Source: an uncultured Dehalococcoidia bacterium (lineage in GTDB: Bacteria > Chloroflexota > Dehalococcoidia > UBA2247 > RBG-13-53-26). Taken from it: a stretch of DNA of 64,000 bases. Positions 1 to 64,000 of the stretch are shown here, piece by piece. The translations under genes and the position numbers were made by a program. The notes beneath the pieces were generated by a model. The model was not told the DNA's origin and ran no database searches. It saw only the letters and a list, made by a program, of their open reading frames with translations. The stretch is from the NCBI GenBank assembly GCA_964492335.1, contig CAZBJX010000011.1, positions 878 to 64,877 of the forward strand, written 5' to 3'. How positions within the stretch are numbered: the first letter of the stretch is position 1; each line of letters opens with the position of its first letter.

Positions 1-66
1 GGGGCGCTTTCAAGAGGGGGCGCACCCCGCGGCCACCGCCACCGGCAACTGTGATCCCTGTGTGAT

Positions 67-927
67 ATGCTGACCGCGCATCCCGTGTTAGAATGGTGGG
101 GTTTCATGGACCTGGCGATCGTCATCCTCCTCACCCTGCTGATGGTGCCGGTGGCGCTCCTGGCCAGCGGCGCTTTCCGCATCGTCCTGGCCACCGCCTT
201 CCTGGTCTTCATCCCCGGCTACGCGCTGGTGGCCGCCCTCTTTCCGCGGAAGGACTCCCTGGACAGGGTGGAGCGGGCCACCCTGAGCCTGGTCCTCAGC
301 CTGGCGGTGGTGCCCCTGCTGGGAATGGCCCTCAACTACACCCCCTGGGGCATAGACACCTGCCCGGTCATCGCCACGGTCCTGGGCTTCATTCTCATCT
401 GCTCCGCGGCGGCCCTGTGGCGCCGCCTGCGCCTCCCGAAGGAGGACCGGTTCACAGCCCGGCCCCGCCCGGCCCTCCCGCGGCCGGCGGGGACCGCGCT
501 GGACAGGGCGCTGGCCGGGGCACTGGCCCTGGTGGCGATGGGCGCGCTGGGCACCCTGGTCTGGGCCATCGCGGCCCCCGCGGGCACGGAGGACTTCAGC
601 GAGTTCTACCTCCTGGGGGACGGGGGCCTGATGCACAGCTACCCGCAGGAGGCCGTCGCCGGCCAGCCGGTGGTGGTGTCCCTGGCCATCACCAACCAGG
701 AGCACGCCCGGACCTCGTACGTGGTGGAGGCCGCCATCGGCGAAGACCTGGTCTCCCGGACAGAACCCATCTGGCTGGCCAACGGCCAGTCGTGGCAGGG
801 CAGGCTGTCCTTCGCCCCGGCCACGCCGGGCGCGGACCAGCGGGTGGAGTTCCGGCTCCTGAAGAACGGCAGCCCCGAGCCGTACCTCACCCTCCACCTG
901 ATGCTCGACGTGAAGGAGCAGCCATGA
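67..927 (+). CDS. DUF1616-like polytopic membrane protein (4 N-terminal TM helices plus C-terminal beta-rich domain)
   Basis: ATG at 67. Hydrophobic N-terminus (LAIVILLTLLMVPVALLASG...), resemblance to archaeal/bacterial DUF1616 family. Stop overlaps the next start (ATGA at 924-927). Confidence 0.55.
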   Translation: MLTAHPVLEWWGFMDLAIVILLTLLMVPVALLASGAFRIVLATAFLVFIPGYALVAALFPRKDSLDRVERATLSLVLSLAVVPLLGMALNYTPWGIDTCPVIATVLGFILICSAAALWRRLRLPKEDRFTARPRPALPRPAGTALDRALAGALALVAMGALGTLVWAIAAPAGTEDFSEFYLLGDGGLMHSYPQEAVAGQPVVVSLAITNQEHARTSYVVEAAIGEDLVSRTEPIWLANGQSWQGRLSFAPATPGADQRVEFRLLKNGSPEPYLTLHLMLDVKEQP

Positions 928-1667
928 CCCGGCACGATGTCCGCGCGCTGTGGCTGCTGGCCATAGTGGGGGCGGAGGCCCTGACGGTCTTCGTCGGCCC
1001 CGTCTGGGGGATGATCGCCTACCTGTCGCTCCTGCTGCTGCTGATCACCGGCGCCTCCCTGGTGAGGGCCACCCCCGCCCACCGGTTCTACCTGGCGCTG
1101 GGGCTGGTGCCCCTGATCAGGATCGTGGCCCTGTCCATGCCCCTGTCCGGCACACCCACGGTCTACGCCTACCTCATCAAGGCCTCCCCCATACTCATCG
1201 GGGCCATGACCGTGGCCATGGCCCTCGGGCTGCGCCCGGGGGAGATCGGGCTCACGGCCCGCCGCCTGCCGCAGCAGGTCCCTGTGGTACTGCTCGGAGT
1301 AGCCATAGGGCTGGCGGACTACCTCATCCTCAAGCCGGAGCCGCTCATCGGGGCGCTCACCTGGCAGAGCGCCCTGCCCCCGGCGCTGGTGCTCCTGGTG
1401 GCCGCCGGATTCGTCGAGAACCTGGTCTTCCGGGGCATCCTGCAGCGCGTGGCCGACGACTCCCTGGACATGGGGTGGGTCTACGTGGCCCTGATATCGG
1501 TCGTGCCGCAGATGGGCCACCGGTCGGCCCCACACCTGGCGCTGGCGCTGGGCATGGCGCTGGCCTACGGGTGGACGGTGAGGAGGACGGGCTCCATCCT
1601 GGGGGTGTGCCTCTCGCAGGGCGTGGCCGCCATCTGCGTGTACCTGGTATTCCCCTTCGTGTTCTAG
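924..1667 (+). CDS. CPBP (CAAX protease / Abi) family intramembrane metalloprotease
   Basis: In-frame ATG at 924 inside the over-extended ORF 93..1667. Motifs FVENLVFRGIL (EExxxR-like) and conserved His in TM segments. Start overlaps the upstream stop (ATGA). Confidence 0.75.
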   Translation: MTRHDVRALWLLAIVGAEALTVFVGPVWGMIAYLSLLLLLITGASLVRATPAHRFYLALGLVPLIRIVALSMPLSGTPTVYAYLIKASPILIGAMTVAMALGLRPGEIGLTARRLPQQVPVVLLGVAIGLADYLILKPEPLIGALTWQSALPPALVLLVAAGFVENLVFRGILQRVADDSLDMGWVYVALISVVPQMGHRSAPHLALALGMALAYGWTVRRTGSILGVCLSQGVAAICVYLVFPFVF

Positions 1668-1885
1668 CCGGCCATGAACTGGACCAGGGCCACCGCGGCC
1701 ACGGCGGCGAAGACCACCAGCAGGGGCACGGCGAAGGCCACCAGGTTCTTCCTCAGGGCGGCGAAGTGCTCGCTCTGGCCGGCGCCGGCCAGTTCTATGA
1801 CGATGAGCAGCACGCCCAAGCCGGCCGTGGCCGCCCCCGTCAGCGCCACGGCGCCCGCCTCGGTGAAGACTGTCGTCGACAACAT
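1664..1885 (-). CDS. small hydrophobic membrane protein (about 73 aa), hypothetical
   Basis: Internal ATG at 1885 of ORF 1664..2020. Two predicted TM helices (AVALTGAATAGLGVLLIVIELAG ... FAVPLLVVFAAVAAVALV). G-rich putative RBS upstream. Confidence 0.3.
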   Translation of the reverse strand: MLSTTVFTEAGAVALTGAATAGLGVLLIVIELAGAGQSEHFAALRKNLVAFAVPLLVVFAAVAAVALVQFMAG

Positions 1886-2070
1886 GGCCCGCCCCCGGTC
1901 CCTCGCCCGTATGCTAGCACACGCCCCCCGGCCCCGGTCAAACCCGCCCCGGCACGGGCCCGCCGGTTGATGGGAATTTGTGAGGGCCGGGACTGCCGCG
2001 GCCCCCTCTTTGTGGTACACTGCCTGTGCTCCCCGGCCGGCACCGCAGCCGGGGATGGGGCGGGCACCAG

Positions 2071-3810
2071 ATGAAGAGCTTCCGGTCCACCCTCAGCCGC
2101 ATGAGACAGGCCGCCGGGGGGCGCATCTCCCTACGGCTGTGGCTGGCGCTCACCCTGGCGGCGCTGGTGGCGCTGGCGGCCCTCCTGGCCTCGGTCCTCA
2201 TGGGGGTCCCGAGGCCCGGGGGCATCACCGAGAGCCCGGCGGACACCACAGGCGCCGCCGCCAGGGGCTGGCCCGGGACCCCCTGCACCGTCACCGCCGG
2301 CGCGGGTCCCAACGGGGCCATATCGCCCTCCGGCGCGGTGGACGTGCCCTGGCGCGGCAGCCGGGACTTCTCCATTGCGCCTGACGCGGGCTACCGCATC
2401 GACGATGTCCTGGTGGACGGCCAGTCTATCGGAGCGGTCTCCCGGTACGGCTTCTACGAGGTCACCGCCAATCACACCATCGCGGCCGCGTTCGCCCTCG
2501 ACACCCGGGAGGAGGCCGTGGTGGTGGCCGCCGCCGACTCGCGCGACATCTCCGGCGCGGCCTACGTCTGCGACGGCACCGACGACCAGGTCCAGATCCA
2601 GGCGGCCGTCAACCGGGCGGGGGCGTCCGGCGGGAGGGCCCTGCTGCTGGAGGGCACCTTCCGCATCAGCGGCACCATCAACCTGTGCCAGGACCTGACC
2701 CTGGAGGGCTGCGGCCACGGCACCCTGCTCTACCTGGAGGACTACAGCGACTGCAGCGTGATCGGCAACGCCGGCGGGCAGGCGGCCCCCCGGGCCAACG
2801 TGACCATCAGGGACCTCCGGATAGACGGCAACGGGGCCCGCCAGTCCACCGGACACGGCATCCTGCGCACCGGGGACGGCGCCGTCTACGAGAACCTGTG
2901 GGTGGCCAACTGCGCGGACCGGGGCATCAGCCACGGGCACGGGGACTACACCAGGATTGCCGGCTGCACGGTGGAGGACTGTGCCGGCCGGGGCATCCTC
3001 CTGGAGCGGTCCTCCTGGGGACGGGTCACGGGGAACCGGGTCTGCCGCTGCGGCACGGTCCCCGACAGCCCGGAGGACAAGGCCATCGAGGTCTACGCCG
3101 GCGGGGACAACACCATCGCCTGCAACCTCATTGACGGCGGCGGGGCCATGAGGCAGATCGGCGCCTGGGACAGCCCCCGGGCCCAGATCAGGGACAACAC
3201 CCTGATCAACGGCCTGGGAATGGGCATCGCCCCCCGGTCCGGGCAGGCCCTCATCATGGGGAACACGGTGGTCCATGCGGGCAACAACGCCATCGACACC
3301 TGCGGCGCGGACGGCAACTGGATCGAAGGCAATACCATCAGCCGGGTCTCCAGCGCCCCCCTGGGCCCGGCCAACATCGAGAACAGCGGCATCTGCGTCA
3401 ATGGCAGCCGCAGCACCGTCATCGGCAACCGCATCGAGCTGTGCGGTCGGGCGGGGGTGCACATCGGCCCGGGCAACAACGACAACCACGTGCTCGGCAA
3501 CCTGATAAGGAACTGCGGGCAGCAGGGGGCGGGGGGGGCCGGCATCTGGGTACAGGTCTGGACCGCCGGGGGCTCCATCAGCGGGACCGTCATCCGGGGG
3601 AACACCGCCTTCGACGACCAGGCGGTCAAGACCCAGGGGTACGGCGTGTGGCTGGACCCCGGCCGCGGCTACATCGACAACCCGGTGGTGGAGGACAACG
3701 ACCTCCGGGGCAACGGCATCGGCGGGCTCCGGATTCACCCCGCCAGCCGCGTGCGCAACGCCGCCATCGGGGGCAACGCTGTCCAGACGGCATGGTATAA
3801 TCCTCCGTGA
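2071..3810 (+). CDS. membrane-anchored/secreted right-handed parallel beta-helix (pectin-lyase-fold) protein with InlB-type B-repeat
   Basis: ATG at 2071 after a GGGGCGGG RBS. N-terminal signal anchor, Listeria-Bacteroides-type repeat (PNGAISPSGAVDV...YGFYEVTANHTIAAAF), then many NxxGxxI/V beta-helix repeats. Extended -10 (TGtggTACACT) at 2011-2021. Confidence 0.7.
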   Translation: MKSFRSTLSRMRQAAGGRISLRLWLALTLAALVALAALLASVLMGVPRPGGITESPADTTGAAARGWPGTPCTVTAGAGPNGAISPSGAVDVPWRGSRDFSIAPDAGYRIDDVLVDGQSIGAVSRYGFYEVTANHTIAAAFALDTREEAVVVAAADSRDISGAAYVCDGTDDQVQIQAAVNRAGASGGRALLLEGTFRISGTINLCQDLTLEGCGHGTLLYLEDYSDCSVIGNAGGQAAPRANVTIRDLRIDGNGARQSTGHGILRTGDGAVYENLWVANCADRGISHGHGDYTRIAGCTVEDCAGRGILLERSSWGRVTGNRVCRCGTVPDSPEDKAIEVYAGGDNTIACNLIDGGGAMRQIGAWDSPRAQIRDNTLINGLGMGIAPRSGQALIMGNTVVHAGNNAIDTCGADGNWIEGNTISRVSSAPLGPANIENSGICVNGSRSTVIGNRIELCGRAGVHIGPGNNDNHVLGNLIRNCGQQGAGGAGIWVQVWTAGGSISGTVIRGNTAFDDQAVKTQGYGVWLDPGRGYIDNPVVEDNDLRGNGIGGLRIHPASRVRNAAIGGNAVQTAWYNPP

Positions 3811-5195
3811 ACGATGGACAGGGTGCCCAGCGCCGAAGACCCCAACAACCTCCTCAAGGTCGCCGGTTCACTTTGATCAAGAAGCTCTTCTACTTCCTCC
3901 TGGAGACCGCCAACGACGCGTTGAGCTTCGCCCGATCACCGGTCGGGGGGATCCGGCGCCTCTACCGGGCCTCCCTCTACCGCAATGCGGCCTACCTCAT
4001 CCTGAGCGCGGTGGCCCTGGGCCTGACCGGCTTCGCCTACTGGATCGCCGCGGCCAGGCTCTATCCCGATGACGAGGTAGGGGTGGCCACCGCCACGGTC
4101 TCCGCCATGACGCTGCTGTCCATGCTCTCCCTGCTGGGCCTCGATTACGCTCTGATCCGCTTCATACCCGGCTCCGGGGAGAGGTCCAGGGACATCATGA
4201 ACAGCGCCCTGACCATAGGGACGGCGGCTTCCCTGGTCATGGCCCTGGTCTTCATCGCCGGACTCGACTGGTGGTCGCCGGGGCTCCATGCGCTGGTGGA
4301 GCAGCCGGGGCTGCTCCTGGCCTTCGTGCTGTCGGTGGCGGTCACCACCGCCTTCACCCTGCTGCAGCGCATATTCTCGGCCAAGCTGAGGTCGAGCTAC
4401 GCCCTGGTCATCGGCCTGGTGTTCGGCCTCCTGCGGTTCCTGCCCCTGGCCGTGATTGCCGCCTCATCGATGCCCCTGGGCATCTTCTATGCCTGGGTCA
4501 TCGCCCTCTGCGTGGCCACAACAACCGGCTTCCTCCTGCTCCCCCGGGTGGAGCCCGGCTACCGCCCGTCCCTGACCGTCAGGAGGCACCTGGTATCCCC
4601 CATGCTGCGGTTCGCCTTCGCCAACTACCTGGCCAATATCTCCATGACCGTCGCCGGCAGCGTCCTGCCGCTGCTGGTGCTGTACGTCCTCGGCAAGGAG
4701 CAGACCGCCTATTTCTACGTCGCCTGGACCTACAGCACCGTCATCGTGTCGGTGCTCTCCGGCGTGACCATCAGCCTCTTCGCGGAGGGCTCCCACGACC
4801 GCGAGCGGCTGAAGGAGTACATCCAGAAGAGCCTGAAGCTGACGGCCATCATACTGGTCCCGGTGGTGGGGCTGACGCTCCTGCTGGGCAGCCGGATACT
4901 GCTGGTCTTCGGCGAAGCGTACTCCGCCAACGCCACCCGCCTGCTGTGGCTGCTGGCGGCATCGGCCGTTCCCCTGGGCATCAACGCCACCTACATCGCC
5001 GTGATGCGCGTCTTCGGAGAGACCAGGGGCATCGTGGCCGTCACCCTGGCCTCGACCGTCATCACCCTGGGATCAAGCCCCACCCTGCTGTCCCGCATGG
5101 GCCTGACCGGCGTGGGGGTGGCCTGGCTCGTCAGCCAGGCACTGGTAGCGCTGTACGCCGGCTGGCAGATACTGCGGATCTACACCGCGCCCTGA
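3807..5195 (+). CDS. Wzx-like polysaccharide/oligosaccharide flippase (MOP superfamily)
   Basis: 12-14 predicted TM helices, typical Wzx N-terminus (LYRNAAYLILSAVALGLTGFAYWIAAARL). Putative GTG start at 3807 overlapping the upstream TGA (GTGA); the start is uncertain, an in-frame TTG is possible. Confidence 0.7.
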   Translation: MNDGQGAQRRRPQQPPQGRRFTLIKKLFYFLLETANDALSFARSPVGGIRRLYRASLYRNAAYLILSAVALGLTGFAYWIAAARLYPDDEVGVATATVSAMTLLSMLSLLGLDYALIRFIPGSGERSRDIMNSALTIGTAASLVMALVFIAGLDWWSPGLHALVEQPGLLLAFVLSVAVTTAFTLLQRIFSAKLRSSYALVIGLVFGLLRFLPLAVIAASSMPLGIFYAWVIALCVATTTGFLLLPRVEPGYRPSLTVRRHLVSPMLRFAFANYLANISMTVAGSVLPLLVLYVLGKEQTAYFYVAWTYSTVIVSVLSGVTISLFAEGSHDRERLKEYIQKSLKLTAIILVPVVGLTLLLGSRILLVFGEAYSANATRLLWLLAASAVPLGINATYIAVMRVFGETRGIVAVTLASTVITLGSSPTLLSRMGLTGVGVAWLVSQALVALYAGWQILRIYTAP

Positions 5196-6496
5196 GCGTC
5201 ATCCCCCCGCAGCGATGCCTCGTACAGGCGGACATGGGCCGCGGCCGCGTTCTCCCAGGAGTTCTCCTCCACGAAGCGGGCGATACTGCCGGCCATCTCC
5301 TGCCTCTCCTGCGGCGTGAGAGAGGAGAAGCGCAACATGGCCTGTCGCAGCGATTCCGGGTCCTCGGGCCGGTAGGTCAGCCCCAGCCCCCAGCGGCGCA
5401 CCAGGTCGCCGTCGTCCCCGGCATCGGCGGTGATGGCCGGGACCCCGTACTGCGCCGCCACGTACAGCACCCCGCTTACCGAGGCAAAGCCCTTCAGGTG
5501 GGACAGGATGACGGCGTCCGCCGCGCAGAAGTAGAGCGGGACCTCGTCTTCGGCGATATAGCGGTCGTCCACGGTGGTCCTGCCCGCCAGGCGGTACCGG
5601 CGGGCCAGGCGCCGGGGGTTGTTCTCCCGGTACTGCGGCAGCACCTTCCCGGCGAACACCAGCCGGCAGTCCAGGTCCAGGCCCGCCGCCGCCGCGAAGA
5701 TGGTGCGGAAGTCCTTGTAGGCGTGGTTGGTCCCGAAATGGAGCAGCACCAGATGGCCATCCGCCAGTTGCAGGCGCCGCCTGGCTTCCTCCCTGGACAC
5801 GGGGGCCGCCGATGGGGAGTAGACCGCCAGCGGTATGGTGAATATCCGGTCGCGGAACGGGGCCCTGGCATACGTGGCGGTGATGGAGGGGGAGTCGCTG
5901 AGGAAGGTCAGGCGGTTCCGCCTCATGGCCCGGCGGTAGAGCCGGTTGGTCAGGGCAATGCCCGGCCTCCCCCCCAGGACCAGGGCCGCCAGCAGGCGCA
6001 GGCACCTCGCCAGCTCGAGATGGAGGACGGCGCTCCCGAACTTGGCCCCCCAGCCCCGGACATCCTCCTCCCGCGAATGGACCCACAGCCCGTAGACGAT
6101 GTTCTTGCGGCGCTGGAGCAGGGCGAACAGCGGGTAGAAGACCTCCGGCACGGCCACCCCGGGAACATGGATGACGTCGAAGCTCTCCCGCCGGCAAACG
6201 CGACGGGCCATCTCCAGGGTGCAGGCGGTGGCCTGGATCTCATCGGCCACCTGCCGGATGGGCCTCAAGGGTATGAGCCGGGGAAGAAGCCGGCACACCC
6301 GGCCGCGGCGGCCGGCCGCCTCCACGAAGGAGATGTGCCGCACCCCCGCCACGAGCCCCTGGCTGTCCACCAGCCCGTCGAAGGAGACCAGGCTGATGTC
6401 GATGCCCCTGGCGGCCAGGGGCCCGCTCAGGCACCGCACGTACTCCTCGAAGTACCCCGGCGTGTGCGCCAGGGGCTCCACCAGCAGCAGCTTCAC
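5180..6496 (-). CDS. glycosyltransferase family 4 (GT-B, GT1/GT4 superfamily)
   Basis: GTG start at 6496 (MKLLLVEP...). C-terminal GT4 EX7E-like region (FASVSGVLYVAAQYGVPAITADAG). Converges on the flippase (16-nt tail overlap). Confidence 0.8.
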   Translation of the reverse strand: MKLLLVEPLAHTPGYFEEYVRCLSGPLAARGIDISLVSFDGLVDSQGLVAGVRHISFVEAAGRRGRVCRLLPRLIPLRPIRQVADEIQATACTLEMARRVCRRESFDVIHVPGVAVPEVFYPLFALLQRRKNIVYGLWVHSREEDVRGWGAKFGSAVLHLELARCLRLLAALVLGGRPGIALTNRLYRRAMRRNRLTFLSDSPSITATYARAPFRDRIFTIPLAVYSPSAAPVSREEARRRLQLADGHLVLLHFGTNHAYKDFRTIFAAAAGLDLDCRLVFAGKVLPQYRENNPRRLARRYRLAGRTTVDDRYIAEDEVPLYFCAADAVILSHLKGFASVSGVLYVAAQYGVPAITADAGDDGDLVRRWGLGLTYRPEDPESLRQAMLRFSSLTPQERQEMAGSIARFVEENSWENAAAAHVRLYEASLRGDDAQGAV

Positions 6497-6563
6497 CAGG
6501 TGCCCCCCGGACCCGGCCGCCGCGACGATGCCGCCGCGGGCGTTGGCCTTCCATCGCCGCCGC

Positions 6564-7646
6564 CTAGCGGCCGGCGATCCTGTCCCAGATCAATCGGCGG
6601 TTTCTCCACACGTAGCCTCTGTCGTACCAGGTGTTTCGCAACAGCATGGGCGCTTTGTGCATGAAGGCCCCCGGCATGGAGTAGCTCTTCTCATAGACCC
6701 GCACCGGCACCCGGGTCCCCCGGAATCGCTCCTTGAAGAAGGCCAGCCCGGGCGTGGCGGTGGCCCCGAAATCAACAGACGCGTACCCGCCGGCGCAGGC
6801 ATCTTCGATGGCCGCCTTCCAGCACAGCTTGTTGGCGTCGTCGGAGTCCTTCTGGTAGCTCCCGATCTTGGCCAGGTAGCACGTCGAACGGGTGTAATGG
6901 CACAGGAGTATGGCCGCAGGCTGGCCTCCGGAGAGCGCCACGAACATCTTCGACCTGTCCCTGAAGACCTCCAGCCTGGCCCGCAGCTCCTCTCTGGACG
7001 GCGCCTTCGTACGGTGCCGGGCGTAGTTGGCATACAGCATGTCCATGAAAAGGTCGGCATGCTTCATCTCCGGGTCCTCGGTGACCACCATACCCCTTTC
7101 CTCAGCCTGCCTCACGCCCTGCCTGATCATCCTGGACCATCGCCTCCATACGTTCTGCTCGAAGGGCGGCCGTATCTGCAGGATGTGGTTGCAGGGCAGC
7201 CGGGTCCCGGCCTCGTACCTGAAGCGGAACCCGCGCTCCAGCAGGGCGGGGGTGGGCTCCTGGGACTGGCTTTCCCCCGGTGCCGCGGTCTCCACCAGTT
7301 TGAAAGCGGCGCACCCCCTGGAGCAGTGCCGGTCAACATACCCCAGCAGGGCCGAAGTGGCCTCGAGCCTCTCCTCGCCGGACAGGTCCTTCCTCAGCAG
7401 CAGTCCTTCCACACCGCCCATCCTGGCGGAGTCCAGGGTCGTGTGCAGCAGATGTTGCTCCCTGACGATGGGGAGGATGCCAGCCAGCTCCGATGCGCGG
7501 CCCTCGACCAGCAGCGGAATGAACTGGAAACCGCCCGCCTCGTGCACCGGCTTCCAGTCATAATAGTGGAACAGGCTTCCCCCCTCCGCGTCCACGAAGG
7601 CGTTCCACCTCTCACGGTCGGCCCCGGTGGCCTCCCGTACCTTCAA
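6564..7646 (-). CDS. FemAB-like / BioF2-like GNAT-fold acyltransferase (Acetyltransf_6 family)
   Basis: TTG start at 7646 preceded by GAAAGGGGG, overlapping the upstream stop (TTGA). Motif LCWKAAIEDACAGGYASVDFGATATPGLAFFKERFRG typical of FemAB-like proteins. The ORF-track N-terminus (7647-7994) is an out-of-gene extension. Confidence 0.65.
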   Translation of the reverse strand: MKVREATGADRERWNAFVDAEGGSLFHYYDWKPVHEAGGFQFIPLLVEGRASELAGILPIVREQHLLHTTLDSARMGGVEGLLLRKDLSGEERLEATSALLGYVDRHCSRGCAAFKLVETAAPGESQSQEPTPALLERGFRFRYEAGTRLPCNHILQIRPPFEQNVWRRWSRMIRQGVRQAEERGMVVTEDPEMKHADLFMDMLYANYARHRTKAPSREELRARLEVFRDRSKMFVALSGGQPAAILLCHYTRSTCYLAKIGSYQKDSDDANKLCWKAAIEDACAGGYASVDFGATATPGLAFFKERFRGTRVPVRVYEKSYSMPGAFMHKAPMLLRNTWYDRGYVWRNRRLIWDRIAGR

Positions 7647-8941
7647 GTCACGGGCCCCCTTTCGTCGCCGGGGGCCGGACCCGGGGGCACGCACCCGGCC
7701 AGCACCTGCCCCATCTCCTCTATGTCCCTGCGGCCCACAGCGGGATTGACCGGCCACAGTAGCAGGGAGTCTCGGACCCGGCACACGTTCCGGGTCAACT
7801 GCTCCGGCCAGTACTCCTGGTGGCCGGGCCAGGTGGTCTGCAGGGGCAGTCCCCTCTCTGCGCACAGGTCCCGGATGCGCCGGATGTCGGCCCCCTCGAA
7901 GCTCATGGCCAGGTAGGAGTAGGTACTGCCCGCATCTGGGCCTGCGGCGCTTCGCGGGTAGCCGCACCCGAGGCGCGCCAGCAGCGCCTGGCATACCTCA
8001 ACCCTGCGGCGGTTGAAGAAGTCCAGTTTGCGCAACTGGGCCCGGCCCAGCTGCGCCACGACGCCCGGCATGGTCAGGAAGTACTGCCGCTTCCCGCCGT
8101 CAATGCCCCCTGCTGCCTCCCGGTGGCGCACCTCCATCAGTCCATCCCCTCTTCCCCCATCCACCGTCAGGGCCCTCGCCCGGCGGCCCGGCACGCAATT
8201 CATCACGGCGTTGCCGGTCCTGACACCCCAGCGCATCAGGAGCTTGGAGGCCCGCCGGCCCGGCTGGTTGAATACCGTCCTCTCCAGGAGCGGCACGAAT
8301 CCCCCGTTCACCACGGGGTACATGATACCGTAGTGGGTCCAGTTGCTCCGCCGGGACAGCGTCTGCATCAGATCGCGGGCCCTTTCGTGAGCAGCCCGGT
8401 CGCGGCACACCAGGAGTCCCCCGCTGAAGTTCAGTGTGCTCTTGCCCAGCGAGAAGGCTGCCATGTCGCCCAGCGTTCCCACCTTCCAGCCCTGGTGGGT
8501 CAGGCCCAGGCAATGGGCGCAGTCTTCGATGGCTACCAACCCCGTCTCCCGGGCATATGACAGTTGGGCCTCGTAGTTGCCGGCGGCCCTCCCGTAGTAG
8601 TGAGTGATGATGAGGCACCGGGACCGGTCACTGGTCTTCCTCTTCAGGTCATCCAGGTCCAGGCTCAGGTCGGCCGGGTCGATGTCCACGAAGACCGGGG
8701 CGGCCCCGGCCAGGCACACCGCGTCCCGGACCACGTTGCAGGTGAACGCCGGCAGGAGCACCTCCCGGCCGCGGGCATCCGCCACCCCCAGGGCCAGGTA
8801 GAGCGCCGTCCGAGCATACCTGGTGGCAGTGACATGGGGGACCCCGATGTAAGAGGCGAACTCGGTCTCGAAATCGCCCACCGCCGTTCTTCCCGGCGGG
8901 GCCAGGCAGGCCCGCACCTCTTCAGCCCCCCAGTACCTCAT
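7643..8941 (-). CDS. DegT/DnrJ/EryC1/StrS family PLP-dependent sugar aminotransferase
   Basis: ATG at 8941 overlaps the upstream stop (ATGA). Fold-type I aminotransferase motifs (LPAFTCNVVRDAV, DCAHCLGL, SLGKSTLN). Confidence 0.85.
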   Translation of the reverse strand: MRYWGAEEVRACLAPPGRTAVGDFETEFASYIGVPHVTATRYARTALYLALGVADARGREVLLPAFTCNVVRDAVCLAGAAPVFVDIDPADLSLDLDDLKRKTSDRSRCLIITHYYGRAAGNYEAQLSYARETGLVAIEDCAHCLGLTHQGWKVGTLGDMAAFSLGKSTLNFSGGLLVCRDRAAHERARDLMQTLSRRSNWTHYGIMYPVVNGGFVPLLERTVFNQPGRRASKLLMRWGVRTGNAVMNCVPGRRARALTVDGGRGDGLMEVRHREAAGGIDGGKRQYFLTMPGVVAQLGRAQLRKLDFFNRRRVEVCQALLARLGCGYPRSAAGPDAGSTYSYLAMSFEGADIRRIRDLCAERGLPLQTTWPGHQEYWPEQLTRNVCRVRDSLLLWPVNPAVGRRDIEEMGQVLAGCVPPGPAPGDERGPVT

Positions 8942-9585
8942 CGGCCGTCGTCCCATTCTTCCGTCCAGAACCCCAACATGAGCACCCGGACCAGCGTCAC
9001 CCGCCCGCACAGACTGGAGCCCATCTTCTCCTGGAGTCGCAGGACCGCGCGGTTATCGGTCAGCGTCGCTGCTATGACCACCGACTTGCCCTGGCCCCTG
9101 AGGAACTCCAGCTGCCGTACACCCTGGGCAACGACGATCCCCTGCCCTCTGTATCGCGAGCTCGTCAGGGCGTGGCCCAGGTAGGCCTCCACCAAGTAAT
9201 CCATCTTCTTGACAGGAGGATCGATGCGGGCCCTGGCATCGATGGCCACCCATACCCAGGAGGCAACCTCGCCGTCGACCACGGTCATCAGCCCCACCTT
9301 GTGCTCCGCCAGCAACCTGCGGGCATCCCTGGCGGAGAACGGCGGCCTGAAGCAGAGGCCTCCATTGATCAGGGCCTCCAGGTCCGGCCGGCCCCACACC
9401 ACCTCTAAGCGGGCCCCCGTCATCTTCGGGGCCGGCCCACTGGGAACGCTTCCCAGCACGCTGCGCCAGAGGTGCCACTCCCGGCGCCAGTAGACGGGCC
9501 GCAGGCAGTACCAGAACGCCCTCCGCACCAGGCCGCCCGGCCCCTCGCGGGCAACTATCTCCCGGCCCTCCCGCGCCAGCCTCAT
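8938..9585 (-). CDS. GNAT family N-acetyltransferase
   Basis: ATG at 9585 overlapping the ATP-grasp stop (ATGA); an alternative GTG start at 9603. GNAT motif YRGQGIVVAQGV. Confidence 0.7.
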   Translation of the reverse strand: MRLAREGREIVAREGPGGLVRRAFWYCLRPVYWRREWHLWRSVLGSVPSGPAPKMTGARLEVVWGRPDLEALINGGLCFRPPFSARDARRLLAEHKVGLMTVVDGEVASWVWVAIDARARIDPPVKKMDYLVEAYLGHALTSSRYRGQGIVVAQGVRQLEFLRGQGKSVVIAATLTDNRAVLRLQEKMGSSLCGRVTLVRVLMLGFWTEEWDDGR

Positions 9586-10823
9586 CGCCTCACCCCGGGC
9601 CACCGGCCGCCCGCCCCTGCCCCCGGTCCGGCGGCCCCTCCCGCCTGCCGGCGCACTACCATCCTCAGAGGGATATTGAGGGCCATGGCTATGACCGGAA
9701 GAGGATCGCGTATGGACATGTCCTCATACTTAGTCGCCCCGAAGTCCAGAAAAGCCTTGATGGTGTCCAGCCTGCTGCCGCCCTGGCGCAGGTAAGCCGG
9801 CAGGGCCCGGGCGTCACTCCACAGGCACCGGGTCCTGACCCCCACTTTGTAGTCAGGCACCGGGCCGACATCGCCGTCCAGCGCCAGGCGGTACAGGAGA
9901 TAGGGGACCTCCACCCCGGAAGCAACGGCCTGATAGAGAGACCCCCAGAGCCTGGGGTTCATCTCCAGCAGCCGGGGCGTGTTATCCCGCTCGTCCAGCC
10001 GGAAGTCGGCCATGAGCACGCCGTGCCACTTCATCTCCGCCGCCAGCGCCTCCAGGCACCCCGTCATCTCCGGCTGCAGGACGCTCACCCGCACCACCAT
10101 GAGGCCCCCGCCCGGCGGGAGGTTCCTGATGCTGCGGGCCACCATGCGGGCCCTGGGCTCCCCGTGATGGAAGAGGCCGGCGGCCACGTAGTCGGTCCCG
10201 GGGACGTACTCCTGGACGAACGGCAGGTCGCCGGGGCCGGAGCGGTACCTGGCCACCGTGTCCCGGTAGACCCGCACCGCCTCCTCCCGGCCCCCCACCA
10301 GCGACATCCCCTTGCCCCCCTCGGCGGAGCGGACCTTGATCACGGCCGGGTACGACAACCGTGCGGCCAGGGCCTCCGCTTCCTCCAGCGAGTCGGGGAA
10401 ATGGGTCACGGGGACCGGCACGCCGACGCGGCGGGCGAGATCAGCCATCTTCCGCTTGTCATGGGCCATCTCCATGAACTCGTATTGGTGCACCGGGACC
10501 CTGAGGTGCGGGGCCTCGGACCTGATGGTATCGGCAAACCTGGAGATGACCAGGGTTTCTTCATAGGCGGGCATCAGCACCCGGTATTCGGGGTGCCGGT
10601 TGGCGAACTCGCATATGGCGCGGATGAAGCCTTCGGGGTCGGCCTCATAGCCGGGATAGGTGAAACGCTCAGTGCAGTAGCGCGAGGAGGCCGCCGGCTG
10701 GAAGAAGTATCGCGGCAGGCGGTGCTGCTCCCCGCAGGCCACCCGGATGCCGCGGCGGCCGAGGCACCTGGCGGCCACCAGGGCATGCCAGAGCGCGGCC
10801 GACGTCAGAATAACCCCCGACAC
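9582..10823 (-). CDS. ATP-grasp domain ligase (carboxylate-amine ligase-like)
   Basis: ATP-grasp signatures (AVIKVRSAEGGKGMSLV, LLEMNPRLWGS). Start assigned to GTG at 10823 just after the upstream gene TAG (10829-10831); start uncertain. The ORF-track N-terminal 80 aa overlap the upstream gene. Confidence 0.65.
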   Translation of the reverse strand: MSGVILTSAALWHALVAARCLGRRGIRVACGEQHRLPRYFFQPAASSRYCTERFTYPGYEADPEGFIRAICEFANRHPEYRVLMPAYEETLVISRFADTIRSEAPHLRVPVHQYEFMEMAHDKRKMADLARRVGVPVPVTHFPDSLEEAEALAARLSYPAVIKVRSAEGGKGMSLVGGREEAVRVYRDTVARYRSGPGDLPFVQEYVPGTDYVAAGLFHHGEPRARMVARSIRNLPPGGGLMVVRVSVLQPEMTGCLEALAAEMKWHGVLMADFRLDERDNTPRLLEMNPRLWGSLYQAVASGVEVPYLLYRLALDGDVGPVPDYKVGVRTRCLWSDARALPAYLRQGGSRLDTIKAFLDFGATKYEDMSIRDPLPVIAMALNIPLRMVVRRQAGGAAGPGAGAGGRWPGVRR

Positions 10824-10828
10824 TCCGA

Positions 10829-11893
10829 CTAGTCCGCCTTTGCCGCCTCCGATACTTCCTCCAGGGTGACCCGCTCCTTCCGGCGCAGGCTCTCCTGGGC
10901 CGCGTGCAGGACCATGCTGGTCATCATCGCCTGCTCCACGGGGACTGGCACCTCTCCCTCGCCGGCGATGCTCTTGACGAACTCCCCGATCAGCGGCCGG
11001 TAGGCCAGGTTCGGCAGGTTGAAGTAGTTCCCGGACAGCACCCCGGTGCCCAGCCTCCACATCTTCCTGGCGAAGAAGCCGGCGTCATCGAAGGGGGTGG
11101 CGATGCCGCGCGTCTCGGAGAAGACGTCGTTCCTCACATCCAGAAACAGGCTCCCGGCGGTGCCGTGTATGTCCAGGGTGAACCGGGACAGGGCCGTGAC
11201 CCAGGAGATATCCGCCGTGGCCACGCTGCCGTCCGCGAACTCCATGCTTATGACGGCGTAGTTGACGAAGTCCATGCCCCCCCCGGTCAGATCGCCGCCC
11301 GAAGCGTAGACGGCCTGCAGCGGGGCGAAGCCCTTCATCCAGAGGACCATGTCGACAACATGGGGGCCGAAATCATAGAGCGCCCCCCCGGGGTGGTAGA
11401 GCCAGGTGTTGAGGGTCCAATGCGTGGGGAAGTTGGCCAACCCCACCCCGTGAATGGTGACCAGCCGGCCCAGGTACCCGCCCGTGATCCTGGCCCTGGC
11501 CGCGCCCACCGACGGGAAGAACCTCCAGTTCAGCACCACACACAGCTTGATGCCGCTCTCCGCGGCCATCCGGCGGATGCGGGCCGCGTCCGAGAGCGTG
11601 CTGGCCAGGGGCTTCTCCAGCAGCACGTGCCGCCCCTTCCCGGCCACCGTCCGCACGATCTCCAGGTGGGTGGGGGTGGGAGTGCAGACGTCCACCATGG
11701 CAATGTCCTCGTCCTGCAGCATCTCCTCGCAACTGGAGCAGCAGCGGGGTATGCCGAACTCCCTGGCGACGCTCGCGGCCAGCTCCTGGTCCCGGTCGGC
11801 AATGGCCGCCACCTCCACGCCGGGAATGGCCCGGTAGGCCGGCAGGTGCCCCCTGCGGGCAACGGCCCCGGCGCCGACGATGCCCACCTTCAC
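10829..11893 (-). CDS. Gfo/Idh/MocA family NAD(P)-dependent oxidoreductase (UDP-sugar dehydrogenase, WbpB-like)
   Basis: Rossmann motif MKVGIVGAGAVARRGHLPAY, EKPLA motif. GTG start overlaps the DUF362 stop (GTGA). Confidence 0.85.
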   Translation of the reverse strand: MKVGIVGAGAVARRGHLPAYRAIPGVEVAAIADRDQELAASVAREFGIPRCCSSCEEMLQDEDIAMVDVCTPTPTHLEIVRTVAGKGRHVLLEKPLASTLSDAARIRRMAAESGIKLCVVLNWRFFPSVGAARARITGGYLGRLVTIHGVGLANFPTHWTLNTWLYHPGGALYDFGPHVVDMVLWMKGFAPLQAVYASGGDLTGGGMDFVNYAVISMEFADGSVATADISWVTALSRFTLDIHGTAGSLFLDVRNDVFSETRGIATPFDDAGFFARKMWRLGTGVLSGNYFNLPNLAYRPLIGEFVKSIAGEGEVPVPVEQAMMTSMVLHAAQESLRRKERVTLEEVSEAAKAD

Positions 11894-12801
11894 GGCACGC
11901 TCCCTCCCCCGGCCCGGAACCTCTGCTGGCTCTTGCGCTGCAGGAAGCTGGCCATCCTCAACAGGCGCATCTGGGACCAGCTGGTCTCGAAGTCCACCCG
12001 GTCTATCCTGTCACCGGCCAGCACGTACCTCATGGACCCCACCCCCGACGAAGCACTCTTGCGGATATGGCCCACTGACCGGGGGCGCAGGCCCATCAGC
12101 CGGGCGCCGTAGGCGTCGGCGGCCACCGGGTCCCGGCTGCAGAAGATGGCATTCTGCGGTATGGGCACCCCGAAGGCCGGCCCCCAGATGCCGCCCATCA
12201 CCGTTATGGCGTCCACCACGCAAAGGTCAGGGCGCATGGCCAGGTTCACGTCGGCGATGACGTCATCCAGGCAGGGGTGATAGGCGCCCTTCTCCACCTC
12301 GGGCAGGCAGCCGAACTGGTTCTTCAGGCAGCAGGTCATGGTGGAGATGGGGTTGGTCTTCAGCCTGGGGGTGGTGATGAAGTACCGTGGCTGGTCCAGG
12401 ATATCCGGCACCGGGACCTCCTTGAAGTACCGGCCGTTGATCTTCCGCATCAACGCCTTTGTCCGGCTGAGGTTGACGAACTCGGCGTTCCACTTCTCCA
12501 GGACGGGGACGTAGCCGAACCAGCGGATGAACCGGTCGGCCAGGACCACGGTGGCATCGCTCTCCACCACGCAGATCCGGAGGCCCTGGCAGCTCTCCCG
12601 CAGGTGCTGCAGCAGGGCATCCAGGAACACCGGGTGGGTGATAGTGGCCGTCTCAGCGGTCCGCGCATCGCACACGTTGATCTTGATGACCACCGGGAGA
12701 CGGTTGTCCAGGGGGGGCAACTGCAGGCGGGCCAGGGCCCGGCCGATGCCGCCGCGGGCATCCTGGTACCCCGATCGGGCCACGGCCACCAGGCTGTTCA
12801 T
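11890..12801 (-). CDS. DUF362 domain protein (uncharacterised enzyme, COG2006-like)
   Basis: Internal ATG at 12801 (MNSLVAVARSG...) overlapping the upstream stop (ATGA). The ORF-track upstream 79 aa is out of gene. Confidence 0.55.
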   Translation of the reverse strand: MNSLVAVARSGYQDARGGIGRALARLQLPPLDNRLPVVIKINVCDARTAETATITHPVFLDALLQHLRESCQGLRICVVESDATVVLADRFIRWFGYVPVLEKWNAEFVNLSRTKALMRKINGRYFKEVPVPDILDQPRYFITTPRLKTNPISTMTCCLKNQFGCLPEVEKGAYHPCLDDVIADVNLAMRPDLCVVDAITVMGGIWGPAFGVPIPQNAIFCSRDPVAADAYGARLMGLRPRSVGHIRKSASSGVGSMRYVLAGDRIDRVDFETSWSQMRLLRMASFLQRKSQQRFRAGGGSVP

Positions 12802-14513
12802 GCCCCCGCCCCCTTCCATCCCTGCTCCTCGAGTATGTAGAGCACCAGGTCCGGGTTGGCGTACACCTTGCTGCAGTTGGTGCTGGCTTCCATGGCGGCC
12901 GTGATCTCGGTGGCGGCCTGGGGCGAGTTGTAGTAGAAGTCCATCACTGCCCGGTCGTGGTCGCTGATGATGACGTAGCGCGGGGCGATGTCGGGGTCGC
13001 CCAGGGTGCCGAACCGCACCAGCTCGCCGTCCCTCCACTCCAGGGCGCCGTAGCCGAGGTCCTTTCCATACCGCTCGTAGTACTTCAGCGAGCCTATGGG
13101 CGCCCCGCCGATAACGTAGCCCCCCTGCGTCTTCTGGTGGAACATCTCCGCCCCGGCGAAGTACCCCGGGGAGAGGTAGTCCATGGACTGGCTCCCATAC
13201 TTGGCCACGAAGGACAGGGGAGCGGCCACCAGCAGGAACAGGCAGAGCGCCACCGCGGTGGCCCGCCCCTGCAGCAGCTTGACCCCGAAGTAGGCTATGA
13301 CGGGGAGCACGAAGACGAAGACCCGCTGGAAAAGCTCATGCAGGTAGCTCCCGCCGACGACCACGGCCGCTATCCCGCACCCGGCCACCACCGCCACCAT
13401 GGTGACGTCATGATGGGCCATCCGCTTGAACCTCCAGGCGGCGAAGGCCCCCGCAGCAGTCAGCAGCACGAACAGGCCCGAGAAGATGACCCTGGCCCCG
13501 GCCACCGCGGAGTGCGCCTCAGACCCCGTCAGCGGATTCAGCACCCCCTTCTGGGCCGCCTCATCCAGCCGGAGGGCCTGGGTCACGAACTGGCTCAGGC
13601 TCCAGTCGAAGTAGACCGCCGCCCCGTAGATGGACCACGCCCCGACGAACAGCACGGCCAGGGCCAGCAGGTTCAGGGACTTCACCCGCCTGGTGATGAA
13701 GAGCGTGCCCGTGACGGCCAGGGCCACGAAGGACCCCAGCAGGTGCGCCACGGCCGAGGCCCCGTAGATGATGATGGCCACCAGCCGCCTGCTGACGGCG
13801 CCGGGGCCCGGCTGCCAGAACCGGGGCATGGTCAGCACCGCCAGCAGGCTGAACAGGAAGAACACGCCGAAGGCCTGGGCGCCGGTATTCTGGGTCTCGA
13901 ACCAGAAGCCCAGGTAGAAGAGCCACATGGCCGCCCAGCAGTGGTTGGGGTTGGCCCGGCCGATGGTGTTGCGGAAGAGCAGGAACACGGGCAGGAACAT
14001 CAGGCACTGCCACAGGAACGGCACCCAGTCTATCAGACGGGCCAGGCCCTCCATGCTGGCCCCCGACATCTTGATCCCCATGGCCCAGAATATCCAGGCG
14101 GTGGGCCAGTTGTGCTGCCACACCGCCTTCTGGCTGAAGCTGCCGGTGCGGGTGATGAATTCGATGTACCCCATGTCGCCGTAGGCATCGGACAGGAACG
14201 GCTGCGCCCCCCCCACTATCAGCGGGGCCAGCCAGATGGAGACCACCAGGAAGGCCAGTTGCAGGAAGAGAAGCTTCCCGTGGTCCTCCCGGGAGACCCA
14301 CAGGACGGCCGAGGCCACAGTGAGGACCCCCAGGGACACGTAGAACGCGGCCGGGAAGCTGGGAAGCAGCCCCCAGAACCCGATCTGCAACCGCGCCTCG
14401 GCCACGCTCCAGGCCCACAGCGCCAGGGCGATGATGGTGAGGGCCATCGAGGCCCGGGCCGGCGCCAGGCCCTGCAGCCGCCACTCCCCGGCCCGGGCGC
14501 CCACGGCGGTCAC
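12798..14513 (-). CDS. large polytopic membrane protein (12 or more TM) with C-terminal soluble domain; candidate GT-C-type glycosyltransferase or glycan polymerase
   Basis: Hydrophobic helices throughout residues 1-420, then a soluble about 150-aa C-terminal domain. GTG at 14513 overlaps the upstream stop (GTGA); an alternative ATG at 14447. No WWDYG (AglB/PglB) motif. Function is inferred from operon context only. Confidence 0.55.
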   Translation of the reverse strand: MTAVGARAGEWRLQGLAPARASMALTIIALALWAWSVAEARLQIGFWGLLPSFPAAFYVSLGVLTVASAVLWVSREDHGKLLFLQLAFLVVSIWLAPLIVGGAQPFLSDAYGDMGYIEFITRTGSFSQKAVWQHNWPTAWIFWAMGIKMSGASMEGLARLIDWVPFLWQCLMFLPVFLLFRNTIGRANPNHCWAAMWLFYLGFWFETQNTGAQAFGVFFLFSLLAVLTMPRFWQPGPGAVSRRLVAIIIYGASAVAHLLGSFVALAVTGTLFITRRVKSLNLLALAVLFVGAWSIYGAAVYFDWSLSQFVTQALRLDEAAQKGVLNPLTGSEAHSAVAGARVIFSGLFVLLTAAGAFAAWRFKRMAHHDVTMVAVVAGCGIAAVVVGGSYLHELFQRVFVFVLPVIAYFGVKLLQGRATAVALCLFLLVAAPLSFVAKYGSQSMDYLSPGYFAGAEMFHQKTQGGYVIGGAPIGSLKYYERYGKDLGYGALEWRDGELVRFGTLGDPDIAPRYVIISDHDRAVMDFYYNSPQAATEITAAMEASTNCSKVYANPDLVLYILEEQGWKGAGA

Positions 14514-15406
14514 AGCTCTCCCCGCAGCAGGGAGAAGGTCTCGCGCGCCTGCTCCGCCCTCGAGACGCCGACCGCCACGCCGCTCAGCGACGGCAGCGCG
14601 GCCACGTAGGCCGCCGCCTCGGCCGGCTTCACGTACCCCGCCGCCAGGATGCTGAAGGCAATTACCTCCGCTCCCGGCACCTGGCGCAGGGCCTCCTCGC
14701 ACGCCTCCTTCGAGGGGCACATCTGGAAGCCCGCAGGATTGAAGGAGGCCGCCAGCGCCACGCCGCGGGGGTCGATGCCCCACTCCCGGAACCTCCTCAC
14801 CAGGTACGGCAGGTTGCGGGTCTCGAAGCCGGGCTTGACGCCGCGGCCCGACATGTACTCGATGTGGGCCTCCGCCACCCATTTCATGTCCAGCGCCAGG
14901 GCCATGTCCGTCAGCAGCTCGTGGAGCATGACGGAGGCCAGCACGCACTTCCCCCCGGCGGCAGACCTCACGCGGGAGGTCTCCAGGGAGAGGTAGCTCC
15001 GCAGCAGCGCCGCCGGGTCCCCGAAGAGCGCCCCACGGGCCCCGCTGGCCACGGCCCGCCAGTTGCCAGACGCCAAGATCTGCCGGCCCACCCCCCTGGC
15101 CAGGCCCGGCACTCCGCCGGCCCGCACCGCCATCCTGACGTACTCATAAGCATAGGGCACAATGACATAGAGCCTCAGCCCCTCCGGCTTCCTGTCCCGC
15201 ACCAGCCTCCGCAGTATGCCCAGGGTGGTCTCACTGGCGCTGAACATGAACCCGTCCGCCCCGTGGTCCAGGGCGGCGGCCACCAGGCCGGCCCCGCGCT
15301 CAGGGCTGCCCACGTCGGCCCCCCGGGAAGCAGCCCTGGCCTGCGACAGATGGCTTATCCCGTGGAAGGGGTTGTCGCCCACCAGCAGCAGCCTCTTCCC
15401 GTCCAT
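14510..15406 (-). CDS. hypothetical protein (possibly TIM-barrel enzyme), unknown function
   Basis: ATG at 15406 immediately after the upstream TAG (TAGCATG). No family recognised from sequence alone. Confidence 0.45.
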   Translation of the reverse strand: MDGKRLLLVGDNPFHGISHLSQARAASRGADVGSPERGAGLVAAALDHGADGFMFSASETTLGILRRLVRDRKPEGLRLYVIVPYAYEYVRMAVRAGGVPGLARGVGRQILASGNWRAVASGARGALFGDPAALLRSYLSLETSRVRSAAGGKCVLASVMLHELLTDMALALDMKWVAEAHIEYMSGRGVKPGFETRNLPYLVRRFREWGIDPRGVALAASFNPAGFQMCPSKEACEEALRQVPGAEVIAFSILAAGYVKPAEAAAYVAALPSLSGVAVGVSRAEQARETFSLLRGEL

Positions 15407-15407
15407 G

Positions 15408-16394
15408 CTAGCGCACCCCACCACCCATGCCCTTCATGGCGTCGGTGATCCTCTCCACCTGGCTGGCGGCATCGAAGCCGGGCTCCGCCACCCCGCCCTC
15501 CAGGATGGACTGCACGAAGGCGCAATCCTCGCGGACGTACTCGGAGCCGCCGATGAAGAAGGGCACCGCATCGCCCAGGTCGTGCCGGTGCCAGGTGCTG
15601 ACCCGGCCGGCCAGGGACAACTCCACCCGGTCCTCGTTGACCCTGAGGGCCCCCTTCGGCCCCTGCACCACCACCTCGAACTCCGGCATGCGGTGCTCCG
15701 GCCGGCACCAGGATGTCCTGATCTCCCCCTTCAGGCCGCCGGGGGTGACCACGGAGCACTCCGCCTCGTCTTCCGCCGGGCCACCCAGAAGGGACCTGAC
15801 CTGCGCACCGGTGACATCCATGGGCCCGAACAGCCACAGCGCCAGGTCGACGGCGTGACACCCCAGGTCGTCGATGGCCCCACCCCTGGCCGAGGCCTTC
15901 CCGCCGCCCCTGGCGCCGCAGAAGTCCGAGGACCAGGCGCAGGCCTCAAACGAGGACGGCGGGCCCAGTACGCCCTCTCCAAGCATCTGCTTCGCCTTCG
16001 CGAAGGTGACCGAGAACCGGCGGTTGTAGCCCACCATGCTGACGCCGCCCCAGACCCTGGCCAGCGCGGCGGCCTCCGCCGCCTCCGGGAAGCTGGTGGC
16101 CAGCGGCTTCTCCACGAAGACATGCCGGGCAATGCCCGCCTGGTACACCTGCTTCAGTACGGGGAAATGGGAGCGGGCGGGGGTGGTGATATACACCGCG
16201 TCCAGCCCCAAGCCGGCCAGTTCCTCCACGCCGGCCACCACCCGGACCGCCGGGAGGAACCTGCCGGCAAACCGGCGCACCAGCGGGCTGATCTCGCAGA
16301 AGGCCACCAGTTCGGCCTCCTCCATGGAGCCCAGAATGCTGCCATGCAGCAGCGCCATCTTGCCCAGCCCCACCACACCAACGCGCACCTTCAT
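15408..16394 (-). CDS. Gfo/Idh/MocA family oxidoreductase (second copy)
   Basis: MKVRVGVVGLGKMALLHGS Rossmann motif, EKPLA motif. ATG overlaps the GT2 stop (ATGA). Confidence 0.85.
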   Translation of the reverse strand: MKVRVGVVGLGKMALLHGSILGSMEEAELVAFCEISPLVRRFAGRFLPAVRVVAGVEELAGLGLDAVYITTPARSHFPVLKQVYQAGIARHVFVEKPLATSFPEAAEAAALARVWGGVSMVGYNRRFSVTFAKAKQMLGEGVLGPPSSFEACAWSSDFCGARGGGKASARGGAIDDLGCHAVDLALWLFGPMDVTGAQVRSLLGGPAEDEAECSVVTPGGLKGEIRTSWCRPEHRMPEFEVVVQGPKGALRVNEDRVELSLAGRVSTWHRHDLGDAVPFFIGGSEYVREDCAFVQSILEGGVAEPGFDAASQVERITDAMKGMGGGVR

Positions 16395-17449
16395 CGCCCG
16401 TAGATCCAGACCCCGAAGACGTACCCCGTGGCCATCAGGGAGAGGTTGGCCACGATGGCCGCCGCCTGCGGCAGGCTGGCCGGCCGGTAGAAGCGGACCA
16501 GCCGCCCGCCGATCGACCGGAAGAGCAGCCGGCGCAGAAAGACGCTCTCCGCGGCCAGCGGACGGCTGCCGTACCGCGACACCAGACCCTTCATCAGCGC
16601 CCTAGTGTGCCCCTCGCGCAGGCAGAAGTCAAGCATGTAGGAGGGCTTCGCCCTGCCGGCCACCACCTTGTGGTGGACCACGGCGTCGCGGCGAAAGACG
16701 ATGCGGCCGCCAGGCATGTGCTTCCTGATCCGCAGGCACATCTCCGCCTCTTCGCCGCCGGCGGGGTTGAACTTCTTGCGGCCTCCCTCGCACCTTCCCA
16801 GGCTGGTCTCCCAGAGGCCCGCCTTCTGGAAGACCTCCCGCCGGAAGGCCATATTGCTGCCAGTGACGTTCCGGATGGAGCCATCGGCCTCCACGATGAG
16901 GGCCTTGTGACCGGTGCAGCCGATCACGAAATCGAACTCCACGGGGAACCACAGCGGAGGCCGCCCTCCCGGCCAGGCGGGGACCGCCTCACCGCCTACC
17001 GCCACCACCAGGGGGTCATCGAAGGCCGCCGCCAGGCTGGCCAGCCAGTCCTTCTCCGCCACCGCGTCGTCGTCCAGGAAGGCCACCACTTCGCCGGTGG
17101 ACGCGCCCACGGCCACGTTCCTGGTCTCCGACAGGCCGGGGCGGCCGGTGGAGAGGAGCAGGGTCACCCGGGATCCCAGTATCGCCCCCAGGCGCTGGTA
17201 GAGGGCCTCGTTGTGGTCGATGGCCACTATGACCTGGTGGGGCGCCAGGGTCTGCGCCAGGGCGGATTCCACTGCCTCCAGCGTGTCCTGCAGGCGCTCC
17301 TGGGTATAAGCGCAGATGACCACCGACACGCTGAGGGGACTTGCGTCCTCCCCGCGAGCGGTGGTCCGCCCGGAGGCGCCTGCTGCCGGCTCGGGTCCTG
17401 GCTGTCTGCGCTCGGCTCCGGCTACGCCTCCATCTGCCCCGGGCGCCAC
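16391..17449 (-). CDS. glycosyltransferase family 2
   Basis: GT2 N-terminal signature LSVSVVICAYTQERL, DxD (LDDDAV). There is no in-frame ATG before residue 230 of the ORF, so the start must be GTG (candidates 17449 or 17326-17332); start uncertain. Confidence 0.7.
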   Translation of the reverse strand: MAPGADGGVAGAERRQPGPEPAAGASGRTTARGEDASPLSVSVVICAYTQERLQDTLEAVESALAQTLAPHQVIVAIDHNEALYQRLGAILGSRVTLLLSTGRPGLSETRNVAVGASTGEVVAFLDDDAVAEKDWLASLAAAFDDPLVVAVGGEAVPAWPGGRPPLWFPVEFDFVIGCTGHKALIVEADGSIRNVTGSNMAFRREVFQKAGLWETSLGRCEGGRKKFNPAGGEEAEMCLRIRKHMPGGRIVFRRDAVVHHKVVAGRAKPSYMLDFCLREGHTRALMKGLVSRYGSRPLAAESVFLRRLLFRSIGGRLVRFYRPASLPQAAAIVANLSLMATGYVFGVWIYGR

Positions 17450-18240
17450 GCGCCGAGCCGAGCCATGATCTTCAAATGCTGCCACCCGGCCTTCCAACTG
17501 TGAAGCTTCGTTTCCCCGATACGCGATTCGTACCGCACCGGGATCTCGCGCACCCTGAGCTTCATGCGGCTGGCCTTGATGGCGATCTCCGGCTCTATGG
17601 CGAACCCGCCGGAGGATATCCCCATCCGGCTCAGGCAGCACTTCCTGATGCCGTACAGCCCGGTGGAATAGTCTCCCGCCTGGAAGCGATAAATCCGCCT
17701 CATTATACCCTGAAACACGGCGTTGCCAAGCTGGTTGAAGAGGGGGATGTTGTCCCGGCCGGTCGCCCTGGACCCGTACACCAGGTCGCAGGTCTCCAGG
17801 GCCTCGGTCATGCCCGGGATGGCCTCCGGCGGATAGGTGCCGTCGGCATCGATGAAGATGACGACATCCCCCCGCGCATGCCTGACGCCGGTGAGCATGG
17901 CCTTGCCCTTGCCGCCGTTCCGGGCAAGGCGGACCACGCCGCAGGGGAACCGGCTGGCGACCAGGGACGTGGCATCGGACGACCCGTCATCCACCACCAG
18001 CACCTCGTGCTGCCCATCGATGGCCCGGTACAGCCTCTCCAGGACCACGGGGAGCCCCTCCTCCTCGTTGTAGGCGGGTATTATCACCGTGGCCGCGATC
18101 CGGGGCCCCACCTCGGCCCACTTCAGGACCGTCTCCCCGCACGTGGTTTCGTGGCGGCCGCTCAGGAAGTCCACCGGCAGGACCGGCCGGCCGACCGCGA
18201 GATCATTCAGTTCCAGGCGCTCATCGAGTTCCATGCCCAT
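17422..18240 (-). CDS. GT2 polyprenol-phosphate sugar synthase (dolichol-phosphate mannosyltransferase DPM1-like)
   Basis: ATG at 18240 with AAGGAG RBS 5 nt upstream. Motifs TVIIPAYNEEEGL, VVDDGSSD, DADGTYPPE, and a C-terminal region typical of the DPM1/GtrB family. Confidence 0.8.
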   Translation of the reverse strand: MGMELDERLELNDLAVGRPVLPVDFLSGRHETTCGETVLKWAEVGPRIAATVIIPAYNEEEGLPVVLERLYRAIDGQHEVLVVDDGSSDATSLVASRFPCGVVRLARNGGKGKAMLTGVRHARGDVVIFIDADGTYPPEAIPGMTEALETCDLVYGSRATGRDNIPLFNQLGNAVFQGIMRRIYRFQAGDYSTGLYGIRKCCLSRMGISSGGFAIEPEIAIKASRMKLRVREIPVRYESRIGETKLHSWKAGWQHLKIMARLGAWRPGQMEA

Positions 18241-18360
18241 CTCCGCTCCTTCGCTTGATCGTCCCATCTTCAACTGAGGTCTCCGCGCACTTGAACGCAG
18301 ACGGTTGAGTCCTTTCCCCCTTCGACCACTCCCCCGAAGCCTGCCGGCGCTGTCCACCAC

Positions 18361-18389
18361 AAAAGAAAAACCGACCTCAAGGTCGGTTT
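18361..18389 (-). terminator. rho-independent terminator at the 3-prime end of leader RNA A
   Basis: Minus-strand hairpin AAACCGACC-TTGA-GGTCGGTTT followed by TTTTTCTTTT (plus-strand A-tract 18361-18370). It sits upstream of the GT2 gene on the same strand. Confidence 0.75.
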
Positions 18390-18650
18390 CACTACTGGCT
18401 CCCTGTTCCCCAAGTGACCACTTACGGGCAACAGTTCATCGCCCCCGGGCAGACTCCAGAATGCGCCTACAAGTCAGTCTCCTGTATTATCGCCCCCTCC
18501 GCTTTCCATACCGGCCCGCGCTCACGACCGTGCCGGCGCCACCACAGGAACTCATGGAGTCAACTGCAACCTGCTCCCCGGCCGCGCCCTGTCCCCCGCA
18601 ACCAAGTCCACTTCGCCCCTCTGATCGGACACTTCGGTGACAGCTAACTG
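18361..18650 (-). promoter_or_regulatory. about 290-nt cis-regulatory leader RNA A (candidate riboswitch/attenuator) upstream of the glycan operon
   Basis: Minus-strand promoter TTGACT-N17-TACATC at 18657-18685, no credible ORF, lower GC, terminated by an intrinsic terminator. The 3-prime about 180 nt are homologous to the leader at 36597-36889 (shared TGGTCACTTGGG, GGGAGCCAGTAGTGAAACCGACC, AGGAGACYGAC..TAGGC, TCYGYCCCGGG). Confidence 0.6.
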
Positions 18651-18843
18651 TTATTAGATGTACCATGCGACGCTCGAATAGTCAAGCGTTTTTGCTGCCG
18701 TTTTGCACGCAATGGCACCGGTCCCCGGAGATGCCGCGGCAGTCTGTCGCCGGGCCCCGGTGCCAGGCCCTGTGGCGCTACTGCCCGAAGGCTGTACCAA
18801 ATCCCGCGAGCATGGTAGTATGAAGGGCAATTCGGGCCAAGCC

Positions 18844-20526
18844 ATGAACATATTGGGGCTGAACTACTACTTCCATGACTCCTCGGCCTGCCTGGTGGCG
18901 GACGGGAAGATCGCCGTGGCCATCGAAGAGGAGCGGCTGACCCGCCAGAAGCACACCCACGAGTTCCCGGAGAAGGCCATCGCGCGCTGCCTGGCCATGG
19001 CCGGCCTGAAGCCCGCGGACATCGACGCGGTGGCGGTTTCCATCAAGCCCACCAAGAACTGGCCCACAAAGGCCCTCTACGCGCTGGCCCACGCGCCCCA
19101 CGCCAAGCCGTTCGTGGCGCACGAGTTGCTCCAGGGGCGCAACCGGCAGCACATGTTCTGGGACTGGTACCGGGGGACCTGGCCGCAGGGGGGCCCCAGG
19201 GTCTACTTCGTGCCCCACCACGTCGCGCATGCCGCCGGCACGTTCCTGGTCTCGCCCTACGAAGAGGCGGCCATCATCAGCCTGGACGGCTCCGGCGAGT
19301 GGTCCACCTCCTTCATCGGGCGGGGGGCCGGCACCCGGGTGGTCCCCTTCTCCGAGAGCTTCTTCCCCAACTCGCTGGGGTCCTTCTACGAGTCGGCCAC
19401 CCAGTTCTGCGGGTTCCGCCCCAACTACGACGAAGGCAAGACCATGGGACTGGCGCCGTTCGGCGACCCGGAGGTGTTCGGCAAGACAGTGGACCGCATG
19501 GTCACCGTCGATGCCGGCGGCGCCATCAAGGTGGACCTGTCCTATTTCCGGTTCCAGTACAACGAGCCGCGGCGCTTCTCCGCGAAGTTCATGGAGGCCT
19601 TCGGCCCTCCGCGCACCGGGAAGGAGTTCGGGGACAACCACAAGAACGTGGCCGCCGCCTTTCAGAAGGCCCTCGAGGACCGGGCCCTGGAGCTGTGCTC
19701 GCTGGCGAGGCAGAGGACCGGGAGCCGGCACCTCATCATCGCGGGGGGCGTGGCCCTCAACAGCGTGATGAACGGGCGCATCCTGCGCGAGGCCGGATTT
19801 GACGACATCTACGTGATGCCGGCGGCGGGAGACAACGGCACCGCCATCGGCGCCGCCTTTCACGTCTACAACAGCGTACTCAACCATCCCCGGGTGTTCG
19901 TGCACGATGATCCCTATCTGGGGACGTCCTATTCCGATGAGCAGATAGCGAGGGTGCTCAGCGGCTGCAAGCTGCGGGCCGCCCGGCAGGACGACATGGC
20001 GGCAACGGCGGCGCGGCTTCTGGCCGACGGCCAGATCCTGGGCTGGTTCCAGGGCCGCATGGAGATCGGCCCCCGGGCCCTGGGCAACCGCAGCATCCTG
20101 GCCAATCCCACCCTGCCCTACATGAAGGACAAGATCAACGCCGAGGTCAAGCACCGCGAGGCCTTCCGGCCCTTCGCCCCTTCCGTTCCGGTGGAGGACA
20201 AGGACACGTACTTCGACATCATCGGGGAAAGCCCGGTCATGCTCAAGGTCTGCCCGGTCCGCCCGGAGATGCGGCAGTTGCTCCCCGCCATCACCCATGT
20301 CGACGGCTCGGCCAGGCTCCACACCGTCACCCGGGACATCAATCCCCTCTTCCACGACCTGCTGCGCAAGTTCGGCGCCCTGACCGGGACCCCCGTGCTC
20401 CTCGACACCAGCTTCAACATCCAGGGTGAGCCGATCGTGGAGTCGCCGGAGGACGCCATCCGCTGCTTCTTCTCCACAGGCATGGACTCGCTGGCGCTGG
20501 GCAGCTTCCTCATCACCAAGGACTGA
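18844..20526 (+). CDS. NodU/CmcH family carbamoyltransferase (O-carbamoyltransferase)
   Basis: N-terminus MNILGLNYYFHDSSACLV matches the family start; conserved HHxAH (VPHHVAHAAG) and C-terminal YrdC/Kae1-like regions. An alternative ATG at 18820. Confidence 0.85.
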   Translation: MNILGLNYYFHDSSACLVADGKIAVAIEEERLTRQKHTHEFPEKAIARCLAMAGLKPADIDAVAVSIKPTKNWPTKALYALAHAPHAKPFVAHELLQGRNRQHMFWDWYRGTWPQGGPRVYFVPHHVAHAAGTFLVSPYEEAAIISLDGSGEWSTSFIGRGAGTRVVPFSESFFPNSLGSFYESATQFCGFRPNYDEGKTMGLAPFGDPEVFGKTVDRMVTVDAGGAIKVDLSYFRFQYNEPRRFSAKFMEAFGPPRTGKEFGDNHKNVAAAFQKALEDRALELCSLARQRTGSRHLIIAGGVALNSVMNGRILREAGFDDIYVMPAAGDNGTAIGAAFHVYNSVLNHPRVFVHDDPYLGTSYSDEQIARVLSGCKLRAARQDDMAATAARLLADGQILGWFQGRMEIGPRALGNRSILANPTLPYMKDKINAEVKHREAFRPFAPSVPVEDKDTYFDIIGESPVMLKVCPVRPEMRQLLPAITHVDGSARLHTVTRDINPLFHDLLRKFGALTGTPVLLDTSFNIQGEPIVESPEDAIRCFFSTGMDSLALGSFLITKD

Positions 20527-20689
20527 GCGGCGGCCCCCGCCGCGCCCGTCCCGGCCGGCGCTTCGCCGGTCAAGCCGGGGCCGGCCCCCAACAGCCTTCG
20601 TGCTCTGCTGCATGCTCCGGCGCCGCCCGGTAAGACCGAAGCTGCCCGCTGCCCGGCAGCGCCGCCCGTTGTTGCCCGGCTGCGCCGTC

Positions 20690-20730
20690 TTGACAGACCG
20701 GCCCGCCAGTAGTACATTTGTACTATAATT
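20690..20730 (+). promoter_or_regulatory. lexA promoter (TTGACA-N17-TACATT, plus downstream TATAAT) with overlapping SOS operator
   Basis: TTGACA at 20690-20695. Perfect palindrome TAGTAC-ATTT-GTACTA at 20710-20725 overlapping the -10, 25 nt upstream of the lexA ATG. Matches the RGTAC-N3-DGTWCB class of LexA boxes. Confidence 0.6.
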
Positions 20731-20750
20731 GATGCGATGAAGGCGGCGCC

Positions 20751-21416
20751 ATGGCCCGGGCATCCCTGAGACGGCAGCAGATACTGAGCTTCATCCGAGA
20801 GTTCATAGAGCGGAAGGGGTATCCCCCCACGGTGAGAGACATCCTGCGCAGCTGCCGCATCAGCTCCCCGGCGGTGGTGCAGCACCACCTCAAGGTGCTG
20901 GAGGGGCAGGGCCACATCAGCCGTGAGCCCGGCATCCGCCGCAGCATCACCCTGGCCGGCAGGCCCGGGCGCGCGGCCAGGGTCCCCCTCCTGGGGCAGA
21001 TTGCGGCGGGCCAGCCCATACCGGTGCCGCAGCCGGACTCCTGGCACGAGGAGCCCCTGGAGATGCTGGAGGTCCCGGCCGGCCTGGCCCCCGGAGGAGG
21101 CGCGCCTGCCGGCGGCGTCTACGCCCTGCAGGTGAAGGGGCAGTCCATGATCGACACCCTCATCGATGATGGCGATATCGTCATCATGCAGGCCGCCAGC
21201 ACCGTCAACAACGGTGAAACGGCGGCGGTGTGGCTCAGGGCGGAGCAGGAGGTCACCCTGAAAAGGGTCTACCGCGAGCGCGGGCGCGTCCGCCTGCAGC
21301 CGGCCAACAGCCAGATGGAGCCCACGTACCACGACCCGGAGAACGTAGAGGTCCGGGGAAGGGTCATCGGCGTCATCCGGGCCCTCGCAGGGCCGGCCCG
21401 GGCCGCCCTTCTCTAA
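20751..21416 (+). CDS. lexA: LexA repressor (S24 peptidase)
   Basis: N-terminal winged HTH (TVRDILRSCRISSPAVVQHHLKVLEGQGHI), Ala-Gly cleavage region, Ser/Lys catalytic dyad region (VKGQSMID ... LKRV). Confidence 0.9.
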   Translation: MARASLRRQQILSFIREFIERKGYPPTVRDILRSCRISSPAVVQHHLKVLEGQGHISREPGIRRSITLAGRPGRAARVPLLGQIAAGQPIPVPQPDSWHEEPLEMLEVPAGLAPGGGAPAGGVYALQVKGQSMIDTLIDDGDIVIMQAASTVNNGETAAVWLRAEQEVTLKRVYRERGRVRLQPANSQMEPTYHDPENVEVRGRVIGVIRALAGPARAALL

Positions 21417-21437
21417 GCCCGCATCCAGGAAACCAGG

Positions 21438-22655
21438 ATGGAAGTCCTCTGTCTCTTCATTCCCCACCCGCCGCCGGGGGAGGCGCGGCCCGGGGCCGCC
21501 GGCAAGCCCGGCCATCGAGATGCCGGCCCGGCGCAAGCCGCGCCGCGGCCCGTGGCCGCCGGCCCCCTCCCCGGAGAAAGCGGTGGCGCCCGGTCCTTCG
21601 AGGCGGTGCTGGACATACTGGACCGCTTCAGCCCCGCCGTGGAGGCGGGGGCCCCGGGCAAAGTGTTCCTCGACGTCACCGGCTCCCGGAAGCTGTACGG
21701 GCCCGCCGCCAGCCTGGCGGACCTGGTCACCCGGGAGGTGCTGCGGGGGTCCGGGCTCCGCTCCCGGGCCGCGGTGGCCGGCGGCAAGTTTGTGGCCGGA
21801 GTGGCCGCGCCCCTGGCCACCGCGGGCCCGCTGGTAGTGCCCCCCGGCCAGGAGAAGCAGTTCCTGGCGCCTCTCCCCGTAGAGCTTCTGCCCGTGTCCC
21901 CGCAGGCCCTGTCCTGGCTCCGGCGGCTGGGACTGCGCCGCCTGGGCCAGGTGGCCGCCCTGCCGGAGAACGCCCTGGCCGGCCAACTGGGCGCGGAAGG
22001 TGTGACCGCCTACCGCCTGGCCAGCGGGATAGACCTGGCGCCGGTGATACCCCGGCCCCGGCCGGACGTCCTGGAGGAAACGCTTTCCTTCGAGGCGCCT
22101 CCGGAGAGCCTGGGGGCCCTGCTGGCCGCCCTGGACAGGCTGCTGGACCGGCTGGTGCCCCTGCTCCGGAAGCGATACCAGGTCTGCAGCCAGATCAGGC
22201 TGTGTTTCATCCTCGATGCCGCCGCGCCCAGCGCGGCCGGCCCCGGCGCCGTCGAGCCAGGCAGAGCCCGTTCCGACGGCGTCCGGCCGCGGCCGGACAG
22301 CGTGAACCTGAAGACGCCCCTGGACTCCAAGCCCGAGATCCTGGGGGTCCTGAAACGCCACCTGGAGGCCGCCGCCTTCCCGGAAGGAATGTCCGGGGTC
22401 CGCCTGTCCCTGGCCCGGCTGGGCGGCGAGGCAGGCCGGCAGGCGCCCCTCTCATCAGCCGCCAGGAGGCGCCAGGCGGAGGCCCTGCAGCGCCTGGAGA
22501 AGGACCTGGGGGCCCGGTTCGGGCCGGGATCCCTGAAGAAGGTGGTGGCCCTGGACCCCGGCTCCCGCATACCGGAGCGCCGCATGGCCCTGGTGGACGC
22601 CGCCGTCGAGCCTCCGGGGCAAAGGGATCAGGGGCAGCCAGGGCATGGGGCATAG
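21438..22655 (+). CDS. imuB: ImuB-like inactive Y-family DNA polymerase homologue
   Basis: Y-family little-finger/thumb-like region (VFLDVTGSRKLYGP) but lacks the N-terminal catalytic acidic residues. Lies 21 nt downstream of lexA and upstream of dnaE2. Confidence 0.65.
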   Translation: MEVLCLFIPHPPPGEARPGAAGKPGHRDAGPAQAAPRPVAAGPLPGESGGARSFEAVLDILDRFSPAVEAGAPGKVFLDVTGSRKLYGPAASLADLVTREVLRGSGLRSRAAVAGGKFVAGVAAPLATAGPLVVPPGQEKQFLAPLPVELLPVSPQALSWLRRLGLRRLGQVAALPENALAGQLGAEGVTAYRLASGIDLAPVIPRPRPDVLEETLSFEAPPESLGALLAALDRLLDRLVPLLRKRYQVCSQIRLCFILDAAAPSAAGPGAVEPGRARSDGVRPRPDSVNLKTPLDSKPEILGVLKRHLEAAAFPEGMSGVRLSLARLGGEAGRQAPLSSAARRRQAEALQRLEKDLGARFGPGSLKKVVALDPGSRIPERRMALVDAAVEPPGQRDQGQPGHGA

Positions 22656-22706
22656 AGGCGCCGCGGCACAGGATCAGGAAGGCCGTACAGGAGGGGCCCG
22701 ACAGCC

Positions 22707-22955
22707 ATGGTCACGCCGCTCAATGTCCCCAGGGAGATACGCGTTGCCGCCGCCGGCGACGGCTGCCCGGTCTCCGTCCGCATCGCCGGCCGGCAGCGGC
22801 GGGTGGCCCGCATCAGCAACCAGTGGCGCATAGACGACGAGTGGTGGCGCCAGGAGATATCCCGCCGTTACTTCGAGCTGGAGCTCGGGGACGGCTTGGT
22901 GATCACCGTATTTGAGGACCTGGTCTCGGGGCGCTGGTACCAGCAAAGGCTCTAG
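22707..22955 (+). CDS. small conserved protein (82 aa) between imuB and dnaE2, unknown function
   Basis: ATG at 22707 with CAGGAGGGG RBS. Stop TAG at 22953-22955 lies 2 nt before the dnaE2 ATG. Basic/aromatic-rich sequence (WRIDDEWWRQEISRRYFELELGDG). Confidence 0.5.
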   Translation: MVTPLNVPREIRVAAAGDGCPVSVRIAGRQRRVARISNQWRIDDEWWRQEISRRYFELELGDGLVITVFEDLVSGRWYQQRL

Positions 22956-22957
22956 CC

Positions 22958-25900
22958 ATGTATGCCGAGCTGCACTGCCACAGCAACTTCTCCTTCCTGG
23001 ACGGGGCCTCCCATCCGGAGGACCTGGTCTCCCGGGCGAAGGAGCTGGGCCTGCCCGCCCTGGCCCTCACCGACCACGACGGGCTGTACGGCCTGGTCAA
23101 GTTCCGCAACGCCGCCCGGGAGCAGGGCATCAGCGCTATAACCGGCGCGGAGATGACGCTGGACGGCGGCAGCCACCTCACCCTGCTCGCCCGGGATGCC
23201 GCCGGCTACTCCAACCTCTGCCGGCTGATCAGCCACGCCCAGCTGGGCCACGGCAAGGGCCGGGCATCCCTGGACCCGGGCCTGCTGGAGAAGCACTCCG
23301 ATGGCCTCTTCTGCCTCTCCGGGTGCCGGAAGGGACAGGTCTCCCGGCTGATGCTCGCCGGCCGGAGAGAGGAGGCCGCCGCGGCCGCCCGCCGCTACCG
23401 CGGCATCTTCGGCCCCCGCTTCTACATCGAGCTGCAGAACAACCTCTGCCCCGAGGACCGGCGGCTGTGCCGCGGCCTGGCAGAGCTGGCCCGAGACCTG
23501 GGCATCGGCTGCGTGGCCACCAACAACGTGCACTACGCCCGCAGGGAAGACCACCGCCTGCAGGATGTCCTGGTCTGCATCCGCAACCGCAGCACCCTGG
23601 ATGCCTCCCACCACCTGCGGCGGCCCAACTCCGAGTGCCACCTGAAGCCCGGCCAGGAGATGGCCCGGCTCTTCAGGGACTACCCCGCGGCCCTGGCCAA
23701 CACCCTGCGGATAGCCGGGGCCTGCAGCCTCGATCTCGACCTGTCCGGCCACCGTTTCCCGGACTTCCCGGCGCCGCCGGGGGAGACCGCCGACAGCTTC
23801 CTGGAGAAGCTCTGCCGGGAGCAAGCGGCCCGGAGGTATCAGCCGCTGACGCAGGAGGTGGAGCGGCGGCTCTCCGAGGAGCTGCGCCTGGTGCGGCAGC
23901 TGGGGCTGGCCGGCTACTTCCTCACCGTGTGGGACATCATGGAATACGCCCGGGGAAACGACATCCCGGCCCAGGGCCGGGGATCGGCGGCCAGCTCCAT
24001 CGTGACCTACCTCCTGGGGGTCACCCGGGTCGACCCGGTGGCCCAGAGGCTGTTCGCCGGCCGCTTCCTCAACGACGAGATGTCGGCCATGCCGGACATA
24101 GACATAGACATCGCCTCCGACCGGGAAGACCACAGGGAGAAGCTCCTACAGTACATCTACCGCAGGCACGGGCCGGGCCAGGCGGCCATGCTGTGCAACG
24201 TGGTGACTTACCGGGCGCGCAGCGCCGTCCGGGAGGTGGGCAAGGCCATGGGCCTGCCGCCGGACCTGCTGGACCGGATGGCCCGGTCGCTGGACGCGTG
24301 CTCCGCGGTCAACATAGATGAAAGGCTGCCCGGGATGGCCGAGCTCCGGGAGGCCATGGGCTCCCGGGCCGGGGAGCAGTTCCTGGATATCTGCCGCCAG
24401 ATAGCGGGCTTCCCCCGTCACCTGGGCATTCACGTGGGGGGGATGATCATCTCCTCCAGCTCCTTGAGCGACATCGTGCCCCTGGAGAAGGCCTCCATGC
24501 CGGGCCGCGTGGTGACCCAGTGGGACAAGGACGACATCAGCGACATCGGCCTGATCAAGATCGACCTCCTGGGCCTGCGCATGCTCTCCCTCATCCACGA
24601 GGCGGTCAGGCTGGCCCGGGAAAGCGGCGGCCCCGGGGCGTCCCCGGACCTCGACCTTGACCATCTTCCCCTGGACGACCCCCGCGTCTATGACATGCTG
24701 TGCCGGGGCGACACCCTGGGCGTGTTCCAGGTGGAGTCCCGGGCCCAGCAGGCCACCCTGCCCCGCTCCCGGCCCCGCTGCTTCGAGGACCTGGTGGCCG
24801 AGGTGGCCATCATCCGCCCCGGCCCCATCCAGGGCAACGCCGTCCACCCCTACCTGGCCCGCCGCCAGGGGAAGGAGAAGGTGAGCTATCTCCACCCGGG
24901 CCTGGAGCCGGTGCTCCGGGAGACCCTGGGCGTCATCATCTACCAGGAGCAGGTGATCCAGGTGGCCATGGCCATCGCCGGCTTCACCCCCGGCCAGGCG
25001 GACTGGCTGCGCCGGGCCATGAGCCGCAAGCGCTCCCGGGAGGCCATGGAGCGCCTCCGGAGCAGCTTCCTGGAAGGCGCCCGCAGCAACGGCATAGAGG
25101 GGGCGGTGGCGGAGGCGGCCTTCCGGCAGATCGCCAGCTTCGCCGAGTTCGGCTTCTGCAAGGCCCACGCGGCGGCCCTGGCCGAGACCACCTATCGCTC
25201 CGCCTGGCTGAAGCTCTACTACCCCGGCCAATACTACTGCGCCCTGCTCAACTGCCAGCCCATGGGCTTCTACTCGCCCCACGTCATCGTCAACCAGGCC
25301 AGGCGCGAGGGGATCGGGGTGCTCCCGGCAGACATAAACCTCAGCCGGGGCCGGTGCACCCTGGAGGGAGGCGGGATCAGGCTGGGCTTTCGTTATGTCA
25401 AAACCGTGGGGGAGAAGGCCTGGCAGCGGATCGAGCAAGAGCGGGGGTCGGAGCTGCCGGCCGGGCCGTGCCCGGCCGGGCGCGAGGCGGCTGCCGGGGG
25501 CCCAGTGGCCACCCCCGGGCGCCCGTATGCCTCCCTGGAGGACTTCCTCACCCGGACCGGGCTGGACCGGGAGGCCGTGGAGAACCTCATCATGGTGGGG
25601 GCCTTCGACTCCCTCGGCACGCCCCGGCGGCAGCTGCTCTGGCAGCTGGGGGCCCTGGTGCGGCAGCCGCCCGGCGCCGTCCCGCTCCCGTGGACGGCGC
25701 CGGCAGTGGAGCTGCCCCGAATGACGCTCCGGGACAGAGTGGCCGCCGACTACCAGGTCCAGGGGCTCTCGGCCAGCCACCACCCCATGGAGGTGCTGCG
25801 CTCCGGGGTCAGCGGCAAGGTGACCCCGGCCCACGACATAGCCTCGGTCCCTTCCGGGTCCCGGGTGAGGGTGGCCGGATGCGTGGTCTGCCGACAGGCG

Positions 25901-26161
25901 CCACGCACGGCCAAAGGGCACGTCTTCCTCACCCTGGAGGACGAGACCGGGCTGGTCAATATCATCCTGCGGCCCGGGGTCTACGAGCGGTACCGCCAGG
26001 CCGCCCGGCTGGAGCCCGCCATTGTGGTGGAGGGGACCCTGCAGAAGCATGACGGCGTGGTCAACATCATAGCCCGGCGGCTCCAGCCTGTGCCCCGCCG
26101 GGACGCGCAGGAGGGGCCTCCCCCGCCGATGCCCCCCGGCCTGGCCCACGATTTCCGCTGA
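22958..26161 (+). CDS. dnaE2: error-prone DNA polymerase DnaE2 (ImuC), PolIII alpha paralogue
   Basis: N-terminal PHP domain MYAELHCHSNFSFLDGAS; full-length C-family polymerase (1067 aa) without beta/tau-binding elaboration. In a lexA-imuB cassette. Confidence 0.9.
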   Translation: MYAELHCHSNFSFLDGASHPEDLVSRAKELGLPALALTDHDGLYGLVKFRNAAREQGISAITGAEMTLDGGSHLTLLARDAAGYSNLCRLISHAQLGHGKGRASLDPGLLEKHSDGLFCLSGCRKGQVSRLMLAGRREEAAAAARRYRGIFGPRFYIELQNNLCPEDRRLCRGLAELARDLGIGCVATNNVHYARREDHRLQDVLVCIRNRSTLDASHHLRRPNSECHLKPGQEMARLFRDYPAALANTLRIAGACSLDLDLSGHRFPDFPAPPGETADSFLEKLCREQAARRYQPLTQEVERRLSEELRLVRQLGLAGYFLTVWDIMEYARGNDIPAQGRGSAASSIVTYLLGVTRVDPVAQRLFAGRFLNDEMSAMPDIDIDIASDREDHREKLLQYIYRRHGPGQAAMLCNVVTYRARSAVREVGKAMGLPPDLLDRMARSLDACSAVNIDERLPGMAELREAMGSRAGEQFLDICRQIAGFPRHLGIHVGGMIISSSSLSDIVPLEKASMPGRVVTQWDKDDISDIGLIKIDLLGLRMLSLIHEAVRLARESGGPGASPDLDLDHLPLDDPRVYDMLCRGDTLGVFQVESRAQQATLPRSRPRCFEDLVAEVAIIRPGPIQGNAVHPYLARRQGKEKVSYLHPGLEPVLRETLGVIIYQEQVIQVAMAIAGFTPGQADWLRRAMSRKRSREAMERLRSSFLEGARSNGIEGAVAEAAFRQIASFAEFGFCKAHAAALAETTYRSAWLKLYYPGQYYCALLNCQPMGFYSPHVIVNQARREGIGVLPADINLSRGRCTLEGGGIRLGFRYVKTVGEKAWQRIEQERGSELPAGPCPAGREAAAGGPVATPGRPYASLEDFLTRTGLDREAVENLIMVGAFDSLGTPRRQLLWQLGALVRQPPGAVPLPWTAPAVELPRMTLRDRVAADYQVQGLSASHHPMEVLRSGVSGKVTPAHDIASVPSGSRVRVAGCVVCRQAPRTAKGHVFLTLEDETGLVNIILRPGVYERYRQAARLEPAIVVEGTLQKHDGVVNIIARRLQPVPRRDAQEGPPPPMPPGLAHDFR

Positions 26162-26269
26162 CAAGGCGGGCCGGAGGGCAGCCGCTGTGCCTCCCGCTTC
26201 AGGCGGGGCGGCGCCGCGGCAGGGCCGGCCGTGCTAGAATCGGGCCAGGCCCCGGGGAAGACGCCGCAA

Positions 26270-27163
26270 ATGGACCAGATACTGATCGGCACCTGCTCCT
26301 GGACGGACCCCACCCTGGTCCGGTCGGGGCGCTTCTACCCGGCCGGGGCCAGGTCGGCCGAGGACAGGCTGCGGCACTACGCCAGCTGCTTCGACCTGGT
26401 GGAGGTGGACAGCAGCTACTACTCCCTGCCCGCCGAGCAGACGGCGCTGCTGTGGGCCCGGCGCACCGGCGCCGGCTTCACCTTCGACGTGAAGGCCTTC
26501 AGGCTGTTCACCCTGCACCCCACGCCGCCGACGGCCCTGCCCCGGGACATCCTGGCCTCCCTCCCCCCGGGCCTGCAGGGCAAGGCCAGCCTCTACCAGC
26601 GGGACCTGCCCCGGCCCATCACTGACGAGCTCTGGCGCCGCTTCGAAAGGGCGCTCCTCCCGCTGGACAGCGCCGGCAAGCTGGGCACCGTCCTCTTCCA
26701 GTTCCCGCCGTGGTACCTGCCCGGAGACCAGCAGCGACACTACATCCTCTCCTGCCGGGACAGGATGGCCGGGTACCGCATCGCCGTGGAGTTCCGGCAT
26801 GGCTCGTGGGTCAACGAGCAGAACCGCGAGGGGACCTTCGCCTTCCTGCAGGACAACAACCTGCCCTATGTCTGCGTGGACGGGCCCCAGGGGTTCGAGT
26901 CCAGCATGCCGGCGCTGGCCCAGGCCACCTCCGACATAGCGATGGTGCGCTTCCACGGCCGCAACCGCGACACCTGGGAGAAGCCGGGGCTGACCAGCGC
27001 CGAGCGCTTCAACTACCTCTACACTGAGGACGAGCTCGCGAGCTGGGCCCCCCGCATCAAGGGCATGGCCGAAAACGTCCGGCAGTGCCATGTCCTCTTC
27101 AACAACTGCCACGAGGACAAGGCGGTGGTCAACGCCCGCCAGATGAAGCTGCTGCTGGACTGA
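26270..27163 (+). CDS. DUF72 (YecE-like, UPF0759) family protein
   Basis: ATG at 26270 (MDQILIGTCSWTD). TAGAAT -10-like hexamer at 26236-26241. Family signature GTCSW...FHG. Confidence 0.75.
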   Translation: MDQILIGTCSWTDPTLVRSGRFYPAGARSAEDRLRHYASCFDLVEVDSSYYSLPAEQTALLWARRTGAGFTFDVKAFRLFTLHPTPPTALPRDILASLPPGLQGKASLYQRDLPRPITDELWRRFERALLPLDSAGKLGTVLFQFPPWYLPGDQQRHYILSCRDRMAGYRIAVEFRHGSWVNEQNREGTFAFLQDNNLPYVCVDGPQGFESSMPALAQATSDIAMVRFHGRNRDTWEKPGLTSAERFNYLYTEDELASWAPRIKGMAENVRQCHVLFNNCHEDKAVVNARQMKLLLD

Positions 27164-27198
27164 CGGCCGTCCCGGCCCCCCGGCGCATCCCTGACCGG

Positions 27199-27999
27199 CT
27201 AGAGCGCCCGGGCCAGACGGCGCAGGAACTCCGGCATCTCTGCCGGTGAGCTCAAGAAGAAACGGGCCGCCGTCTCACGGCCGGGCCCGCCGACGAACAC
27301 CGAGACCCCCCCGCCGGCGTTCACCACCCGGAAGCCGCCTTCGTCCGTCAGATCGTCCCCCACGAAAAAGGTCACCCCGGCCGCCCGCTCTCCCGCGGGG
27401 GCCCAGCAGGCCACCAGGAGCGCTATGGCGTCTTCCTTGCCCCAGACCACGTCGGGACGCACCTCGTAGACCTTCTTCCCCTCGGTGGTCCTGATCTTGC
27501 CCCTCTCGCGCCACCCGCGGACGGTCTGCTCGCAGGTCTTCTTCAGCTCTTCGACACGGTCATCCGGCACCAGCCGGTAGTGCACGCTCAGCGTGAGGCC
27601 CTTGTCCTCAATCAGCACGCCCTCGAAGCCCTCCAGCGCCTTCCTGAGGGCCAGGTACGCCCGGTGCACAGCCGGCCTCAGGGCCTTCGCCGGAGGGTAG
27701 ACGAACTTCAGGTCCGGCCCCCTTATCTCCAGGCCATGATTGCCGGCATAGGTGATGCCTGGGAGGCCCACCCTGCTGCTTATGTCAGGGAGGGAGCGGC
27801 CGCTGATCACCGCCACCCCCACCTTCAGGTTGGAGGAGAGGGCCTGCAGCGCCAGCCTGGTGCTCTCGGGCAGGACCGCCTCTTCCGGCCGCCCGGCGAT
27901 GGGGGACAGCGTCCCGTCGAAGTCCGTCAGCAGCACCACCTGGCCGGCGCCGCCGGTGCGCCGGGCTATCCCGGGCCACGCGGAGAACAGATGGTCCAC
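27199..27999 (-). CDS. otsB: trehalose-6-phosphate phosphatase (HAD superfamily)
   Basis: HAD motif I LLTDFDGTL, motif GDDLTDE. GTG start. Located 3 nt downstream of otsA. Confidence 0.8.
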   Translation of the reverse strand: MDHLFSAWPGIARRTGGAGQVVLLTDFDGTLSPIAGRPEEAVLPESTRLALQALSSNLKVGVAVISGRSLPDISSRVGLPGITYAGNHGLEIRGPDLKFVYPPAKALRPAVHRAYLALRKALEGFEGVLIEDKGLTLSVHYRLVPDDRVEELKKTCEQTVRGWRERGKIRTTEGKKVYEVRPDVVWGKEDAIALLVACWAPAGERAAGVTFFVGDDLTDEGGFRVVNAGGGVSVFVGGPGRETAARFFLSSPAEMPEFLRRLARAL

Positions 28000-28002
28000 C
28001 CG

Positions 28003-29484
<1,482 letters not shown>

Positions 29485-29498
29485 GGTCTCCTTGCCAG

Positions 29499-30731
29499 CT
29501 AAAGATGAATCACGTCTTCCGTGTGGTCCAGCATCAGAAAGAGGAGCAGGTAATCCCTGACATGCCGGGTGATCAGGAAGTTGTGCCTGACGTGCTCCTT
29601 GCCGTTCTCCCCCAGCCATCGCGCGTAGTCCGGGTTGGACAGCAGCTGCCGGACAGCATAGGCCGTCCCTTCTATGCCATGGGACAGCAGCCCGGTCAGC
29701 TTGTGCCTCACCTGGAGGGGGATGCCGCCCACGTCCGAGGCCACCACCGGGCGCCCCTTCCACAGGGCCTCGCTCACGGTGAGGGCGAAGCCCTCCCTGA
29801 GGGACTTCTGCAGGATGACTGCGGACGCCCTCTGCAGAGCGTTGATCTCTATGTCCGACCTGGCCTGCCCTGAGATGATGTGGATGTCCGGGCGGCCGTC
29901 GGCCGCCTCCTGGACCTGCGCCAGGACCTTCTCGCCCTCCGGGTCGTCGGTGGCCCCGCCACCGATCAGGACCAGCCGGCAATCGATGGACCTCTTCACC
30001 ATCTCGTAGGCCCGGATCACGCCCACCGGGTCCTTCATGTAGTCGAACCGCGAGACCTGGGTGATGACGGGCTTGTCCCGGGGTATGCCCATCCCGGACA
30101 TGGCAGCGTCTATCTCACGGGTGGTAAGGTCCCTGTTCTTGTCGCTCAGCGGGTCTATCGACGGCGATATGAGGAACTGCCGCACGGGCAGGGGCCGGGA
30201 GAAGGCCGGGGCCGAGAACACCGTGGCGTCGTACCGGATTACGTAGCGCTCCAGGAAGCGCCACACGCGCTCGTCCGGGCTGGACACGTCGATATGGCAC
30301 CTCCAGATCCACTTCCCGCCGGCGTCCTCCTTCTTCTCGATCAGCGCGCACGGCTGGGGATCGTGTATGAACACGATCTGGCCGTGCAGGTCCATCTCCG
30401 CTATGTTCTTGCGGTTGATCTCCAGGAACAGCTCGAAGTCCTCGTCGGACAGGTCCTCCTGGCGGCCGTGCAGCGCGTTGTGGAACTTCTTGGTCACCTC
30501 GAAGAAGCCGGGGCTGCCCTTGATCACGTCCCACCGGGCATCCACTCCCAGCTCCTGGAGAATGGGCACCATGCGGTTGAGTATCTCAGCCACCCCCCCT
30601 CCCGCGAAGGTGGAGTTGATGTTCAACACCTCCCAGCCGGTCGCCTTGGAGGCCAGCAGCCGCAGTTCCTCGATAACGCTGCGGCCGACGATGGGCTCAT
30701 AGTTCGCCAGCTTCACCCAACTCCTTTTCAA
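29499..30731 (-). CDS. GT4-family glycosyltransferase, trehalose glycosyltransferring synthase (TreT)-like
   Basis: About 410 aa GT-B enzyme with a C-terminal GT4 region (EGFALTVSEALWKGRPVVASDVGGI). Size and N-terminus resemble archaeal/bacterial TreT. Sits in an operon with otsA/otsB. Confidence 0.6.
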   Translation of the reverse strand: MKRSWVKLANYEPIVGRSVIEELRLLASKATGWEVLNINSTFAGGGVAEILNRMVPILQELGVDARWDVIKGSPGFFEVTKKFHNALHGRQEDLSDEDFELFLEINRKNIAEMDLHGQIVFIHDPQPCALIEKKEDAGGKWIWRCHIDVSSPDERVWRFLERYVIRYDATVFSAPAFSRPLPVRQFLISPSIDPLSDKNRDLTTREIDAAMSGMGIPRDKPVITQVSRFDYMKDPVGVIRAYEMVKRSIDCRLVLIGGGATDDPEGEKVLAQVQEAADGRPDIHIISGQARSDIEINALQRASAVILQKSLREGFALTVSEALWKGRPVVASDVGGIPLQVRHKLTGLLSHGIEGTAYAVRQLLSNPDYARWLGENGKEHVRHNFLITRHVRDYLLLFLMLDHTEDVIHL

Positions 30732-32058
30732 TCAGTTTAATAAGGGCCCCCCGCAGGCCCTCCAGCGAGTGAGTATAGGGATCGAGCCGCGCGATCCTGT
30801 CCGCCAGCTCCTGCTCGTCCAGGCTGTCGGCCAGCCAGGCGGAGAAGTCGTTGAGCCCCTTCCCCAGCCTCAGCCTCGATTCAAAGATGTGGAAGTAGAG
30901 CGAACTGGGGCTCATCTTCCGCAGGGCCTCCACGAACTCCCTCAGGTCCCTGGCCACGTACGGCGCATGGATGATGACGCTCACGGATTTGACGAAATGG
31001 AACTCGTCGCCCGGCGCCGCCTCCCACCGCCCACCCCCCTGGGCCAGGTGCTCCTCTATGATGGAGACCAACCGCCCCCGCAGCGCCTGCAGGTTGGTGA
31101 ACTGGAAGGTGTCCACGGCCGCCAGCTTCTCCGCCAGCACATCGTCGCCAAGCGCGTCGTCCACCCACAAGGCCAGGTCATTGGCCGGCTGCGGGGTCAG
31201 GTAGTGGTGCTCCTCCAGGAAATGGTGCGTGTGGTAGTAGATGACAGCCTCGGGCACCACCTTAAGCATGTCGGCCATCTCCCGCAGAGCGCCGGCCTTC
31301 AGGCCCGTCAGCTCCTTCATGTGCGACCGGGAGTAGAAATCGAAGGGCTTCCTGGCCTTCTTGATCGGCAGGCCATAGTTGATGACCGTGCTCTGCGCCA
31401 TCTTCCTGTTCGGTATGATGGTCACCGCCCCGGTCGACCCCGTGACCATGACGCTGCGCCAGTTCATGCCGGTGACGTAGCCTTCCTCGCCGCTCTCCTT
31501 GATCCTGATGTAGTCGCCGCTCTTGAAGTGCCGCATCGAGCCGACCTGCAGCCCGGCCACCAGGTCCGGCCCGATGTCCCTCATGATGAGGATCGCCAGC
31601 AGGGCCAGGATGCCCATGGCCAGGAGTATGGCGGCCAGGTTGGCCCCCCATATCTCCAGCACGCTCAGGAGAGTCACCACCACCACCACGATGCGTACCA
31701 GGTACCGGAAGGCCCTGGTGTCGCGGTCGGGGGCCTTCAGGTGATCTCCCCAGAGGGAGACCAGCCTGTCGGACATGGAGAGGAGGGCCAGGGCCAGGGA
31801 GAGCACGAAGACGGTCCACAGCCCCTTGCTGACATAGAGCATCCACTCCGACCCCCCGCTGCGGGTGGCAATGGTATATACCAGGATGCCCATCCACGCA
31901 CCCGCCGCCAGCGCCCAGAGCATCGAAGGGAAGCGGGTCGTGTCGCGGAGGATGTCGAAGCCCTTCCACCCGGTCTCCCTGGACCACCTCTGCAGCCACC
32001 CCCGCGCCAGTTGCCTCAGCCAGAGGCAGGCAATAGAGCCTGCCAGGCCCACCGCCAC
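30697..32058 (-). CDS. MscS-family mechanosensitive channel with an about 230-aa C-terminal extension domain
   Basis: Three TM helices plus MscS beta-domain (VGSMRHFKSGDYIRIKESGEEGYVTGMNWRSVMVTGSTGAVTIIPNRKM). Long C-terminal His-rich domain of unknown family. GTG start with AGGAG upstream. Confidence 0.7.
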   Translation of the reverse strand: MAVGLAGSIACLWLRQLARGWLQRWSRETGWKGFDILRDTTRFPSMLWALAAGAWMGILVYTIATRSGGSEWMLYVSKGLWTVFVLSLALALLSMSDRLVSLWGDHLKAPDRDTRAFRYLVRIVVVVVTLLSVLEIWGANLAAILLAMGILALLAILIMRDIGPDLVAGLQVGSMRHFKSGDYIRIKESGEEGYVTGMNWRSVMVTGSTGAVTIIPNRKMAQSTVINYGLPIKKARKPFDFYSRSHMKELTGLKAGALREMADMLKVVPEAVIYYHTHHFLEEHHYLTPQPANDLALWVDDALGDDVLAEKLAAVDTFQFTNLQALRGRLVSIIEEHLAQGGGRWEAAPGDEFHFVKSVSVIIHAPYVARDLREFVEALRKMSPSSLYFHIFESRLRLGKGLNDFSAWLADSLDEQELADRIARLDPYTHSLEGLRGALIKLIEKELGEAGEL

Positions 32059-32134
32059 TGCCAGAAGTATCTCCTGGTTGCTTCTCAGCCAGTCTACGTC
32101 GCACCCCTACCGGGAAACAGGGCCGCAGCGCGCG

Positions 32135-33757
32135 TCACTTCGGCTCCCTCTTCCCCTCTCCTATCACGAAGGCGATGATATCGCTGCTCGTCAAAGACCC
32201 CAGAAGCTCCCCGGTGGACCGGTCGACCACCGGGACCACCGTCACGCCGGAGTCTGCCATGCGCCGGGTCACGTCATCCAGCATCTCGTCGGGCACCGCC
32301 ACCATGGGCTCATACTCCAGCAGCTCGTGCAGGACCACGCTGCCCCAGCGGTCCTTGTCTATATGACGGATATCCTTGAGGTACAGCACCCCGGCCAGTT
32401 TGCCCGGCTCTTCCATGATCACATAGTCCGACTGGTCGGGGACCGCCCAGTAGTCTATGAAGTCCTGTATGGTGATGACGAAGGACGGGAACTGCCGTCC
32501 CCTATCCATTATATCCAGCACCGTCTTATTGTCCAGAGCATACCGGGCAAACGACGGCACCACGAACCAGGGCACCCTCTCCTTCCTCCCGGCCGGGGCG
32601 CGCCCGGCCCGCCCGATGGCCAGGCCCATTGCCGGCGGTGCAATGAGAAGGTACCCGACCATGATCAGGACCAGCAGAGAGAACAGCTCCTGCGGCACGG
32701 CCCCGATGTCCAGCAAGACCAGCAGCAGGGCGATCTCCACCACCCCCTTCCCCATGATGCCCGAGGCAATGGCCAGGGGACGGTCCAGCCGGGCCACCGT
32801 CACCCCCGACAGGGCGCCGGCGAACTTGCCCAGAACGGCCACCGCCACTACGGCCTCCAGGGACCACACAGGCAGCTCCCCGAACGACAGGTCCAGGTGT
32901 ATCCCCGCCGACGCGAAGAACAGCGGGATGAAGAGACCGTAGGCCAGGCCCCGCACGCCGGGCAGGATCTCGGCCCGCAGGCGGTAAGGCAGCCCGGACA
33001 GCGAGACCCCCAGCAGGAGGGCTCCCAGCGAGCCGTGCATCCCGATCCTGTCCACCAGGCCCACGAGCAGCAGCAGGCCGCCGGTAACCAGGCCCATGGC
33101 CAGCTGCGGCGCACCTATGACGCGGCGCAGCCAGGCCACCAGCCGGGGAAAGACCTTGCTGGCCAGCAGCCACGAGGCCACCGCCACCGCCACCACCTCG
33201 GCCAGCAGGATGGGCAGGGTCCACCAAGTGAAGGGGTCTTTCCCGGTGATGTTTCTGATGGCCAGGGAGACCACCAGGAGCCCCACGATCTCCAGGATCA
33301 CCACGGTGGTGAAGACCTCCAGGCCGACCGGCTCCCTGAGGCGCCCCAGGTCGCTGAGCACCTTGGCCACCACCCCCAGGCTGGAGAGCGACAGGATGCC
33401 CCCCACGGCGATGGCGCTTCCCACGGGCAGGTCCACCACCGCCACCATGACCACCGTGGCCAGTGCGAAGGACACCAGGAAGCCCACCGTCCCGGCCACG
33501 AAGAACCGGCCCCTCAAGGTGGCCGCCAGCCCCGTCACATCCATTTCCTCCACCCCGATGAGGAAGAACAGGAACACCACCCCGATGCCGAAGAAGAGCT
33601 CCAGGTCCCGGGTGGCCTCCACCACGCCCAGGACCGGCCCCAGGAGGATGCCGGCGGCCACGTAGGCCACCAGGGCGCTCTGGCGCAGCCGGGTGACCAC
33701 GCCCTCCAGGAGCTTGGCAACTATCAGCAGCAGGCCAAGAGATATGAGCAGGTCCAT
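32135..33757 (-). CDS. cation:proton antiporter (CPA2/Kef-type) with C-terminal CBS pair
   Basis: 12-13 TM Na/H-exchanger-like core, followed by two CBS-like motifs (VLDIMDRGRQFPSFVITIQ...; VTVVPVVDRSTGELLGSLTSSDII). Confidence 0.85.
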   Translation of the reverse strand: MDLLISLGLLLIVAKLLEGVVTRLRQSALVAYVAAGILLGPVLGVVEATRDLELFFGIGVVFLFFLIGVEEMDVTGLAATLRGRFFVAGTVGFLVSFALATVVMVAVVDLPVGSAIAVGGILSLSSLGVVAKVLSDLGRLREPVGLEVFTTVVILEIVGLLVVSLAIRNITGKDPFTWWTLPILLAEVVAVAVASWLLASKVFPRLVAWLRRVIGAPQLAMGLVTGGLLLLVGLVDRIGMHGSLGALLLGVSLSGLPYRLRAEILPGVRGLAYGLFIPLFFASAGIHLDLSFGELPVWSLEAVVAVAVLGKFAGALSGVTVARLDRPLAIASGIMGKGVVEIALLLVLLDIGAVPQELFSLLVLIMVGYLLIAPPAMGLAIGRAGRAPAGRKERVPWFVVPSFARYALDNKTVLDIMDRGRQFPSFVITIQDFIDYWAVPDQSDYVIMEEPGKLAGVLYLKDIRHIDKDRWGSVVLHELLEYEPMVAVPDEMLDDVTRRMADSGVTVVPVVDRSTGELLGSLTSSDIIAFVIGEGKREPK

Positions 33758-33865
33758 GAGCTTGGCTCCCGGCCCGGGGCAGGGACCGGCGACAGACGGC
33801 GGACAGGCTCAGCCGGGAGGGACGGAACAGCCGATGGACACGGCTGAAGGGCCGGGCGACGCCGA

Positions 33866-34339
33866 TCAGGCGCCGCCCACCTTCTCCCGCGGCCCCACCA
33901 GGAGGACGGGCACGGTGCTGGCCCGGACCACCTTGTCGGCCACGCTGCCCAGCGCCCAGCGGCCGAGCCCGGAGCGCCCGTGGCTGGCCATGACGATGAT
34001 CTCACAGGGGCTGTGCTCTGCGTGGTAGAGAATGGCCTGGGCGGCATCTCCGATGACCAGCTTGGGGTACACGGCCAACCCCTGCCCGCTGAGCTTTTCA
34101 GCCACCCTGTTGATGTAGGCCCCGGCGTCGCGCTCCCTCCGGCTGACAGGCTCGGTGATCACCTTCTCTTCGGACTTCTGGCTCCGGTCCACCACCTTGC
34201 GGTAGCCCTCGGTGCGCTCCACCACCCTCAGCAACGTGATGTCCAGGGTGCCGCATCCCTTGGCCAGCGTCTCCGCATGCGATACGGCTGCCTCAGACAG
34301 CCTGGAGCCGTCCAGTGGGACCAGGATGTGCTTGTACAT
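33866..34339 (-). CDS. universal stress protein (UspA family)
   Basis: ATG at 34339 with AAGGAGGAG RBS. Motifs MYKHILVPLDGS and VMASHGRSGLGRWALGSVADKV (ATP-binding G-2x-G-9x-G(S/T)). Confidence 0.8.
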   Translation of the reverse strand: MYKHILVPLDGSRLSEAAVSHAETLAKGCGTLDITLLRVVERTEGYRKVVDRSQKSEEKVITEPVSRRERDAGAYINRVAEKLSGQGLAVYPKLVIGDAAQAILYHAEHSPCEIIVMASHGRSGLGRWALGSVADKVVRASTVPVLLVGPREKVGGA

Positions 34340-34500
34340 CGTCACTCTCCTCCTTCTCCGGGCCGGCCATTGCGCGCCCCGGGGCATTCGCTGGCTTCCT
34401 CCCGGCGCGGACCGCAGGTGTAGTGTAAGCTAGCACCCGCCTCCCGGCCAAGTCAAGGCCCCGGCCCTCACGCGGCGGGATGCCGGGAGGGGACGAGCCG

Positions 34501-35496
34501 TCAGAGGTCCCGGAAGCTCTTCAGCCGTTCGTACTCGATCACCAGGGAGATGGCGGCGTTCTCCGCCTGTATTCCGGCTTCCTCGGCGGCCGCCACCGGG
34601 TTCAGGCCGCCGAGCAGCAGCACCCCCACCCGGCCGGGTTCCACCGGCGCTTCACAGACCGGCTCGCCGGGCCGCCCCATCACCACCAGGCTGCCCAGGC
34701 CGGCCTCCTCGAGCCCGGCCATCACCTCGCCGGCCAGCGGCCGGCACTGCCCGGGCACCTCGGCGAAGTTGCCCAGCACCCGGCCGTCCCCCCTCCCGGC
34801 CGCCCCTGTCACGTCGGTCATCTTGCCCCGGATGAATACCTCCGAAGGATCCAGGGAGGTGCCGCCATAGTGGACCAGCTCCACGAAACGCAGCGGCCGC
34901 CCGGCCCTGATCTGGAGGATGCCCCCGAACCTGCAGTCCATGGGCACGCCGGCCTTCAGCAGCACGCCGGCCACCACGGCGCTGCAGACGGTGGCGAAGC
35001 CAACTTTGCCGGAGGGGATGGCCCTGTCCCCCAGGCTCTCCCCCTCCCGGGCCACGGCCACCATATGGCCTACGGACAGCCCCCTCTTGAAGGCCGCCGC
35101 CATCGCCTTCAGGGCCCCGGGGAACTCCTCCTTCTTGAACACCGACAGGTTGGCCGGCAGCAGCCCCCGGCGCGTCTCCACGTCGAATGTGGTCTGGAAG
35201 GAGACCAGCCCGATGCGGTTGCTGAAGAGGCCCACCTTGTCGCCCACCAACGCGTCGCGCAGCTCCGCAAGGCCGGCCTCGGTGATCCGCCTCCCGTCCC
35301 GGCCCACCAGCCGCGTCAGCCCCCGCTCGTCCATCAGCTTCAGGTGATAGCGCACCGCCCTCTCGCTGAGGTACACACCCTGCTCCTGCAGCTGCCGGCC
35401 GATCACCCTGGCCCCCACCGCCTCGGAGGAGCCCCTCAACACCCTCAGGATGGCGTTGACCTTCCTCTCCACGTCGACGTTGCTGGCGCCAATCAT
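34501..35496 (-). CDS. NrpR-like transcriptional regulator (N-terminal HTH plus DUF128/NrpR regulatory domain)
   Basis: HTH segment (VNAILRVLRGSSEAVGARVIGRQLQEQGVYLSERAVRYHLKLMDERGL), followed by a domain with the archaeal NrpR regulatory-domain pattern. ATG at 35496. Confidence 0.6.
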   Translation of the reverse strand: MIGASNVDVERKVNAILRVLRGSSEAVGARVIGRQLQEQGVYLSERAVRYHLKLMDERGLTRLVGRDGRRITEAGLAELRDALVGDKVGLFSNRIGLVSFQTTFDVETRRGLLPANLSVFKKEEFPGALKAMAAAFKRGLSVGHMVAVAREGESLGDRAIPSGKVGFATVCSAVVAGVLLKAGVPMDCRFGGILQIRAGRPLRFVELVHYGGTSLDPSEVFIRGKMTDVTGAAGRGDGRVLGNFAEVPGQCRPLAGEVMAGLEEAGLGSLVVMGRPGEPVCEAPVEPGRVGVLLLGGLNPVAAAEEAGIQAENAAISLVIEYERLKSFRDL

Positions 35497-35587
35497 CTGA
35501 CTCTGCACCCCGCCGCGCAGCACCATGGCTTCGACAACGCGCTCCGCTGCCGGGACATGCGCCGCCCCGCCCCCGGCGGCTCCGGCC

Positions 35588-36358
35588 TCACACCCTCACC
35601 GGTATGCCGCGGCCGGCCAGGTACCTCTTGGCCTGGGGAATGGTGATGTCCCCGAAGTGGAAGACCGAGGCGCAGAGCACGGCCGCCGCTTTGCCCCGGA
35701 CGACGGCGTCGTAGAGGTGCTCCAGCCTGCCGGCGCCCCCGGACGCAATCACCGGGATGCCGACCGCCCCGGCCACCGCACTGGTCATCTCCAGGTCATA
35801 CCCCTCCCTGGTGCCGTCCGCGTCCCGGCTGGTCAGCAGTATCTCGCCGGCCCCCAGGCCCTCCACCCTCCGGGCCCACTCCACCAGGTCCATCCCCGTC
35901 TCCTCCATGCCGCCACCCACCACCAGTTCCGTCCGCGGGCGCCCCCTCCCGGCCGGATTCTTCTTGCCGTCGAGGGCCACCACCAGGCTGCCGGCCCCGA
36001 AGCGGCCGGCGGCGTTGGCGATGAGGTCCGGGTTCCGGTAGGCCGCCGTGCCGATAACAACCTTGTTCACCCCAATGTGGAACAGCTGCTCCATATCAGC
36101 GACGTCGCGTATGCCGCCGCCCACAACAAAGGGCGCGGAGATGGCCTGGCGCACCTTCTTGACCCACTCCAGCATGATGCCCCGCTTCTGCACCGTGGCG
36201 GCGATGTCCAGGAAGGCGATCTCATCGGCGCCCTCCTTCTCGTAGGTGCCGGCTGCCTCCACCGGGTCCCCTGCGTCCTTCAAATTGACGAACCGGATGC
36301 CCTTGACCACCCTGCCGCCCTTGATGTCCAGGCAGGGTATAACCTTGACTGTCTTCAT
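35588..36358 (-). CDS. hisF: imidazole glycerol phosphate synthase cyclase subunit HisF
   Basis: [20 protein letters not shown]..., two phosphate-binding (beta/alpha)8 half-barrel motifs. Standalone; no other his genes in the window. Confidence 0.9.
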
Positions 36359-36596
36359 CTCTCCGCCGCTCCCTGGCCACGCATTCTCCCGGAACCATCA
36401 CCTGCGGGCCGCCCCGCCCGGCCGGCGGCCTCCTCCGGCGCCTTGCCTGACGGCCACCGGCCGTAGGTAACTGTTTGCCTAGTCTAAGACCGGCCCTCCC
36501 CAGGTGTCAAGGAGAGTCGGGCATGCCACAACGATGTAATGCCGGCCAGCCTCAAGAAATGCTGGTGGCTATTGCGCCTGCATGATATACTGTCTG

Positions 36597-36889
36597 ATGC
36601 AAGGCAGTATCAGCACGGGGCTCGATGAAGTTGGTATTCGCGACACCGACCCGAAGGCGGGTCGGGTCTTGATTTTCTGAGGCGCCACCAGCGACAGGCC
36701 CGGGTGAGGGATTGCCCGCCTGCGGAACGACTAACACAGCGGGCAAGGAAGGACTGAGGAGACCGACAATAGGCTGAAGAAAGAAGAATCCGTCCCGGGA
36801 AGCGTTGAACCGCCGTCTGTAATCTGGTCACTTGGGCGGCGGGGAGCCAGTAGTGAAACCGACCCATCTCAGGTCGGTTTTTCTTTTTT
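36597..36889 (+). promoter_or_regulatory. about 290-nt cis-regulatory leader RNA B (paralogue of leader A) upstream of the second DPM1-like GT2 gene
   Basis: Extended -10 promoter TGaTATACT at 36583-36591, no credible ORF, lower GC. Internal hairpin plus T-tract at 36637-36672. 3-prime region homologous to leader A and ends in the same terminator hairpin. Confidence 0.6.
36856..36889 (+). terminator. rho-independent terminator at the 3-prime end of leader RNA B
   Basis: AAACCGACC-CATCTC-AGGTCGGTTT followed by TTTCTTTTTTCC; about 105 nt upstream of the GT2 GTG start. Confidence 0.75.
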
Positions 36890-36996
36890 CCAGGCGGTCG
36901 GTCACCGGGAGGCCCGAATCACCAGGCCGAGGCAGCCGGAGCGAAGTGGCCGGAGATCGACCGAGCGGCCCGGCGGTCATCCAGCAGGAGGAAAGA

Positions 36997-37824
36997 GTGT
37001 TTCAGGGTAAGAAGATCGGCGTAGCGGTGCCGGCCTACAACGAAGAGAAGCTGGTGGCGGCCGTTGTGGAGAACATGCCGGCGATTGTGGACCGCATCTA
37101 CATCGTCGATGACGGCAGCACCGACGGCACCCGGGAAGTCGTGTCCGCGCTCTGCGCGAAGCACCCCAGGCTGCAGCTCATCGAGCACAAGAAGAACAGG
37201 GGCGTCGGGGCCGCCATCGTCACCGGTTACCAGAGGTGCCTCGACGACGGCATGGACATCGCCGTCGTCATGGCCGGGGATGACCAGATGGACCCCATGG
37301 AGCTGCCCAAGCTGCTGACGCCTGTGGCCAACGGGCAGGCAGGCTACTGCAAGGGCAACCGGATGGTCTCCTCCAGCACCATGAAGGGCATGCCGCGGCT
37401 GCGGCGGTTCGGGAACTGGCTGCTGAAGTGGCTCACCCGCGTCTCCTCCGGCAACTACCAGATAGACGATCCCCAGAACGGCTACGCCGCTGTCTCGTCG
37501 GATGCCCTTCAGAGGATCAAGCTGGATGACCTCTATCCCTACTACGGCTACTGCAACCACCTGCTGGCCAAGTTCACCGTGGCCGGGGTCAAAGCCGTAG
37601 AGGTGCCCATACCGGCGCGCTACCAGAAAGAGAAGTCCAAGATCCGGTACGGCAAGTACATCCGGAAGGTGAGCTGGCTCCTGCTCAACAACTTCGCCTG
37701 GAGGATGGAGGTCAAGTGGACCTCCATGACCCGCAGGCCGGCGTCCCGTCAACCCGCGGCCGAGATCCGCGAGATCAGCGAGGCCCCCGAGTTCCTGCCC
37801 GGGGTCTCGCGCCGCGCCAGGTAG
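36997..37824 (+). CDS. GT2 polyprenol-phosphate sugar synthase (DPM1-like), second copy
   Basis: GTG at 36997 with AGGAGG 5 nt upstream. Motifs IGVAVPAYNEE, IVDDGSTDGT, MAGDDQMDP. The ORF-track upstream 55 aa is out of gene. Confidence 0.8.
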   Translation: MFQGKKIGVAVPAYNEEKLVAAVVENMPAIVDRIYIVDDGSTDGTREVVSALCAKHPRLQLIEHKKNRGVGAAIVTGYQRCLDDGMDIAVVMAGDDQMDPMELPKLLTPVANGQAGYCKGNRMVSSSTMKGMPRLRRFGNWLLKWLTRVSSGNYQIDDPQNGYAAVSSDALQRIKLDDLYPYYGYCNHLLAKFTVAGVKAVEVPIPARYQKEKSKIRYGKYIRKVSWLLLNNFAWRMEVKWTSMTRRPASRQPAAEIREISEAPEFLPGVSRRAR

Positions 37825-38045
37825 CAGACGGCCGGCGCTCTGTGTTGCCTGCACTATCGCGCTTTGCCCTGGTCAGACAAAGCGCGATCTTCATGTTGAC
37901 GGCAGACGCCGCCGCCCGAAGGCCCCCGACCACCCATCCCCAGGCGGACACCCGGCGGCGCCACGCCCGGGCACAGCCATATTGCGCCCAGTGATAACAT
38001 ACCCTGGTAAGAGGCAGGCGCCGGAAAGGCAGGTCAGGCAGCACA

Positions 38046-38849
38046 ATGAGGCTGGACTTCACCATCGGGAGGTACCAGGAGCTGTGCGAGGCGATCGTGC
38101 AGTCGGGATACACGCCGATGACCGTGCGCGGCTACCTGGAGGCGGACAGGCTGCCGGCGCGGCTGGCCGTGATCAGACACGATGTTGATTCGACGCCGCG
38201 GCAGGAGCCCAAGATCGCCCGGATCGAGCAGGGTTGCGGCATCAGGGCCACCTACTACTTCAGGCACAGGCGCGGCATATTCCGCCCGGACATCATGCGG
38301 CTGATCGCCGGGATGGGCCATGAGGTAGGCTATCACTACGAGGCCATGGACAAGGGCAAGGGCGACTCGCGCAAGGCCATCGAGATCTTCGGCCGCGAGC
38401 TGGCCGACTTCAGGGAGGTGGTGGAGGTCAGGACCATCAGCATGCACGGCAACCCGCTGACGCGGTGGGACAACCGCGACCTGTGGCGCGATCACGATCC
38501 GGCCAGCTTCGGCCTCTCCGGTGAGGCCTACCTCTCGTTTGACCGGTCCAGGATCGGCTACCTGTCCGACACCGGCCGCACCTGGGGCCCGCGGTTCAAA
38601 GTGAAGGACTGGCTCCCTCCCCGTCCCGGCAGCACCGACCCGGCCTACCCCGTCCCCCCGGTGGACTCGACCGACGACCTGATAGCCCTGCTGCGCGGGC
38701 AGCAGGCGGACCATCTCTACCTGAACACCCACGCTGCCCGATGGGCGGACGGCCCGCCGGGCTGGGCCCGGCACTATGCGGAGGACCAGGCAGTGCGGAT
38801 GGTCAAGCGCCTGGTGGCCCTGGCGCGCCGCCCCGCTCCCCCCCCATGA
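38046..38849 (+). CDS. divergent polysaccharide deacetylase-like (CE4-like) protein
   Basis: Motif VIRHDVDS followed by H-rich segments (GHEVGYHYE, SMHGNP) resembling NodB-homology metal-binding motifs. Assignment is tentative. Confidence 0.4.
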   Translation: MRLDFTIGRYQELCEAIVQSGYTPMTVRGYLEADRLPARLAVIRHDVDSTPRQEPKIARIEQGCGIRATYYFRHRRGIFRPDIMRLIAGMGHEVGYHYEAMDKGKGDSRKAIEIFGRELADFREVVEVRTISMHGNPLTRWDNRDLWRDHDPASFGLSGEAYLSFDRSRIGYLSDTGRTWGPRFKVKDWLPPRPGSTDPAYPVPPVDSTDDLIALLRGQQADHLYLNTHAARWADGPPGWARHYAEDQAVRMVKRLVALARRPAPPP

Positions 38850-38899
38850 TGAGAGGCGCCGGCCCGTGTATAATGAGTCCGGCACGGAGGTAACGCTAC

Positions 38900-39934
38900 A
38901 TGACCACAGTGGAAGTCAATGCCCCTGTCACCGTTGAGGAGTGGCGGGCCTTTGTGGACAGCCGGCCTGAGGCCACCTACGCCCACCTCCCCGGGTGGCA
39001 GGCGGTCCTGCGGGACAGCCTGGGGCACAGGCCTTACTACGTTTTCGCCCGCAATGAAGCCGGCCGGCTCTGCGGGGTGCTGCCGCTGTTCCAGGTCCGC
39101 AGCATCCTCTCCGGGAGCCACCTGGTGTCCACCCCATTTGTCAGCGAGTGCGGCCCCGTGGCCGAATCGGACGAGGCGCTCAGGGCCCTGGTGGACCGGG
39201 CCCGGGGCCTCTGCGACGAGCTCGGGTGCCGGTACATGGAGATCCGGGCATCGCGCCAGCTGCCCCTGGACCTGCCGGTGAGCGAGTACTTCTACACCTA
39301 CTTCGTCCCGCTGTCCGAGCCGCAGAAGGCATGGAAGGCCCTCGACCACCGGACGCGGAACGCGGTCAACAGGTCCCGCAAGAGGGGCGTGGCGGTCAGC
39401 ACGGACGACTCGCCGGGCGCCATGAAGGCCTTCTACGAGGTGAACCTGCGGACCAAGACCCGGCTGGGATCACCGGCCCACCCCCTGGAGTTCTTCCAGG
39501 CGATGCAGCGGGAGCTGGGCGACTGCTTCCGGCTCTACACCGCCGACTACCAGGGCCGCGCGATCTCGGCCGGCGTGGCCATACGCTACAACGGGGTGGT
39601 CAACGCCACCCACCAGGCCTCGGATCGCAGCTACCTGGAGCACCACCCCAACGAAGCCGTGTCCTGGCAGCAGATGGAGGACGGAGGCCGGGACGGCTTC
39701 CACTACCTCGATTTCGGCAAGACGCCGGCGGACAACCCGGGGCTGGCACAGTACAAGAAGAAGTGGAAGGCCGAGGAGAAGCAGCTCTATTACTACTACT
39801 ACCCGAGCGTACCGAAGCTGATGGGGTCGGACCGGCAGGGGACCAGGTTCAAGTTGGTCACCGGGGTGTGGAAGAGGCTGCCTCTCTCCATCGTCCGGCG
39901 GCTGGGCCCCTTCGCCTTCAGGCAGCTCGACTAG
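38900..39934 (+). CDS. FemAB-like / BioF2-like GNAT-fold acyltransferase (second copy)
   Basis: Same family pattern as 6564..7646 (two GNAT-like halves, HYLDFGKTPADNPGLAQYKKKW). ATG at 38900 preceded by GGAGG. Confidence 0.6.
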   Translation: MTTVEVNAPVTVEEWRAFVDSRPEATYAHLPGWQAVLRDSLGHRPYYVFARNEAGRLCGVLPLFQVRSILSGSHLVSTPFVSECGPVAESDEALRALVDRARGLCDELGCRYMEIRASRQLPLDLPVSEYFYTYFVPLSEPQKAWKALDHRTRNAVNRSRKRGVAVSTDDSPGAMKAFYEVNLRTKTRLGSPAHPLEFFQAMQRELGDCFRLYTADYQGRAISAGVAIRYNGVVNATHQASDRSYLEHHPNEAVSWQQMEDGGRDGFHYLDFGKTPADNPGLAQYKKKWKAEEKQLYYYYYPSVPKLMGSDRQGTRFKLVTGVWKRLPLSIVRRLGPFAFRQLD

Positions 39935-39967
39935 CGGGCGGGCCGCGGGGAAGCTGGAAGGACAACG

Positions 39968-41047
39968 ATGAAGATACTGGTAGACCTCAATCACCCGGTG
40001 GACATCAATTTCTTCAAGAACGCCATCAGACTGTGGACGGCGGAGCACGGCTGCCAGGTGGACATCTGCCTCCAGCCCCGGGGCAAGATGGTGGCCATCC
40101 TCCAGAGCGAGCTCCCGGAGTATGCCTTCACCACCATGGGCACCTTTCAGAAGACGATGGCCCGCAAGATCCTGATGCACGCCTGGCGGTTCCCCCAGTT
40201 CGCCAATCACGTGCGCCGGGGCCGGTACGACGTGGTGGCCTCCTTCGGCGGGATCGTGGTCTCCCACGCCACCTGGCTGCTGGGCAAGCCCTCCGTCATC
40301 TTCGATGACGACATCGAGTACGGCATCGGCTACTGGCCCTACAAGCCCTTCGCCACCCGGCTGCTGCTCCCGGCCCAGGTCCCGGCCACCGGCAGGAACA
40401 TCATGCGCTACAAGGGGTTCAAGGAACTGGCTTACCTGCACCCCAACTACTTCCGGCCCGACGAGGGGGCCCTTGCCGAGTACGGCCTGGAGCCATCCTC
40501 ATACGTCTTCGTCCGGGAGGTCAGCAAGGTCAGCGGGAACTACGCCCACCTGGAGACCGGCGGGCTGGCCGGGGTCTGCGCGCGGGTGAAGGAACAGGGG
40601 CTCATGGTGGTCCTCTCCCTGGAGGACAAGTCCCTGAAGGACCAGTTTGCCCCCCACTGCATCATCCTCCAGGAGCCGGTAAGGGACATCCACTCGCTGA
40701 TGCACTTCGCCCGGCTGACCATCTCCTCCGGGGACACCATGGCCCGGGAGTCATGCCTGGCAGGCACCCCGGTCATCTACACCGGGGGCCGGACCATGTC
40801 GGTCAACTCCGAGCTGGTCCGGAAGGGCATCTTCTTCCAGCCCGGCGCCGGTCAGCCCACCATGGGCCTGGTCAACATGATCGTGGAGCAGGGCCTCAAG
40901 GAGAAGACCGGCCGGATACTGCGGGAGGCCCTGTCGGGCGAGTGGGAGGACACCACCAGGGTGATCGTATCCAACGTGCTCGAGGCCGGGGCTGCCAGCG
41001 CCCGCGCAGGCCGGCCGGCAAGGGAGCGCAATGGCAAGACAGGATAG
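39968..41047 (+). CDS. DUF354 family protein (GT-B-like, glycosyltransferase/epimerase-related)
   Basis: N-terminus MKILVDLNHPVDINFFKNAI matches the DUF354/COG1817 consensus start (MKIWIDI.NP..V.FF). Confidence 0.65.
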   Translation: MKILVDLNHPVDINFFKNAIRLWTAEHGCQVDICLQPRGKMVAILQSELPEYAFTTMGTFQKTMARKILMHAWRFPQFANHVRRGRYDVVASFGGIVVSHATWLLGKPSVIFDDDIEYGIGYWPYKPFATRLLLPAQVPATGRNIMRYKGFKELAYLHPNYFRPDEGALAEYGLEPSSYVFVREVSKVSGNYAHLETGGLAGVCARVKEQGLMVVLSLEDKSLKDQFAPHCIILQEPVRDIHSLMHFARLTISSGDTMARESCLAGTPVIYTGGRTMSVNSELVRKGIFFQPGAGQPTMGLVNMIVEQGLKEKTGRILREALSGEWEDTTRVIVSNVLEAGAASARAGRPARERNGKTG

Positions 41048-41807
41048 GGCCACCCCGCCAGCCCCGGGAGAGCAGGGCCCGGCGATGGAGCCCATGCCGC
41101 AGGCCATCAGGCAGGAGGACCGGGAGTACTTCGACAGCCGGCAGGAGAAGGCCGACGCCATACTGGCGGACATCCAGTCCCTGGGGCATCCCGACATCGG
41201 TGGCCGTCGCATACCGGTCCTCGAGGTGGGCGCCAACAGCTGCTTCATCGCCCAGCGCCTGGCCAGCGTCACCCGGTGGGACATCCATTGCCTGGAGATC
41301 GAGGCGGAGCGGCTGTTCAAGTACCCCGAGATCTGCCGCTCGTTCAAGTCCGTCCTGGCCGACGCCACCGCCATCCCCTTCAAGGACGCGTCCTTCGATC
41401 TGGTGTTCTGCAATCACACGCTGGAGCACATCGTGCCCTACCGGGCCTGCATCAGCGAGATGCTGCGGGTCACCAGGGCCGGCGGACTCCTCTACCTGGC
41501 CTTCCCCAACCGCGACCGCCTGGTGGACGAGATCGGACTGGGCTGGTCCAAGACGAAGTCGAACCTGGCCTGGTACTTCGACCGGGCCTTCCGGGCCTTC
41601 ACCATCGAGAGCCGGGTGGACCACCACATCGGCCTGGGATGCGGGGAGACCAGGGTGGCCTGCCGGGGGCACAGGGTGACCTGCCTGAGCAAGGGCCACG
41701 CCACCCGCTCCCTGGGGAAGACCGCCCGGCGCATCGCCGGGCGGGTCCCGGCCGGCATCTTCGACCGGTTCTCCCCGGTGGGCGTGTACCTGGTGGAGAA
41801 ACGGTAG
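41031..41807 (+). CDS. class I SAM-dependent methyltransferase
   Basis: Motif I-like VLEVGANSCFIAQRL, acidic loop DIHCLE, motif FDLVFCNHTLEH. Start overlaps the DUF354 tail; an alternative ATG at 41082. Confidence 0.7.
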   Translation: MARQDRATPPAPGEQGPAMEPMPQAIRQEDREYFDSRQEKADAILADIQSLGHPDIGGRRIPVLEVGANSCFIAQRLASVTRWDIHCLEIEAERLFKYPEICRSFKSVLADATAIPFKDASFDLVFCNHTLEHIVPYRACISEMLRVTRAGGLLYLAFPNRDRLVDEIGLGWSKTKSNLAWYFDRAFRAFTIESRVDHHIGLGCGETRVACRGHRVTCLSKGHATRSLGKTARRIAGRVPAGIFDRFSPVGVYLVEKR

Positions 41808-41809
41808 CC

Positions 41810-42967
41810 GTGGTCATCGCCATCGTCGAGGCCATGGACCCCGATTCCCCGGCCATCGGGGGCGGAGAGACCTACTCGCGAAACCTGCTGCAGTACCTCC
41901 TGAAGACCGGGGTGCCCACGTTCTTCATCGGCGTGTCTGCCGCCAGGGGCCGGACCACCGAGGGCCATTTCACCTTCCTGCCGGTCTCCAGCAGGACAAC
42001 CCTGGGCAACCAGGGGTTCGTGCTGCGGCTGGCCCTGCGCCGGGCCTGCGCTTCGCTGCCCCGCGGCGCCATCGTCCACGTCCAGCGCCCGGAATACGCG
42101 CTGCCCTTCGTCCTGTTCTGCCATGGGCGCCCCAGAGTGGTTACACTTCATGGGATGATATTGCACGGGGTGAGGCTCAAACAGTCCCCCATGGTGGCCC
42201 GGGCTTACAGGATGGTGGAGTCGATATGCCTGCGGCGCAGCGCTGCTGTAATCGCCGTGGATGAAGGCACCAGGGAGTTCTACGAGAAGGAGTACCCCTG
42301 GCTGCGAGGAAGGCTCCGCGTGGTGCCCATCGGGATAGACCTGGGCCGGTTCCGTATCATGGACCGCGCCGCCATGAGGGCGGCGCACGGTTTCGGTGCC
42401 GCGGACAAGGTGGTCATGTTTGTCGGCCGCCTGGAGATCGAGAAGGACTTGGGCTTTCTGATCGAGAGCTTCCGCCTGGTCCTCCCCCGCGTGCCGGAGG
42501 CGCGCCTGGCGCTGGTGGGCGACGGGCGCCACCGCGCGGCGCTGGAGGAGATGGCCCGGGACCTGGTGCCCGACAGGGTCCTCTTCACGGGGTCCAGGCC
42601 GCCGGATTCCATCCCGGAGTTGCTTAACTGCGCCGATGTGCTAACATTGTGCTCGATGTACGAAGGCAGCCCGACCACGGTCAAGGAGGCCCTGGCCTGC
42701 GGTGTCCCGGTGGTGACCGCACCCGTGGGAGACGTGGCCCGGGTCATCAAGGAGAGCGCCACCGGCCGGATCGTCCCCAAGGATCCGGCCCGGTATGCCG
42801 CGGCCATCATCGAGGTGCTGACTGCCCCTGATCCGGAGGGCGCGCGGAGGGCCTGCGTCCGGGCCGCCGCGGAGTTCGGGTTCGACCGGGTCGGCGAGCG
42901 CACCGCAGAGGTCTACGAGGAAGTGGCCGCCCATGGGCAGATGAAGCGCGCGCGTGCGCAGAGGTAA
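41810..42967 (+). CDS. glycosyltransferase family 4
   Basis: GTG at 41810 after GGAGAAA, 2 nt past the methyltransferase stop. GT4 C-terminal motif (CSMYEGSPTTVKEALACGVPVVTAPVGD). Confidence 0.8.
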   Translation: MVIAIVEAMDPDSPAIGGGETYSRNLLQYLLKTGVPTFFIGVSAARGRTTEGHFTFLPVSSRTTLGNQGFVLRLALRRACASLPRGAIVHVQRPEYALPFVLFCHGRPRVVTLHGMILHGVRLKQSPMVARAYRMVESICLRRSAAVIAVDEGTREFYEKEYPWLRGRLRVVPIGIDLGRFRIMDRAAMRAAHGFGAADKVVMFVGRLEIEKDLGFLIESFRLVLPRVPEARLALVGDGRHRAALEEMARDLVPDRVLFTGSRPPDSIPELLNCADVLTLCSMYEGSPTTVKEALACGVPVVTAPVGDVARVIKESATGRIVPKDPARYAAAIIEVLTAPDPEGARRACVRAAAEFGFDRVGERTAEVYEEVAAHGQMKRARAQR

Positions 42968-42971
42968 CAGC

Positions 42972-44933
42972 GAGATGAGAAGCCCCTGGGAGGACCACCG
43001 GAAGCTGCCGGGAACCAGCCAGTCCGATATCTGGCTCAAGCTGGGGGCCCTGCTCTGCGTCGCCTTCGTGATAATCGCCCTCCTCCAGATGCACCGGGCC
43101 CCGGCCATCGGCTACGAGCTTTCCATCTACACCGCCACTCCCACCAGCGTCTGGTTCCTGCTGCTGCTGGCCCTGCTGGGCGGGCTGGGCATCGTCATCC
43201 ACGAGCTGGCCACCGGAAGGCACCAGGAGACGCGGACCTGCCTGGTGGGCTTCGCGGTGGTCCTGCTGGCCGTCACGGCCTTCCTCTGCCTGCCGGTCAT
43301 CCGGGACTACTTCAGCTGGAGAGGCGACCAGCTGGCCCACATCGGCTTCGTCAAGGACATTGCCTCGGAGAACAGGCTGCCCGGCTACAACCCCTACCCG
43401 GTGACCCACACCCTCCTCTACGAGCTCTCCGCCATTTTCAACTGCTCGATAGACAAGGCCGTCAACCTCAACACGCCCCTGATCTTCGTCGTGTTCGTGC
43501 TGGGGACCTACCTGCTGACCACCGTGGTGCTGCCCGGCAGAGGGCACCAGATCACCGCCACCCTCTTCGCCGCCGCGACCGTAGCCGCGCTCAGCCGCTA
43601 CAACCTGGTGCCGAACACCTGGTCCATACTCCTGCTGCCGGTCTTCTTCTACTGCTACTTCAGGCGCGATGAGCCGCCTTTCAAGATCCTGCTGGTGGTG
43701 CTGATCCTCATCTACCCCTTCCTCCACCCCCTGTCGGCGCTGATGATCATCGCCTCCATGGCCGCCATCGAGTTTCTGAAGCCGGCCTATTCCCGGCTGC
43801 TGCGGCGCATCGGAATGGAGCCGCCCCACTGGGTCTCTGTCGGGCCGGTCGTCTGGCCGCTGGCCATGCAGCTGCTGGTGTTCCTGCCGTGGGTTTTCAC
43901 CCGCAGCGCCTTCCGCAGCAACGTGGACGCCCTGTGGTGGCAGCTCATCAACTTCAGCGGGTCGAGCCAGGGGTCGCACGCCATGGCCAGCCTGTCCAAG
44001 GTGGACCTGGACGCCCTGGGGGTCTTCTTGATTATCGTGAAGCTCTACGGCCAGATCTTCCTGGCGGGCGTCTTCGCCTGCATCGGGATCATCCTGCTCT
44101 GGCGGCACCTGCGCAGAGGCGGCCGTGGCGACAGCGCCGGCGGGAGCGTCTGGGACCTGGAGCCCGCCGGCGACCTGGAGACCGGCGAGCCGGCCGGCGG
44201 CGACGACAACCGCATCCGCCTGGGCTACGTGGCCTTGCTGTTCCTGCTGTCCACCCTGGCCTACTTCGCGTTCTACGCCGGGGCCCCGGGGGCGGAGTCG
44301 CTCTCCGCCACCAGGATCGTGGTCTATGTGGAGGTGGCCGCCATCCCGCTGGTGGGCTTCGCCCTGTGGGAGATCGCCAGCCGGGCCAGCGCCCGCTGGC
44401 TCGCCTGGGGCTTCGTTTCGGCCGTCATCATCGCGGCCGCCATCCTTAACGTGCTGGGGCACTACACTGCTCCATACCAGTTGCGCCCCAATGACCAGGT
44501 GACCCACTCGGACATCGACTGCATGGAGTGGCTCCTGCACGAGAAGGACCCGGCCACCTTCACCTTCTTCATCATGTCGTCTCCGGACCGCTTCTCACAG
44601 GCCATACTGGGAGCCACAGTGACCTCCACCAGGACGGACGTCAAGGATGTTCAGTGGCTCCAGTTTGCCGACCACTTCGGCTACGTGCCGTCCAAGACAC
44701 CCGGCAGCACGGAGAGCTACAACACCGTGGGAGAGCAGTTCCGGATGGACATATACGGCAACATCCACATGTACGATAAGGCGGCCTACCAGACAGTCTG
44801 GAAGAGCCTGGACCGGGTCAACGACGCCGACTTCCAGAGGCTCGAGCAGGACCCGACGGTCAACCGCATATACTCGGACGGGGCCTCCGACGCCTACCAC
44901 ATAACCGGCCACAGACAGGACACGGGCGCCTAG
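42972..44933 (+). CDS. large polytopic membrane protein (second copy) with C-terminal soluble domain; candidate GT-C-type glycosyltransferase or polymerase
   Basis: At least 12 TM helices over 450 aa, then a soluble C-terminal about 190 aa. ATG at 42972 with AGAGG RBS; an alternative GTG at 42954. Same architecture and operon position as 12798..14513. Confidence 0.55.
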   Translation, partial: EMRSPWEDHRKLPGTSQSDIWLKLGALLCVAFVIIALLQMHRAPAIGYELSIYTATPTSVWFLLLLALLGGLGIVIHELATGRHQETRTCLVGFAVVLLAVTAFLCLPVIRDYFSWRGDQLAHIGFVKDIASENRLPGYNPYPVTHTLLYELSAIFNCSIDKAVNLNTPLIFVVFVLGTYLLTTVVLPGRGHQITATLFAAATVAALSRYNLVPNTWSILLLPVFFYCYFRRDEPPFKILLVVLILIYPFLHPLSALMIIASMAAIEFLKPAYSRLLRRIGMEPPHWVSVGPVVWPLAMQLLVFLPWVFTRSAFRSNVDALWWQLINFSGSSQGSHAMASLSKVDLDALGVFLIIVKLYGQIFLAGVFACIGIILLWRHLRRGGRGDSAGGSVWDLEPAGDLETGEPAGGDDNRIRLGYVALLFLLSTLAYFAFYAGAPGAESLSATRIVVYVEVAAIPLVGFALWEIASRASARWLAWGFVSAVIIAAAILNVLGHYTAPYQLRPNDQVTHSDIDCMEWLLHEKDPATFTFFIMSSPDRFSQAILGATVTSTRTDVKDVQWLQFADHFGYVPSKTPGSTESYNTVGEQFRMDIYGNIHMYDKAAYQTVWKSLDRVNDADFQRLEQDPTVNRIYSDGASDAYHITGHRQDTGA

Positions 44934-45002
44934 GCATCTCCTGGCCCACGCGCGCGGCCTGGCCCGCGCGCGGGCCAGGCCGACAGTGGAGCAGCATATA
45001 GA

Positions 45003-46097
45003 ATGACCACCGGGCAGTCCGCGAAGCCAGACCGGCCGGGACAGCCCCACGTCCCCCTGGGGGCCGGGCAGCGCTGGGGGCTGCGCCTGGCCGGAGCGGC
45101 CGGCGCCCTGGGGGCCATCGACGCGTACGGGGCGCTCAGAAGGCGCCTGGTCCGGTGGTCCGCCTGCATCCTGTCGTATCACCGGGTGGGCCCCGGGACC
45201 GAGCTGCCCACCGACATTCCGCTGACAACGCCCGCGGACTTCGAGCAGCAGGTGCTCTACCTGCGCCGGCGCTACCAGGTGATGCCCCTGGCCCGGCTGG
45301 GCCGCGCCATCAGCGAGGGCCGGCCGCTGCCCCGCAACACGGCGGTCATCACCTTCGACGACGGCTACCGCGACAACTACCTGCACGCCTACCCCATCCT
45401 GCGAAAGCACGGCGTTCCGGCCACCATCTTCCTGGCCACCGCGCACATCGACCAGGGGCACCCCTTCTGGTGGGACCGGGTGAGCTGCGCCGTTCTCCTG
45501 ACAACCGAGCAGAGGCTCGAGAGCGACCGCCTGGGGTCCTACGACCTCAGCTCCACGGAGCGCAGATGGGAAGCCGTCAGCGCCATGGACGTGCGCCTGA
45601 AGCAGATGCCCGACCACGAGAAGAACCAGGCCATCGAGGAGATGGTGCGCAGGCTGGCAGCGGACGTGCCGGCCGCCATGGCCCGGGACATGATACTCAC
45701 CTGGGACGACGTCGCCGAGATGGCGGGCAACGGCATCACCTTCGGCTCTCACACCGTCCACCATCCCACGCTGATAGGGCTGCCCCTGGACCAGGCCCGG
45801 AGTGAGATCGCTGACTCCCGGAAACGGATTGAGGAGAAGACGGGCCAGCCCTGCGACACCTTCGCCTACCCCGACGGGCGCGAAGGCAACATCAGCCCGG
45901 GCATCAGGGCCATCCTGGCCGAGAACGGCTACGTGTGCGCCGTGTACGCCCTGCCTAACCGGCTGGTGGCGCCCGGGGCGGACCCCTACGGCCTGCCCAG
46001 GGTGTCCCCCAAGTGGGACTACACCACCTTCCGGCTGAGCGTCTCGGGGCTCTACCCGGACCTGTCCCGGGTGATGGACCGGGGGAGGAAGGCATGA
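45003..46097 (+). CDS. polysaccharide deacetylase (CE4, NodB homology domain)
   Basis: Motif 1 ITFDDGYRDNY, His motifs (FGSHTVHHP). ATG at 45003 directly after a TATAGAAT -10-like element, which suggests a leaderless mRNA. Confidence 0.8.
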   Translation: MTTGQSAKPDRPGQPHVPLGAGQRWGLRLAGAAGALGAIDAYGALRRRLVRWSACILSYHRVGPGTELPTDIPLTTPADFEQQVLYLRRRYQVMPLARLGRAISEGRPLPRNTAVITFDDGYRDNYLHAYPILRKHGVPATIFLATAHIDQGHPFWWDRVSCAVLLTTEQRLESDRLGSYDLSSTERRWEAVSAMDVRLKQMPDHEKNQAIEEMVRRLAADVPAAMARDMILTWDDVAEMAGNGITFGSHTVHHPTLIGLPLDQARSEIADSRKRIEEKTGQPCDTFAYPDGREGNISPGIRAILAENGYVCAVYALPNRLVAPGADPYGLPRVSPKWDYTTFRLSVSGLYPDLSRVMDRGRKA

Positions 46098-47185
46098 GCG
46101 CCGCCGGGCCCCGCTGGACCGCCAGGCCCTACCGCGAAGGGGACGAGGAGAGGATTCTCGATCTCTGGAAGGCGGTCTACCCGGACCGCGGGTACGTCCG
46201 CGAAGAGTGGCTGGCCTGGTGGCGGTGGCTCTACCGGGACAACCCCGCCGGCGCGGGGGTCATCGCCCTGGCTGAAGACGAGGGCAAGATCATCGCCCAC
46301 ACCGCCGAGATACCGATGCTGATGAAGATCGGCGACGCCGAGGTCCTGGCCGCCATCGGCCTGGACGCCATGACCCACCCGGACTACCGCCGGCAGGGGA
46401 CCTACGCGGCCACGGTGGACCTGCGGCGCCTGGAGAGCCAGAGACGCGGCATCCAGGCGGAGTACGCCTTCCGCAGCAAGTACTCCTACGCCTACCCGGG
46501 GCTCTCTGACAAGGTGGGCATGTTCGACGCCGTCACCCTGCCGAAGGTATTCCGGCCGCTGGACTGGCGGGCCACGCTCGGGACCCAGACCGGCAGCAGG
46601 CTGGTCCTGGCCCTCGGTCCGGCCGCGGGCAGACTGCTCACCGCGGCCGCCCTGCGCCCGGCGAAGGCCCCCCTGCCGGAGAAGACGCGCCTGGCCCTGA
46701 CGGACCGCTTTGACGAGCGCTTCGACCAGCTGTGGGCCAGGGTATCCGGACGGTACCGGACCACCGTGTCACGCAAGAAGGAGTACCTCAACTGGCGGTA
46801 CGTCGCCGTGCCCGACCGGCGCTACACCATACTGACGGTCGGGAATGCGGATGCCATCTGCGGCTACGCCGTCTTCAGCTGCGCCGACACCGAGGGGACC
46901 ATGACCGGGCTCATCGCCGAGGTGGTCGCCGAGTCCCGGCCGGTGGAGGAGTGCCTGATCAAGGCGGCGGTGCAGCGCTGCCGCACGGGGAAGGCGGCCC
47001 TGGTGTGGGGCGCCAGGCTGGCGGGCACATCGCTGGCGGCGGCCTACAGGCGGCAGGGCTTCATCGCCGCGCCCCGGTCCAAGACCAAGCTGGTCACCGC
47101 CTGCGCCTTCTCGCCCGATCTGGTAGCGCAGTTGCGGCGGCCGGATGCCTGGTTCCTGCAAATGGGCGACTCCGACGAGGCGTGA
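46094..47185 (+). CDS. two-domain GNAT-family acyltransferase
   Basis: ATG at 46094 overlaps the upstream TGA (ATGA). Two GNAT-like halves (motif RRQGTYAAT). Confidence 0.6.
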   Translation: MSAAGPRWTARPYREGDEERILDLWKAVYPDRGYVREEWLAWWRWLYRDNPAGAGVIALAEDEGKIIAHTAEIPMLMKIGDAEVLAAIGLDAMTHPDYRRQGTYAATVDLRRLESQRRGIQAEYAFRSKYSYAYPGLSDKVGMFDAVTLPKVFRPLDWRATLGTQTGSRLVLALGPAAGRLLTAAALRPAKAPLPEKTRLALTDRFDERFDQLWARVSGRYRTTVSRKKEYLNWRYVAVPDRRYTILTVGNADAICGYAVFSCADTEGTMTGLIAEVVAESRPVEECLIKAAVQRCRTGKAALVWGARLAGTSLAAAYRRQGFIAAPRSKTKLVTACAFSPDLVAQLRRPDAWFLQMGDSDEA

Positions 47186-47242
47186 CGCGCCGGCCCCGGC
47201 GACGGGCATGCCATCCCCGCCGGGCACCGGCTGCCGGCCGGC

Positions 47243-49563
47243 TCACCGGAGGCCGGGCGGGCGCTTCCTCCGCAGCAGCTTCCCCGCCAGCCCGGGGAGG
47301 GCGCCCATCACACCCCTGACCAGCCCTATTTCGTCCGGCCGGAAGAACCTGACTATGTAAAGGAGCAGAGGGAAGGTGAGAATGAGCAGCACCTTCAGGA
47401 AGCCGGCCATCAGCACCTGGGACTGCTTGTCGGCCGCCCCGGACTCCACCGGTGCCATGCCGGACACATCAGCCAGCGCATCGGACAGGGTAACCCCGGT
47501 CAGGTCCCTGTCGCCGGTATTGGTCACCACCACCTGGAAGGTGATGGGGTCGCCGGCGGCGTCCACCACGCCGCCCGGGCCGTCGCCGCCGACATCGGTG
47601 ACCGCCAGCACGATCCTCCAGGCCGCCCAGCCTTCCTTGTAAACGGGCACCTCCTGGCTGTCGCTGCGGCTGGCCAGCCCGGAGCAGCTGACGGTAGCGG
47701 TGTTCCCGATGACGCCGCCATCTTCGTAGCCCTCCAAGTCAGCCTCGGTGGTGTCATACCAGTACATCCAGGTCCACGTCTCCCCGGCGTCGAGAACCTC
47801 ATCGTCGTTGGCGGACTTCCTCAGAGTGAAGTTCTCGGAGAGATCAACCAGCGAGTCGGTCAGCCCCACCCCGGAGAGCGACACCACCCCGGTGTTGGTT
47901 ACCTTCGCCTCGTAGCGGATGCGGTCGTTGGGGGCGTCCACCACCCCGCCGGGGCCCTGGCCGCCGACATCGGTGACCGTCAGGCGAATGGTGCAGCTGG
48001 CGTCCCGGGCCACCGGCACCAGCTCACCATCACTGCGGCCGCCCAGCTGGTCAGAGCTGGCGGTGGCCATCGCCAGGATGTACCCGTCGGCGTCGCCGGC
48101 ATCCAGGTCGGCTTCGGTAACAACGTGGGAGTAGGTCCAGGCCCAGCTCTCCCCGGCCTGAAGGATGCCATCGTGATTGGTGGACCGCTCCAGGTAGCTG
48201 CGCACCCCTGCGGCCGCCGCCAGGCAGGCGGCGAAGACCACCGCCGCCACCAGAACCAGCTTGACCACCCGGCCCCACTCGTACTTGATGGGGTAGTAGC
48301 GCTGCGAGATGAAATAGGCGCCCACCGGCAGGACGGCATAGCCGATCAGCGTGGCCACCCCCGCCCCCATGATGCCCAGGGGCGGTATCAGGACATAGGA
48401 CAGGGCCACTTTCACCACCGCCCCCGATATGGTCAGCAGGGCCGTGTTCACGGTCTTGCCCTCGATGTAGATGCCCGCCGCCATCTGGAAGTAGCAGCCA
48501 TACAGCACGTAGGACAGCGCCACCAGCGGGATTACGTTGCGGGCGCTGTGGAAGGGCGACGTTGCCATGACCAGCACCAGCTCCTCCCCCAGGGCCGAGA
48601 GAGCCACGGCCGCGAACAGGGCCACCGCCAGGAAGTAGGTGAAGACCCGGGTGTAGGTCTCCCCCGCCCGGGGCTTGAGCGCGGTGGAGAACAGGAAGGG
48701 CAGCCACGCCAGCTGCATGGGGCCCACCAGGATCCCCTGTATCACCATGCCGAACTTGAACCCCAGGGAGTATACTCCGGCCGGGCCGATGCCCATCAGC
48801 CCGGTCAGTATCCACCGGTCGGCCATGACCAGCATCCAGCCAGCCAGCCCGGACGGTATCAACGGCACCCCGTAGGCAAGCATGGCCCGGAGCTTCTGGC
48901 GGGAGATCCGGACGCCCACCCGCCGCAGCAGGCTCCCCATCAGCAGCGTGTAGAGGATGCCGCAGGTGATCAGCTCCGAGTAGAGCACGCCCAGGACCCC
49001 CTTGTGCAGCACGAGCACGAAGACGATGTTCAGGGAGACCGCCATGACGAACTGGGCGATGGAGGCCGCCGCATACCTCACCGGCGTGCCCCTGGCCCGG
49101 TAGACCGTGAGGACTGTGTTGATGCCCTGGTTGAAGAAGAGGGACACGAACAGTATGCGGAAGAAGTAGGGGTCCTGGGAGCGGTCGCGCCCCGGGTCCC
49201 TGAGGACCAGGGAGGATATGGGGCCCGCAAAGATCTCCAGAAGAATCAGGGCCGCCAGCGACGTGGCCATCAGGAAGAGCACCGCCGTGCTGGCCACCCT
49301 GCGCTTCCCTTCCTCGTCCTCCCGCCCGGCATAGAAACGCAGCATGGCGGTGGCCACGCCCATCCCCAGGGTGATCCCCAGCACCGCTGACGTGGTGTTG
49401 AGGAGCTCGATGACGCCGTACCCTTCGGTACCCAGCCTGCGCGTGTACACCGGCACAAGCAGGAAGCCAATGAACTGGCTCAGGACAGTGCTGAGGCCGT
49501 AGATGATGGAGTCCCGCGACAGCGAGAAGACCTGCTTGAAGACGGACTGCTGGCTCTCAGACA
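47243..49563 (-). CDS. Wzx-like flippase fused to two DUF11-type repeat domains and a C-terminal TM anchor
   Basis: Residues about 76-565 form a 12-14 TM MOP flippase. Then two tandem about 115-aa repeats (TEADLD...ATV...VTDVGGxGPGGVVDA...V.NTG...L.GV.L.D.L.D.S). Then a TM helix (VLMAGFLKVLLILTFPLLLYIV) and a basic tail. GTG start near 49563; the ORF-track N-terminal 75 aa is probably extension. Confidence 0.65.
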
Positions 49564-49963
49564 CAGCCCCGTATTCTAGCACATCCGCCTGTGCGCAGCC
49601 CAAGGCATGCCGGCACGGCTCCACACCTGGCCCCTGCGAGCATGCCCGCCCGCTGCCCCGGGGCGGGCCCGTCCCTGCCGGCCGTGCCCTGCAAGACCAC
49701 GGGCCCGGAATGAGAGGTTTCCGTGACAGGGCCTGCCGCCGCCGCGGCCAACCGCAGAAGACGCCCACAAGCGCATGCTGTGTTAACATCCTGTGACCCC
49801 CGGATTACCCCTTGAGAGTCCGGGGAGAGCCTCCAGTGATACACTGTCCCCCACAGCAGAGAATACAGCAGGCCGAGCAGCGGGGGCAGCGCCCTGCCCA
49901 TTCCCGGACCACCTGATAGTTACTATCCGAGGTCCCTTTGACTCAGCCTGCAAGGGGTGGTTA

Positions 49964-51667
49964 ATGACTAAGTTCCTTCTGTCCGCTATCCTGGTGATCT
50001 CCTTGATGGCCGGCGTGCTCGCCACCGCAGTCGGCGACAGCACGCCGGCCCTGGCCGCGCCCACCTACGGCGCCGGGACCAGCGCCGGCGCCAGTCCCAT
50101 CGGCGGGGGCAACGGCTACGTCTCCCCCCACGGGTACTCCCAGACCAAAGCCACTTACGTGGTGAGGACCCTGAGTGAACTGAATGCGGCCATGGCCAAG
50201 GCCACCTCCGGCCAGGTCATCTGGATACCGGACGGCACCACCATCATGGTCAACTCGGTGGCCAACTCTGGCGGCCGGATGTGGCTTCCCAACCCTCTCA
50301 AGCAGGGGGTGGTCCTGGCATCCAACCGTGGGCAGGGCGGCGCGGCCGGTGGCAAGATCAAGCTGACCGCGACAGTCACCGGGGCCTTTGCCACCGGCAT
50401 ATGGTGCCAGAGCAACTCCGTCATCTCCGGGCTGACTATTGAAGGCCCGACCAACCTCGGCATAAGCGGCTCCATGTCAACGCCAACCCTGTTCGCTTTG
50501 AAGATATCGGGGGCCGTCAATGTGGAGGTTGAGAACTGCCACCTCTACAACTTCCCGCAGGGCATCATCACCATAGATAACATCAAGGCCTCCGGCCCGG
50601 CGAACCTCAACTGGAACAGCGCCAACCGGCACAAGATACACCACTGCGAGATCCACGGCGCCCAGGCCCACGGCTGGGGCTACGGTATCCTGCAGAGCAA
50701 CGCCAATGGGAAAGGGATTGCCGCCCATGTCTACGCCTGCAAGCTCTATGACAACCGCCACAGCATAGCCTGTGACCACGGGGAGCCGTACAGCTACGAG
50801 ATTGCCCAGTGCATCATTGGCGACTCGTGGTACTGGTCGCAGAACCGCCCCGGCGGCACCAAGTACTACGCCTGTCAGGTGGACGCTCATGGCATGGGGT
50901 CAAGTAAGGGCTATGCCGGGCGGCACTACGAGGTGCACCACAACACGTTCTCGGCCAATGGCAACAAGGCCAACTGCGGCATCAGGGGATACCCCTCTGA
51001 TCAGCACCGCATCTACAATAACTGGACCAAGAAGACCACTCACAGCGGGGCCTACCCGGCCGGCGGCGCGTACGAGGTGAAGATAGGGAGCCTGGTTGAC
51101 CTCGAGGGGTCCGAAGGCGGGGCGTGGGGCGGGGCCAACAACATGCCCCAGTACAAGGTGTACGTCTACGCCAACTGGTACGGGACTTCGGGCCCCGGCA
51201 CAACCCCCTACACCAACGTCGCCCCCGTCCTGAACGAGATCGGCGACAAGAGCGTGGTAGCCGGCAGCACACTCTCGTTCACCGTGTCGGCCTACGATCC
51301 CGACGGGGACCCCCTCACCTTCGCCGCATCCAACCTGCCTCAGGGAGCCACCTTCACCGCCAGCACCCGGACCTTCGCCTGGACGCCGGACGAGACCCAG
51401 GCCGGCATCTACGCCAGCGTGCGTTTCCAGGTGAGCGACGGCTCCCTGACCGCCTCCGAGTCGATCACCATCACGGTCGCCGCCGCCAGCACCAGCAGCG
51501 GGCCTGACGTCAACGGCGACGGCGCCGTCAACTCTCTGGACATGATCTGCATCGGCCAGCGCTGGGGCCAGACCGGCGCCAGGGGCTGGATACCGGAAGA
51601 CATCAACCGCGACGGAGTGGTAAACGTCCTGGACGCCAACATCGTCGGCCAGCGCTGGACAGGATAG
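49964..51667 (+). CDS. secreted right-handed beta-helix protein with cadherin/Ig-like domain and C-terminal dockerin
   Basis: ATG at 49964 with AAGGGGTGG RBS, signal peptide, beta-helix repeats. Putative Ig/cadherin-like segment (VAGSTLSFTVSAYDPDGDPLTF). Two dockerin calcium-binding repeats (DVNGDGAVNSLD ... DINRDGVVNVLD). Confidence 0.75.
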   Translation: MTKFLLSAILVISLMAGVLATAVGDSTPALAAPTYGAGTSAGASPIGGGNGYVSPHGYSQTKATYVVRTLSELNAAMAKATSGQVIWIPDGTTIMVNSVANSGGRMWLPNPLKQGVVLASNRGQGGAAGGKIKLTATVTGAFATGIWCQSNSVISGLTIEGPTNLGISGSMSTPTLFALKISGAVNVEVENCHLYNFPQGIITIDNIKASGPANLNWNSANRHKIHHCEIHGAQAHGWGYGILQSNANGKGIAAHVYACKLYDNRHSIACDHGEPYSYEIAQCIIGDSWYWSQNRPGGTKYYACQVDAHGMGSSKGYAGRHYEVHHNTFSANGNKANCGIRGYPSDQHRIYNNWTKKTTHSGAYPAGGAYEVKIGSLVDLEGSEGGAWGGANNMPQYKVYVYANWYGTSGPGTTPYTNVAPVLNEIGDKSVVAGSTLSFTVSAYDPDGDPLTFAASNLPQGATFTASTRTFAWTPDETQAGIYASVRFQVSDGSLTASESITITVAAASTSSGPDVNGDGAVNSLDMICIGQRWGQTGARGWIPEDINRDGVVNVLDANIVGQRWTG

Positions 51668-51677
51668 GCACCGAGGC

Positions 51678-51712
51678 TGCGCGGCCGGCGCCATTTGCCG
51701 GCCGCGCAGCAG
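51678..51712 (+). terminator. GC-rich terminator-like hairpin (no U-tract)
   Basis: GCTGCGCGGCCGG-cgccatttg-CCGGCCGCGCAGC, 11 nt after the beta-helix gene stop. Confidence 0.3.
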
Positions 51713-51800
51713 GCCACCGCCGCTCCCCCGGCCTCCCCACCCCACCCGACACCCCCCTTGCACCCCCTCCCTCGTTCCGGTACCATGTTGAGCCGAGCCC

Positions 51801-52217
51801 ATGAGGACCGTGGTCGTCTACCGTTCCCGCCTGGGAACCACCAGGAGGTACGCCCGTTGGCTGCAGGAGGCCCTCGAGGCCGACCTGTCAAAGGCCGGGG
51901 CAGGCCGCCGCAGCGCCCGGGATTACGACCTCATCATCATCTGCTCCCCCACCTACCTGGGCCGTATCAGCCTCCTGGGCTACCTCAGGGAGCGCTGGCC
52001 CGTTCTCAAGGACAAGTGGGTGATACTGGTGGCGGTTGGCCTGGCGCCCCCCGCGGGCACACACAGCCGCAGGAGCTGCCAGGGGGTCCCGGAGGATATC
52101 CGCAGCCGGGTGCGGTACTTCGAGCTGCCGGGCAGCATAGGCCCGGCCGGTCGCGGCCGGGTCAGGCCGGAGAACCTGCGCCCGGTCCTGGAGTACATCC
52201 GCTCCATCCACGGCTAG
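51801..52217 (+). CDS. flavodoxin-like domain protein
   Basis: MRTVVVYRSRLGTTRRYARWL and IIICSPTYLG flavodoxin-like motifs. Promoter TTGCAC-N17-TACCAT at 51758-51786. Confidence 0.55.
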   Translation: MRTVVVYRSRLGTTRRYARWLQEALEADLSKAGAGRRSARDYDLIIICSPTYLGRISLLGYLRERWPVLKDKWVILVAVGLAPPAGTHSRRSCQGVPEDIRSRVRYFELPGSIGPAGRGRVRPENLRPVLEYIRSIHG

Positions 52218-52331
52218 AGCCGGCAAGGGCCGGAGACATGAGGCCTGGTACCAGGCCGAAATGGACCGCCCGGCCGGCCACGCCGGGCGCCGCGCCGGCC
52301 CAGGCCGCCACCCTGCGGGGGGCCGGCGCCC

Positions 52332-52877
52332 CTAGCGGCCCGGCTTCCTGCCGAAGGCCAGCCCCATGGCGTCCGCCAGCCTTTCGGGGTCCCGGGAGCC
52401 GATCAGCAGGCGCCGGCCGTCGGCCAGCTCCAGCATCACCCCCCGGTTCCCGCTGACGTTGTAGGCCTTGCCACGGGAGCCGTAGCGGATGCCCCAGCCC
52501 CCGTAGTCCCTGAGGGGGCTGTAGGTGTGCGGGGCGAACCCCGCCAGGAGCTCCGGGGGTATCCGCTGGAATGACTGGTGGAGCGGGAAGAAGCGGTAGT
52601 ACAGACCCTCAGGGCGCACCTCGGTCGTCAGGTTGGCCGCGTAGAAGAAGACGGGGAAGGCGAGGCCGAAGACGGCCCCGATGAGGATTACCAGCCAGTC
52701 CGGCCCGGGGTTCTGCCCGAAGGGCCGGCCCAGGATGATCTGCTGGGTGAAGCCCCAGGCGGAGACGCCGGTGGTGCCGCCCACGAGCACCCACAGCCAC
52801 CACTGCCGAAAGTGCTGCACCTCACGATAGATGGGGGGGCCGCCCCGGCCCGGCCCTCCTGTGGGTCCTCTCTTCAC
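52332..52877 (-). CDS. membrane protein with two N-terminal TM helices (bacterial PH-like), hypothetical
   Basis: GTG at 52877 preceded by GGAAGAGAGAGGG. Two TM helices, then a soluble domain. Upstream ORF-track residues are out of gene. Confidence 0.4.
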   Translation of the reverse strand: MKRGPTGGPGRGGPPIYREVQHFRQWWLWVLVGGTTGVSAWGFTQQIILGRPFGQNPGPDWLVILIGAVFGLAFPVFFYAANLTTEVRPEGLYYRFFPLHQSFQRIPPELLAGFAPHTYSPLRDYGGWGIRYGSRGKAYNVSGNRGVMLELADGRRLLIGSRDPERLADAMGLAFGRKPGR

Positions 52878-53050
52878 GCAGGCCCTCTCTCTTCCGGCCC
52901 TTTCCCCGGGCGCCCGGCCGCGCTCTCCGGCCCGGCGCCCCGGGGGCCTGTGGCCTCCGGTATTGTAGCACGGCCGGCGGTCGCAGGCATCCAAAGCCCT
53001 TGATTTGGGGCGGCGGGCGGCGTAAACTGCTGTGGGAAACGAGGCAGCAG

Positions 53051-54028
53051 ATGGCACGTACCAGAACGGCGTCACGGTCCCGAGGCGCCCGGGCCTCCCG
53101 GGCAGCCCCGGCCGGAAACCTGGCCGTTGACCGGGCCATCGGCAACACGCCGCTGGTCCTGCTGAACAACCTGGGCGGCAACCCCAGGGTCAAGATCCTG
53201 GCCAAGCTCGAGGGGGCCAACCTCTCCGGCTCCATCAAGGACCGCCCGGCGCGCTACATGCTGGCCAGGGCCGAGGAGTCGGGCCTGCTCACCCGGGACA
53301 GAGTGATCATCGAGGCCACCTCGGGCAACATGGGCATCGCCCTGGCGGCCATAGGCGCCGCCAGGGGCTACCGCCTGAGGCTCTTCATGCCGGAATGCGT
53401 CAGCCAGGAGAGGCAGCGCGTGTTGACCGCGCTGGGCGCCGAGATCGTGCTCACCCCCGCCAGGGAGGGGACCGACGGCGCCATCAGGGGGGTGCACCGC
53501 CTGCTGGAGGAGGACCCTGACAAGTACTTCATGCCCAACCAGTTCGACAACGAGGGCAACTCCATGGCGCACTACGAGGGCACCGGCCCGGAGATCTACT
53601 CCCAGACCCGCGCCCAGGTCGACGTCTTCGTGGCGGGCATGGGGACCACGGGGACGCTGATGGGCACGGGGCGCTACCTGAAGGAGAAGAAGCCCGCGTG
53701 CCTCATCGTGGGGATAGAGCCCACCGTGGGGCACACCATCCAGGGGCTGAAGAACATGGAGGAGTCCATCGTGCCCCGCATCTATCACCCCAGCGTCTGG
53801 GACGAGAAGGTAACCGTCGAGGACGAGGAGGCCTTCGAGACCACCAGGCAACTGGCCACCCGCGAAGGGCTGTTCCTGGGCATGTCCAGCGGCGCCGCAG
53901 TGGCCGGCGCCCTGCATGTAGCCAGAGAGATGGACCGCGGGACCATCGTCGTCATCCTCCCTGACCGTGGCGACCGGTACCTGAGCACCACCCTCTTCCG
54001 CTCCATCTGCGCGCGCTGCCCCCCCTAG
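53051..54028 (+). CDS. cysteine synthase family PLP-dependent enzyme (CysK/CysM-like)
   Basis: ATG at 53051. PLP lysine motif SGSIKDRPA, GNTP, TSGNMG, GTGGT-like (GMGTTGT). C-terminal Cys-containing tail. Confidence 0.85.
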   Translation: MARTRTASRSRGARASRAAPAGNLAVDRAIGNTPLVLLNNLGGNPRVKILAKLEGANLSGSIKDRPARYMLARAEESGLLTRDRVIIEATSGNMGIALAAIGAARGYRLRLFMPECVSQERQRVLTALGAEIVLTPAREGTDGAIRGVHRLLEEDPDKYFMPNQFDNEGNSMAHYEGTGPEIYSQTRAQVDVFVAGMGTTGTLMGTGRYLKEKKPACLIVGIEPTVGHTIQGLKNMEESIVPRIYHPSVWDEKVTVEDEEAFETTRQLATREGLFLGMSSGAAVAGALHVAREMDRGTIVVILPDRGDRYLSTTLFRSICARCPP

Positions 54029-54225
54029 AGCGCCGCCGGCCCCCGACCACCACCTCTCACGCCGGACGCCTTCCTCGAAGCGGCCCGGGGAAGGATTCTC
54101 CCTGGCTGCGCCGACTAAGAAGAGTACAGAGACCCGGCGGGGGGGGCGGCAGCCGGTGAGGCAGTGTGAGACTGAAGGGCACAGGGGGACGCAGTTGCTG
54201 CCCTTTCCCGCAGCGGGCTTACGCG

Positions 54226-54254
54226 GAGCGCCTGGCTTGAGCCAGGCGCTCCGC
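54226..54254 (+). terminator. terminator-like perfect hairpin downstream of the cysteine synthase gene
   Basis: GGAGCGCCTGGCT-TGA-GCCAGGCGCTCC (13-bp stem) followed by GCAGTTTCC, a weak U-tract. Confidence 0.3.
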
Positions 54255-54367
54255 AGTTTCCGGCCGGCCCGGCGGCCGCCGGGCCGGCGCAGGGCGGCCG
54301 GCCGCGCCACTCCCGGCTGCGCAGACACCTTGACAGCCCGAGCGCGGTCAGTGTAGCCTCTACACCG

Positions 54368-55294
54368 ATGAACATAATCGTTTCCGGGTCCCTGGCCTAT
54401 GACCGGATCATGGACTTCCCGGGCCACTTCGCAGACCACATCCTGCCCGAGAAGATACATGTCCTCAATGTCTGCTTCCAGGTGAACGGCATCAGGGAGG
54501 AGGTGGGGGGGACCGCGGGCAACATCGCCTACGCCCTCAAGCTGCTGGGCCAGGACCCCGTTATCTCCGCCACCATCGGACGGGACTACCAGCGGTACTT
54601 CGGATGGCTGGACCGCAACGGCCTGTCCGCCGAGCGCATAAGGATCATCGAGGACGAGTTCACCGCGGGCGCCTTCATCACCACAGACCAGGCCGACAAC
54701 CAGATCACCGGCTTCAACGCCGGGGCCATGAGGCACTCGTCGTGCCTGTCGTTCGACAGGCTCACCCCGTCGGACACCCTGATGATCATCGCCCCCGGGA
54801 ACCTGGAGGACATGGTCAACTACCCCCGGGAGTGCCGCGCCAGGAAGATACCCTACATCTTCGATCCAGGGCAGTCCCTGCCCGCCTTGAGCCCCGGCGA
54901 CCTGCTCGGGGCCATACAGGGGAGCCTGCTGCTGATATCGAACGACTACGAGCTGGACCTGATCATGAGCAAGACGGGCCTCGCCAGGAGACAGCTCCTG
55001 GAACAGACCGGGGCGATCATCACCACGCTGGGAGACCACGGGTCCCAGGTCTGCACCACCGCTGGAGAGATGGCGGTCCCCACCATCAGGCCCAGGAGGA
55101 CCGTCGACCCTACGGGGGCCGGGGATTCCTACCGGGGCGGCCTCATCGCCGGGCTGGCCCGCGGCCTGGACATCTCCCAGTCTGCCCTGATGGGCAGCGT
55201 CTGCGCTTCGTTCGCCGTCGAGTGCCACGGCACACAGGAGTACACCTTCAGCCGCGAGGAGTTCGAGGAGCGCCTGAACGGGCACTCAGGCTGA
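54368..55294 (+). CDS. PfkB-family carbohydrate/nucleoside kinase
   Basis: Ribokinase-like motifs (GGTAGNIAYAL, DPTGAGDSYRGGLIAGL). Possible promoter TTGACA at 54327-54332. Confidence 0.8.
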   Translation: MNIIVSGSLAYDRIMDFPGHFADHILPEKIHVLNVCFQVNGIREEVGGTAGNIAYALKLLGQDPVISATIGRDYQRYFGWLDRNGLSAERIRIIEDEFTAGAFITTDQADNQITGFNAGAMRHSSCLSFDRLTPSDTLMIIAPGNLEDMVNYPRECRARKIPYIFDPGQSLPALSPGDLLGAIQGSLLLISNDYELDLIMSKTGLARRQLLEQTGAIITTLGDHGSQVCTTAGEMAVPTIRPRRTVDPTGAGDSYRGGLIAGLARGLDISQSALMGSVCASFAVECHGTQEYTFSREEFEERLNGHSG

Positions 55295-55311
55295 AGAGTG
55301 GCAGCCTGGCG

Positions 55312-56184
55312 ATGGTCAACTACTACCTCTTCCTGCTGGCCGAACTCCTCCTCTCGCGTCTCCCCACCAGGGCCGGCTACCTAGTGGCCCACATGGTGGC
55401 CGACATTGTCTACCTGCTGCACCCGCGGCTGCGGGCCGCCGTGGCGGATAACCTGAGACACGTGATGGGCCCGGAGGCGCCAGACGCGGCCATACGGGCC
55501 ACCACCCGCAAGGTGCTGCGCAACCTGGCCAGGAACTACTTCGACCTGATCAAGATGCCGCGGATGAAGCCGGAGGACATCCAGCGGCTGGTGTCGGCGC
55601 ACAACGTGCACTACCTGGTGGAAGCGGTGGCCCGGGGAAAGGGAGTGGTCCTGGTGACCGCTCACTACGGCAGCTTCGACATGGCGGTGCAGGTGCTGGC
55701 GGCCCGGTCCGTGAAGACCACCATCCTGGTTGAAGCCCTGAGACCGGAGAGGCTGCTGGAGCACGTCATTTCCTTGCGCAGCAGCAAGGGGCTGAACATC
55801 ATCCCCGCCCGGTCCGGCGCGCTCCAATCCATCCTGCGCTCGCTGCATCGGGGCGAGATAGTGCTCTTCGCCTGCGACCGCGACCTGACCGGAGACTCGC
55901 CCAAGGCCCTCTTCTTCGGAGAAGAGACCGGGATGCCCGATATCGCCGTGCGGATGGCGCTGCGCACCGGGGCCGCGATCGTGCCCGTGTTCAACCGGCG
56001 GCGGAGCGACGGCCGCTACGACGTCTGGGTTGAGCCGCCCATCGAGGTCGGCGGAAAGAGCAACGGCGCGGCCGCGGTCCACGTGAAGCACGTCATCGGG
56101 ATCATGGAGAGATACATCAAGGCCTGCCCCGAGCAGTGGGTGGTAGTGGAGCCCATCTGGCCCCGCAAGACAAGGGGCGGCTGA
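55312..56184 (+). CDS. LpxL/HtrB/PatA-family lipid acyltransferase (Lip_A_acyltrans)
   Basis: In-frame ATG at 55312 of ORF 54604..56184. HX4D-type motif region (TAHYGSFD). Confidence 0.65.
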   Translation: MVNYYLFLLAELLLSRLPTRAGYLVAHMVADIVYLLHPRLRAAVADNLRHVMGPEAPDAAIRATTRKVLRNLARNYFDLIKMPRMKPEDIQRLVSAHNVHYLVEAVARGKGVVLVTAHYGSFDMAVQVLAARSVKTTILVEALRPERLLEHVISLRSSKGLNIIPARSGALQSILRSLHRGEIVLFACDRDLTGDSPKALFFGEETGMPDIAVRMALRTGAAIVPVFNRRRSDGRYDVWVEPPIEVGGKSNGAAAVHVKHVIGIMERYIKACPEQWVVVEPIWPRKTRGG

Positions 56185-56191
56185 CACGCAC

Positions 56192-57676
56192 ATGGCATCG
56201 AACGGGCCGGGCGCCAGGGCCGGCGACAGCCCCCCCGCAGCTACCAGGTGGGCCATCCTGGGCGCCGTCATGCTGGGCAGCATCATGGGGCCGCTGGACG
56301 GGTCCATCGTCAATACGGTCCTCCCCTCCATAACGCGCCATTTCCACACCGACATCTCCATCGCCCAGTGGGTGCCCACCATCTACCTGCTGACCATCAG
56401 CTGCCTCATCCTCCTCTACGGGCGGCTGGGGGACATGATCGGCTACCGGACGGTCTTCCTCTGGGGCCTGGCCGCCTTCACCGTGACCTCCGTTCTCTGC
56501 GGCCTCTCCCAGGGCATCTGGATGCTGATAGCGTTCAGGGCCCTCCAGGGGCTGGCAGCGGGCATGATGATGTCGGTGGCCTACGCCATCGTGACCAGCG
56601 CCTTTCCGCCGCAGGAGAGGGGCCAGGCCATGGGCCTGTACGCCATCAGCATCGCCGTGGGGCTGGGCCTCGGCCCCACCATGGGCGGCTTCATCGCCCA
56701 GCAACTGAGCTGGCGCTTCATCTTCTTCGTCAATGTGCCCATCGGCCTGGCAGCGGTCGTCTGGGGATACCGCATCATCCCCCGCGGCGGCCGCAAGCCC
56801 GGCCAGCACCTGGACATCGAGGGGGCGGCGGCGGCCTTCGTATTCCTCACCAGCGTGCTCCTCTACGCCAACCGGGGAGAGGACTGGGGATGGGCGGCGC
56901 CGGCATCACTGGCCCTGGCGGGCGTGGCCGCGGTCTCCGGGACGGCGTTCGTCTGGATTGAGAAGAGGGCCGCCCAGCCAATGCTCAACCTGTCCCTCTT
57001 CGCCGACCGCGTCTTCGCCTTCGCCAACCTGAGCGCCCTGCTCAACTTCGTAGCTACCTACGCCGTGGTCTTCCTGACCCCTTTCTACCTCAGCTTCGTG
57101 CTCGACTACGATGTCCTGAAGATCGGCCTGGTGATGGCCGCCTCTCCGGTGGCCACCCTCTTCGTGGCCCCCATCAGCGGCGCCATCTCCGACCGCATCG
57201 GCTCCCGGCCCCTGGCCTTCGGCGGCATGTGCCTCCAGGCCACCGGCCTGCTGCTCCTGGCCCGCCTGGGAGAGGACTCCGGCGCCGGCGACGTGGCCTG
57301 GCGCCTGGTCCTGGCCGGCGCCGGCGCCGGCCTCTTCGGAAGCCCCAACAACAGCGCCGCCATGGGCAGCGTCCCCCCGGCCTACCTGGGAATCGCCTCC
57401 GGCATACTGGCCGCCATGCGGAACGTGGGCATGGTGCTGGGGATAGCCGTGGCCGGCGCGGTGCTGTACAGTTGCGCCCCGGTGGCGCGCTCCGTGGAGA
57501 CCGGGGCCCTCAGCCAGGCGCAGGTCCAGGAGTTCCTCTGCGGCCTGCGGTGGGCCTACATCACGGGCGCCATCATCGCCCTGGCCGCCGCCCTGACATC
57601 CCTGGCCGCCGGCAGGGCGCGCCGGCCGGCGGCGTCCGGGACGCGGCCGGACACCCCCGGGCCGTCCCCTTCATAG
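56192..57676 (+). CDS. MFS transporter, 14-TM DHA2 (EmrB/QacA-like) type
   Basis: 14 predicted TM helices. MFS motif A-like GRLGDMIGYR. Begins 8 nt after the acyltransferase stop. Confidence 0.85.
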   Translation: MASNGPGARAGDSPPAATRWAILGAVMLGSIMGPLDGSIVNTVLPSITRHFHTDISIAQWVPTIYLLTISCLILLYGRLGDMIGYRTVFLWGLAAFTVTSVLCGLSQGIWMLIAFRALQGLAAGMMMSVAYAIVTSAFPPQERGQAMGLYAISIAVGLGLGPTMGGFIAQQLSWRFIFFVNVPIGLAAVVWGYRIIPRGGRKPGQHLDIEGAAAAFVFLTSVLLYANRGEDWGWAAPASLALAGVAAVSGTAFVWIEKRAAQPMLNLSLFADRVFAFANLSALLNFVATYAVVFLTPFYLSFVLDYDVLKIGLVMAASPVATLFVAPISGAISDRIGSRPLAFGGMCLQATGLLLLARLGEDSGAGDVAWRLVLAGAGAGLFGSPNNSAAMGSVPPAYLGIASGILAAMRNVGMVLGIAVAGAVLYSCAPVARSVETGALSQAQVQEFLCGLRWAYITGAIIALAAALTSLAAGRARRPAASGTRPDTPGPSPS

Positions 57677-57779
57677 CCGTCCCAAGCCACGGCTGCCGGA
57701 CATTGGCGGCCTCGCCCTGACGTGATATCATGTCTGGCACGGTCACAACGGACGACATCGAGGAGGGAAGGCTGAGCAC

Positions 57780-58208
57780 ATGACAGAGAAGACTATCGAG
57801 ATCGGCGATGCGGCAAGAGCCCTGGGCATTTCCACCGAGGCTGTCAGGAAGCGCATCAAGAGGGGCAGCCTCAAGGCCCGGAAGAACGCTGACGGGCAGT
57901 GGCAGGTCATCGTGGACGAAGAGAGGATGGCAGCCCTTGACCGGGAGTACGGCCCGGAGGTCACCCCGGTGGACGCGGCCGCCGCGGCCGCCAGCCTCAG
58001 TCTGGTCCGGACGTCAGCGGCCATCGAAGAGGCCCTGCGGGACGAGATCGCGTTCCTGCGGGACCAGGTCTCCTGCCTGCAGACGGTCATCCTCAACCTG
58101 ACCCAGCACGTCAGGCTGCCGGAGGCGCCGCGACAGGAGCAGGCGCGCCCGCGATGGTGGCAGCGACTGAAGGCCCGCATCCTGCGCCGGCAGTCGGCAG
58201 CCGCCTGA
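57780..58208 (+). CDS. MerR/excisionase-type helix-turn-helix DNA-binding protein
   Basis: N-terminal HTH (IEIGDAARALGISTEAVRKRIKRGSL). RBS GGAGGGAAGG upstream; coiled-coil-like C-terminus. Confidence 0.55.
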   Translation: MTEKTIEIGDAARALGISTEAVRKRIKRGSLKARKNADGQWQVIVDEERMAALDREYGPEVTPVDAAAAAASLSLVRTSAAIEEALRDEIAFLRDQVSCLQTVILNLTQHVRLPEAPRQEQARPRWWQRLKARILRRQSAAA

Positions 58209-58222
58209 CCGGCGGGCCAGCC

Positions 58223-58567
58223 CTACGCCCGGGGGGGCTTCTTCGCCCGGCGGCGCTTCTGCTTCGTCGTGGCCACTTCGGGCGGCGGCTCGCCCTCGGG
58301 GTAGACGATGAGCCGCAGACCGTCCTCGTGGTCCCAGCAGTCCACTATCACGCTGGTCTTGCGCAGATACCGGGTCAGCTCCGGCGTGGCCCTCAGCAGT
58401 ATGGTATCCTCGCTGCCGACCACCGTGTCGCCATCCTGCTCGGGGCCCAGCCACAGAGAGAAGCCCTCAGACTCGCCCTCGATCCGCAGCACGTGGCTGT
58501 CATGCCGGGAGTTGGCCTCCCGGATGGCCCGCAGCTCCTGCGCCGCGCGAGCGGTGATCTTGACCAT
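58223..58567 (-). CDS. HesB/IscA-like fold small protein lacking the conserved cysteines, hypothetical
   Basis: ATG at 58567 (MVKITARAAQEL...). Pattern resembles A-type carrier proteins but has no Cys ligands. Confidence 0.3.
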   Translation of the reverse strand: MVKITARAAQELRAIREANSRHDSHVLRIEGESEGFSLWLGPEQDGDTVVGSEDTILLRATPELTRYLRKTSVIVDCWDHEDGLRLIVYPEGEPPPEVATTKQKRRRAKKPPRA

Positions 58568-58751
58568 GTCCCCGGGCTTCTTCGTCGTCCTTGCCATTCT
58601 TGCCAGCTCCTAATCCGGGCGGCGCCGCCCCGACAGCGCCACCCTCCCCATTTCCCCGGGCCCCCCGAAGGCCGGCCCGGCCGTCTAGGAGAATTGTAGC
58701 ACCGCCGCCTGCCCCGGGGCCACTGCGCCGGCTCTGGTAGAATGTAACGGC

Positions 58752-60065
58752 ATGGGGCACCAGGTCATAGTGGTGGGGGCCGGGGCCGGAGGCCTGCTGG
58801 CCGCGGCGCGGGCGGCCCAGATGGGCGCGGAGGTACTCCTGCTGGAGAGGACCAACCGCCCGGCGAACAAGCTGCTGCTTTCCGGCAACGGGCGCTGCAA
58901 CTTCACCAACACCGCCGAGCTTGCGGACTTCGTGGCCATGTACGGCCCCAACGGGCGCTTCCTCTACGGCGCCTTCGGGCGCTTCTTCCGCGATGACCTC
59001 CTGGCCCTGCTGGAGAGGTACGGTGTGCGGGCCAGTACAGGGCCGGGCGGGAGGGTCTACCCGGAATCGGACAGGGCGGAGGACGTGGCCGCGGCCCTGC
59101 GGCGGTACGCAGAGGAAGCCGGCGTCCGGCTGCGCACGGGGGCCAGGGTCACCGGGATACGGGTCGCCGGCGGGCGGGTGGCCGGCGTCATGGTCGGCGC
59201 CGAGGCGCTCCCGGCGGCCGCCGTGGTCCTGGCCACCGGCGGCGCCTCCTACCCCGAGACCGGCTCCAGCGGCGACGGCTACCGCCTGGCGGCCGAGGCG
59301 GGCCACACCATCATCAGGCTGCGCCCGGCGCTGGTCCCCCTGATGGTGAAGGAGACCGGCCGGGCCAAGGGCCTCCAGGGGATCGCCCTCCGCAAAGCAC
59401 GGCTGACGGCCTGGCAGTGCCAGGCCGACCGCATCGAGCCCCCGGGAAGGCCGATAGCCGACTGCGGGCGCGGGACCACCGGCCGGAAACCGCCCGCGGC
59501 GGTCATCGAGAGCCGCACCGGCGAGATGATATTCACCCACTTCGGCATCGGCGGCCCCATCACGCTCCTGATGAGCCTGGCCGTGGGAGACGCCCTGGAG
59601 CGGGGCCCGGTGAGCGTCTCCGTCAACCTCTTCCCGGACCTGGACCCCCAGGCCCTGCGCCACCGGCTCCAGGCCGAGTTCGACCGCTTCGGCAAGCGCT
59701 CCCTGCGCCACCTGCTCGACTCCCTTCTGCCCCGCAAGATGGTGGACCCCGTCCTGGAGATGGCCGGCCAGCCACCCGGGAGGCTGGGCCACCAGATGGC
59801 CGCCCCGGACCGCGACCGGCTGGCCGGTCTGCTCCAGTCCATCCGCTTCAGCATCAAGGCGCCGCTGCCCCTCTCCGCCGCCTTCGTGACCGCCGGGGGG
59901 GTCTCCCTGGATGAAGCCGATCCGAAGACCATGGCCTCCCGGCTGGTGGAAGGGCTCTACTTCTGCGGCGAGGTGATGGACCTGGACGCCGCCACCGGGG
60001 GCTACAACCTGCAGGCGGCCTTCTCCACCGGCTGGGTGGCCGGCGAGGAAGCGGCGCGCTCCTAG
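58752..60065 (+). CDS. BaiN/HI0933-family NAD(P)/FAD-dependent flavoprotein
   Basis: VIVVGAGAGGLLAAARAA FAD-binding motif, family-typical C-terminal GG-containing region. TAGAAT 9 nt upstream of the ATG suggests a leaderless or very short-leader mRNA. Confidence 0.8.
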   Translation: MGHQVIVVGAGAGGLLAAARAAQMGAEVLLLERTNRPANKLLLSGNGRCNFTNTAELADFVAMYGPNGRFLYGAFGRFFRDDLLALLERYGVRASTGPGGRVYPESDRAEDVAAALRRYAEEAGVRLRTGARVTGIRVAGGRVAGVMVGAEALPAAAVVLATGGASYPETGSSGDGYRLAAEAGHTIIRLRPALVPLMVKETGRAKGLQGIALRKARLTAWQCQADRIEPPGRPIADCGRGTTGRKPPAAVIESRTGEMIFTHFGIGGPITLLMSLAVGDALERGPVSVSVNLFPDLDPQALRHRLQAEFDRFGKRSLRHLLDSLLPRKMVDPVLEMAGQPPGRLGHQMAAPDRDRLAGLLQSIRFSIKAPLPLSAAFVTAGGVSLDEADPKTMASRLVEGLYFCGEVMDLDAATGGYNLQAAFSTGWVAGEEAARS

Positions 60066-60089
60066 CCCCGGCCGGACCAGGTCCCGGTC

Positions 60090-60686
60090 TCAGGCCTGGC
60101 GACAACGGTCCTGCAGCACCTCCACTCCAAACCCCCTCAAGGACTGCGCCAGGGCCGCCAGGGGAAGGCCGACCACGTTGGAATAGTCCCCCTCGATCCG
60201 GTCTACCAGGACCGCCCCCCGCCCCTGGATGGCGTAGCCCCCCGCCTTGTCCCGCGGCTCCCCGGTCCCGACGTAGGCATCGATCTGGCTGAGAGTGAGC
60301 TTTCTCAGGTGCACCCGGGTTTCCACCGACCTGGTCACCACCCGGCCGCTTCCGGTGTCCAGGATGGTGAACCCGGTGACCACGCAGTGCGTCCGCCCCT
60401 GCAGGGCACGAAGCATCTCCCGGGCCCGGGCGTCCGACTGCGGCTTCCCGAAGACGCGGCTGTCCAGCACCACCAGCGTGTCCGCGGCGATGATGATGGC
60501 GTCGGCGTGCTTCTCCGCCGCCGCCCGGGCCTTGCCCAGGGACAGCCCCCGGGCCATCGCCTCAGGCCCGCAGGCCCCGGGCATTGCCTCATCGTAGCCT
60601 CCCGGCTCCACCTCAAACTGCAGCCCGGTCTGCCGCAGGAGCTCCCTGCGGCGGGGAGAAGCTGAGGCCAATACGATCCGTCTCAT
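60090..60686 (-). CDS. maf: Maf-like nucleoside triphosphate pyrophosphatase
   Basis: Internal ATG at 60686 (MRRIVLASASPRRRELL). Maf motifs (ADTLVVLD, GKP, GYAIQG). Confidence 0.85.
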   Translation of the reverse strand: MRRIVLASASPRRRELLRQTGLQFEVEPGGYDEAMPGACGPEAMARGLSLGKARAAAEKHADAIIIAADTLVVLDSRVFGKPQSDARAREMLRALQGRTHCVVTGFTILDTGSGRVVTRSVETRVHLRKLTLSQIDAYVGTGEPRDKAGGYAIQGRGAVLVDRIEGDYSNVVGLPLAALAQSLRGFGVEVLQDRCRQA

Positions 60687-60889
60687 CCCGGCTCCCTCGA
60701 AGGCGCACGCGCAGCCACGGTCCCCGGCATTATCAGCCCCCGGAGGCGGGGCTGTCAAAGGCACCCCGGCGCCCCCCGACGGCGTGGGCCCCGTTGGATT
60801 TGCGCATGAGGCCTGTGATATTATAGACGCGCGCTCGAACAGGCACATGCCACGGTCTCCGGACCGTCGGCTGGGAGGGGGTACAGAGA

Positions 60890-62458
60890 ATGGTCCGTAG
60901 ACTCCTGGCACTGCTCCTGGTTCTCGCCACGGCGCTCCTGGCCAACACCGGCTGCTCCTCGGACGGCTCCTCCGGCGCCGCGGACTTCACCTTCGTCGTA
61001 GTCACCGATGTCCACGCGGACGCGGAGCACGCCCCTGCCATAGGCCGGCTGGTCGACAGGATCAACGCCGAGTCGCCCGACTTCGTGGTCAACCTGGGAG
61101 ACCTCATCTTCGAGGGCAATACCGCCACGGAGGCCCAGGCGCAGGAGTGGTTCGGCGTCTACCGGAACGCCTTCTCGGCCCTGCAGGCGCCCCTCCACAA
61201 CGCGGTGGGCTGCCACGACGTCATCGGCATCGGCTCCGACAACCTGCACAACACGGACTTCGAGTACGGCAAGGCCCTGGTCGCCGAGGCCATCGGAAGG
61301 GACGGCCGGACCTACTACTCATTTGACCATGGCAGGTACCACTGTATCGTGCTCGACCCCAACGACCTGGTCAACGGCGAGCAGGTCTACCGGCTGCCGG
61401 ATGAAGAGCTGCAGTGGCTGGACGAGGACCTGGCAGGCGTGAGAAGAGACGTCCCGCTGCTCTTCTTCTTCAGCGAGCCGACAGTGACCTGGACCAACCG
61501 CGGCGCCCTGACCGGCCGCCTGACGGGGCGCCAGGCCACGTTCTTCAGCGGCCACCTGCACCACGATCTGGCCATGACCTTCACCGATTTCCCGGAGCAG
61601 GTCACCGCCGCCGCCGCCGGGGAGTGGTGGCAGGGCGTCAACCCTGATGGGAGGCCCCCCGGCTACCGCGTCGTCACCGTGAAGGGGAACAAGATCGAGA
61701 GCCTCTACAAAGGGACCGATGAGGCCAGGACCATCGACCCGAATATGGAGACCATCGTCAGCGGCAAGGTCGACCTCGAGGTCAAGATGGCCAGCTGGAA
61801 CGGCGCCATGAGCTCGGCCAGCTACCAGGTGGACGGCGGGGAGGCGGTGCCGATGGCCCTGTCGCCCAGGGCGAAGTGGATGCTGGCCACTGCGTCATGG
61901 GACACAGCGGGACTGGCCGAGGGCTACCACCAGATCACCTTCAAGGCCAGCGATGACGCCGGCAGCTTCGAGAACGCCAAGCAGATCAAGATCAGCGCCA
62001 CCGGGACGGTCACCGTCTCCGACCTGAACGACCACCTGACCGTATACCAGGGCTCCTACGTCTCGATCGATGGCACGGCGCAGTTCGTCTACCTCGGCCC
62101 CCTGTCCATCAGCGGCTTCGAAATACCGGATGGCATGGGCTTCGTCTTCATGACAGATGACAGCCAGGGCATCATCGTGCTGGCCGCCGAGGCCCTGTCT
62201 CCATCCCTGGGCATCGTCAAGCCCCATCTGGCCAACGGCGACAGGGTGATCATCAAGGTGGTGCCGCTGCGCATGTCCATGGCCTACGTGACGTCCACCC
62301 AGGAGTGGGGCCAGTACTTCGACCGGATCAAGAACTACGTCAGCTACCTGCCCCTCACGTCCCGGGAGCCTCGTGACGTGACCCACATAGACCAGATGAT
62401 GGGTGTGTGGGGCGCCAGGTGGGTGAGCGTCAACGACCTCACCTTCGTGTCCGGCTGA
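60890..62458 (+). CDS. lipoprotein with calcineurin-like metallophosphoesterase domain and C-terminal beta-rich domains
   Basis: Signal peptide plus lipobox (LANTGC). Metallophosphatase motifs (VVTDVHAD, GDLIFEGN, GHLHHD). Confidence 0.7.
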   Translation: MVRRLLALLLVLATALLANTGCSSDGSSGAADFTFVVVTDVHADAEHAPAIGRLVDRINAESPDFVVNLGDLIFEGNTATEAQAQEWFGVYRNAFSALQAPLHNAVGCHDVIGIGSDNLHNTDFEYGKALVAEAIGRDGRTYYSFDHGRYHCIVLDPNDLVNGEQVYRLPDEELQWLDEDLAGVRRDVPLLFFFSEPTVTWTNRGALTGRLTGRQATFFSGHLHHDLAMTFTDFPEQVTAAAAGEWWQGVNPDGRPPGYRVVTVKGNKIESLYKGTDEARTIDPNMETIVSGKVDLEVKMASWNGAMSSASYQVDGGEAVPMALSPRAKWMLATASWDTAGLAEGYHQITFKASDDAGSFENAKQIKISATGTVTVSDLNDHLTVYQGSYVSIDGTAQFVYLGPLSISGFEIPDGMGFVFMTDDSQGIIVLAAEALSPSLGIVKPHLANGDRVIIKVVPLRMSMAYVTSTQEWGQYFDRIKNYVSYLPLTSREPRDVTHIDQMMGVWGARWVSVNDLTFVSG

Positions 62459-62495
62459 CGCCGGTCCGCGCCGCCGCTCGCGGTGTCCGGGCCGT

Positions 62496-62741
62496 CTAGA
62501 ACTCGCCGGGGTGCGCCGGCACGCCCTTCCACTTGGTGGAGAAGACTATCTTAAGGCTGTTCCAGCGGAGGAGGCCCTTGATCACCTGCCATATGTCCGG
62601 CCTGGCAATGGCCACCCGGATCTTCCACTTCACAGGCTGCTCCGTCTCGACCTGGAGCACCAGGTAGTCCTCCTGCCGAACGAGGCCCGAAATCCTGCCA
62701 CTGAGCTCCGTCTTGCCAAGGCCCGTTGAACGCATCAGCAT
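62496..62741 (-). CDS. small hypothetical protein (81 aa), possibly PRC-barrel-like
   Basis: Compact ORF with ordinary composition, divergent from the ferritin-like gene across a palindrome-containing intergenic region. No confident family assignment. Confidence 0.3.
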   Translation of the reverse strand: MLMRSTGLGKTELSGRISGLVRQEDYLVLQVETEQPVKWKIRVAIARPDIWQVIKGLLRWNSLKIVFSTKWKGVPAHPGEF

Positions 62742-62962
62742 CTCGCACTCACTCCCTCAGCCGGGTCACCCTCCACCCCGGGCATCCCCCGGGGCAGTCG
62801 GGCCCTCTCCCGGCACAGACTGCCGGCCGCCTCGCTCTCCTGATACCGCGGCCCTTTCCTTTTGCCCCATCCAAATTGTTCGTATTCTACCAATAGTACA
62901 TCCCGTTGTCAAGCGGTTTTGGCGCCGGCTCGGCGCTGTGAACAGCGCTGCGGCCGGGTCTT

Positions 62963-62992
62963 CCCCCGCATGCGCGGCCGCGCATGCGGGGG
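62963..62992. repeat. 30-bp perfect palindrome (candidate operator) in a divergent intergenic region
   Basis: CCCCCGCATGCGCGGCCGCGCATGCGGGGG reads identically on both strands. Flanked by CAGCGCTG palindromic octamers at 62931-62950. Confidence 0.7.
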
Positions 62993-63041
62993 ACCTGTTG
63001 CGCCTGCGACCACCGTTTGGTATCCTTTTGGCGGGCAAGCC

Positions 63042-63512
63042 ATGCTGGACTTCAGAAGCAGCGCCGGTGAAGTGATCGAGGCCATGGCCGGGAACGAGGA
63101 GGCGATCGGCTGCCTCTACCTGGAATACGCCGCCAGGTTTCCCGCCCAGAAGGGCTTCTGGACCGAGCTCGCCGTCGAAAAGGCCACCCACGCCCAATGG
63201 CTGCGGGGCCTGCGGGCCAGGGTGAAGGAGGGCACCCTGTCCATCAACAAGGACCGGTTCAAGCTGCAGCCCGTGCGCGCCTTCTCACGCTACCTGGAAC
63301 GCGAGACAGCCAACGCCACGGGGCCGGGCCTCTCGCCCATTAACGCCCTCTCCGTGGCCCTCTACATCGAGGAGAGCATTATCGAGCAACGGTATTTCGA
63401 GGTCGCCGCTGCCGACGACCCCGTGATGAAGCGTATCCTGGCGGACCTGTCCGCCTCCACCCGGACCCACCTCGAAAGAGTGCGCCGGGAGTGGGCCGCC
63501 CAGAGGCTCTAG
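63042..63512 (+). CDS. ferritin-like / rubrerythrin-like diiron-fold protein
   Basis: ATG at 63042. Paired E...ExxH-like motifs (ELAVEKATHAQW; EESIIEQRYFE...TRTHLERV). Confidence 0.55.
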   Translation: MLDFRSSAGEVIEAMAGNEEAIGCLYLEYAARFPAQKGFWTELAVEKATHAQWLRGLRARVKEGTLSINKDRFKLQPVRAFSRYLERETANATGPGLSPINALSVALYIEESIIEQRYFEVAAADDPVMKRILADLSASTRTHLERVRREWAAQRL

Positions 63513-63871
63513 AGAGCCACTTCCAGCCTGCCCCCGGCCAGCTCCACCTGCTTCCGTTCCAGGGGCTTCCTGGCCGGACCGGAGAGCGGTTTCCCCTCGT
63601 AGTCGAACTGGGAGTGCAGCAGGCTGCAGCAGCGCAGCTTGCGCTCCCCGGCCACGGGGTCGAGCTTCCTCTTGCCGTGAGTGCAGGCGTTGACGAACGA
63701 CAGGTAGCGGTCATCGTCCGTGCGGACGATCAGCAGGGGCTGCTCGAGCCCCTTGCCCTGCAGATAGGTGGCCCCTCCCTTCGGGACCGACTCCGGCTTC
63801 TGCACCACCGCCTTGCCGCCTTCCACGCTCCAGAGCTCCGCCCCGAGGGGTCTGGTCTCGCAGATGCCCAT
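63509..63871 (-). CDS. Rieske [2Fe-2S] domain protein
   Basis: CTH...(17 aa)...CCSLLH matches CxH-x15-17-CxxH. ATG at 63871; the ORF-track GTG at 63937 is an alternative start. Converges on the ferritin-like gene with a 4-nt overlap. Confidence 0.55.
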   Translation of the reverse strand: MGICETRPLGAELWSVEGGKAVVQKPESVPKGGATYLQGKGLEQPLLIVRTDDDRYLSFVNACTHGKRKLDPVAGERKLRCCSLLHSQFDYEGKPLSGPARKPLERKQVELAGGRLEVAL

Positions 63872-64000
63872 CAGCGCCTTGAAGAACGAACCTATTCCAG
63901 CCACGGGTCCCTCCCTTCCGGCCGCCGCCTGCCCCACCCCGGGCCGGAGCGGCCGGCGGCAGCACCCATGTCGAGCCAGACTATAGCCCGTGCGCCCGGT

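Follow-up and report, generated by a model that had tools for sequence, protein, structure and literature searches.

A gene cluster for a tailored glycan, probably switched on by c-di-GMP, that appears to be built around enzyme pairs common to Bathyarchaeia

Riboswitches of the c-di-GMP-II class (Rfam RF01786) were reportedly described by Lee et al. in 2010. In the WbpB/WbpE/WbpD route to 2,3-diacetamido sugars, WbpD is a hexapeptide-repeat (left-handed β-helix) N-acetyltransferase. The c-di-GMP-II class is predominantly clostridial according to a review (PMC12564702). A precedent for amidation of a glycan carboxylate is provided by the ATP-grasp protein Cj1438C, which acts on the capsular GlcA of Campylobacter jejuni (PMC11800379). 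The operon described here lies in a window of 64,000 nucleotides (the whole stretch of DNA that was analyzed) from an uncultured, probable Chloroflexota host; the named sequences closest to its HisF come from Chloroflexi (71–73% identity). Together with a Wzx-type flippase, a carbamoyltransferase and a β-helix protein encoded beside it, this operon is likely, as judged by its sequence, to direct the c-di-GMP-induced production of an extracellular or cell-surface glycan that is assembled on a lipid and heavily tailored.

The operon (5180–18240) comprises 12 genes on the minus strand, from G1 (starting at 18240) to G12 (ending at 5180). All operon frames showed GC3 values of 0.84–0.95, and the same gene models were obtained from an independent gene caller run on identical metagenome contigs. 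At nine of the 11 junctions the genes either overlap or lie no more than 5 nt apart: seven are 4-nt ATGA, GTGA or TTGA overlaps (G2/G3, G4/G5, G5/G6, G6/G7, G8/G9, G9/G10 and G10/G11), and gaps of 1 and 5 nt separate G3/G4 and G7/G8, respectively. G11 and G12 are 67 nt apart, and G1 and G2 are 92 nt apart with the G2 start at 17329. The gene caller, the point at which the GT2 domain begins and a G1/G2 gap of 77 nt in the relative L007 all favored this start; an alternative GTG start at 17449 would produce a 28-nt overlap with G1. Scanning the operon sequence for internal terminators that might split the genes gave no convincing candidate (five terminator-like sites, with 4.3 expected); the sole strong terminator was that of the riboswitch. 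An earlier note on this DNA had proposed a single, tightly packed glycan-biosynthesis operon, with which our results agree. Its count of 13 genes has to be lowered to 12, the number to which its own gene list also sums, and its description of every junction as 0–4 nt or overlapping fails at G7/G8, G1/G2 and G11/G12. Profile matches bore out its protein families (two GT2, two Gfo/Idh/MocA, DUF362, ATP-grasp, DegT, FemAB-like Acetyltransf_6 and GT4), its large polytopic membrane protein corresponds to one of 571 aa with ~12 TM helices, its unclassified enzyme to a protein of 298 aa and its GNAT to a weak match, and we agree that the cluster does not follow a textbook O-antigen or capsule pattern. 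The earlier note made no mention of the c-di-GMP-II riboswitch, of the genes beside the operon (for the flippase, the carbamoyltransferase and the β-helix protein) or of the archaeal-type conserved core.

The 5′ leader of the operon contains a genuine c-di-GMP-II aptamer (RF01786; 18372–18455, minus strand): its covariance-model score was 63.8 bits, where the gathering score is 53.5, and the alignment covered the model from end to end (1–84). An intrinsic terminator, the putative expression platform, was found at 18358–18390 (minus strand), consisting of GAAACCGACC-UUGA-GGUCGGUUUU and then a U-run; its hairpin of 10 bp (−14.8 kcal/mol) precedes G1, at a distance of 118 nt from the start codon. 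The 5′ arm of this terminator overlaps the 3′ conserved segment of the aptamer, with ACCGACC common to both. Binding of c-di-GMP would keep the shared strand in the aptamer, whereupon the terminator could not form and RNA polymerase would read into G1–G12 (a transcriptional ON switch); the operon is probably turned on by c-di-GMP through the predicted riboswitch. The same window contains another glycan operon, at 36.8 kb, which is headed by a second aptamer–terminator unit of identical design (36789–36881; aptamer, 64.6 bits; terminator, 36855–36881). Orthologous operons in Chloroflexota relatives are headed by the same unit: orthologous aptamers lie upstream of the G1 orthologues in L007, L008 and L011, where the order aptamer–G1–G2–G3–G4 is kept, and the aptamer–terminator design is also present in L007 and L011, the latter with three aptamers in tandem. 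Several bacterial loci that carry the core genes but are more distant lack the riboswitch, which was counted against the preferred reading.

G1 (17422–18240; 272 aa), which has an AAGGAG Shine–Dalgarno sequence, encodes a GT2 protein (PF00535, 105.7 bits) of the polyprenyl-phosphate sugar synthase class (DPM1/AglJ/ArnC-like). The top NCBIfam matches were all polyprenyl-phosphate glycosyltransferases (AglJ, Dol-P hexose transferase, ArnC and PpgS) and all fell below their equivalog cut-offs (115 bits against 325 for AglJ), in keeping with the DPM1-like GT2 previously placed at the head of the operon. The AglG-like GT2 protein G2 (16391–17329; 312 aa; TM helix at the C terminus) matched the AglG model NF041394 over its full length with 207 bits against a cut-off of 440; by these NCBIfam cut-offs, G1 and G2 are homologues, and not equivalogs, of AglJ and AglG. 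G12 (5180–6496; 438 aa) is a GT4 glycosyltransferase, and its 3′ end is overlapped by 16 nt by a convergent plus-strand gene (3873–5195) for a Wzx-type flippase (Polysacc_synt_3, 50 bits; cut-off, 23). In the proposed pathway, G1 would put a sugar on polyprenyl phosphate, G2 and G12 would lengthen the glycan, and Wzx would flip the lipid-linked unit. The pathway is incomplete as seen, because the window ORFs scanned include no initiating phosphoglycosyl transferase of the WbaP or WecA type, which may be elsewhere in the genome, and a search of the window revealed no chain-length regulator, exporter or nucleotide-sugar synthesis gene. Substrates cannot be assigned, because every enzyme scores under the curated equivalog cut-offs.

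Polymerization or transfer of the unit outside the membrane could be carried out by G5 (12798–14513; 571 aa), a polytopic membrane protein with at least 10 TM helices (~12) and a C-terminal domain of ~130 aa, which is a candidate Wzy/EpsG-like polymerase or GT-C transferase. G5 gave no Pfam match and belongs to a family of 1673 representatives; of 36 remote relatives, two matched EpsG weakly and below threshold (E = 6e-5). Modeling with AF2 gave a poor structure (pLDDT 57), for which the top Foldseek matches (ArnT, AftA and AglB) were not significant. Both the quality of this model and the fact that all similarity was sub-threshold were also counted against the preferred reading.

G3 (15408–16394; 328 aa; motifs GxGxxA, EKP and D-x3-H) and G7 (10829–11893; 354 aa) are Gfo/Idh/MocA oxidoreductases, and catalytic motifs are intact in both, as they are in the aminotransferase G10. 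The uncharacterized protein G4 (14510–15406; 298 aa) is highly conserved, with more than 1378 homologues at 50–84% identity, but falls into no family of Pfam or NCBIfam and matched no sequence in the PDB. Its AF2 model (pLDDT 90.6) is a (β/α)8 barrel whose best Foldseek matches were aldo-keto reductases (TM 0.57), and Aldo_ket_red was matched weakly by six of 36 G4 relatives (best E = 0.016). Membership of the aldo-keto reductases was nevertheless rejected: G4 itself gave no significant Aldo_ket_red match, the TM score was only 0.57, and the family alignment had no invariant Lys where an Asp-Tyr-Lys-His tetrad is expected. The model instead suggests a new TIM barrel that resembles aldo-keto reductases remotely. 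Of 123 G4 relatives found, the best 80 are mostly from Bathyarchaeia, and in 77 of 80 genomes the gene directly preceding G4 is G3. The second oxidoreductase has a different neighbor, the DUF362 protein G6 (11890–12801; 303 aa; PF04015, 136 bits); DUF362 and Gfo genes are neighbors at 13 of 14 loci, as G6 and G7 are here, and DUF362 is a member of the same Pfam clan (CL0471) as the N-terminal domain of LarA (PMC11770544). The G1–G5 block is collinear in four Chloroflexota loci (L008–L011) and in a Bathyarchaeota locus (L005). These comparisons indicate that the operon is built around enzyme pairs common to Bathyarchaeia archaea. G3 and G4 would form an ancient oxidize-then-reduce or isomerize pair acting via a keto-sugar, G7 and G6 a second pair of this kind, and one Gfo enzyme may feed a keto-sugar to G10.

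The remaining operon genes encode putative tailoring enzymes. G10 (7643–8941; 432 aa) is a DegT/DnrJ/EryC1-family PLP aminotransferase with a divergent C-terminal half, matching PF01041 with 141 bits over residues 21–198 only; its Asp140 and Lys167 occupy the motif positions expected of them. G9 (8938–9585; 215 aa) is a divergent GNAT-like acyltransferase with a YRGQGI motif; Acetyltransf_3 was matched with E = 0.02, all four weak PDB matches were GNATs over motif A, and a different GNAT occupies this position in L007. G11 (6564–7646; 360 aa) is a FemAB-like GNAT (Acetyltransf_6, PF13480, 43.8 bits against 22) that did not pass the FemAB threshold (PF02388), scored 39.8 bits against a cut-off of 260 for TIGR03019 and had no PDB sequence relative. 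G8 (9582–10823; 413 aa) is an ATP-grasp ligase with CPSase_L_D2, ATPgrasp_Ter and PRK12767-like matches. The amine from G10 would be acylated by G9 and/or G11, and G8 would make an ATP-dependent amide bond. Because both an ATP-grasp and a FemAB-like enzyme are present, as the earlier note had stated, amide or aminoacyl decoration of the glycan is a legitimate and plausible hypothesis. Divergent from the operon, a plus-strand gene (18820–20526) encodes a NodU/CmcH-type carbamoyltransferase (Carbam_trans_N, 217 bits; Carbam_trans_C, 227 bits) that is kept at the same position in L007 and probably puts O-carbamoyl groups on the glycan. Downstream of the flippase, a right-handed β-helix protein (2026–3810, plus strand; Beta_helix and NosD matches), with a homologue near the L011 cluster, is possibly a glycan-modifying or glycan-cleaving enzyme.

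A different product had been proposed in the earlier note, in which two Gfo enzymes, DegT and GNAT apply WbpB/WbpE/WbpD logic for 2,3-diacetamido sugars, taken here as leading to a UDP-2,3-diacetamido-hexuronic acid. Attachment of an amino acid or peptide by the ATP-grasp and FemAB-like enzymes would then yield an N-acyl/aminoacyl hexuronamide glycan. Gfo, DegT (complete with the PLP lysine) and GNAT-like proteins do occur within one operon, G3 matches WlbA (3q2k) with 59.5 bits, G2 is similar to the glucuronosyltransferase AglG, and C. jejuni offers a known case of GlcA being amidated by an ATP-grasp enzyme. However, both oxidoreductases fell far under every curated subfamily cut-off: the archaeal UDP-GlcNAc 3-dehydrogenase model gave 70 bits for G3 and 104 for G7 against 450, and IolG gave 84 and 128 bits for the two proteins against 355. 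WlbA ranked fourth for G3 and approximately 41st for G7, the best solved relatives of both being other sugar oxidoreductases, and a WbpB/WlbA-type 3-dehydrogenase identity was rejected for either protein. In relatives, the Gfo genes are tied to other obligate neighbors (G4 and DUF362) in genomes mostly without DegT, a gene of this family being nearby in only 14 of 80 loci. G10 is closest to 4-aminotransferases, its best PDB relatives being perosamine synthetases (89 bits, against 55 for WbpE). No Hexapep match was obtained for any of the 12 operon proteins, and G9, a divergent GNAT, was rejected as a WbpD-type enzyme; neither the operon proteins nor ~35 other window ORFs matched UDPG_MGDP_dh, as a WbpA-type UDP-sugar 6-dehydrogenase would. 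We therefore regard this route as unlikely, and the hexuronamide as a guess that drew on the sub-threshold AglG-like match.

Archaeal-type protein glycosylation (S-layer or pilin) acquired by horizontal transfer would have the AglJ/AglG-like enzymes build on polyprenyl monophosphate, followed by flipping and transfer by G5 as an oligosaccharyltransferase-like GT-C protein. AglJ and AglG are the best named matches of G1 and G2, the G1–G5 core is common to Bathyarchaeia, and AglB, ArnT and AftA are among the non-significant fold matches of G5. Every Agl match is, however, under its equivalog cut-off, the G5 model is unreliable and its relatives weakly match EpsG, of a polymerase family, and not STT3, while c-di-GMP control and the paired second glycan operon favor a matrix or adhesion polysaccharide; protein glycosylation is accordingly rated distinctly improbable. 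Regulation might also be split, the riboswitch controlling G1 alone, an internal promoter driving G2–G12 and the tight packing reflecting co-location. A promoter-like TTGGCA-16-TATAAT (11 of 12 matches) lies inside G1 at 17729–17702, and this site and the conserved G1/G2 gap, which could uncouple G2–G12 from the riboswitch, were counted against the preferred reading. Such a split nevertheless seems very unlikely: the two promoter-like sites found do not significantly exceed the 0.9 expected, the G1–G2 interval is without a terminator, and the gene order behind the aptamer is kept in three relatives. The c-di-GMP-induced, tailored surface glycan remains the reading that we favor.

Among described systems, the Pseudomonas and Bordetella WbpA-B-E-D-I (WlbA–D) pathways have their oxidoreductase superfamily represented in the present operon, together with a DegT aminotransferase and a candidate acetyltransferase, but the operon is without a WbpB orthologue, hexapeptide acetyltransferase, 6-dehydrogenase or 2-epimerase, and each of its oxidoreductases has a different conserved partner. 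The Haloferax volcanii Agl system resembles it in a DPM1-like GT2 followed by a GT2 aligned over the whole AglG model, with a Wzx/AglR-type flippase nearby; it differs in the low scores (115 against 325 and 207 against 440), the bacterial host and the lack of an identified AglB. With Wzx/Wzy loci such as Bacillus subtilis eps with EpsG, it shares a flippase, several GT2/GT4 enzymes, enzymes for acyl modification and a polytopic protein that is a candidate polymerase, although no initiating phosphoglycosyl transferase, co-polymerase or tyrosine kinase was observed, and its first enzyme is of the polyprenyl-monophosphate class. Like the C-terminal ATP-grasp domain of C. jejuni Cj1438, G8 sits in a glycan cluster and plausibly ligates a carboxylate and an amine; Cj1438C is TupA-like whereas G8 is of CPSase_L_D2/ATPgrasp_Ter/PRK12767 types, and the likeness is at superfamily level only. 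As in other c-di-GMP-II riboswitches, a full-length aptamer in a 5′ leader is joined to a terminator-type platform with cell-surface genes downstream, but in contrast to this clostridial-dominated class the host is a probable Chloroflexota, two large glycan operons are predicted to be controlled, and one relative carries a tandem trio.

Twelve minus-strand genes, G1–G12 in order of transcription, were found between 18240 and 5180, where an earlier note on this DNA had claimed 13; the genes it listed likewise sum to 12, and the same gene models were obtained with an independent gene caller on metagenome contigs of identical sequence (Logan runs SRR15734599-603). The window has a G+C content of ~68%, and its reading frames were unambiguous by third-position GC. 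The claim that every junction is overlapping or only 0–4 nt long held for seven 4-nt ATGA/GTGA/TTGA overlaps (G2/G3, G4/G5, G5/G6, G6/G7, G8/G9, G9/G10 and G10/G11) and for the 1-nt gap between G3 and G4, but not for gaps of 5 nt (G7/G8), 92 nt (G1/G2) and 67 nt (G11/G12), the last being followed by MKLLLV, a typical GT4 N terminus, in G12. The 92-nt gap is measured to a G2 start at 17329; the gene caller chose this start, it agrees with the onset of the GT2 domain, and the close relative L007 has a gap of 77 nt at this junction. If G2 instead began at the alternative GTG at 17449, it would overlap G1 by 28 nt. Terminator-like sites numbered 5, compared with 4.3 in shuffled sequence, and were thus not enriched, with the leader holding the sole strong one. 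Given the junction sizes and the lack of terminator excess, the description of a tight operon was largely right, if overstated. A strong σ70-like site, TTGGCA-16-TATAAT (11/12 matches), lies within the G1 coding sequence at 17702–17729 (minus strand), upstream of the 92-nt gap, and may be an internal promoter for G2–G12.

The earlier note had described the genes without a regulator. An Rfam search identified a c-di-GMP-II riboswitch aptamer (RF01786) upstream of G1 at 18372–18455 on the minus strand, which matched the full model and, at 63.8 bits, exceeded the gathering score of 53.5. The aptamer is located in a 579-nt divergent intergenic region, 118 nt 5' of the G1 start codon. Its 3' conserved segment, GUGAAACCGACC, doubles as the 5' arm of a 10-bp terminator hairpin (GAAACCGACC-UUGA-GGUCGGUUUU, followed by a U-run), which folds with -14.8 kcal/mol and dominates the minimum-free-energy structure of the leader. 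The loop-tail pseudoknot pair is UCAC/GUGA rather than the consensus GCAC/GUGC, a compensatory change. The simplest reading is that the riboswitch would act as an ON switch for operon 1, whereby bound c-di-GMP would retain the shared strand in the aptamer, the terminator would not form and transcription would run on.

Aptamers were also detected at related loci. That of L007, the closest relative (47.5 bits), stands immediately ahead of the L007 G1 gene, together with a terminator at 7115–7138, and one aptamer (57.5 bits) is present in the Dehalococcoidia locus L008. In L011, from an uncultured Chloroflexia metagenome-assembled genome, three tandem aptamers (51.8, 60.7 and 59.4 bits; 6649–7072, spaced by ~167 nt) precede the G1 orthologue; at their 3' ends, the first and third overlap with terminator-like hairpins. 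It is unusual for three aptamers to stand in tandem. The aptamer was not found at more distant bacterial loci with the core genes, and a literature search returned no paper joining the c-di-GMP-II riboswitch with Chloroflexi.

A second glycan operon (36789–49804) in the window is headed by its own plus-strand aptamer (36789–36873, 64.6 bits), which overlaps a terminator at 36855–36881 nearly identical to that of operon 1. It encodes a GT2, an unknown protein, a FemAB-like Acetyltransf_6 protein, a DUF354 protein, a GT4, a polysaccharide deacetylase and a GNAT, as well as a 662-aa protein with 11 transmembrane helices between the GT4 and the deacetylase, and a Wzx-like gene (47243–49804) is convergent to it. 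The layout is that of operon 1, with proteins only 21–25% identical. Adjoining this second locus at 49787–51667 (plus strand) is a secreted-type protein that combines He_PIG/Big_9 Ig-like domains with a type I dockerin at its C terminus. Adjacent to the operon 1 locus, 20733–26161 (plus strand) holds an SOS-mutagenesis-type cassette of LexA, a partial ImuB/IMS-domain protein and a DnaE2-like DNA polymerase III alpha subunit, neighbours also present in L007. An osmotic and stress block on the minus strand (27199–35595) encodes a trehalose-phosphatase, a GT20 trehalose-phosphate synthase, a TreT-like trehalose synthase, an MscS-DUF5752 fusion, a Na+/H+ exchanger with a CBS domain and Usp, and also an NrpR-type regulator with NRD1_2 domains (239 bits); the NrpR family is known chiefly for nitrogen repression in archaea.

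The products of operon 1 were assigned by family. G1 (272 aa) is a polyprenyl-phosphate-class GT2 whose top NCBIfam models (AglJ, Dol-P hexose transferase, ArnC and PpgS) all scored below threshold, and G2 (312 aa) is an AglG-like GT2 that aligned to the full AglG model (207 bits, cut-off 440). G3 (328 aa) and G7 (354 aa) are Gfo/Idh/MocA (Gfo) oxidoreductases with intact nucleotide-binding, EKP and D-x3-H motifs. G4 (298 aa) is a new (β/α)8 barrel distantly like aldo-keto reductases, G5 (571 aa) a polytopic membrane protein, G6 (303 aa) a DUF362 protein (136 bits) and G8 (413 aa) a generic ATP-grasp enzyme. G9 (215 aa) gave weak but consistent matches as a divergent GNAT, G11 (360 aa) is FemAB-like (Acetyltransf_6) and G12 (438 aa) is a GT4. 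The DegT-family aminotransferase G10 (432 aa) retains Asp140 and Lys167; good alignment was confined to its N-terminal ~190 aa, and its nearest solved relatives are perosamine synthetases. PDB sequence searches gave no match for G4, G6 or G11. DUF362 shares a Pfam clan with the LarA N-terminal domain (PMC11770544), and nothing beyond this tie was found in the DUF362 literature, nor was any mention of Npun_F2552. Three flanking genes are functional members of the locus: a Wzx flippase (3873–5195), convergent and overlapping the 3' end of G12 by 16 nt, a β-helix protein (2026–3810) and a divergent NodU/CmcH carbamoyltransferase (18820–20526).

For synteny, the 80 best loci were retrieved from GTDB species representatives using the G4 family as bait. 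Most were from Bathyarchaeia, with single Gemmatimonadales and WOR-3 genomes, and the top-matching loci were from Dehalococcoidia and other Chloroflexota. LexA, the ImuB-like gene and DnaE2 identify the window as bacterial, and among named proteins HisF is closest to those of Chloroflexi (71–73% identity); with the top-matching loci, this makes a Chloroflexota host probable. G3 was directly 5' of G4 in 77 of the 80; in about half, a G1-like GT2 lay directly upstream of this pair, and in about half another GT2 lay directly downstream. DUF362 adjoined a Gfo gene in 13 of the 14 loci that have it. The remaining genes were sparser: ATP-grasp in 7/80, DegT-family genes in 14/80 by clustering (3/80 by stricter coverage), G11 in 1/80 and G9 and G12 in none. 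When metagenomes were scanned with G10 as the anchor, two short contigs were the only yield. The order G1-G2-G3-G4-G5 was collinear in the Chloroflexota loci L008–L011 and a Bathyarchaeota contig (L005), and the full 12-gene order was kept only in L007, where G4 is 84% identical. This pattern indicates that the operon is a mosaic, apparently of an ancient, archaea-shared core (G1–G5), a conserved pair (G6-G7) and lineage-specific tailoring genes (G8–G11) plus G12. Within 15836–20151 of L007, the G9 position is held by an unrelated GNAT (32% identity) matching Acetyltransf_1. The L007 carbamoyltransferase, DegT, FemAB-like and GT4 genes are fragmented, probably by assembly indel errors rather than decay. 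In Bathyarchaeia, the glycan clusters in which the Gfo-G4 pair lies recurrently contain a PIG-L-family de-N-acetylase, a winged-helix regulator, membrane proteins of the DUF1616 and DUF2206 families and small uncharacterised proteins of ~170 and ~130 aa.

The two Gfo enzymes, aminotransferase and GNAT had been taken in the earlier note to follow the WbpB/WbpE/WbpD logic of 2,3-diacetamido sugar synthesis. A WbpB-like duo serving the aminotransferase is contradicted by synteny, as each Gfo has its own conserved, non-aminotransferase partner. Orthology was also not borne out: the UDP-GlcNAc 3-dehydrogenase model scored 70 and 104 bits for G3 and G7 (cut-off 450), no curated subfamily cut-off was reached by either protein, and among solved-structure matches WlbA (3q2k) ranked 4th for G3 and ~41st for G7. 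With no hexapeptide acetyltransferase among the 12 proteins and no UDP-sugar 6-dehydrogenase among these or the roughly 35 other window ORFs scanned, membership of the Wbp pathway fails, although an oxidise-transaminate-acylate logic may still apply to one Gfo together with G10 and either G9 or G11. Entries ranked above WlbA include 6nor, 6jw6, 6a3f and 2glx, which we take to be GenD2 and KanD2 (aminoglycoside 3''-dehydrogenases), levoglucosan dehydrogenase and anhydrofructose reductase, and the IolG model scored 84 and 128 bits for G3 and G7 (cut-off 355). The 6nor/6jw6 and IolG matches raised aminoglycoside synthesis and inositol catabolism as readings; both were dropped because the scores fall far under the cut-offs and the context is one of glycosyltransferases and a flippase. 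Attachment of an amino acid or amine by G8 and G11 is a reasonable hypothesis by analogy with the Campylobacter jejuni ATP-grasp enzyme Cj1438C, which amidates capsular GlcA (PMC11800379); Cj1438C is TupA-like whereas G8 is not, so the precedent is valid at the superfamily level only.

On the observed riboswitch, gene families and synteny, a scheme can be proposed in which we infer the substrates, the order of steps and the role of G5. High c-di-GMP would permit transcription of operon 1, G1 would load polyprenyl phosphate, and G2 and G12 would extend the glycan. Sugars would be remodelled via keto intermediates by G3/G4 and G6/G7, and decoration with amino, acyl or aminoacyl, amide and carbamoyl groups would fall to G10, G9, G11, G8 and the carbamoyltransferase. 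Wzx would then flip the unit, and G5 would polymerise or transfer it outside the membrane. No initiating phosphoglycosyl transferase, co-polymerase, exporter or nucleotide-sugar synthesis genes were found in the window, so the pathway is incomplete as seen there.

G4 matched no Pfam or NCBIfam model, yet has more than 1378 homologues at 50–84% identity. Its confident AlphaFold model (pLDDT 90.6) is a (β/α)8 barrel with aldo-keto reductases as best Foldseek matches (TM 0.57, 12% identity), and Aldo_ket_red was weakly matched by 6 of 36 family members; the family alignment shows no invariant lysine, so G4 is not a canonical aldo-keto reductase. Identity with AglQ/Agl32 was ruled out, these being cellobiose-2-epimerase-like proteins of ~372 aa without such a barrel. 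G5, whose family numbers 1673 representatives, has at least 10 transmembrane helices and a soluble C-terminal domain, and EpsG was weakly matched by 2 of 36 remote relatives. Its predicted structure is poor (pLDDT 57) and the top fold matches, ArnT, AftA and AglB (GT-C), are non-significant, so a GT-C assignment is kept only as a lead.

In mycobacteria, decaprenyl-phosphoribose is acted on by DprE1/DprE2 and the product used by Aft/Emb transferases. That G1, G3, G4 and G5 form a comparable lipid-linked sugar remodelling system seems unlikely. The DPM1-like GT2 would make a polyprenyl-P-hexose, the Gfo and the aldo-keto reductase-like barrel would epimerise it through a keto intermediate, and a GT-C-like membrane enzyme would carry out the extracellular transfer of this rare sugar. 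Of the 80 best genomes, mostly Bathyarchaeia, about half have the GT2-Gfo-barrel trio and 77 the Gfo-barrel pair; the full G1–G5 set occurs in only a few Chloroflexota loci and one Bathyarchaeota locus. If true, this reading would establish an enzyme family both new and widespread, together with a novel donor sugar, under c-di-GMP control in Chloroflexota.

For a phylum of which few members have been cultured, the locus offers a concrete, testable c-di-GMP regulon: the window contains two glycan operons headed by riboswitches, and a relative has three aptamers in tandem. The Gfo/TIM-barrel and Gfo/DUF362 pairs are recurrent, uncharacterised and central to surface-glycan clusters of Bathyarchaeia and Chloroflexota; the G4 reaction, once solved, would annotate many genes now labelled "hypothetical" in archaea and bacteria, and it might expose a new sugar modification. 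Surface-polymer genes under riboswitch control are of a kind already known, as are glycan clusters of mosaic make-up; what is new is the combination of elements, the c-di-GMP-II control predicted in Chloroflexota and, at the core of the cluster, two enzyme pairs that are widespread but uncharacterised.

Follow-up and report, generated by a model that had tools for sequence, protein, structure and literature searches.

In C. difficile all four class II c-di-GMP riboswitches act as ON switches, their transcripts going up 4- to 42-fold at raised c-di-GMP; Cdi-2-4, situated upstream of pilA1, terminates transcription without c-di-GMP and allows read-through with it (PMC6200980, PMC6366702). According to the account in PMC9495366, the crystal structure of a C. 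acetobutylicum RNA revealed a kink-turn and a triple helix in which the ligand is embedded (Smith et al. 2011); the same account describes a c-di-GMP-II aptamer combined with a group I self-splicing ribozyme in C. difficile (Lee et al. 2010). GEMM-I (c-di-GMP-I, RF01051) shares ligand and kind of target gene with c-di-GMP-II (RF01786), but it has a three-helix Y shape in place of the kink-turn and pseudoknot (PMC9495366).

We analysed a stretch of 64,000 nucleotides (the window) from an uncultured Dehalococcoidia bacterium, in which an earlier note had pointed to two leaders, A and B, with a shared near-identical element ending in GAAACCGACC-loop-GGTCGGTTTT and a U-tract; the element was indeed found, once on each strand. 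Very probably the leaders carry c-di-GMP-II riboswitches with intrinsic terminators, predicted ON switches of two glycan clusters. As in the RF01786 family and in Cdi-2-4, both copies have helices P1, P2 and P3 and a pseudoknot that joins the P3 loop to the 3′ tail; as in Cdi-2-4, an intrinsic terminator competes with the aptamer 3′ end and ON behaviour is predicted; as is general for c-di-GMP-II, both copies sit 5′ of surface, adhesion or polysaccharide genes. Unlike Cdi-2-4 with its Clostridium host, they are found in an uncultured high-GC (68%) member of Chloroflexota, and in place of pilin or adhesin genes they precede glycan operons led by GT2 genes (AglJ/AglG-like). The C. difficile aptamer–ribozyme has the same aptamer class and ON-type logic, whereas the output of A and B is a plain terminator and Rfam finds no group I intron in the leaders. 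The elements consist of the following features.

18372..18455, minus strand: c-di-GMP-II riboswitch aptamer, copy A (RF01786, model positions 1-84 of 84, 63.8 bits)
18413..18417, minus strand: P3-loop half of the pseudoknot in copy A, UCACU, complementary to AGUGA at 18389-18393
18361..18390, minus strand: intrinsic terminator A, GAAACCGACC-TTGA-GGTCGGTTTT followed by TCTTTT (terminator scan)
36789..36873, plus strand: c-di-GMP-II riboswitch aptamer, copy B (RF01786, model positions 1-84 of 84, 64.6 bits)
36828..36832, plus strand: P3-loop half of the pseudoknot in copy B, UCACU, complementary to AGUGA at 36852-36856
36855..36889, plus strand: intrinsic terminator B, GAAACCGACC-CATCTCA-GGTCGGTTTT followed by TCTTTTTT (terminator scan)

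With gathering thresholds applied, Rfam 15 gave exactly two matches in the whole window, both to c-di-GMP-II. Membership was defined as a score at or above the RF01786 gathering score (53.5 bits) over the full model; both copies exceed this score by ~10 bits, with E = 6.6e-12 in the whole window and 4.9e-14 in the local region for copy A, and 3.8e-12 and 2.6e-14, respectively, for copy B. All core positions are intact: in the alignment every upper-case consensus position is matched in both copies, the pseudoknot pair excepted, and the single-stranded core GAUGAA, GGAGCCAGU, GUG and AACCG is present. Each copy lies in sense orientation in a 5′ UTR, with a platform overlapping the aptamer 3′ end.

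The earlier note had matched the leaders to no known riboswitch class, and it had named an Rfam match to a known element as the outcome that would speak against its reading; both matches are of this kind (63.8 and 64.6 versus 53.5 bits), and that part of the reading therefore falls. An unknown class is ruled out by full-length RF01786 matches above the gathering score; the two leaders add new members to a known class, and their expression platform is a standard one. This removes a false lead: routine scanning with Rfam is enough to place the ‘unclassifiable’ leader in a textbook riboswitch class. The note did list c-di-GMP among its candidate ligands, and the class to which both copies are assigned points to this one. 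A permissive Rfam scan of the window gave nothing further of relevance; for GEMM-I there was no window match at gathering score or at E ≤ 1, and sensitive local scans (E ≤ 10) for any further known RNA in the 5′ portions of A and B gave only noise.

Two features of the aptamers depart from the family consensus. Helix P1 is very short in both copies (two to three contiguous inner pairs), and many of its pairs are flagged by Rfam as non-canonical. The pseudoknot, GCAC/GUGC in the Rfam consensus, is altered on both sides in A and in B; one G-C pair has become U-A, and pairing is therefore preserved. We counted the weak P1 and the non-consensus pseudoknot sequence against the riboswitch assignment.

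GEMM-I variants sense cGAMP. One could speculate, by the same token, that the UCAC/GUGA pseudoknot marks a sub-type with the same fold and with a different cyclic dinucleotide, or a related nucleotide, as ligand; A, B and more than 115 further loci listed carry U-A where the consensus has G-C, and weaker matches to further families of this Rfam clan, suppressed in the output, covered the same sequence as the matches of A and B. We consider a different ligand improbable: the change is compensatory and leaves the helix in place, the remaining highly conserved positions (GAUGAA, GGAGCCAGU, AACCG) fit the consensus, the canonical RF01786 model is the best scorer in its clan, and the genes downstream belong to the classic c-di-GMP repertoire. 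Among the matches listed, the first genes downstream of relatives code for GT2 glycosyltransferases (six cases), type IV pilus ATPase/MshEN, Wzz/GNVR, Poly_export and surface-repeat/SLH proteins, a set typical of c-di-GMP control. Thus, c-di-GMP would be the ligand of both copies.

Relatives were collected by scanning GTDB representative genomes with a pattern derived from the aptamer 3′ half, which gave at least 115 stretches; 107 distinct aptamer cores among the matches listed were aligned, and pairs were counted for inner P1, P2, P3 and the pseudoknot. In these 107 relatives, 92.8% of cells in inner P1, P2 and P3 were paired, compared with 72.0% in shuffles; the covariation score was 0.582 versus 0.185 in shuffled alignments (none of 500 reached 0.582), and slid controls gave only 0.07–0.15. 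Changes on both sides were seen in 13 of 19 pairs overall and in all eight pairs of P3. Further homologous copies with compensatory changes, whose absence would by the earlier note have spoken against its reading, do exist; the pattern scan gave at least 115 loci. As the pattern itself fixed UCACU/AGUGA, the pseudoknot is invariant in this set and yields no independent covariation from it. The earlier note had also read covariation from loops that differ over conserved stems, which was invalid: the terminator stems of A and B are identical, and the difference between loops is therefore no covariation. Genuine compensatory changes between the two copies are found instead in P3, where three pairs are U-A in one copy and C-G in the other.

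The note's word ‘paralogous’ holds for family membership and fails for recent duplication: A and B are 78% identical, and there are closer copies in other genomes (at least three to A and at least 14 to B), which makes them members of a family rather than products of a recent duplication. The loci of the sub-type, at least 115 in all, include 70 from Chloroflexota and 34 from Bacillota among the matches listed, a census biased by the search pattern. Uncultured Dehalococcoidia-type Chloroflexota are thus rich in riboswitches of this class, often with several per MAG; the literature we searched contained no paper linking c-di-GMP-II, or any c-di-GMP riboswitch, to Chloroflexi/Dehalococcoidia. 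In a phylum with few cultured members, riboswitch reporters could be a cheap handle on second-messenger signalling.

Some relatives differ in architecture. Tandem c-di-GMP-II aptamers were seen in L063, L086 and L102 (86–155 nt apart) and in L071 (~2.3 kb apart); single leaders with tandem aptamers are found in some Bacillota, Negativicutes and Chloroflexi MAGs. In L014, L020 and L044/L108 (Acidobacteriota / Ca. Multivoradales) the c-di-GMP-II copies are followed by no U-tract terminator; CGTCGGTCG, complementary to the aptamer tail, stands there directly before a GAGG Shine-Dalgarno-like sequence, pointing to an expression platform that works on translation.

The window is syntenic over >6 kb, at 79–85% nucleotide identity, with three loci (L012, L057 and L075) from uncultured Dehalococcoidia/Chloroflexi MAGs; in all three the arrangement of copy B, riboswitch and GT2 operon, is conserved. 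Contigs with identical proteins came from metagenome assemblies only. Homologues of the first GT2 of operon A in metagenomes (≤67% identity) had no c-di-GMP-II element, so there is no orthologous leader to compare with copy A; we counted this, too, against the riboswitch assignment. Beside one such homologue (52% identity), in the low-GC metagenome contig L122, a divergent c-di-GMP-I (GEMM-I) riboswitch was found at 2019-2106 on the minus strand (85 bits).

Both copies could have decayed, leaving ligand-unresponsive aptamers and hairpins that serve as constitutive terminators or insulators; P1 is weak in A and in B, and in C. difficile five of 16 predicted c-di-GMP riboswitches are non-functional (PMC6366702). 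Scores ~10 bits over the gathering threshold with core positions intact, as well as the retention of copy B with its operon in three MAGs, argue against decay; furthermore, a constitutive terminator ahead of a biosynthetic operon of 6–13 kb would silence that operon. We would therefore give decay little credence in comparison with working riboswitches.

The terminator hairpins, as the earlier note proposed, are real by the scan calls as well as by their energies, which fall below those of shuffles. Stems A (18390-18367, minus strand) and B (36855-36881, plus strand) have 10 bp each and are followed by a T-tract; the folding energy of terminator A is −14.8 kcal/mol (z = −3.6 versus dinucleotide shuffles), that of terminator B −14.4 kcal/mol (z = −4.4). 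The ligand-free minimum-energy fold includes terminator A; for B, both the minimum-energy and the centroid folds include it. In each copy aptamer and terminator overlap by 19 nt, the 5′ arm of the terminator (18390-18381 in A) lying within the aptamer. The aptamer 3′ tail, GUGAAACCGACC, therefore has a triple role as pseudoknot strand, 3′ strand of P1 and 5′ arm of the terminator. Among the matches listed, the tail forms the 5′ arm of a hairpin with a T-rich tail in 90 of 113 relatives with enough flanking sequence; in these relatives the terminator stem covaries at position 8 (A-U 46, G-C 15, G-U 17, C-G 3) and at position 10 (C-G 64, G-C 13). The distance from the end of the U-tract to the start codon is 120 nt in A (ATG at 18240) and 107 nt in B (GTG at 36997), close to the ~105–125 nt that the earlier note had estimated.

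As the terminator 5′ arm is the aptamer tail, ligand binding and termination should be mutually exclusive, and from this exclusion an ON switch is predicted. With no ligand, GUGAAACCGACC would pair locally with GGUCGGUUU, the hairpin with its U-tract would form and transcription would end ~110–120 nt ahead of the GT2 gene. Binding of c-di-GMP would keep the tail in the aptamer and block the terminator, and RNA polymerase would enter the operon. High c-di-GMP would thus raise expression of two clusters for polysaccharide or lipid-linked-glycan biosynthesis. We infer the ON direction of A and B from this anatomy and the C. difficile precedent; the general reading of the earlier note, a riboswitch with a conditional intrinsic terminator before two glycan operons, appears to be right.

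Alternatively, the switch could work in the OFF direction, or act mainly on translation or mRNA stability instead of termination. A 5′ UTR of ~110–120 nt follows each terminator, a spacing that we also counted against the termination-based reading; a second GTCGGTC after terminator B is conserved in L057 and L075; the Acidobacteriota relatives with GUCGGUCG beside GAGG and no U-tract indicate that non-terminator platforms exist in c-di-GMP-II. On the other hand, the aptamer tail is the terminator 5′ arm in A and in B, so that binding excludes termination, the same design is present in 90 of 113 relatives among the matches listed, and the class II examples assayed are ON switches (PMC6200980). 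We regard such an alternative as very unlikely and retain the ON switch acting through termination.

The second GTCGGTC, complementary to ACCGAC of the aptamer tail, is located at 36897-36903 on the plus strand. Just 5′ of aptamer B, at 36773-36785 on the same strand, we observed a purine tract, GAAGAAAGAAGAA, complementary to the terminator U-tract and paired with it in the minimum-energy fold. Either of them could provide an extra regulatory layer or stabilisation of the read-through mRNA. The block GGAGACYGAC was considered as an antiterminator against the terminator 3′ arm and rejected; the duplex has 10 bp including G-U, and its energies are no better than those of shuffles (z = −1.8 in B and −0.6 in A, with a family-wide median of −0.08).

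The genes under predicted control are as follows.

17422..18240, minus strand: first regulated gene of operon A, GT2 glycosyltransferase, GT2-A (PF00535, E = 3.2e-30)
16391-17641, minus strand: second GT2, AglG-like, given as longest ORF (NF041394, 206.6 bits, under cut-off)
15408-16394, minus strand: GFO/IDH/MocA oxidoreductase of operon A
36997..37824, plus strand: first regulated gene of operon B, GT2 glycosyltransferase, GT2-B (PF00535, E = 5.9e-26)
38046..42967, plus strand: rest of operon B, with a 267-aa unknown protein, GNAT/FemAB-like, DUF354, SAM methyltransferase and GT4

Several proteins without a Pfam match follow the first three genes of operon A, and DUF362, ATP-grasp, GNAT and GT4 genes extend the same-strand run down to ~5.2 kb. 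The product of the first gene of operon B has 275 aa, the same as in public gene calls on identical contigs. The earlier note had called both GT2 genes DPM1-like. The GT2 part stands, and DPM1-like is a fair description rather than an assignment: in NCBIfam both come nearest to polyprenol-phosphate glycosyltransferases (AglJ, dolichyl-P hexose transferase, ArnC), with every score under the curated cut-off, the best model for GT2-A being AglJ (TIGR04182, 115 bits, under cut-off). GT2-A and GT2-B are only 23% identical as proteins.

With riboswitches in front of two long glycan-biosynthesis clusters, surface glycan output is predicted to rise with c-di-GMP. Genes for GGDEF, EAL or HD-GYP proteins were not seen among the window ORFs scanned, which we counted against the riboswitch reading, 64 kb being a small sample of the genome. 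The residual interest of the locus is in the phylum, in the glycan-pathway targets and in a promoter-like motif that accompanies many Chloroflexota c-di-GMP-II riboswitches.

The AglJ-like/AglG-like pair of operon A resembles, with sub-cut-off scores, archaeal enzymes of dolichol-phosphate N-glycosylation. A NodU/CmcH-type carbamoyltransferase gene (18712-20526, plus strand) is divergent from operon A; together with the pair it points to carbamoylated sugars in a pathway for lipid-linked glycans. Large ORFs in or beside the glycan clusters are located at 12798-14948 (minus strand, 716 aa), 20118-22361 (minus strand, 747 aa) and 42954-44933 (plus strand, 659 aa). None of the three had a Pfam match, and the ones of 716 and 659 aa had none in NCBIfam either; the ORF of 747 aa may be spurious, as it runs antisense over the 3′ end of the carbamoyltransferase ORF and its GC3 is ambiguous (0.79 versus 0.78).

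The 5′ parts of the leaders did not behave as the earlier note had described. Its observations that the leaders are AT-richer (GC 0.58 in A and 0.57 in B versus 0.68 in the window) and have no credible ORF were borne out, leader ORFs being antisense only, with GC3 of 0.56 compared with 0.88–0.91 in real genes. By contrast, sigma-70 promoters placed by the note at 18685 and 36583 were not called by the scan on the leader strand, the criterion being two hexamers with 16–18 nt spacing on the correct strand. Leader A has a candidate, TTGACT-17-TACATC, with a poor −10 element; the site in leader B is an extended −10 (TGATATACT) with no −35, conserved in one of three orthologous loci (L057 only). 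As the divergent carbamoyltransferase starts at ~18712, the distal part of leader A is shared promoter space.

Similarity between the leaders, said to extend over 180 nt of ordered blocks, is confined to the ~100 nt of aptamer and terminator, and this, not ~290 nt, is the size of the functional unit. The AGGAGACYGAC block matches at 10 of 12 positions between A and B; 196 of 1000 shuffles do as well, so the upstream block is within chance. Two of the blocks as quoted in the note are slightly off for copy A, whose sequence reads GATGAACTG and TCTGCCCGGGG. Could the entire ~290-nt leader nevertheless be a new unclassified riboswitch or a protein-dependent attenuator? The 5′ 130–200 nt of A and B have no Rfam match and, in the case of B, are conserved in three orthologous loci; but the shared part is a full-length c-di-GMP-II match, the 5′ parts of A and B are alike no more than by chance, and the features conserved in the 5′ part of B are a terminator-like hairpin and a promoter-like motif, not a covarying fold. 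We find a unit of that length extremely improbable next to an aptamer with its terminator. The two features of the 5′ part of leader B, together with the loci that carry the motif, are these.

36638..36678, plus strand: T1, a strong hairpin with U-tract in the 5′ part of leader B (terminator scan)
36707..36734, plus strand: promoter-like bipartite motif AGGGATT-N14-CGACTAA in leader B, 55 nt upstream of the aptamer
Loci with the motif, all Chloroflexota among the matches listed: L012, L021, L029, L045, L052, L057, L058, L064, L070, L072
Loci with the motif, continued: L075, L078, L083, L094, L095, L101, L106, L113, L114

The consensus of the motif is (C/T)GAGGGATT-N13-(A/G)CGACTAA, also given as GAGGGATT-N13-GCGACTAA, with fixed spacing and an unconserved spacer. 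The copy in leader B is conserved in L012, L057, L075, L021, L058 and L094; leader A has no good copy. CGACTAA is enriched 24-fold in the 250 nt upstream of c-di-GMP-II aptamers in the loci among the matches listed; there, GG stands exactly 19 nt ahead of CGACTAA, with TT after it, in each of the 17 upstream copies. Again among the matches listed, the motif precedes 17 of the 72 aptamers from Chloroflexota but none of the 47 found in other phyla. It also occurs with no riboswitch, in six further copies in the loci listed and at 54092-54118 (plus strand) in the window.

Such a pattern would suit a promoter read by an alternative sigma factor; the layout resembles that of Bacillus sigma-H promoters (AGGAwwT-N14-GAAT). 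An RNA structure was considered for the motif and rejected, there being no consistent covarying stem; a CAA-GGGA-TTG mini-hairpin is seen at the motif in close relatives only. Fixed spacing with an unconserved spacer makes a promoter at the DNA level preferable to RNA structure, and the riboswitch B transcript has a candidate for its true promoter in the 36707-36734 motif. If so, this transcript would start near 36742, and the leader would be ~150 nt long, not 307. It is conceivable, if rather doubtful, that a dedicated alternative-sigma promoter (GAGGGATT-N13-GCGACTAA) launches c-di-GMP-II transcripts in this Chloroflexota lineage; if true, AglJ/AglG-like-led glycan operons would be under a two-input gate, sigma factor AND c-di-GMP, and glycosylation of the cell surface or S-layer would come under an RNA-based c-di-GMP regulon.

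T1 reads CCGACCCG-AAGG-CGGGTCGG, followed by a U-rich tail, and folds at −22.2 kcal/mol (z = −3.7). Conserved in L012, L057 and L075, it is situated in the divergent intergenic region, ahead of the promoter-like motif. A very short transcript could end there, or the hairpin could insulate the riboswitch promoter.

The stretch 54119-54262 (plus strand), directly after the motif copy at 54092-54118, had no Rfam match and could encode a small RNA; its first ~110 nt are rich in GC and lead up to a hairpin, GGAGCGCCTGGC-TTGA-GCCAGGCGCTCC (54226-54253), after which a sigma-70-like TTGACA stands ahead of a pfkB kinase gene (54368).

Follow-up and report, generated by a model that had tools for sequence, protein, structure and literature searches.

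The 64-kb stretch of DNA analysed here (the window) most probably carries an SOS-regulated mutagenesis operon of the lexA-imuY(iPolY)-imuB-C-dnaE2 type, in which iPolY and ImuB-C together represent a split ImuB. The genes for LexA, an inactive Y-family polymerase, an 82-aa product (orf82) and DnaE2 are arranged head to tail in this order, with gaps of 21, 51 and 2 nt. According to our predictions, these four tightly spaced genes are preceded by one sigma-70-like promoter, TTGACA-17-TACATT, overlapped by a conserved GTAC-N4-GTAC palindrome (Table 1). Gene content, coordinates and gaps are all as given in an earlier note on this DNA.

Gene content of the cassette

The dnaE2 product scored 1134 bits against the NF004225 model 'error-prone DNA polymerase' (cutoff 939), and PHP, DNA_pol3_alpha, finger, HhH and OB domains were detected in it; the predicted DnaE2 is intact. 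The GC3 value of orf82 (0.89) resembles that of the real genes of the window. Analysis of 80 related loci revealed iPolY immediately 5′ of the orf82 homologue in 74 of them and dnaE2 immediately 3′ in 48, and lexA was located within the cassette operon only in the window's clade (5/80 loci, plus L087 and L088).

The earlier note had described the cassette as lacking imuA, and our searches of the 64-kb window support this: no imuA emerged from tblastn with three queries (ImuA or RecA-like), and Pfam scans of the ~46 window ORFs detected no RecA-fold protein. The flanks of the 80 related loci are likewise devoid of imuA. The gene 5′ of iPolY is lexA, and no gene for a RecA-like ImuA or ImuA′ lies next to imuB.

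Table 1. Predicted features of the mutagenesis operon (positions are those of the window).
Feature	Position	Strand	Description	Basis
-35 hexamer TTGACA	20690-20695	+		consensus scan
Predicted LexA operator TAGTAC-ATTT-GTACTA	20710-20725	.	core GTAC-N4-GTAC	palindrome
-10 hexamer TACATT	20713-20718	+	17-nt spacer; inside operator palindrome	consensus scan
lexA	20751-21416	+	221 aa, predicted autocleavable repressor	TIGR00498, LexA_DNA_bind, Peptidase_S24
iPolY / ImuY	21438-22655	+	405 aa, N-terminal part of split ImuB	partial IMS and DinB matches from aa 55
P/A/G-rich low-complexity stretch	21477-21587	+	in place of iPolY fingers segment	alignment
Degenerate beta-clamp-binding-like motif QAPLSS	22440-22457	+		alignment column of homologues
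RecA-NT-like motif RRRQAEALQRLEKDLGARFGPGSLKKVV	22464-22547	+		conserved across iPolY family
iPolY C-terminal tail ALDPGSRIPERRMAL	22548-22592	+	conserved	SRIPERR nearly invariant in 75 homologues
orf82 (ImuB-C)	22707-22955	+	82 aa	homologues, hhalign, DUF6504/PF20114, AF2 model
dnaE2	22958-26161	+	1067 aa, error-prone C-family polymerase	NF004225 and domains

Inactive polymerase and small beta-domain as a split ImuB

The match of iPolY to the Pfam IMS model begins only at profile position 77. LCLFIPH occupies the N-terminal DxD region, and the catalytic D-E is replaced by G-K, as the DinB string LDEAYLDVT aligns to PGKVFLDVT (PGKVFLDVTG). Without the catalytic carboxylates, the predicted protein is a catalytically dead Y-family homologue. 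In the window, L001 and L002 another sequence takes the place of its fingers segment, which L003-L005, L087 and L088 have kept. iPolY still aligns to DinB models as far as position 287 of 399, and this retained part by inference comprises the thumb and some of the little finger. The column of the clamp-binding motif reads Q..LF/W in most of the 75 iPolY homologues; the window's clade no longer has the aromatic residue, and tethering to the clamp via iPolY is therefore doubtful here.

The motif and tail of iPolY (residues 343-385) line up with the strings given in the literature for its counterparts in Dehalogenimonas, Sphaerobacter and Conexibacter, and the same SRIPERR tail is listed in Table S4 of Timinskas & Venclovas 2019 (PMC6511836). 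The protein ends ~20 aa past the PERR tail, whereas fused ImuB proteins run on for ~90 aa. As iPolY stops exactly where fused ImuB proceeds into ImuB-C, iPolY and the orf82 product together make up a split ImuB.

Homologues of orf82 form 113 protein clusters and were found at no fewer than 562 genomic loci in Chloroflexota and Gemmatimonadota. In hhalign comparisons the family matched six canonical ImuB C-termini over its full length (98.1%, E 6.4e-14) and the A. vitis plasmid ImuB at aa 412-502 (93%, E 3e-7). The C-terminus of the latter, canonical protein (aa 428-502) is also matched by Pfam DUF6504 (PF20114), which links both groups. With 16.2 bits (E 0.013), orf82 itself did not reach the DUF6504 gathering score of 24.2, a threshold exceeded by its relatives P0083, P0088 and P0097 (25.6-29.3 bits); its ImuB-C membership therefore rests on the profile-profile result. 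The AF2 model of the 82-aa protein is all-beta with six strands (pLDDT 88.6) and had no match in the PDB, and residues W77, R41, R48 and R53 are invariant in the family. An all-beta fold, conserved basic residues and a C-terminal Trp that is likewise conserved are the traits that define ImuB-C (Aravind 2013, PMC3765255). Judged by profile and model, orf82 encodes ImuB-C as a beta-domain that stands on its own. Of the two identities proposed for it earlier, a detached ImuB C-terminal domain and a novel accessory subunit replacing ImuA, the former is confirmed by these matches and the latter is not supported; the suggested profile check gave a match to the ImuB C-terminal domain and none to ImuA or ImuA′.

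We consider it very unlikely that the 82-aa protein is a new accessory subunit that has assumed the ImuA role. Such a role would suit the missing imuA in the window and the 80 related loci, and the strong conservation of orf82 within the cassette, but the homology to ImuB-C spans the full length of orf82, and since canonical cassettes contain both ImuB-C and ImuA, this domain does not substitute for ImuA. Against this role also speak the hhalign probabilities of only 0.1-0.2% with ImuA and RecA-like ImuA′, the modelled 82-aa all-beta domain, which has no RecA fold, and the RecA-NT-like motif kept in iPolY, which suggests RecA, the proposed substitute, in the place of ImuA. Even less credible is that imuB and orf82 belong to a single gene that a recent frameshift, nonsense mutation or assembly error has interrupted, i.e., a pseudogenised canonical imuB. 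Both ORFs together do reproduce the ImuB domain order. However, orf82 begins with a separate start codon and a conserved N-terminus (MVTPLN.PR), is preceded by AGGAGG and the 51-nt spacer, and occurs as a separate 80-100-aa gene throughout the clusters, loci and two phyla given above, with separate gene calls from independent assemblies; moreover, the split form has been published as a stable type (PMC6511836, PMC12926913).

Promoter, predicted operator and LexA

Within 20400-26500, TTGACA-17-TACATT was the only promoter-like site found by the consensus scan. The CTTGACA sequence is unchanged in seven orthologous upstream regions, and TACATT with a 17-nt spacer is present also in L001 and L003-L005 (the spacer is 18 nt in L087). 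A TATAAT at 20724-20729 was rejected as the -10, being 28 nt from the -35 and unconserved in the orthologous loci. The overlap of the -10 by the palindrome, noticed earlier, stands with the -10 corrected to the TACATT that pairs with TTGACA.

The complete palindrome occurs once in the window and in none of 100 shuffles (0/100), and no further GTAC or GAAC boxes were found elsewhere in the 64 kb. Its core GTACATTTGTAC is identical in L001, L003, L004, L005 and L087, where the flanking sequence diverges, and the GTAC operator is kept in six related loci. Equally conserved is the right arm GTAC(T/C), located outside the -10. The sequence AGTACATTTGTACT at 20711-20724 fits RGTACNNNDGTWCB and AGTACWNWTGTACT letter for letter; the consensus is cyanobacterial, and the host is not a cyanobacterium. 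Position, symmetry and resemblance suggest that the palindrome is the LexA operator. It is improbable that it belongs to another regulator or is nothing but part of the promoter. Its central TACATT doubles as the -10, and part of its conservation could therefore stem from the promoter alone, but the right arm is conserved to the same degree as the rest. The palindrome also follows the 4+4+4 geometry known from the GAAC-N4-GTTC family, fits a published LexA consensus and is placed where autoregulated lexA genes carry their own box, and sister loci hold a perfect TAGAAC-N4-GTTCTA at the equivalent position 5′ of the cassette.

The predicted LexA scored 156 bits against TIGR00498 (cutoff 111), with both the HTH (LexA_DNA_bind, winged-helix) and Peptidase_S24 domains present. 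It carries a cleavage site and a Ser/Lys dyad, which we take, by analogy with E. coli LexA, to be AAG at aa 85-87, Ser132 of GQSM and Lys171 of LKRV. Among the best 120 of 5675 LexA matches (all at least 58% identical) there is no cyanobacterial LexA, and those that are named belong to Chloroflexi or Dehalococcoidia.

The GTAC operator class had been called unexpected, a view that does not survive comparison with other Chloroflexota. In ~33 of their loci the same cassette, there without lexA, is preceded by TAGAAC-N4-GTTCTA as perfect palindromes at the equivalent position. Hybrid GTAC/GTTC sites in relatives link both box forms; the cassette-linked L088 has a hybrid TAGTAC-N4-GTTCTA box together with a pure GAAC box. 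The GTAC box is therefore a variant, by one base, within that Gram-positive-like family of operators, and its resemblance to the cyanobacterial box is best read as parallel drift in that family. With the Gram-positive or Dehalococcoides-type box, CGAACN4GTTCG (AGAAC-N4-GTTCT), the window's site shares the 4-4-4 geometry and the outer bases TAG.AC ... G..CTA, but it is one base off per half-site, with T instead of A at the third half-site position in the window's clade. The Dehalococcoides LexA is said to bind the Gram-positive box, as Fernandez de Henestrosa et al. reportedly described in 2002. The variant T (first T) of the GTAC box also serves the embedded -10 TACATT.

The cassette LexA could be an additional paralogue dedicated to the cassette, with a GTAC operator of its own, the housekeeping LexA being encoded elsewhere and using GAAC-N4-GTTC; we regard this as possible but doubtful. 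Pseudomonas putida cassettes have a comparable dedicated paralogue, LexA2. Consistent with such specialization, an operon-borne lexA is confined to the window's clade, L087 and L088, most lexA-bearing loci have GTAC boxes and the ~33 lexA-less cassettes have TAGAAC-N4-GTTCTA, and the window has no other box of either form. Yet a stand-alone, non-cassette lexA with 60-61% identity (one syntenic locus recovered in two assemblies, L084 and L089) likewise has GTAC boxes, one of which sits outside the -10. The mixed boxes of L088 and the nearly alike predicted recognition helices of cassette and stand-alone LexA proteins also argue against a private operator. The pattern looks like drift of a single LexA lineage in which lexA sometimes lies next to the cassette.

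Relation to known systems and proposed mechanism

The novelty implied by the earlier note is not borne out: imuA-less cassettes with a standalone ImuB-C are already known, a Dehalococcoidia genome and Deinococcus included. Solo ImuB-C was defined by Aravind in 2013 and found in DnaE2 operons with an inactive DinB (PMC3765255). iPolY, standalone ImuB-C and DnaE2 often accompany lexA in genomes without imuA, and Table S4 of the same study lists LexA→iPolY→ImuB-C→DnaE2 in Dehalogenimonas (Chloroflexi, Dehalococcoidia) and D. deserti (Timinskas & Venclovas 2019, PMC6511836). In Deinococcus deserti, lexA-imuY-imuB-C-dnaE2 drives UV mutagenesis, for which ImuY, DnaE2 and RecAC are required; induction of the operon also requires RecAC, and LexA is cleaved in vitro (PMC8072749). 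With the arrangement described in Deinococcus and Dehalogenimonas, the operon of the window is a new example of a known system.

By analogy with published work on these relatives, LexA bound to the predicted operator would block the -10. DNA damage would lead to RecA filaments, LexA self-cleavage and expression of the operon. iPolY would then serve as a scaffold, ImuB-C would bind the DnaE2 PHP domain, and the RecA-NT-like motif of iPolY may recruit RecA instead of the missing ImuA, with error-prone lesion bypass by DnaE2 as the outcome. [quoted passage not shown] Replacement of ImuA by RecA or anything else is unproven even in Deinococcus (PMC8072749).

The D. deserti operon matches that of the window in its four genes and their order, with lexA first, no imuA and an ~80-aa ImuB-C gene between the dead Y-family polymerase gene and dnaE2. 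It belongs to another phylum, and function has been shown experimentally only in Deinococcus, whereas the window is known from sequence; in the window iPolY, moreover, both the fingers segment and the clamp-motif aromatic residue are missing. An identical architecture is found in the iPolY-ImuB-C-DnaE2 systems of Timinskas & Venclovas 2019, represented by Kyrpidia tusciae, Dehalogenimonas lykanthroporepellens and Sphaerobacter thermophilus and named DnaE2X-iPolY-ImuB-C-RecA in the NAR 2026 survey (PMC12926913). These, too, have a RecA-NT-like motif followed by a (D/E)PxSRIPERR tail in iPolY, and the Dehalogenimonas gene order is identical to that of the window. The window, however, represents another lineage, high-GC and uncultured Dehalococcoidia-like.

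The canonical ImuA-ImuB-DnaE2 mutasome shares with the window a dead Y-family scaffold, the ImuB-C domain, DnaE2, SOS control (predicted for the window) and the proposed working principle. In the canonical form ImuB-C is fused to ImuB and the RecA-like ImuA is required, whereas in the window ImuB is split and ImuA absent. The Chloroflexota-related Thermomicrobium roseum has the canonical fused ImuB form with a RecA-like gene. Pol V resembles the type found in the window in being an SOS-induced multi-subunit error-prone polymerase whose Y-family protein binds RecA via a RecA-NT-like motif and a small beta-rich subunit via its C-terminal tail. The Y-family subunit of Pol V is the active polymerase, whereas that of the window is predicted to be dead and synthesis would be performed by the C-family polymerase; the ImuB-C fold is neither SH3-like nor UmuD-like (PMC12926913).

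Cassette layout and identity of the small ORF

The ORF list and the sequence bore out the order proposed in the earlier note, with lexA, a catalytically dead Y-family homologue (iPolY, or ImuY), an 82-AA ORF (orf82) and dnaE2 arranged head to tail on the same strand. The spacers between the four genes are 21, 51 and 2 nt; the cassette is flanked by polysaccharide-synthesis genes on its upstream side and by genes for trehalose and osmotic stress on its downstream side. The claim that the cassette has no imuA holds for the 64-kb window as well as for 80 related loci with orf82 homologues: tblastn with two ImuA queries and one query of its RecA-like counterpart ImuA′ gave no match in either, and no protein with a RecA fold emerged from Pfam scans of approximately 46 window ORFs.

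Features of the window, in order of position
Feature	Position	Strand	Description or support
DUF1616 protein	67-927	+	
716-AA ORF	12798-14948	-	coding-like GC3, no Pfam match
-35 element TTGACA	20690		17 nt before the -10
Palindrome TAGTAC-ATTT-GTACTA	20710-20725		predicted LexA operator
-10 element TACATT	20713-20718		
lexA	20751-21416	+	TIGR00498 at 156 bits; LexA_DNA_bind and Peptidase_S24 domains
Y-family homologue (iPolY), 405 AA	21438-22655	+	DinB and IMS models matched only from model position ~80 on
iPolY filler in place of the fingers segment	21477-21587		iPolY AA 14-50
iPolY clamp-binding-like motif	22440-22457		iPolY AA 335-340
82-AA ORF (orf82)	22707-22955	+	no match at default Pfam or NCBIfam thresholds
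dnaE2	22958-26161	+	NF004225 'error-prone DNA polymerase', 1134 bits vs. cutoff 939
DUF72 gene	26231-27163	+	69 nt past dnaE2
Osmotic-stress gene run	27199-34387	-	
NrpR-type regulator	34501-35526	-	HTH_12 and NRD1_2 domains
659-AA ORF	42954-44933	+	coding-like GC3, no Pfam match
Ig-like and dockerin protein	49793-51667	+	He_PIG and Big_9 domains, C-terminal dockerin type I domain

The orf82 product has 113 protein-cluster relatives, mostly of 80-100 AA, and homologues at at least 562 loci of species-representative genomes in Chloroflexota and Gemmatimonadota, and a frameshift or pseudogene origin was rejected on this conservation. The motif W-R-I-D-D-E-W-W-R and residues R53, Y55, D71, W77 and Q80 are invariant in the family, and the GC3 of orf82 (0.89) is in line with that of the window's genes. 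An iPolY homologue was found directly upstream in 74 of the 80 fetched loci. In 48 loci dnaE2 follows immediately on the same strand, and in 9 more it is found at another place in the locus; lexA adjoins the cassette in the five closest loci only.

Two readings of the small ORF had been put forward, a novel substitute for ImuA and a detached C-terminal domain of ImuB (ImuB-C, defined by Aravind et al. 2013, PMC3765255). The profile comparison proposed to separate them, run here with hhalign, was positive for the ImuB C-terminal domain and negative for ImuA and ImuA′. Against an alignment of six canonical ImuB C-termini the orf82-family profile matched over its full length (98.1%, E 6.4e-14), and no similarity was seen to ImuA or the RecA-like ImuA′ of Thermomicrobium roseum, so that the substitute reading is wrong and ImuA homology is rejected. 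The significant full-length match required this small alignment; single ImuB sequences gave less, with a match to AA 412-502 of Agrobacterium vitis ImuB (93%, E 3e-7), a weak one to T. roseum ImuB and a non-significant result for B. glumae ImuB. Pfam DUF6504 matched orf82 at a sub-threshold 16.2 bits, visible only at E up to 10. Three orf82 relatives exceed the DUF6504 threshold, and the model also matches residues 428-502 of the same A. vitis protein, a canonical 505-AA ImuB encoded beside imuA and dnaE2 on a plasmid. A literature search under the name DUF6504 found nothing. As judged from these profile matches, the 82-AA ORF is ImuB-C, standing alone, and annotation should use imuB-C for small 'hypothetical' ORFs that separate a DinB-like gene from dnaE2.

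AF2 models orf82 with confidence (pLDDT 88.6) as an all-beta domain of six strands. Foldseek of this model against the PDB returned nothing better than E 0.8, and the family profile gave only noise against PDB sequences (a de novo TIM barrel; PA4535/DUF1780, E 0.29). This agrees with the statement of a 2026 survey that ImuB-C is a beta-barrel with a fold absent from the PDB (PMC12926913).

The iPolY scaffold and published mutasomes

Alignment of the window's iPolY with DinB and fused ImuB proteins revealed that the catalytic D-E is replaced by G-K and that the N-terminal acidic motif is absent. The protein ends approximately 20 residues past its 'DPGSRIPERR' tail, where fused ImuB runs on into ImuB-C. 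By this alignment, the window's Y-family protein and the orf82 product are the two halves of a split ImuB. In 75 iPolY homologues the C-terminal part retains three conserved elements: a clamp-binding-like motif, a RecA-NT-like motif and a SRIPERR tail that hardly varies. The first reads Q..LF/W in most of the 75; in the window's clade it is QAPLSS, QTLLSS or QAPLST, with the aromatic residue gone, and clamp tethering through iPolY may there be weaker or have shifted to another site. In the window and two related loci (L001, L002), P/A/G-rich filler of varying length stands in place of the fingers segment, which is intact in L003-L005 and in two cassette-linked lexA relatives outside the 80 (L087, L088). 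Such loss fits the published tolerance of ImuB proteins to extensive deletions that spare the thumb, little finger and ImuB-C (PMC12926913).

This architecture is already published, and the locus is a further example from uncultured Chloroflexota. [quoted passage not shown] Their Table S4 lists 'LexA->iPolY->ImuB-C->DnaE2' for Dehalogenimonas lykanthroporepellens (Chloroflexi, Dehalococcoidia) and Deinococcus deserti, and the window's iPolY is in register with the motif and tail strings given there. [quoted passage not shown] The 2026 survey names the type DnaE2X-iPolY-ImuB-C-RecA, views it as a split ImuB, suggests that it is ancestral to the widespread ImuA-ImuB-DnaE2 and models ImuB-C on the PHP domain of DnaE2 (PMC12926913). 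The other version of the system is seen on the megaplasmid of the Chloroflexota-related T. roseum (NC_011961; L081, 3703-9168), where a RecA-like gene (357 AA) is followed by a fused ImuB with ImuB-C (416 AA, annotated hypothetical) and dnaE2.

The locus thus adds a clean example to the split-ImuB SOS mutasome class (iPolY, ImuB-C and DnaE2, no ImuA) and opens no new question about mutagenesis. By homology to the studied systems, LexA would repress at the -10 and RecA-stimulated LexA self-cleavage would relieve repression; the dead Y-family scaffold and free ImuB-C would assemble DnaE2, probably together with RecA.

Promoter and predicted LexA operator

Only one promoter-like site was found in 20400-26500, and since its -10 is TACATT, this element falls within the palindrome, as the earlier note had held for a -10 overlap at a single promoter. 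TATAAT at 20724-20729 was rejected as a -10, with a 28-nt spacer from the -35 and no conservation in orthologues. The palindrome is the sole copy in the window, and none of 100 shuffles contained one. Seven loci with a LexA 62-86% identical to that of the window share CTTGACA and GTACA.TTGT.C without change upstream of lexA; the flanks have diverged. The proposed search for further AGTAC-N4-GTACT-type sites, run within the window, yielded none, nor was a second GTAC- or GAAC-type box present in the 64 kb, so the regulon is not inferable from the window.

The assignment to the GTAC-half-site class stands, as the site fits the cyanobacterial LexA consensus exactly. That the class is unexpected here does not stand: approximately 33 related Chloroflexota loci (within L006-L080), with the iPolY-ImuB-C cassette and no adjacent lexA, carry a perfect TAGAAC-N4-GTTCTA approximately 25 nt upstream of iPolY, and hybrids occur among relatives. 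The cassette-linked L088 has a hybrid TAGTAC-ACTT-GTTCTA over the -10 plus a pure GAAC box. GTAC boxes also occur at a stand-alone lexA locus of approximately 60% identity, recovered in two assemblies (L084, L089); one of these boxes is outside the -10. The further comparison loci L085, L086 and L090 have mixed or AAAC/GAAC-like sites. In Gemmatimonadota loci, GAAC and GTAC boxes were both absent upstream of the cassette. Because of the GAAC boxes in the ~33 cassettes and the hybrid or mixed sites in relatives, the GTAC box is, by comparison of sites, a clade-level one-base variant of the Gram-positive-like box, explained in part by the embedded -10. It does not indicate a link to cyanobacteria. 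Of 5675 LexA matches, 120 were listed, each with 58% identity or more; none of these 120 was cyanobacterial, and those with names are Chloroflexi or Dehalococcoidia.

A joint reading, which we regard as rather unlikely, would combine within one Dehalococcoidia-like Chloroflexota group an operator shift from TAGAAC-N4-GTTCTA through the hybrid TAGTAC-N4-GTTCTA to the symmetric (T/G)(A/G)GTAC-N4-GTAC, seeding of this shift by the -10, and clamp-independent mutasome recruitment. The starting point of the shift may have been a requirement that the lexA operator contain a TAC...T -10 hexamer. Recruitment of the mutasome to the fork may depend on RecA and/or ImuB-C and not on the beta clamp, as hinted by the loss of both the fingers segment and the clamp-motif aromatic residue from the iPolY of the same subclade. 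If true, the operator shift would parallel the change separating cyanobacterial from Gram-positive SOS boxes. The GAAC-to-GTAC series and the further scaffold decay in the subclade are modestly new, and GAAC, hybrid and GTAC boxes in close relatives offer a possible natural test set for LexA-operator co-evolution.

Neighboring genes

No terminator was predicted between dnaE2 and the DUF72 gene, and the same order occurs in L004, L005, L018 and L087; the DUF72 gene may be a conserved fifth cassette gene in the window's clade or merely a stable neighbor. The osmotic-stress run encodes a trehalose-phosphatase, a trehalose-6-P synthase, a TreT-like trehalose synthase, an MscS-DUF5752 protein, an Na+/H+ exchanger with a CBS domain and Usp. 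The trehalose-6-P synthase ORF has an implausible R/G/P-rich N-terminal extension of 186 AA, so its true start is probably further downstream. The NrpR-type regulator and DUF1616 families are mainly archaeal; the contig is bacterial. Both the 716-AA and the 659-AA ORFs lie within glycosyltransferase or polysaccharide gene clusters. The window also encodes a protein with Ig-like domains and a dockerin, a domain unusual in Chloroflexota.

Follow-up and report, generated by a model that had tools for sequence, protein, structure and literature searches.

What kind of glycan does a nine-gene cluster in a Chloroflexota bacterium build, and is this cluster a copy of a second one encoded in the same DNA? 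We addressed both questions in a 64,000-nucleotide stretch from an uncultured Dehalococcoidia bacterium (the window). Pfam, NCBIfam and PDB searches, which provided the family assignments, left the gene list and coordinates of an earlier sequence-only reading essentially intact: module B (positions 36997–47185) is a conserved nine-gene sugar-chain operon, with every gene on the plus strand and a high third-position GC content. Its genes encode, in order, a DPM1/AglJ-like GT2 enzyme (B1), a 267-aa protein (B2), a FemX-like protein (B3), a DUF354 protein (B4), a SAM methyltransferase (B5), a GT4 enzyme (B6), a 652-aa membrane protein (B7), a CE4 protein (B8) and a GNAT protein (B9). The junctions had been described as tight, and most are (−17 to +69 nt), except that B1 and B2 lie 221 nt apart; co-transcription of 38046–47185 is plausible with this spacing. 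The order B1-B2-B3-B4-(B5)-B6-B7-B8-B9 is kept, along with a convergent Wzx-type gene, in at least seven Chloroflexota/Dehalococcoidia MAG loci (L001–L007, L009 and L010; protein identity 47–88%). In the window, the Wzx-type flippase lies 3′ of B9 on the minus strand (47243–49789; PF01943, 55.2 bits) and is fused to DUF7507/CLIPPER_2 (PF24346, 79.1 bits) and DUF11 repeats (PF01345, 29.1 bits), a fusion kept in L002, L006, L009 and L010.

We judge it slightly better than an even bet that module B is a c-di-GMP-switched operon for a tailored cell-surface glycan assembled on polyprenyl monophosphate. B1 (36997–37824; PF00535, 91.8 bits) is a soluble GT2 protein in which no transmembrane segment was predicted, and its GTG start is preceded by the Shine–Dalgarno sequence AGGAGGAAAGA. 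Its best PDB match is the Dol-P-Man synthase of P. furiosus (5mlz; 58.8 bits, 4e-15), and it also matches the AglJ and PpgS models, both below cut-off, and ArnC. B1 is predicted to be a polyprenyl-phosphate glycosyltransferase, acting as the initiating enzyme or as a donor synthase; going by its family, it would load the first sugar, probably a HexNAc, onto polyprenyl phosphate. For both B1 and A1 (the GT2 heading the second cluster), the closest structural relative is a Dol-P-Man synthase, which supports a polyprenyl-P route. Dol-P had been named as the carrier; LexA, ImuB-like and DnaE2 proteins mark the host as bacterial, so the lipid should instead be polyprenyl phosphate.

B2–B6, B8 and B9 are predicted to tailor and extend the lipid-linked sugar. 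B2 (38046–38849; AF2 pLDDT 94.8) has no match in Pfam or NCBIfam and belongs to a large unnamed family (1,939 representatives at E ≤ 1e-3) with conserved RHDVD and HExGYH motifs and H229. Foldseek assigned its highest probabilities to CE4 structures, yet every E value exceeded 1e-3, and hhalign of B2 against B8 gave a non-significant result. The earlier label 'CE4-like' holds as a weak structural resemblance and fails as a sequence assignment; B2 is tentatively predicted to be a metal hydrolase with a (β/α)-barrel, at best distantly CE4-like. B8 (45003–46097; PF01522, Polysacc_deac_1, 87 bits) has invariant TFDD and HTVHH motifs and partially matches the PgaB and IcaB models. Either B2 or B8 would take off N-acetyl groups, and the freed amines would be re-acylated by B3, with an amino acid from aminoacyl-tRNA, and by B9. 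B3 (38900–39934; PF13480, Acetyltransf_6, 56.1 bits; PF02388, FemAB, 26.8 bits) matches FemX in the PDB (2.5e-7) and is predicted to carry out aminoacyl-tRNA-dependent N-acylation. The GNAT acyltransferase B9 (46094–47185; PF13527, Acetyltransf_9, 41 bits) has an ATG that overlaps the stop codon of B8. Some B2-family members are fused to DUF354, GT4 and CE4 domains and, in one member, to a formyltransferase domain; these fusions, with the FemX match of B3, support functional coupling. Further sugars would be added by B4 (39968–41047; PF04007, 50.7 bits across the entire model), a predicted GT-B type sugar transferase for which sequence searches found no PDB relative, and by B6 (41810–42967; PF00534, 107.6 bits; PF13439, 59.9 bits). 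The class I SAM methyltransferase B5 (41031–41807; PF08241, Methyltransf_11, 57 bits) would supply a methyl group in the high-GC clade. It is present in the window, L002, L006, L009 and L010, missing from L001, L003, L005 and L007, and restricted to high-GC relatives; the methylation chemistry ascribed to the module is therefore accessory to it.

Transfer would fall to B7 (42975–44933, with an alternative GTG start at 42954), a polytopic protein of about 12 transmembrane helices (AF2 pLDDT 82.7, pTM 0.84) with no Pfam match. Its top ten Foldseek matches in the PDB are all GT-C enzymes, the best being PglB/STT3, DPY19, ArnT and Pmt4, at modest TM-scores of 0.30–0.46. On this evidence B7 models confidently as a member of an uncharacterised GT-C glycosyltransferase family. 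E48, D118 and H122 are invariant, and the loops carrying E48 and D118 are predicted to face outward because the N terminus and the 81–87 loop are positively charged. B7 has no WWDYG motif. GT-C enzymes are users of polyprenyl-P(P)-linked donors, and B7 is predicted to transfer a polyprenyl-P-linked sugar or glycan. Once the convergent Wzx-type protein had flipped the lipid-linked product, B7 would pass the lipid-borne sugar or oligosaccharide to an acceptor outside the cytoplasm, be it a surface protein or a polymer, a reaction that we infer from its modelled fold. B7 would be a previously undescribed membrane glycosyltransferase in a c-di-GMP-riboswitch-led operon. We found 43 relatives in all, for the most part in Chloroflexota; the haloarchaeal ones adjoin DUF1616, FemAB-like, Wzx, GFO and beta-helix genes.

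Neither Pfam scans of the scanned window genes nor precomputed annotations of the orthologous loci contained a phosphoglycosyltransferase, Wzy, Wzz/PCP or BY-kinase, and no export component was found in the window or those loci; genes for an initiating phosphoglycosyltransferase or for a polymerase could lie in other parts of the genome. With phosphoglycosyltransferase, Wzy and chain-length regulator all missing from the window, we favour a route like the archaeal Agl pathway: polyprenyl monophosphate would carry the growing glycan, which would be flipped before a GT-C enzyme transfers it. In Haloferax volcanii, AglJ and AglG build the glycan on dolichol monophosphate: a DPM1-like GT2 starts on the dolichyl monophosphate, more glycosyltransferases extend the chain and a SAM methyltransferase (AglP) tailors it (PMC3871713). 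The H. volcanii set comprises AglJ, AglG, AglI, AglE, AglP, the flippase-associated AglR and the oligosaccharyltransferase AglB. Likeness to it extends to flipping before GT-C transfer, to the matches of A1 and A2 to the AglJ and AglG models and of B1 to AglJ (all below cut-offs), and to the same families neighbouring haloarchaeal B7 relatives. The present system differs in its bacterial host and its lack of an STT3/AglB homologue, and module B adds CE4, FemX-like and GNAT chemistry and riboswitch control.

The same genes could be read as a conventional Wzx/Wzy exopolysaccharide locus, in which B7 is a divergent polymerase or ligase, B1 a GT2 for an internal sugar, and the phosphoglycosyltransferase is encoded elsewhere. 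We consider this distinctly unlikely. A Wzx-type flippase does adjoin module B, the cluster does include a PgaB-like CE4 protein, and matrix polysaccharides are commonly induced by c-di-GMP. XrtA/PEP-CTERM exopolysaccharide loci (TIGR03019 FemAB, TIGR03088 glycosyltransferase, locus-specific deacetylase) likewise place a deacetylase-like gene beside a FemAB-family gene and a GT4, and B3 and B6 partially match their models. Both matches, however, fall below cut-offs (B3 at 201.6 bits to TIGR03019, cut-off 260; B6 at 103 bits to TIGR03088), and the window contains no exosortase, PEP-CTERM protein or tyrosine kinase. The components missing from the window and orthologous loci, listed above, also count against a Wzx/Wzy locus, as does the fold of B7, which resembles OST, ArnT, PMT and DPY19 and not WaaL/Wzy-type proteins; B1 and A1 are nearest to polyprenyl-P sugar synthases.

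A GT2 gene, a deacetylase-like gene directly after it and a GT-C enzyme form the signature of the Arn, Nax and Lgm systems, and module B has this combination. ArnC-ArnD-ArnT, FlmF2-NaxD-FlmK and LgmABC each group a GT2 enzyme that makes a polyprenyl-P-(N-acyl)aminosugar with a de-N-acylase of CE4 type and a GT-C transferase. By analogy, B1 might make polyprenyl-P-HexNAc, B2 or B8 might de-N-acetylate it on the lipid and, after flipping, B7 might attach this one amino sugar to a glycan assembled elsewhere, with the GT4 and DUF354 enzymes working on a separate carrier. The matches of B1 to the ArnC and PpgS models fit this, as do the presence of ArnT among the B7 fold matches and the formyltransferase fusion in the B2 family, which is like ArnA. 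We nevertheless rate single-sugar decoration as unlikely: two GT-B enzymes, a FemX-like protein, a GNAT and a dedicated Wzx exceed the needs of one sugar, no phosphoglycosyltransferase was found for a separate carrier-linked glycan, and the best fold matches of B7 are oligosaccharyltransferases and not ArnT. Moreover, those systems put their sugar on Gram-negative lipid A, whereas module B has no lipid A context and has extra glycosyltransferases, acyltransferases and Wzx, and B2 is unrecognisable as CE4 by sequence.

The c-di-GMP control in our preferred account comes from the leaders. The module B leader carries a c-di-GMP-II aptamer on the plus strand (36789–36873; RF01786, 64.6 bits, E 3.8e-12, full model 1–84), and the module A leader a second one on the minus strand (18372–18455; 63.8 bits), both full-length and above the gathering score of 53.5 bits. 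Orthologous aptamers lead the clusters of L001 (60.1 bits) and L002 (61.9 bits); none was detected in the more distant L003, L005 and L007. Scanning and folding place the intrinsic terminator of module B at 36855–36890 (plus strand; a 10-bp stem followed by TTTTTCTTTTTT), and its 5′ arm AAACCGACC overlaps the conserved aptamer 3′ strand (model positions ~66–84); folding gives a terminator at ~18350–18385 (minus strand) in the module A leader. Because each aptamer overlaps a terminator, we predict both to be c-di-GMP ON switches: bound ligand would hold the aptamer 3′ strand (ACCGACC), block the terminator and allow transcription into B1. Full-length matches and a terminator as expression platform are as in RF01786; the differences are the host phylum, Chloroflexota, and the downstream polyprenyl-P/GT-C glycan operons. 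Described c-di-GMP-II riboswitches come mainly from Clostridia and a few other lineages, and a literature search for this riboswitch class with Chloroflexi found nothing.

The sequence-only reading had treated modules A and B as parallel systems under separate regulation, and the leaders contradict the latter part. They are identical at 82 of 110 positions across aptamer and terminator (75%, against ~50% in the flanks) and the two terminators are near-identical, so the same ligand should switch both modules. Module A, summarised earlier as a shorter operon, does exist, as 12 genes on the minus strand from 18240 to 5180: GT2, GT2, GFO/IDH/MocA, an unknown 304-aa protein, a 571-aa membrane protein, DUF362, GFO/IDH/MocA, ATP-grasp, an unknown 221-aa protein, a DegT aminotransferase, Acetyltransf_6 and GT4. 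The proposed common skeleton stands, as each module has a structured leader, a DPM1-like GT2, a FemAB-like protein, a GT4 and a large membrane protein, with a convergent Wzx-type flippase at the end. That module B repeats the architecture of module A was an overstatement: the shared families are not collinear, and three of the four pairs lack specific similarity.

We considered whether A and B are paralogues that arose by duplication of a single ancestral cassette, diversified in tailoring and came under separate regulation for different conditions or acceptors. In its favour are the same families heading and filling both clusters, the leader identity and the relationship between the membrane proteins. 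Pairwise scores, the comparison proposed in advance for judging paralogy, largely refute it. A1 (17422–18240; PF00535, 105.7 bits; AglJ model, 115 bits, below cut-off) aligns with B1 at 48.5 bits and 23% identity, and the archaeal Dol-P-Man synthase 5mlz scores higher with each (88.2 bits for A1, 58.8 for B1). A10 (6564–7646; PF13480, 43.8 bits) and B3 share 21% identity (E 2e-4), and TIGR03019, the proteobacterial XrtA-associated FemAB model, separates them (201.6 bits for B3 versus 39.8 for A10). A11 (5180–6496; PF00534, 31 bits) matches B6 over 72 aa at E 0.03, and the unrelated TreT fits B6 better (2e-7). The members of the GT2, FemAB and GT4 pairs (21–25% identity) are thus at least as far from one another as from unrelated family members. 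A4 (12798–14513) and B7 are the one specifically related pair, and only remotely: hhalign aligned them over 479 columns, nearly full length, at 97.2% probability (E 3e-11, 14% identity), and blastp found no match. A common riboswitch class also argues for a common signal, and we regard duplication as very improbable. The comparison points to two independent clusters that share their pathway logic, and we modestly favour the explanation, taken whole, that A and B are co-induced, independently assembled clusters and not recent duplicates, with unrelated tailoring enzymes in module A. The second GT2 of that module, A2 (16391–17449), matches NF041394, the glucosyl-dolichyl phosphate glucuronosyltransferase model, over its full length (207.3 bits, below the cut-off of 440).

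Other elements flank these switches. A putative extended −10 promoter element (TGATATACT; 36584–36592, plus strand), read from the module B leader, recurs in L001 as TGnTATACT; a consensus promoter scan made no call there. A terminator-like hairpin with a T-run (36646–36675, plus strand; −20.5 kcal/mol, z −3.75), matched by the scan, is conserved in L001 and L002. Just 3′ of the B1 stop lies a perfect 11-bp inverted repeat (37856–37888, plus strand; −16.2 kcal/mol, z −2.3), single-copy within the window and invariant across the window, L001 and L002, which is possibly a terminator or processing site. The B1–B2 gap also carries a candidate extended −10 element, TGATAACAT. With this hairpin and possible promoter, the gap may separate B1 from the rest of module B, such that the riboswitch may gate only B1.

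Because the window has a GC content of about 68%, genes were called by third-position GC, with starts chosen by context. Pfam, NCBIfam and PDB searches bore out the gene list that the sequence-only reading had given for module B. The module comprises nine plus-strand genes between 36997 and 47185, encoding a GT2 (B1), a 267-aa protein without a family match (B2), an Acetyltransf_6/FemAB protein that matches FemX in the PDB (2.5e-7; B3), a DUF354 protein (B4), a SAM methyltransferase (B5), a GT4 (B6), a 652-aa protein with about 12 TM helices and no family match (B7), a CE4 (B8) and a GNAT (B9). Junctions range from -17 to +69 nt, apart from B1-B2, where the genes are 221 nt apart. Downstream of B9, a convergent gene (47243-49789, minus strand) encodes a Wzx-type flippase fused to DUF7507/DUF11 repeats. 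In this protein the DUF7507/CLIPPER_2 and DUF11 repeats make up two Ig-like regions ahead of a further C-terminal TM helix, an unusual architecture kept in the orthologous loci L002, L006, L009 and L010. Adjoining the flippase gene in the window, L009 and L010 is a gene (49793-51667, plus strand) whose Ig-domain product (He_PIG/Big_9) carries a dockerin at its C-terminus and is a candidate for an acceptor or partner at the surface.

The first operon, module A, runs from 18240 to 5180 on the minus strand and also ends at a convergent Wzx gene. Its 12 genes encode, in order, two GT2s, a GFO/IDH/MocA protein, a protein without a family match, a 571-aa membrane protein, a DUF362 protein, a second GFO/IDH/MocA protein, an ATP-grasp protein, another protein without a family match, a DegT protein, an Acetyltransf_6 protein and a GT4. 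Two starts are uncertain: A2 (16391-17449, minus strand) could begin at 17449, overlapping A1, or at 17329, and for A11 (5180-6589, minus strand) third-position GC is high from 6589, with the first ATG/GTG/TTG at 6496. The minus-strand block adjacent to module B (27199-36397) was rejected as the first operon since Pfam shows unrelated genes there (HisF-like, NrpR, Usp, Na/H exchanger, MscS/DUF5752, TreT, OtsA and OtsB). LexA, an ImuB-like protein and DnaE2 are encoded between the two clusters, which identifies the organism as a bacterium. Their genes form an SOS mutagenesis cassette (20751-26161, plus strand), and the same neighbourhood is found in L008, a locus orthologous to module A.

Related loci were sought with a 13-sequence alignment as query, and synteny was assessed by tblastn of window proteins against the fetched loci. 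The closest loci come from uncultured Chloroflexota/Dehalococcoidia MAGs, with GCA_040961035.1 and GCA_964423835.1 as the nearest genomes. The order B1-B2-B3-B4-(B5)-B6-B7-B8-B9 is kept in L001-L007 at 47-88% identity and also in L009 and L010, and the convergent Wzx gene was found in every locus whose contig reaches far enough. On the basis of this conserved order we conclude that the cassette is a selected unit. The sequence-only reading had characterized module B by methylation chemistry; the methyltransferase B5 is indeed present, but it is confined to the high-GC clade and is thus an accessory rather than a defining feature. Between B6 and B7, L007 has two additional genes, one for an NTP_transf_5/kinase-like protein and one for a GT4, and a similarly sized gap is seen at this position in L003 and L005.

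Both modules start with a DPM1/AglJ-like GT2. The best PDB match of B1 is the DPMS structure 5mlz (4e-15, residues 2-216), ArnC also matches, and the GT2 domain is nearest to the characterized polyprenyl-P sugar synthases DPM1, GtrB, ArnC and AglJ. B1 scores below the equivalog cut-offs of AglJ (70.5 versus 325 bits), PpgS (49.4 versus 370) and ArnC (28.3 versus 529). No TM segment showed up in a hydropathy scan, and hence no C-terminal anchor as in the GtrB, ArnC and PfDPMS types. Since soluble DPM1-type enzymes are known, the missing anchor is compatible with a synthase function for B1. The second gene of module A resembles AglG over its full length (207 bits, under the cut-off).

B8 belongs to carbohydrate esterase family 4, and B3 matches the FemAB/FemX group and is a predicted aminoacyl-tRNA-dependent transferase. 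B8 matches Polysacc_deac_1 with 87 bits against a cut-off of 23.1, and its TFDD (T117-F-D-D120) and HxxxH (H250...H254) motifs are invariant. B3 passes the cut-offs of PF13480 (56.1 bits) and PF02388 (26.8 bits) and matches FemX, but lies under the TIGR03019 equivalog cut-off (201.6 versus 260). The family of B2 is large and has no name; 1939 representatives score at E<=1e-3, and RHDVD, HExGYH and a C-terminal His (H229) are conserved. It had been described as CE4-like, which is plausible but unproven. In Foldseek searches with its AF2 model (pLDDT 94.8), CE4 structures had the top probabilities (0.91-1.0, TMt up to 0.60), but all had E > 1e-3. Pfam and NCBIfam searches gave no match, Polysacc_deac_1 included, and hhalign of shallow and deep profiles against the CE4 family of B8 gave probabilities below 1%, which are not significant. 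Fusions of B2-family proteins to DUF354 (three cases), GT4, true CE4 and formyltransferase domains link B2 in function with B4 and with the N-acyl chemistry of sugars. A literature search on DUF354 gave nothing relevant.

We compared all module A and B proteins with each other by blastp. The GT2 pair A1-B1 shares 23% identity (48.5 bits), the FemAB-like pair A10-B3 21% (E 2e-4) and the GT4 pair A11-B6 25% over 72 aa (E 0.03), and no match was found by blastp between the membrane proteins A4 and B7. The Dol-P-Man synthase of P. furiosus scores 88.2 bits with A1 and 58.8 bits with B1, both above the A1-B1 score; the XrtA-associated FemAB model gives 201.6 bits for B3 versus 39.8 for A10; and B6 is closer to an unrelated TreT (2e-7) than to A11. 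By these scores the GT2, FemAB and GT4 pairs, three of the four, are therefore no closer to each other than to unrelated family members, which argues against the specific paralogy that had been proposed. A recent paralogous duplication of module A thus appears improbable, the remote A4-B7 link excepted. Profile-profile comparison aligned the A4 and B7 families over 479 columns (97.2% probability, E 3e-11, 14% identity), and the families have in common a 'GD' aspartate (A4 D113, B7 D118) and the C-terminal domain. The two membrane proteins are ancient relatives in a rare family, with 43 database relatives for B7 and 19 for A4.

The B7 model (AF2, 25 sequences; pLDDT 82.7, pTM 0.84) has ten top Foldseek PDB matches that are all GT-C enzymes, namely STT3A/B, PglB, DPY19, ArnT and Pmt4 (probability 1.0, E 1.6e-5 to 1e-2, TM 0.30-0.46), and B7 is accordingly modelled with a GT-C membrane fold. 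Four residues (E48, R110, D118 and H122) are invariant among the 25 family sequences and are predicted, by the positive-inside rule only, to lie in outward-facing loops. We considered B7 as an oligosaccharyltransferase of the STT3/PglB/AglB type and rejected this assignment. The WWD[YFW]G motif is absent from all 25 B7-family and 15 A4-family sequences, and a Pfam search with B7 at E <= 1 gave no match, the STT3 model included, so that B7 is not an STT3-family protein although it looks like a GT-C. When every member of the B7 family was scanned permissively against Pfam, the sole matches were marginal ones to DUF6541, DUF6044 and PTPS_related, and PDB sequence searches with the B7 profile, B2, B4 and B9 gave nothing useful. 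The adjacent DPM1-like GT2 suggests that the donor of B7 may be polyprenyl-phosphate-linked.

B7 relatives are widespread in Halobacteria, a few of them labelled RgtA/B/C/D-like, GT39 or DUF6541. One remote relative (E 1e-14), from Haloferax sp. DFSO60, is encoded near DUF1616, FemAB-like, sulfatase, Wzx, GFO/IDH/MocA and beta-helix proteins, and these families also flank modules A and B in the window. Genes for DUF1616, a mainly archaeal family, and for NosD/beta-helix proteins lie near the clusters at 55-927 and 1984-3810 in the window (both plus strand), at 15552-16901 in the distant Chloroflexota locus L007 and at 2396-3403 in the Haloferax locus.

Upstream of each module lies a predicted c-di-GMP-II aptamer, at 36789-36873 (plus strand; RF01786, 64.6 bits, model positions 1-84) for module B and at 18372-18455 (minus strand; 63.8 bits, full-length, model 1-84) for module A. 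Membership was defined by a covariance-model score of at least the Rfam gathering score of 53.5 with the whole model covered, and both leaders pass this score, as do the orthologues of the module B aptamer in the close relatives L002 (61.9 bits) and L001 (60.1 bits). The match to RF01786 predicts that the aptamers bind c-di-GMP. Each aptamer is followed by a strong intrinsic terminator whose 5' arm (AAACCGACC) coincides with the conserved strand on the aptamer's 3' side. The expression platform is thus coupled to the aptamer by this overlap, and since the strand is shared, ligand binding would be expected to block termination, making each leader a predicted ON switch in which c-di-GMP prevents termination. 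The aptamer and terminator regions of the two leaders are identical at 82/110 positions, with about 50% identity in the flanks, and the operons should therefore answer one signal. We conclude that the two clusters share a pathway logic, as the idea of two parallel systems implied, but that they are neither duplicates nor separately regulated.

A permissive Rfam scan did not find the riboswitch in the distant, lower-GC clusters L003, L005 and L007. In L008 the aptamer is recognizable but sub-threshold: the module A leader (6150-6250) keeps the aptamer core and terminator, whereas the 5' strand of the P-stem reads CTGCCACCC versus CTGTTGCCC, which breaks the pairing. The switch could be decaying, or the assembly could be in error here; several module A genes and the carbamoyltransferase gene also appear fragmented on this contig. 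A literature search for c-di-GMP-II together with Chloroflexi gave nothing relevant. The module B leader has a second strong hairpin with a T-run (36646-36675, plus strand; CCGACCCGAAGGCGGGTCGG then GTCTTGATTTT), located after the putative promoter and before the aptamer, and kept in L001 and L002. Its arms resemble those of the riboswitch terminator, and it may act as a tandem attenuator or represent a small RNA.

The B1-B2 gap contains a perfect 11-bp hairpin after the B1 stop (37856-37888, plus strand) that is invariant in the window, L001 and L002 and unique within the window. A conserved extended -10-like element, GTGATAA(C/G)ATACCCTG or GTGATAACATACCCTG, lies about 50 nt upstream of B2 (about 37985-38005). 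The hairpin and this element are possibly a terminator and an internal promoter that split B1 from B2-B9, so that the riboswitch may directly gate B1 alone; as B1 is the committing step, such gating would still gate the pathway. In distant loci the gap is longer still and has its own conserved sequence, GGAACCCCTGGAA.CC..GTGGA.CT.ACGGAGGAAAC...TGGAAGTAGGAGT (L003 1440-1530, L005 2620-2700, L007 2600-2690), which has no Rfam match and could be a novel RNA element or a small ORF.

In Haloferax, AglJ, AglG, AglI and AglE assemble a glycan on dolichol monophosphate, which is then flipped and transferred by a GT-C enzyme; the methyltransferase AglP tailors it (PMC3871713). An Agl-like route on polyprenyl monophosphate is the most economical reading of module B, with every enzymatic step assigned from family membership; what the analysis shows directly is limited to the aptamer and terminator, the conserved gene order, the folds and the pairwise relationships. 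B1 would initiate the glycan on polyprenyl monophosphate, B4 and B6 would extend it, B2 and B8 would de-N-acetylate it, B3 and B9 would re-acylate the freed amines and B5 would methylate it, before Wzx flips the lipid-linked product and B7 transfers the glycan. The main rival is an Arn/Nax/Lgm-style decoration with a single amino sugar, which would draw on a GT2, a deacetylase and a GT-C. A conventional Wzx/Wzy locus is a weaker candidate. Only Wzx-type genes of that set are present among the scanned genes: neither the scanned window genes nor the neighbours in orthologous loci match Bac_transf, Glycos_transf_4, Wzy_C or Wzz, and the initiating phosphoglycosyltransferase, Wzy polymerase, chain-length regulator and tyrosine kinase are absent from the window and from the orthologous loci as far as these were covered.

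The Agl-like route admits a bolder version, which we regard as a long shot: B7 and A4 would form a new GT-C family that moves polyprenyl-monophosphate-linked oligosaccharides to surface proteins, an archaeal-style glycosylation route in Chloroflexota, independent of AglB/PglB, in which c-di-GMP gates the committing GT2 step. Haloarchaeal B7 relatives adjoin FemAB-like, Wzx, DUF1616, GFO and sulfatase genes. The 'low-salt' pathway of Haloferax uses an AglB-independent oligosaccharyltransferase that is still to be identified (PMC3871713), and if the bolder version were true these relatives would be candidates for it. If B7-type proteins do transfer glycans from monophosphate-linked donors, the known set of oligosaccharyl and glycosyl transferases widens, and the finding might bear on the missing AglB-independent transferase of archaea.

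c-di-GMP is the chief bacterial signal for the change to an attached lifestyle, and two riboswitch-gated glycan operons would tie it directly to surface glycan synthesis in Dehalococcoidia-like Chloroflexota, a lineage that is uncultured and without genetics. The more interesting content lies in c-di-GMP-II riboswitches being combined with polyprenyl-P/GT-C glycan operons of archaeal style, and in an unannotated GT-C family, without a Pfam model, that is shared with haloarchaea, where its relatives have the same gene neighbourhood. Should none of this hold, the cluster would be an ordinary though well-conserved surface polysaccharide cluster.

Elsewhere in the window, three trehalose genes (otsB, otsA and a TreT-type synthase) lie at 27199-32058 (minus strand) with genes for a Usp, a CBS-domain Na+/H+ exchanger and a DUF5752 fusion of an MscS-like channel, which looks like an osmotic-stress island. 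An NrpR-type regulator (34501-35526, minus strand; HTH_12 and NRD1_2, 239 bits), a type known chiefly from methanogens, is encoded in this bacterium, and it is conserved in L009, where it lies beside a glutamate dehydrogenase gene.
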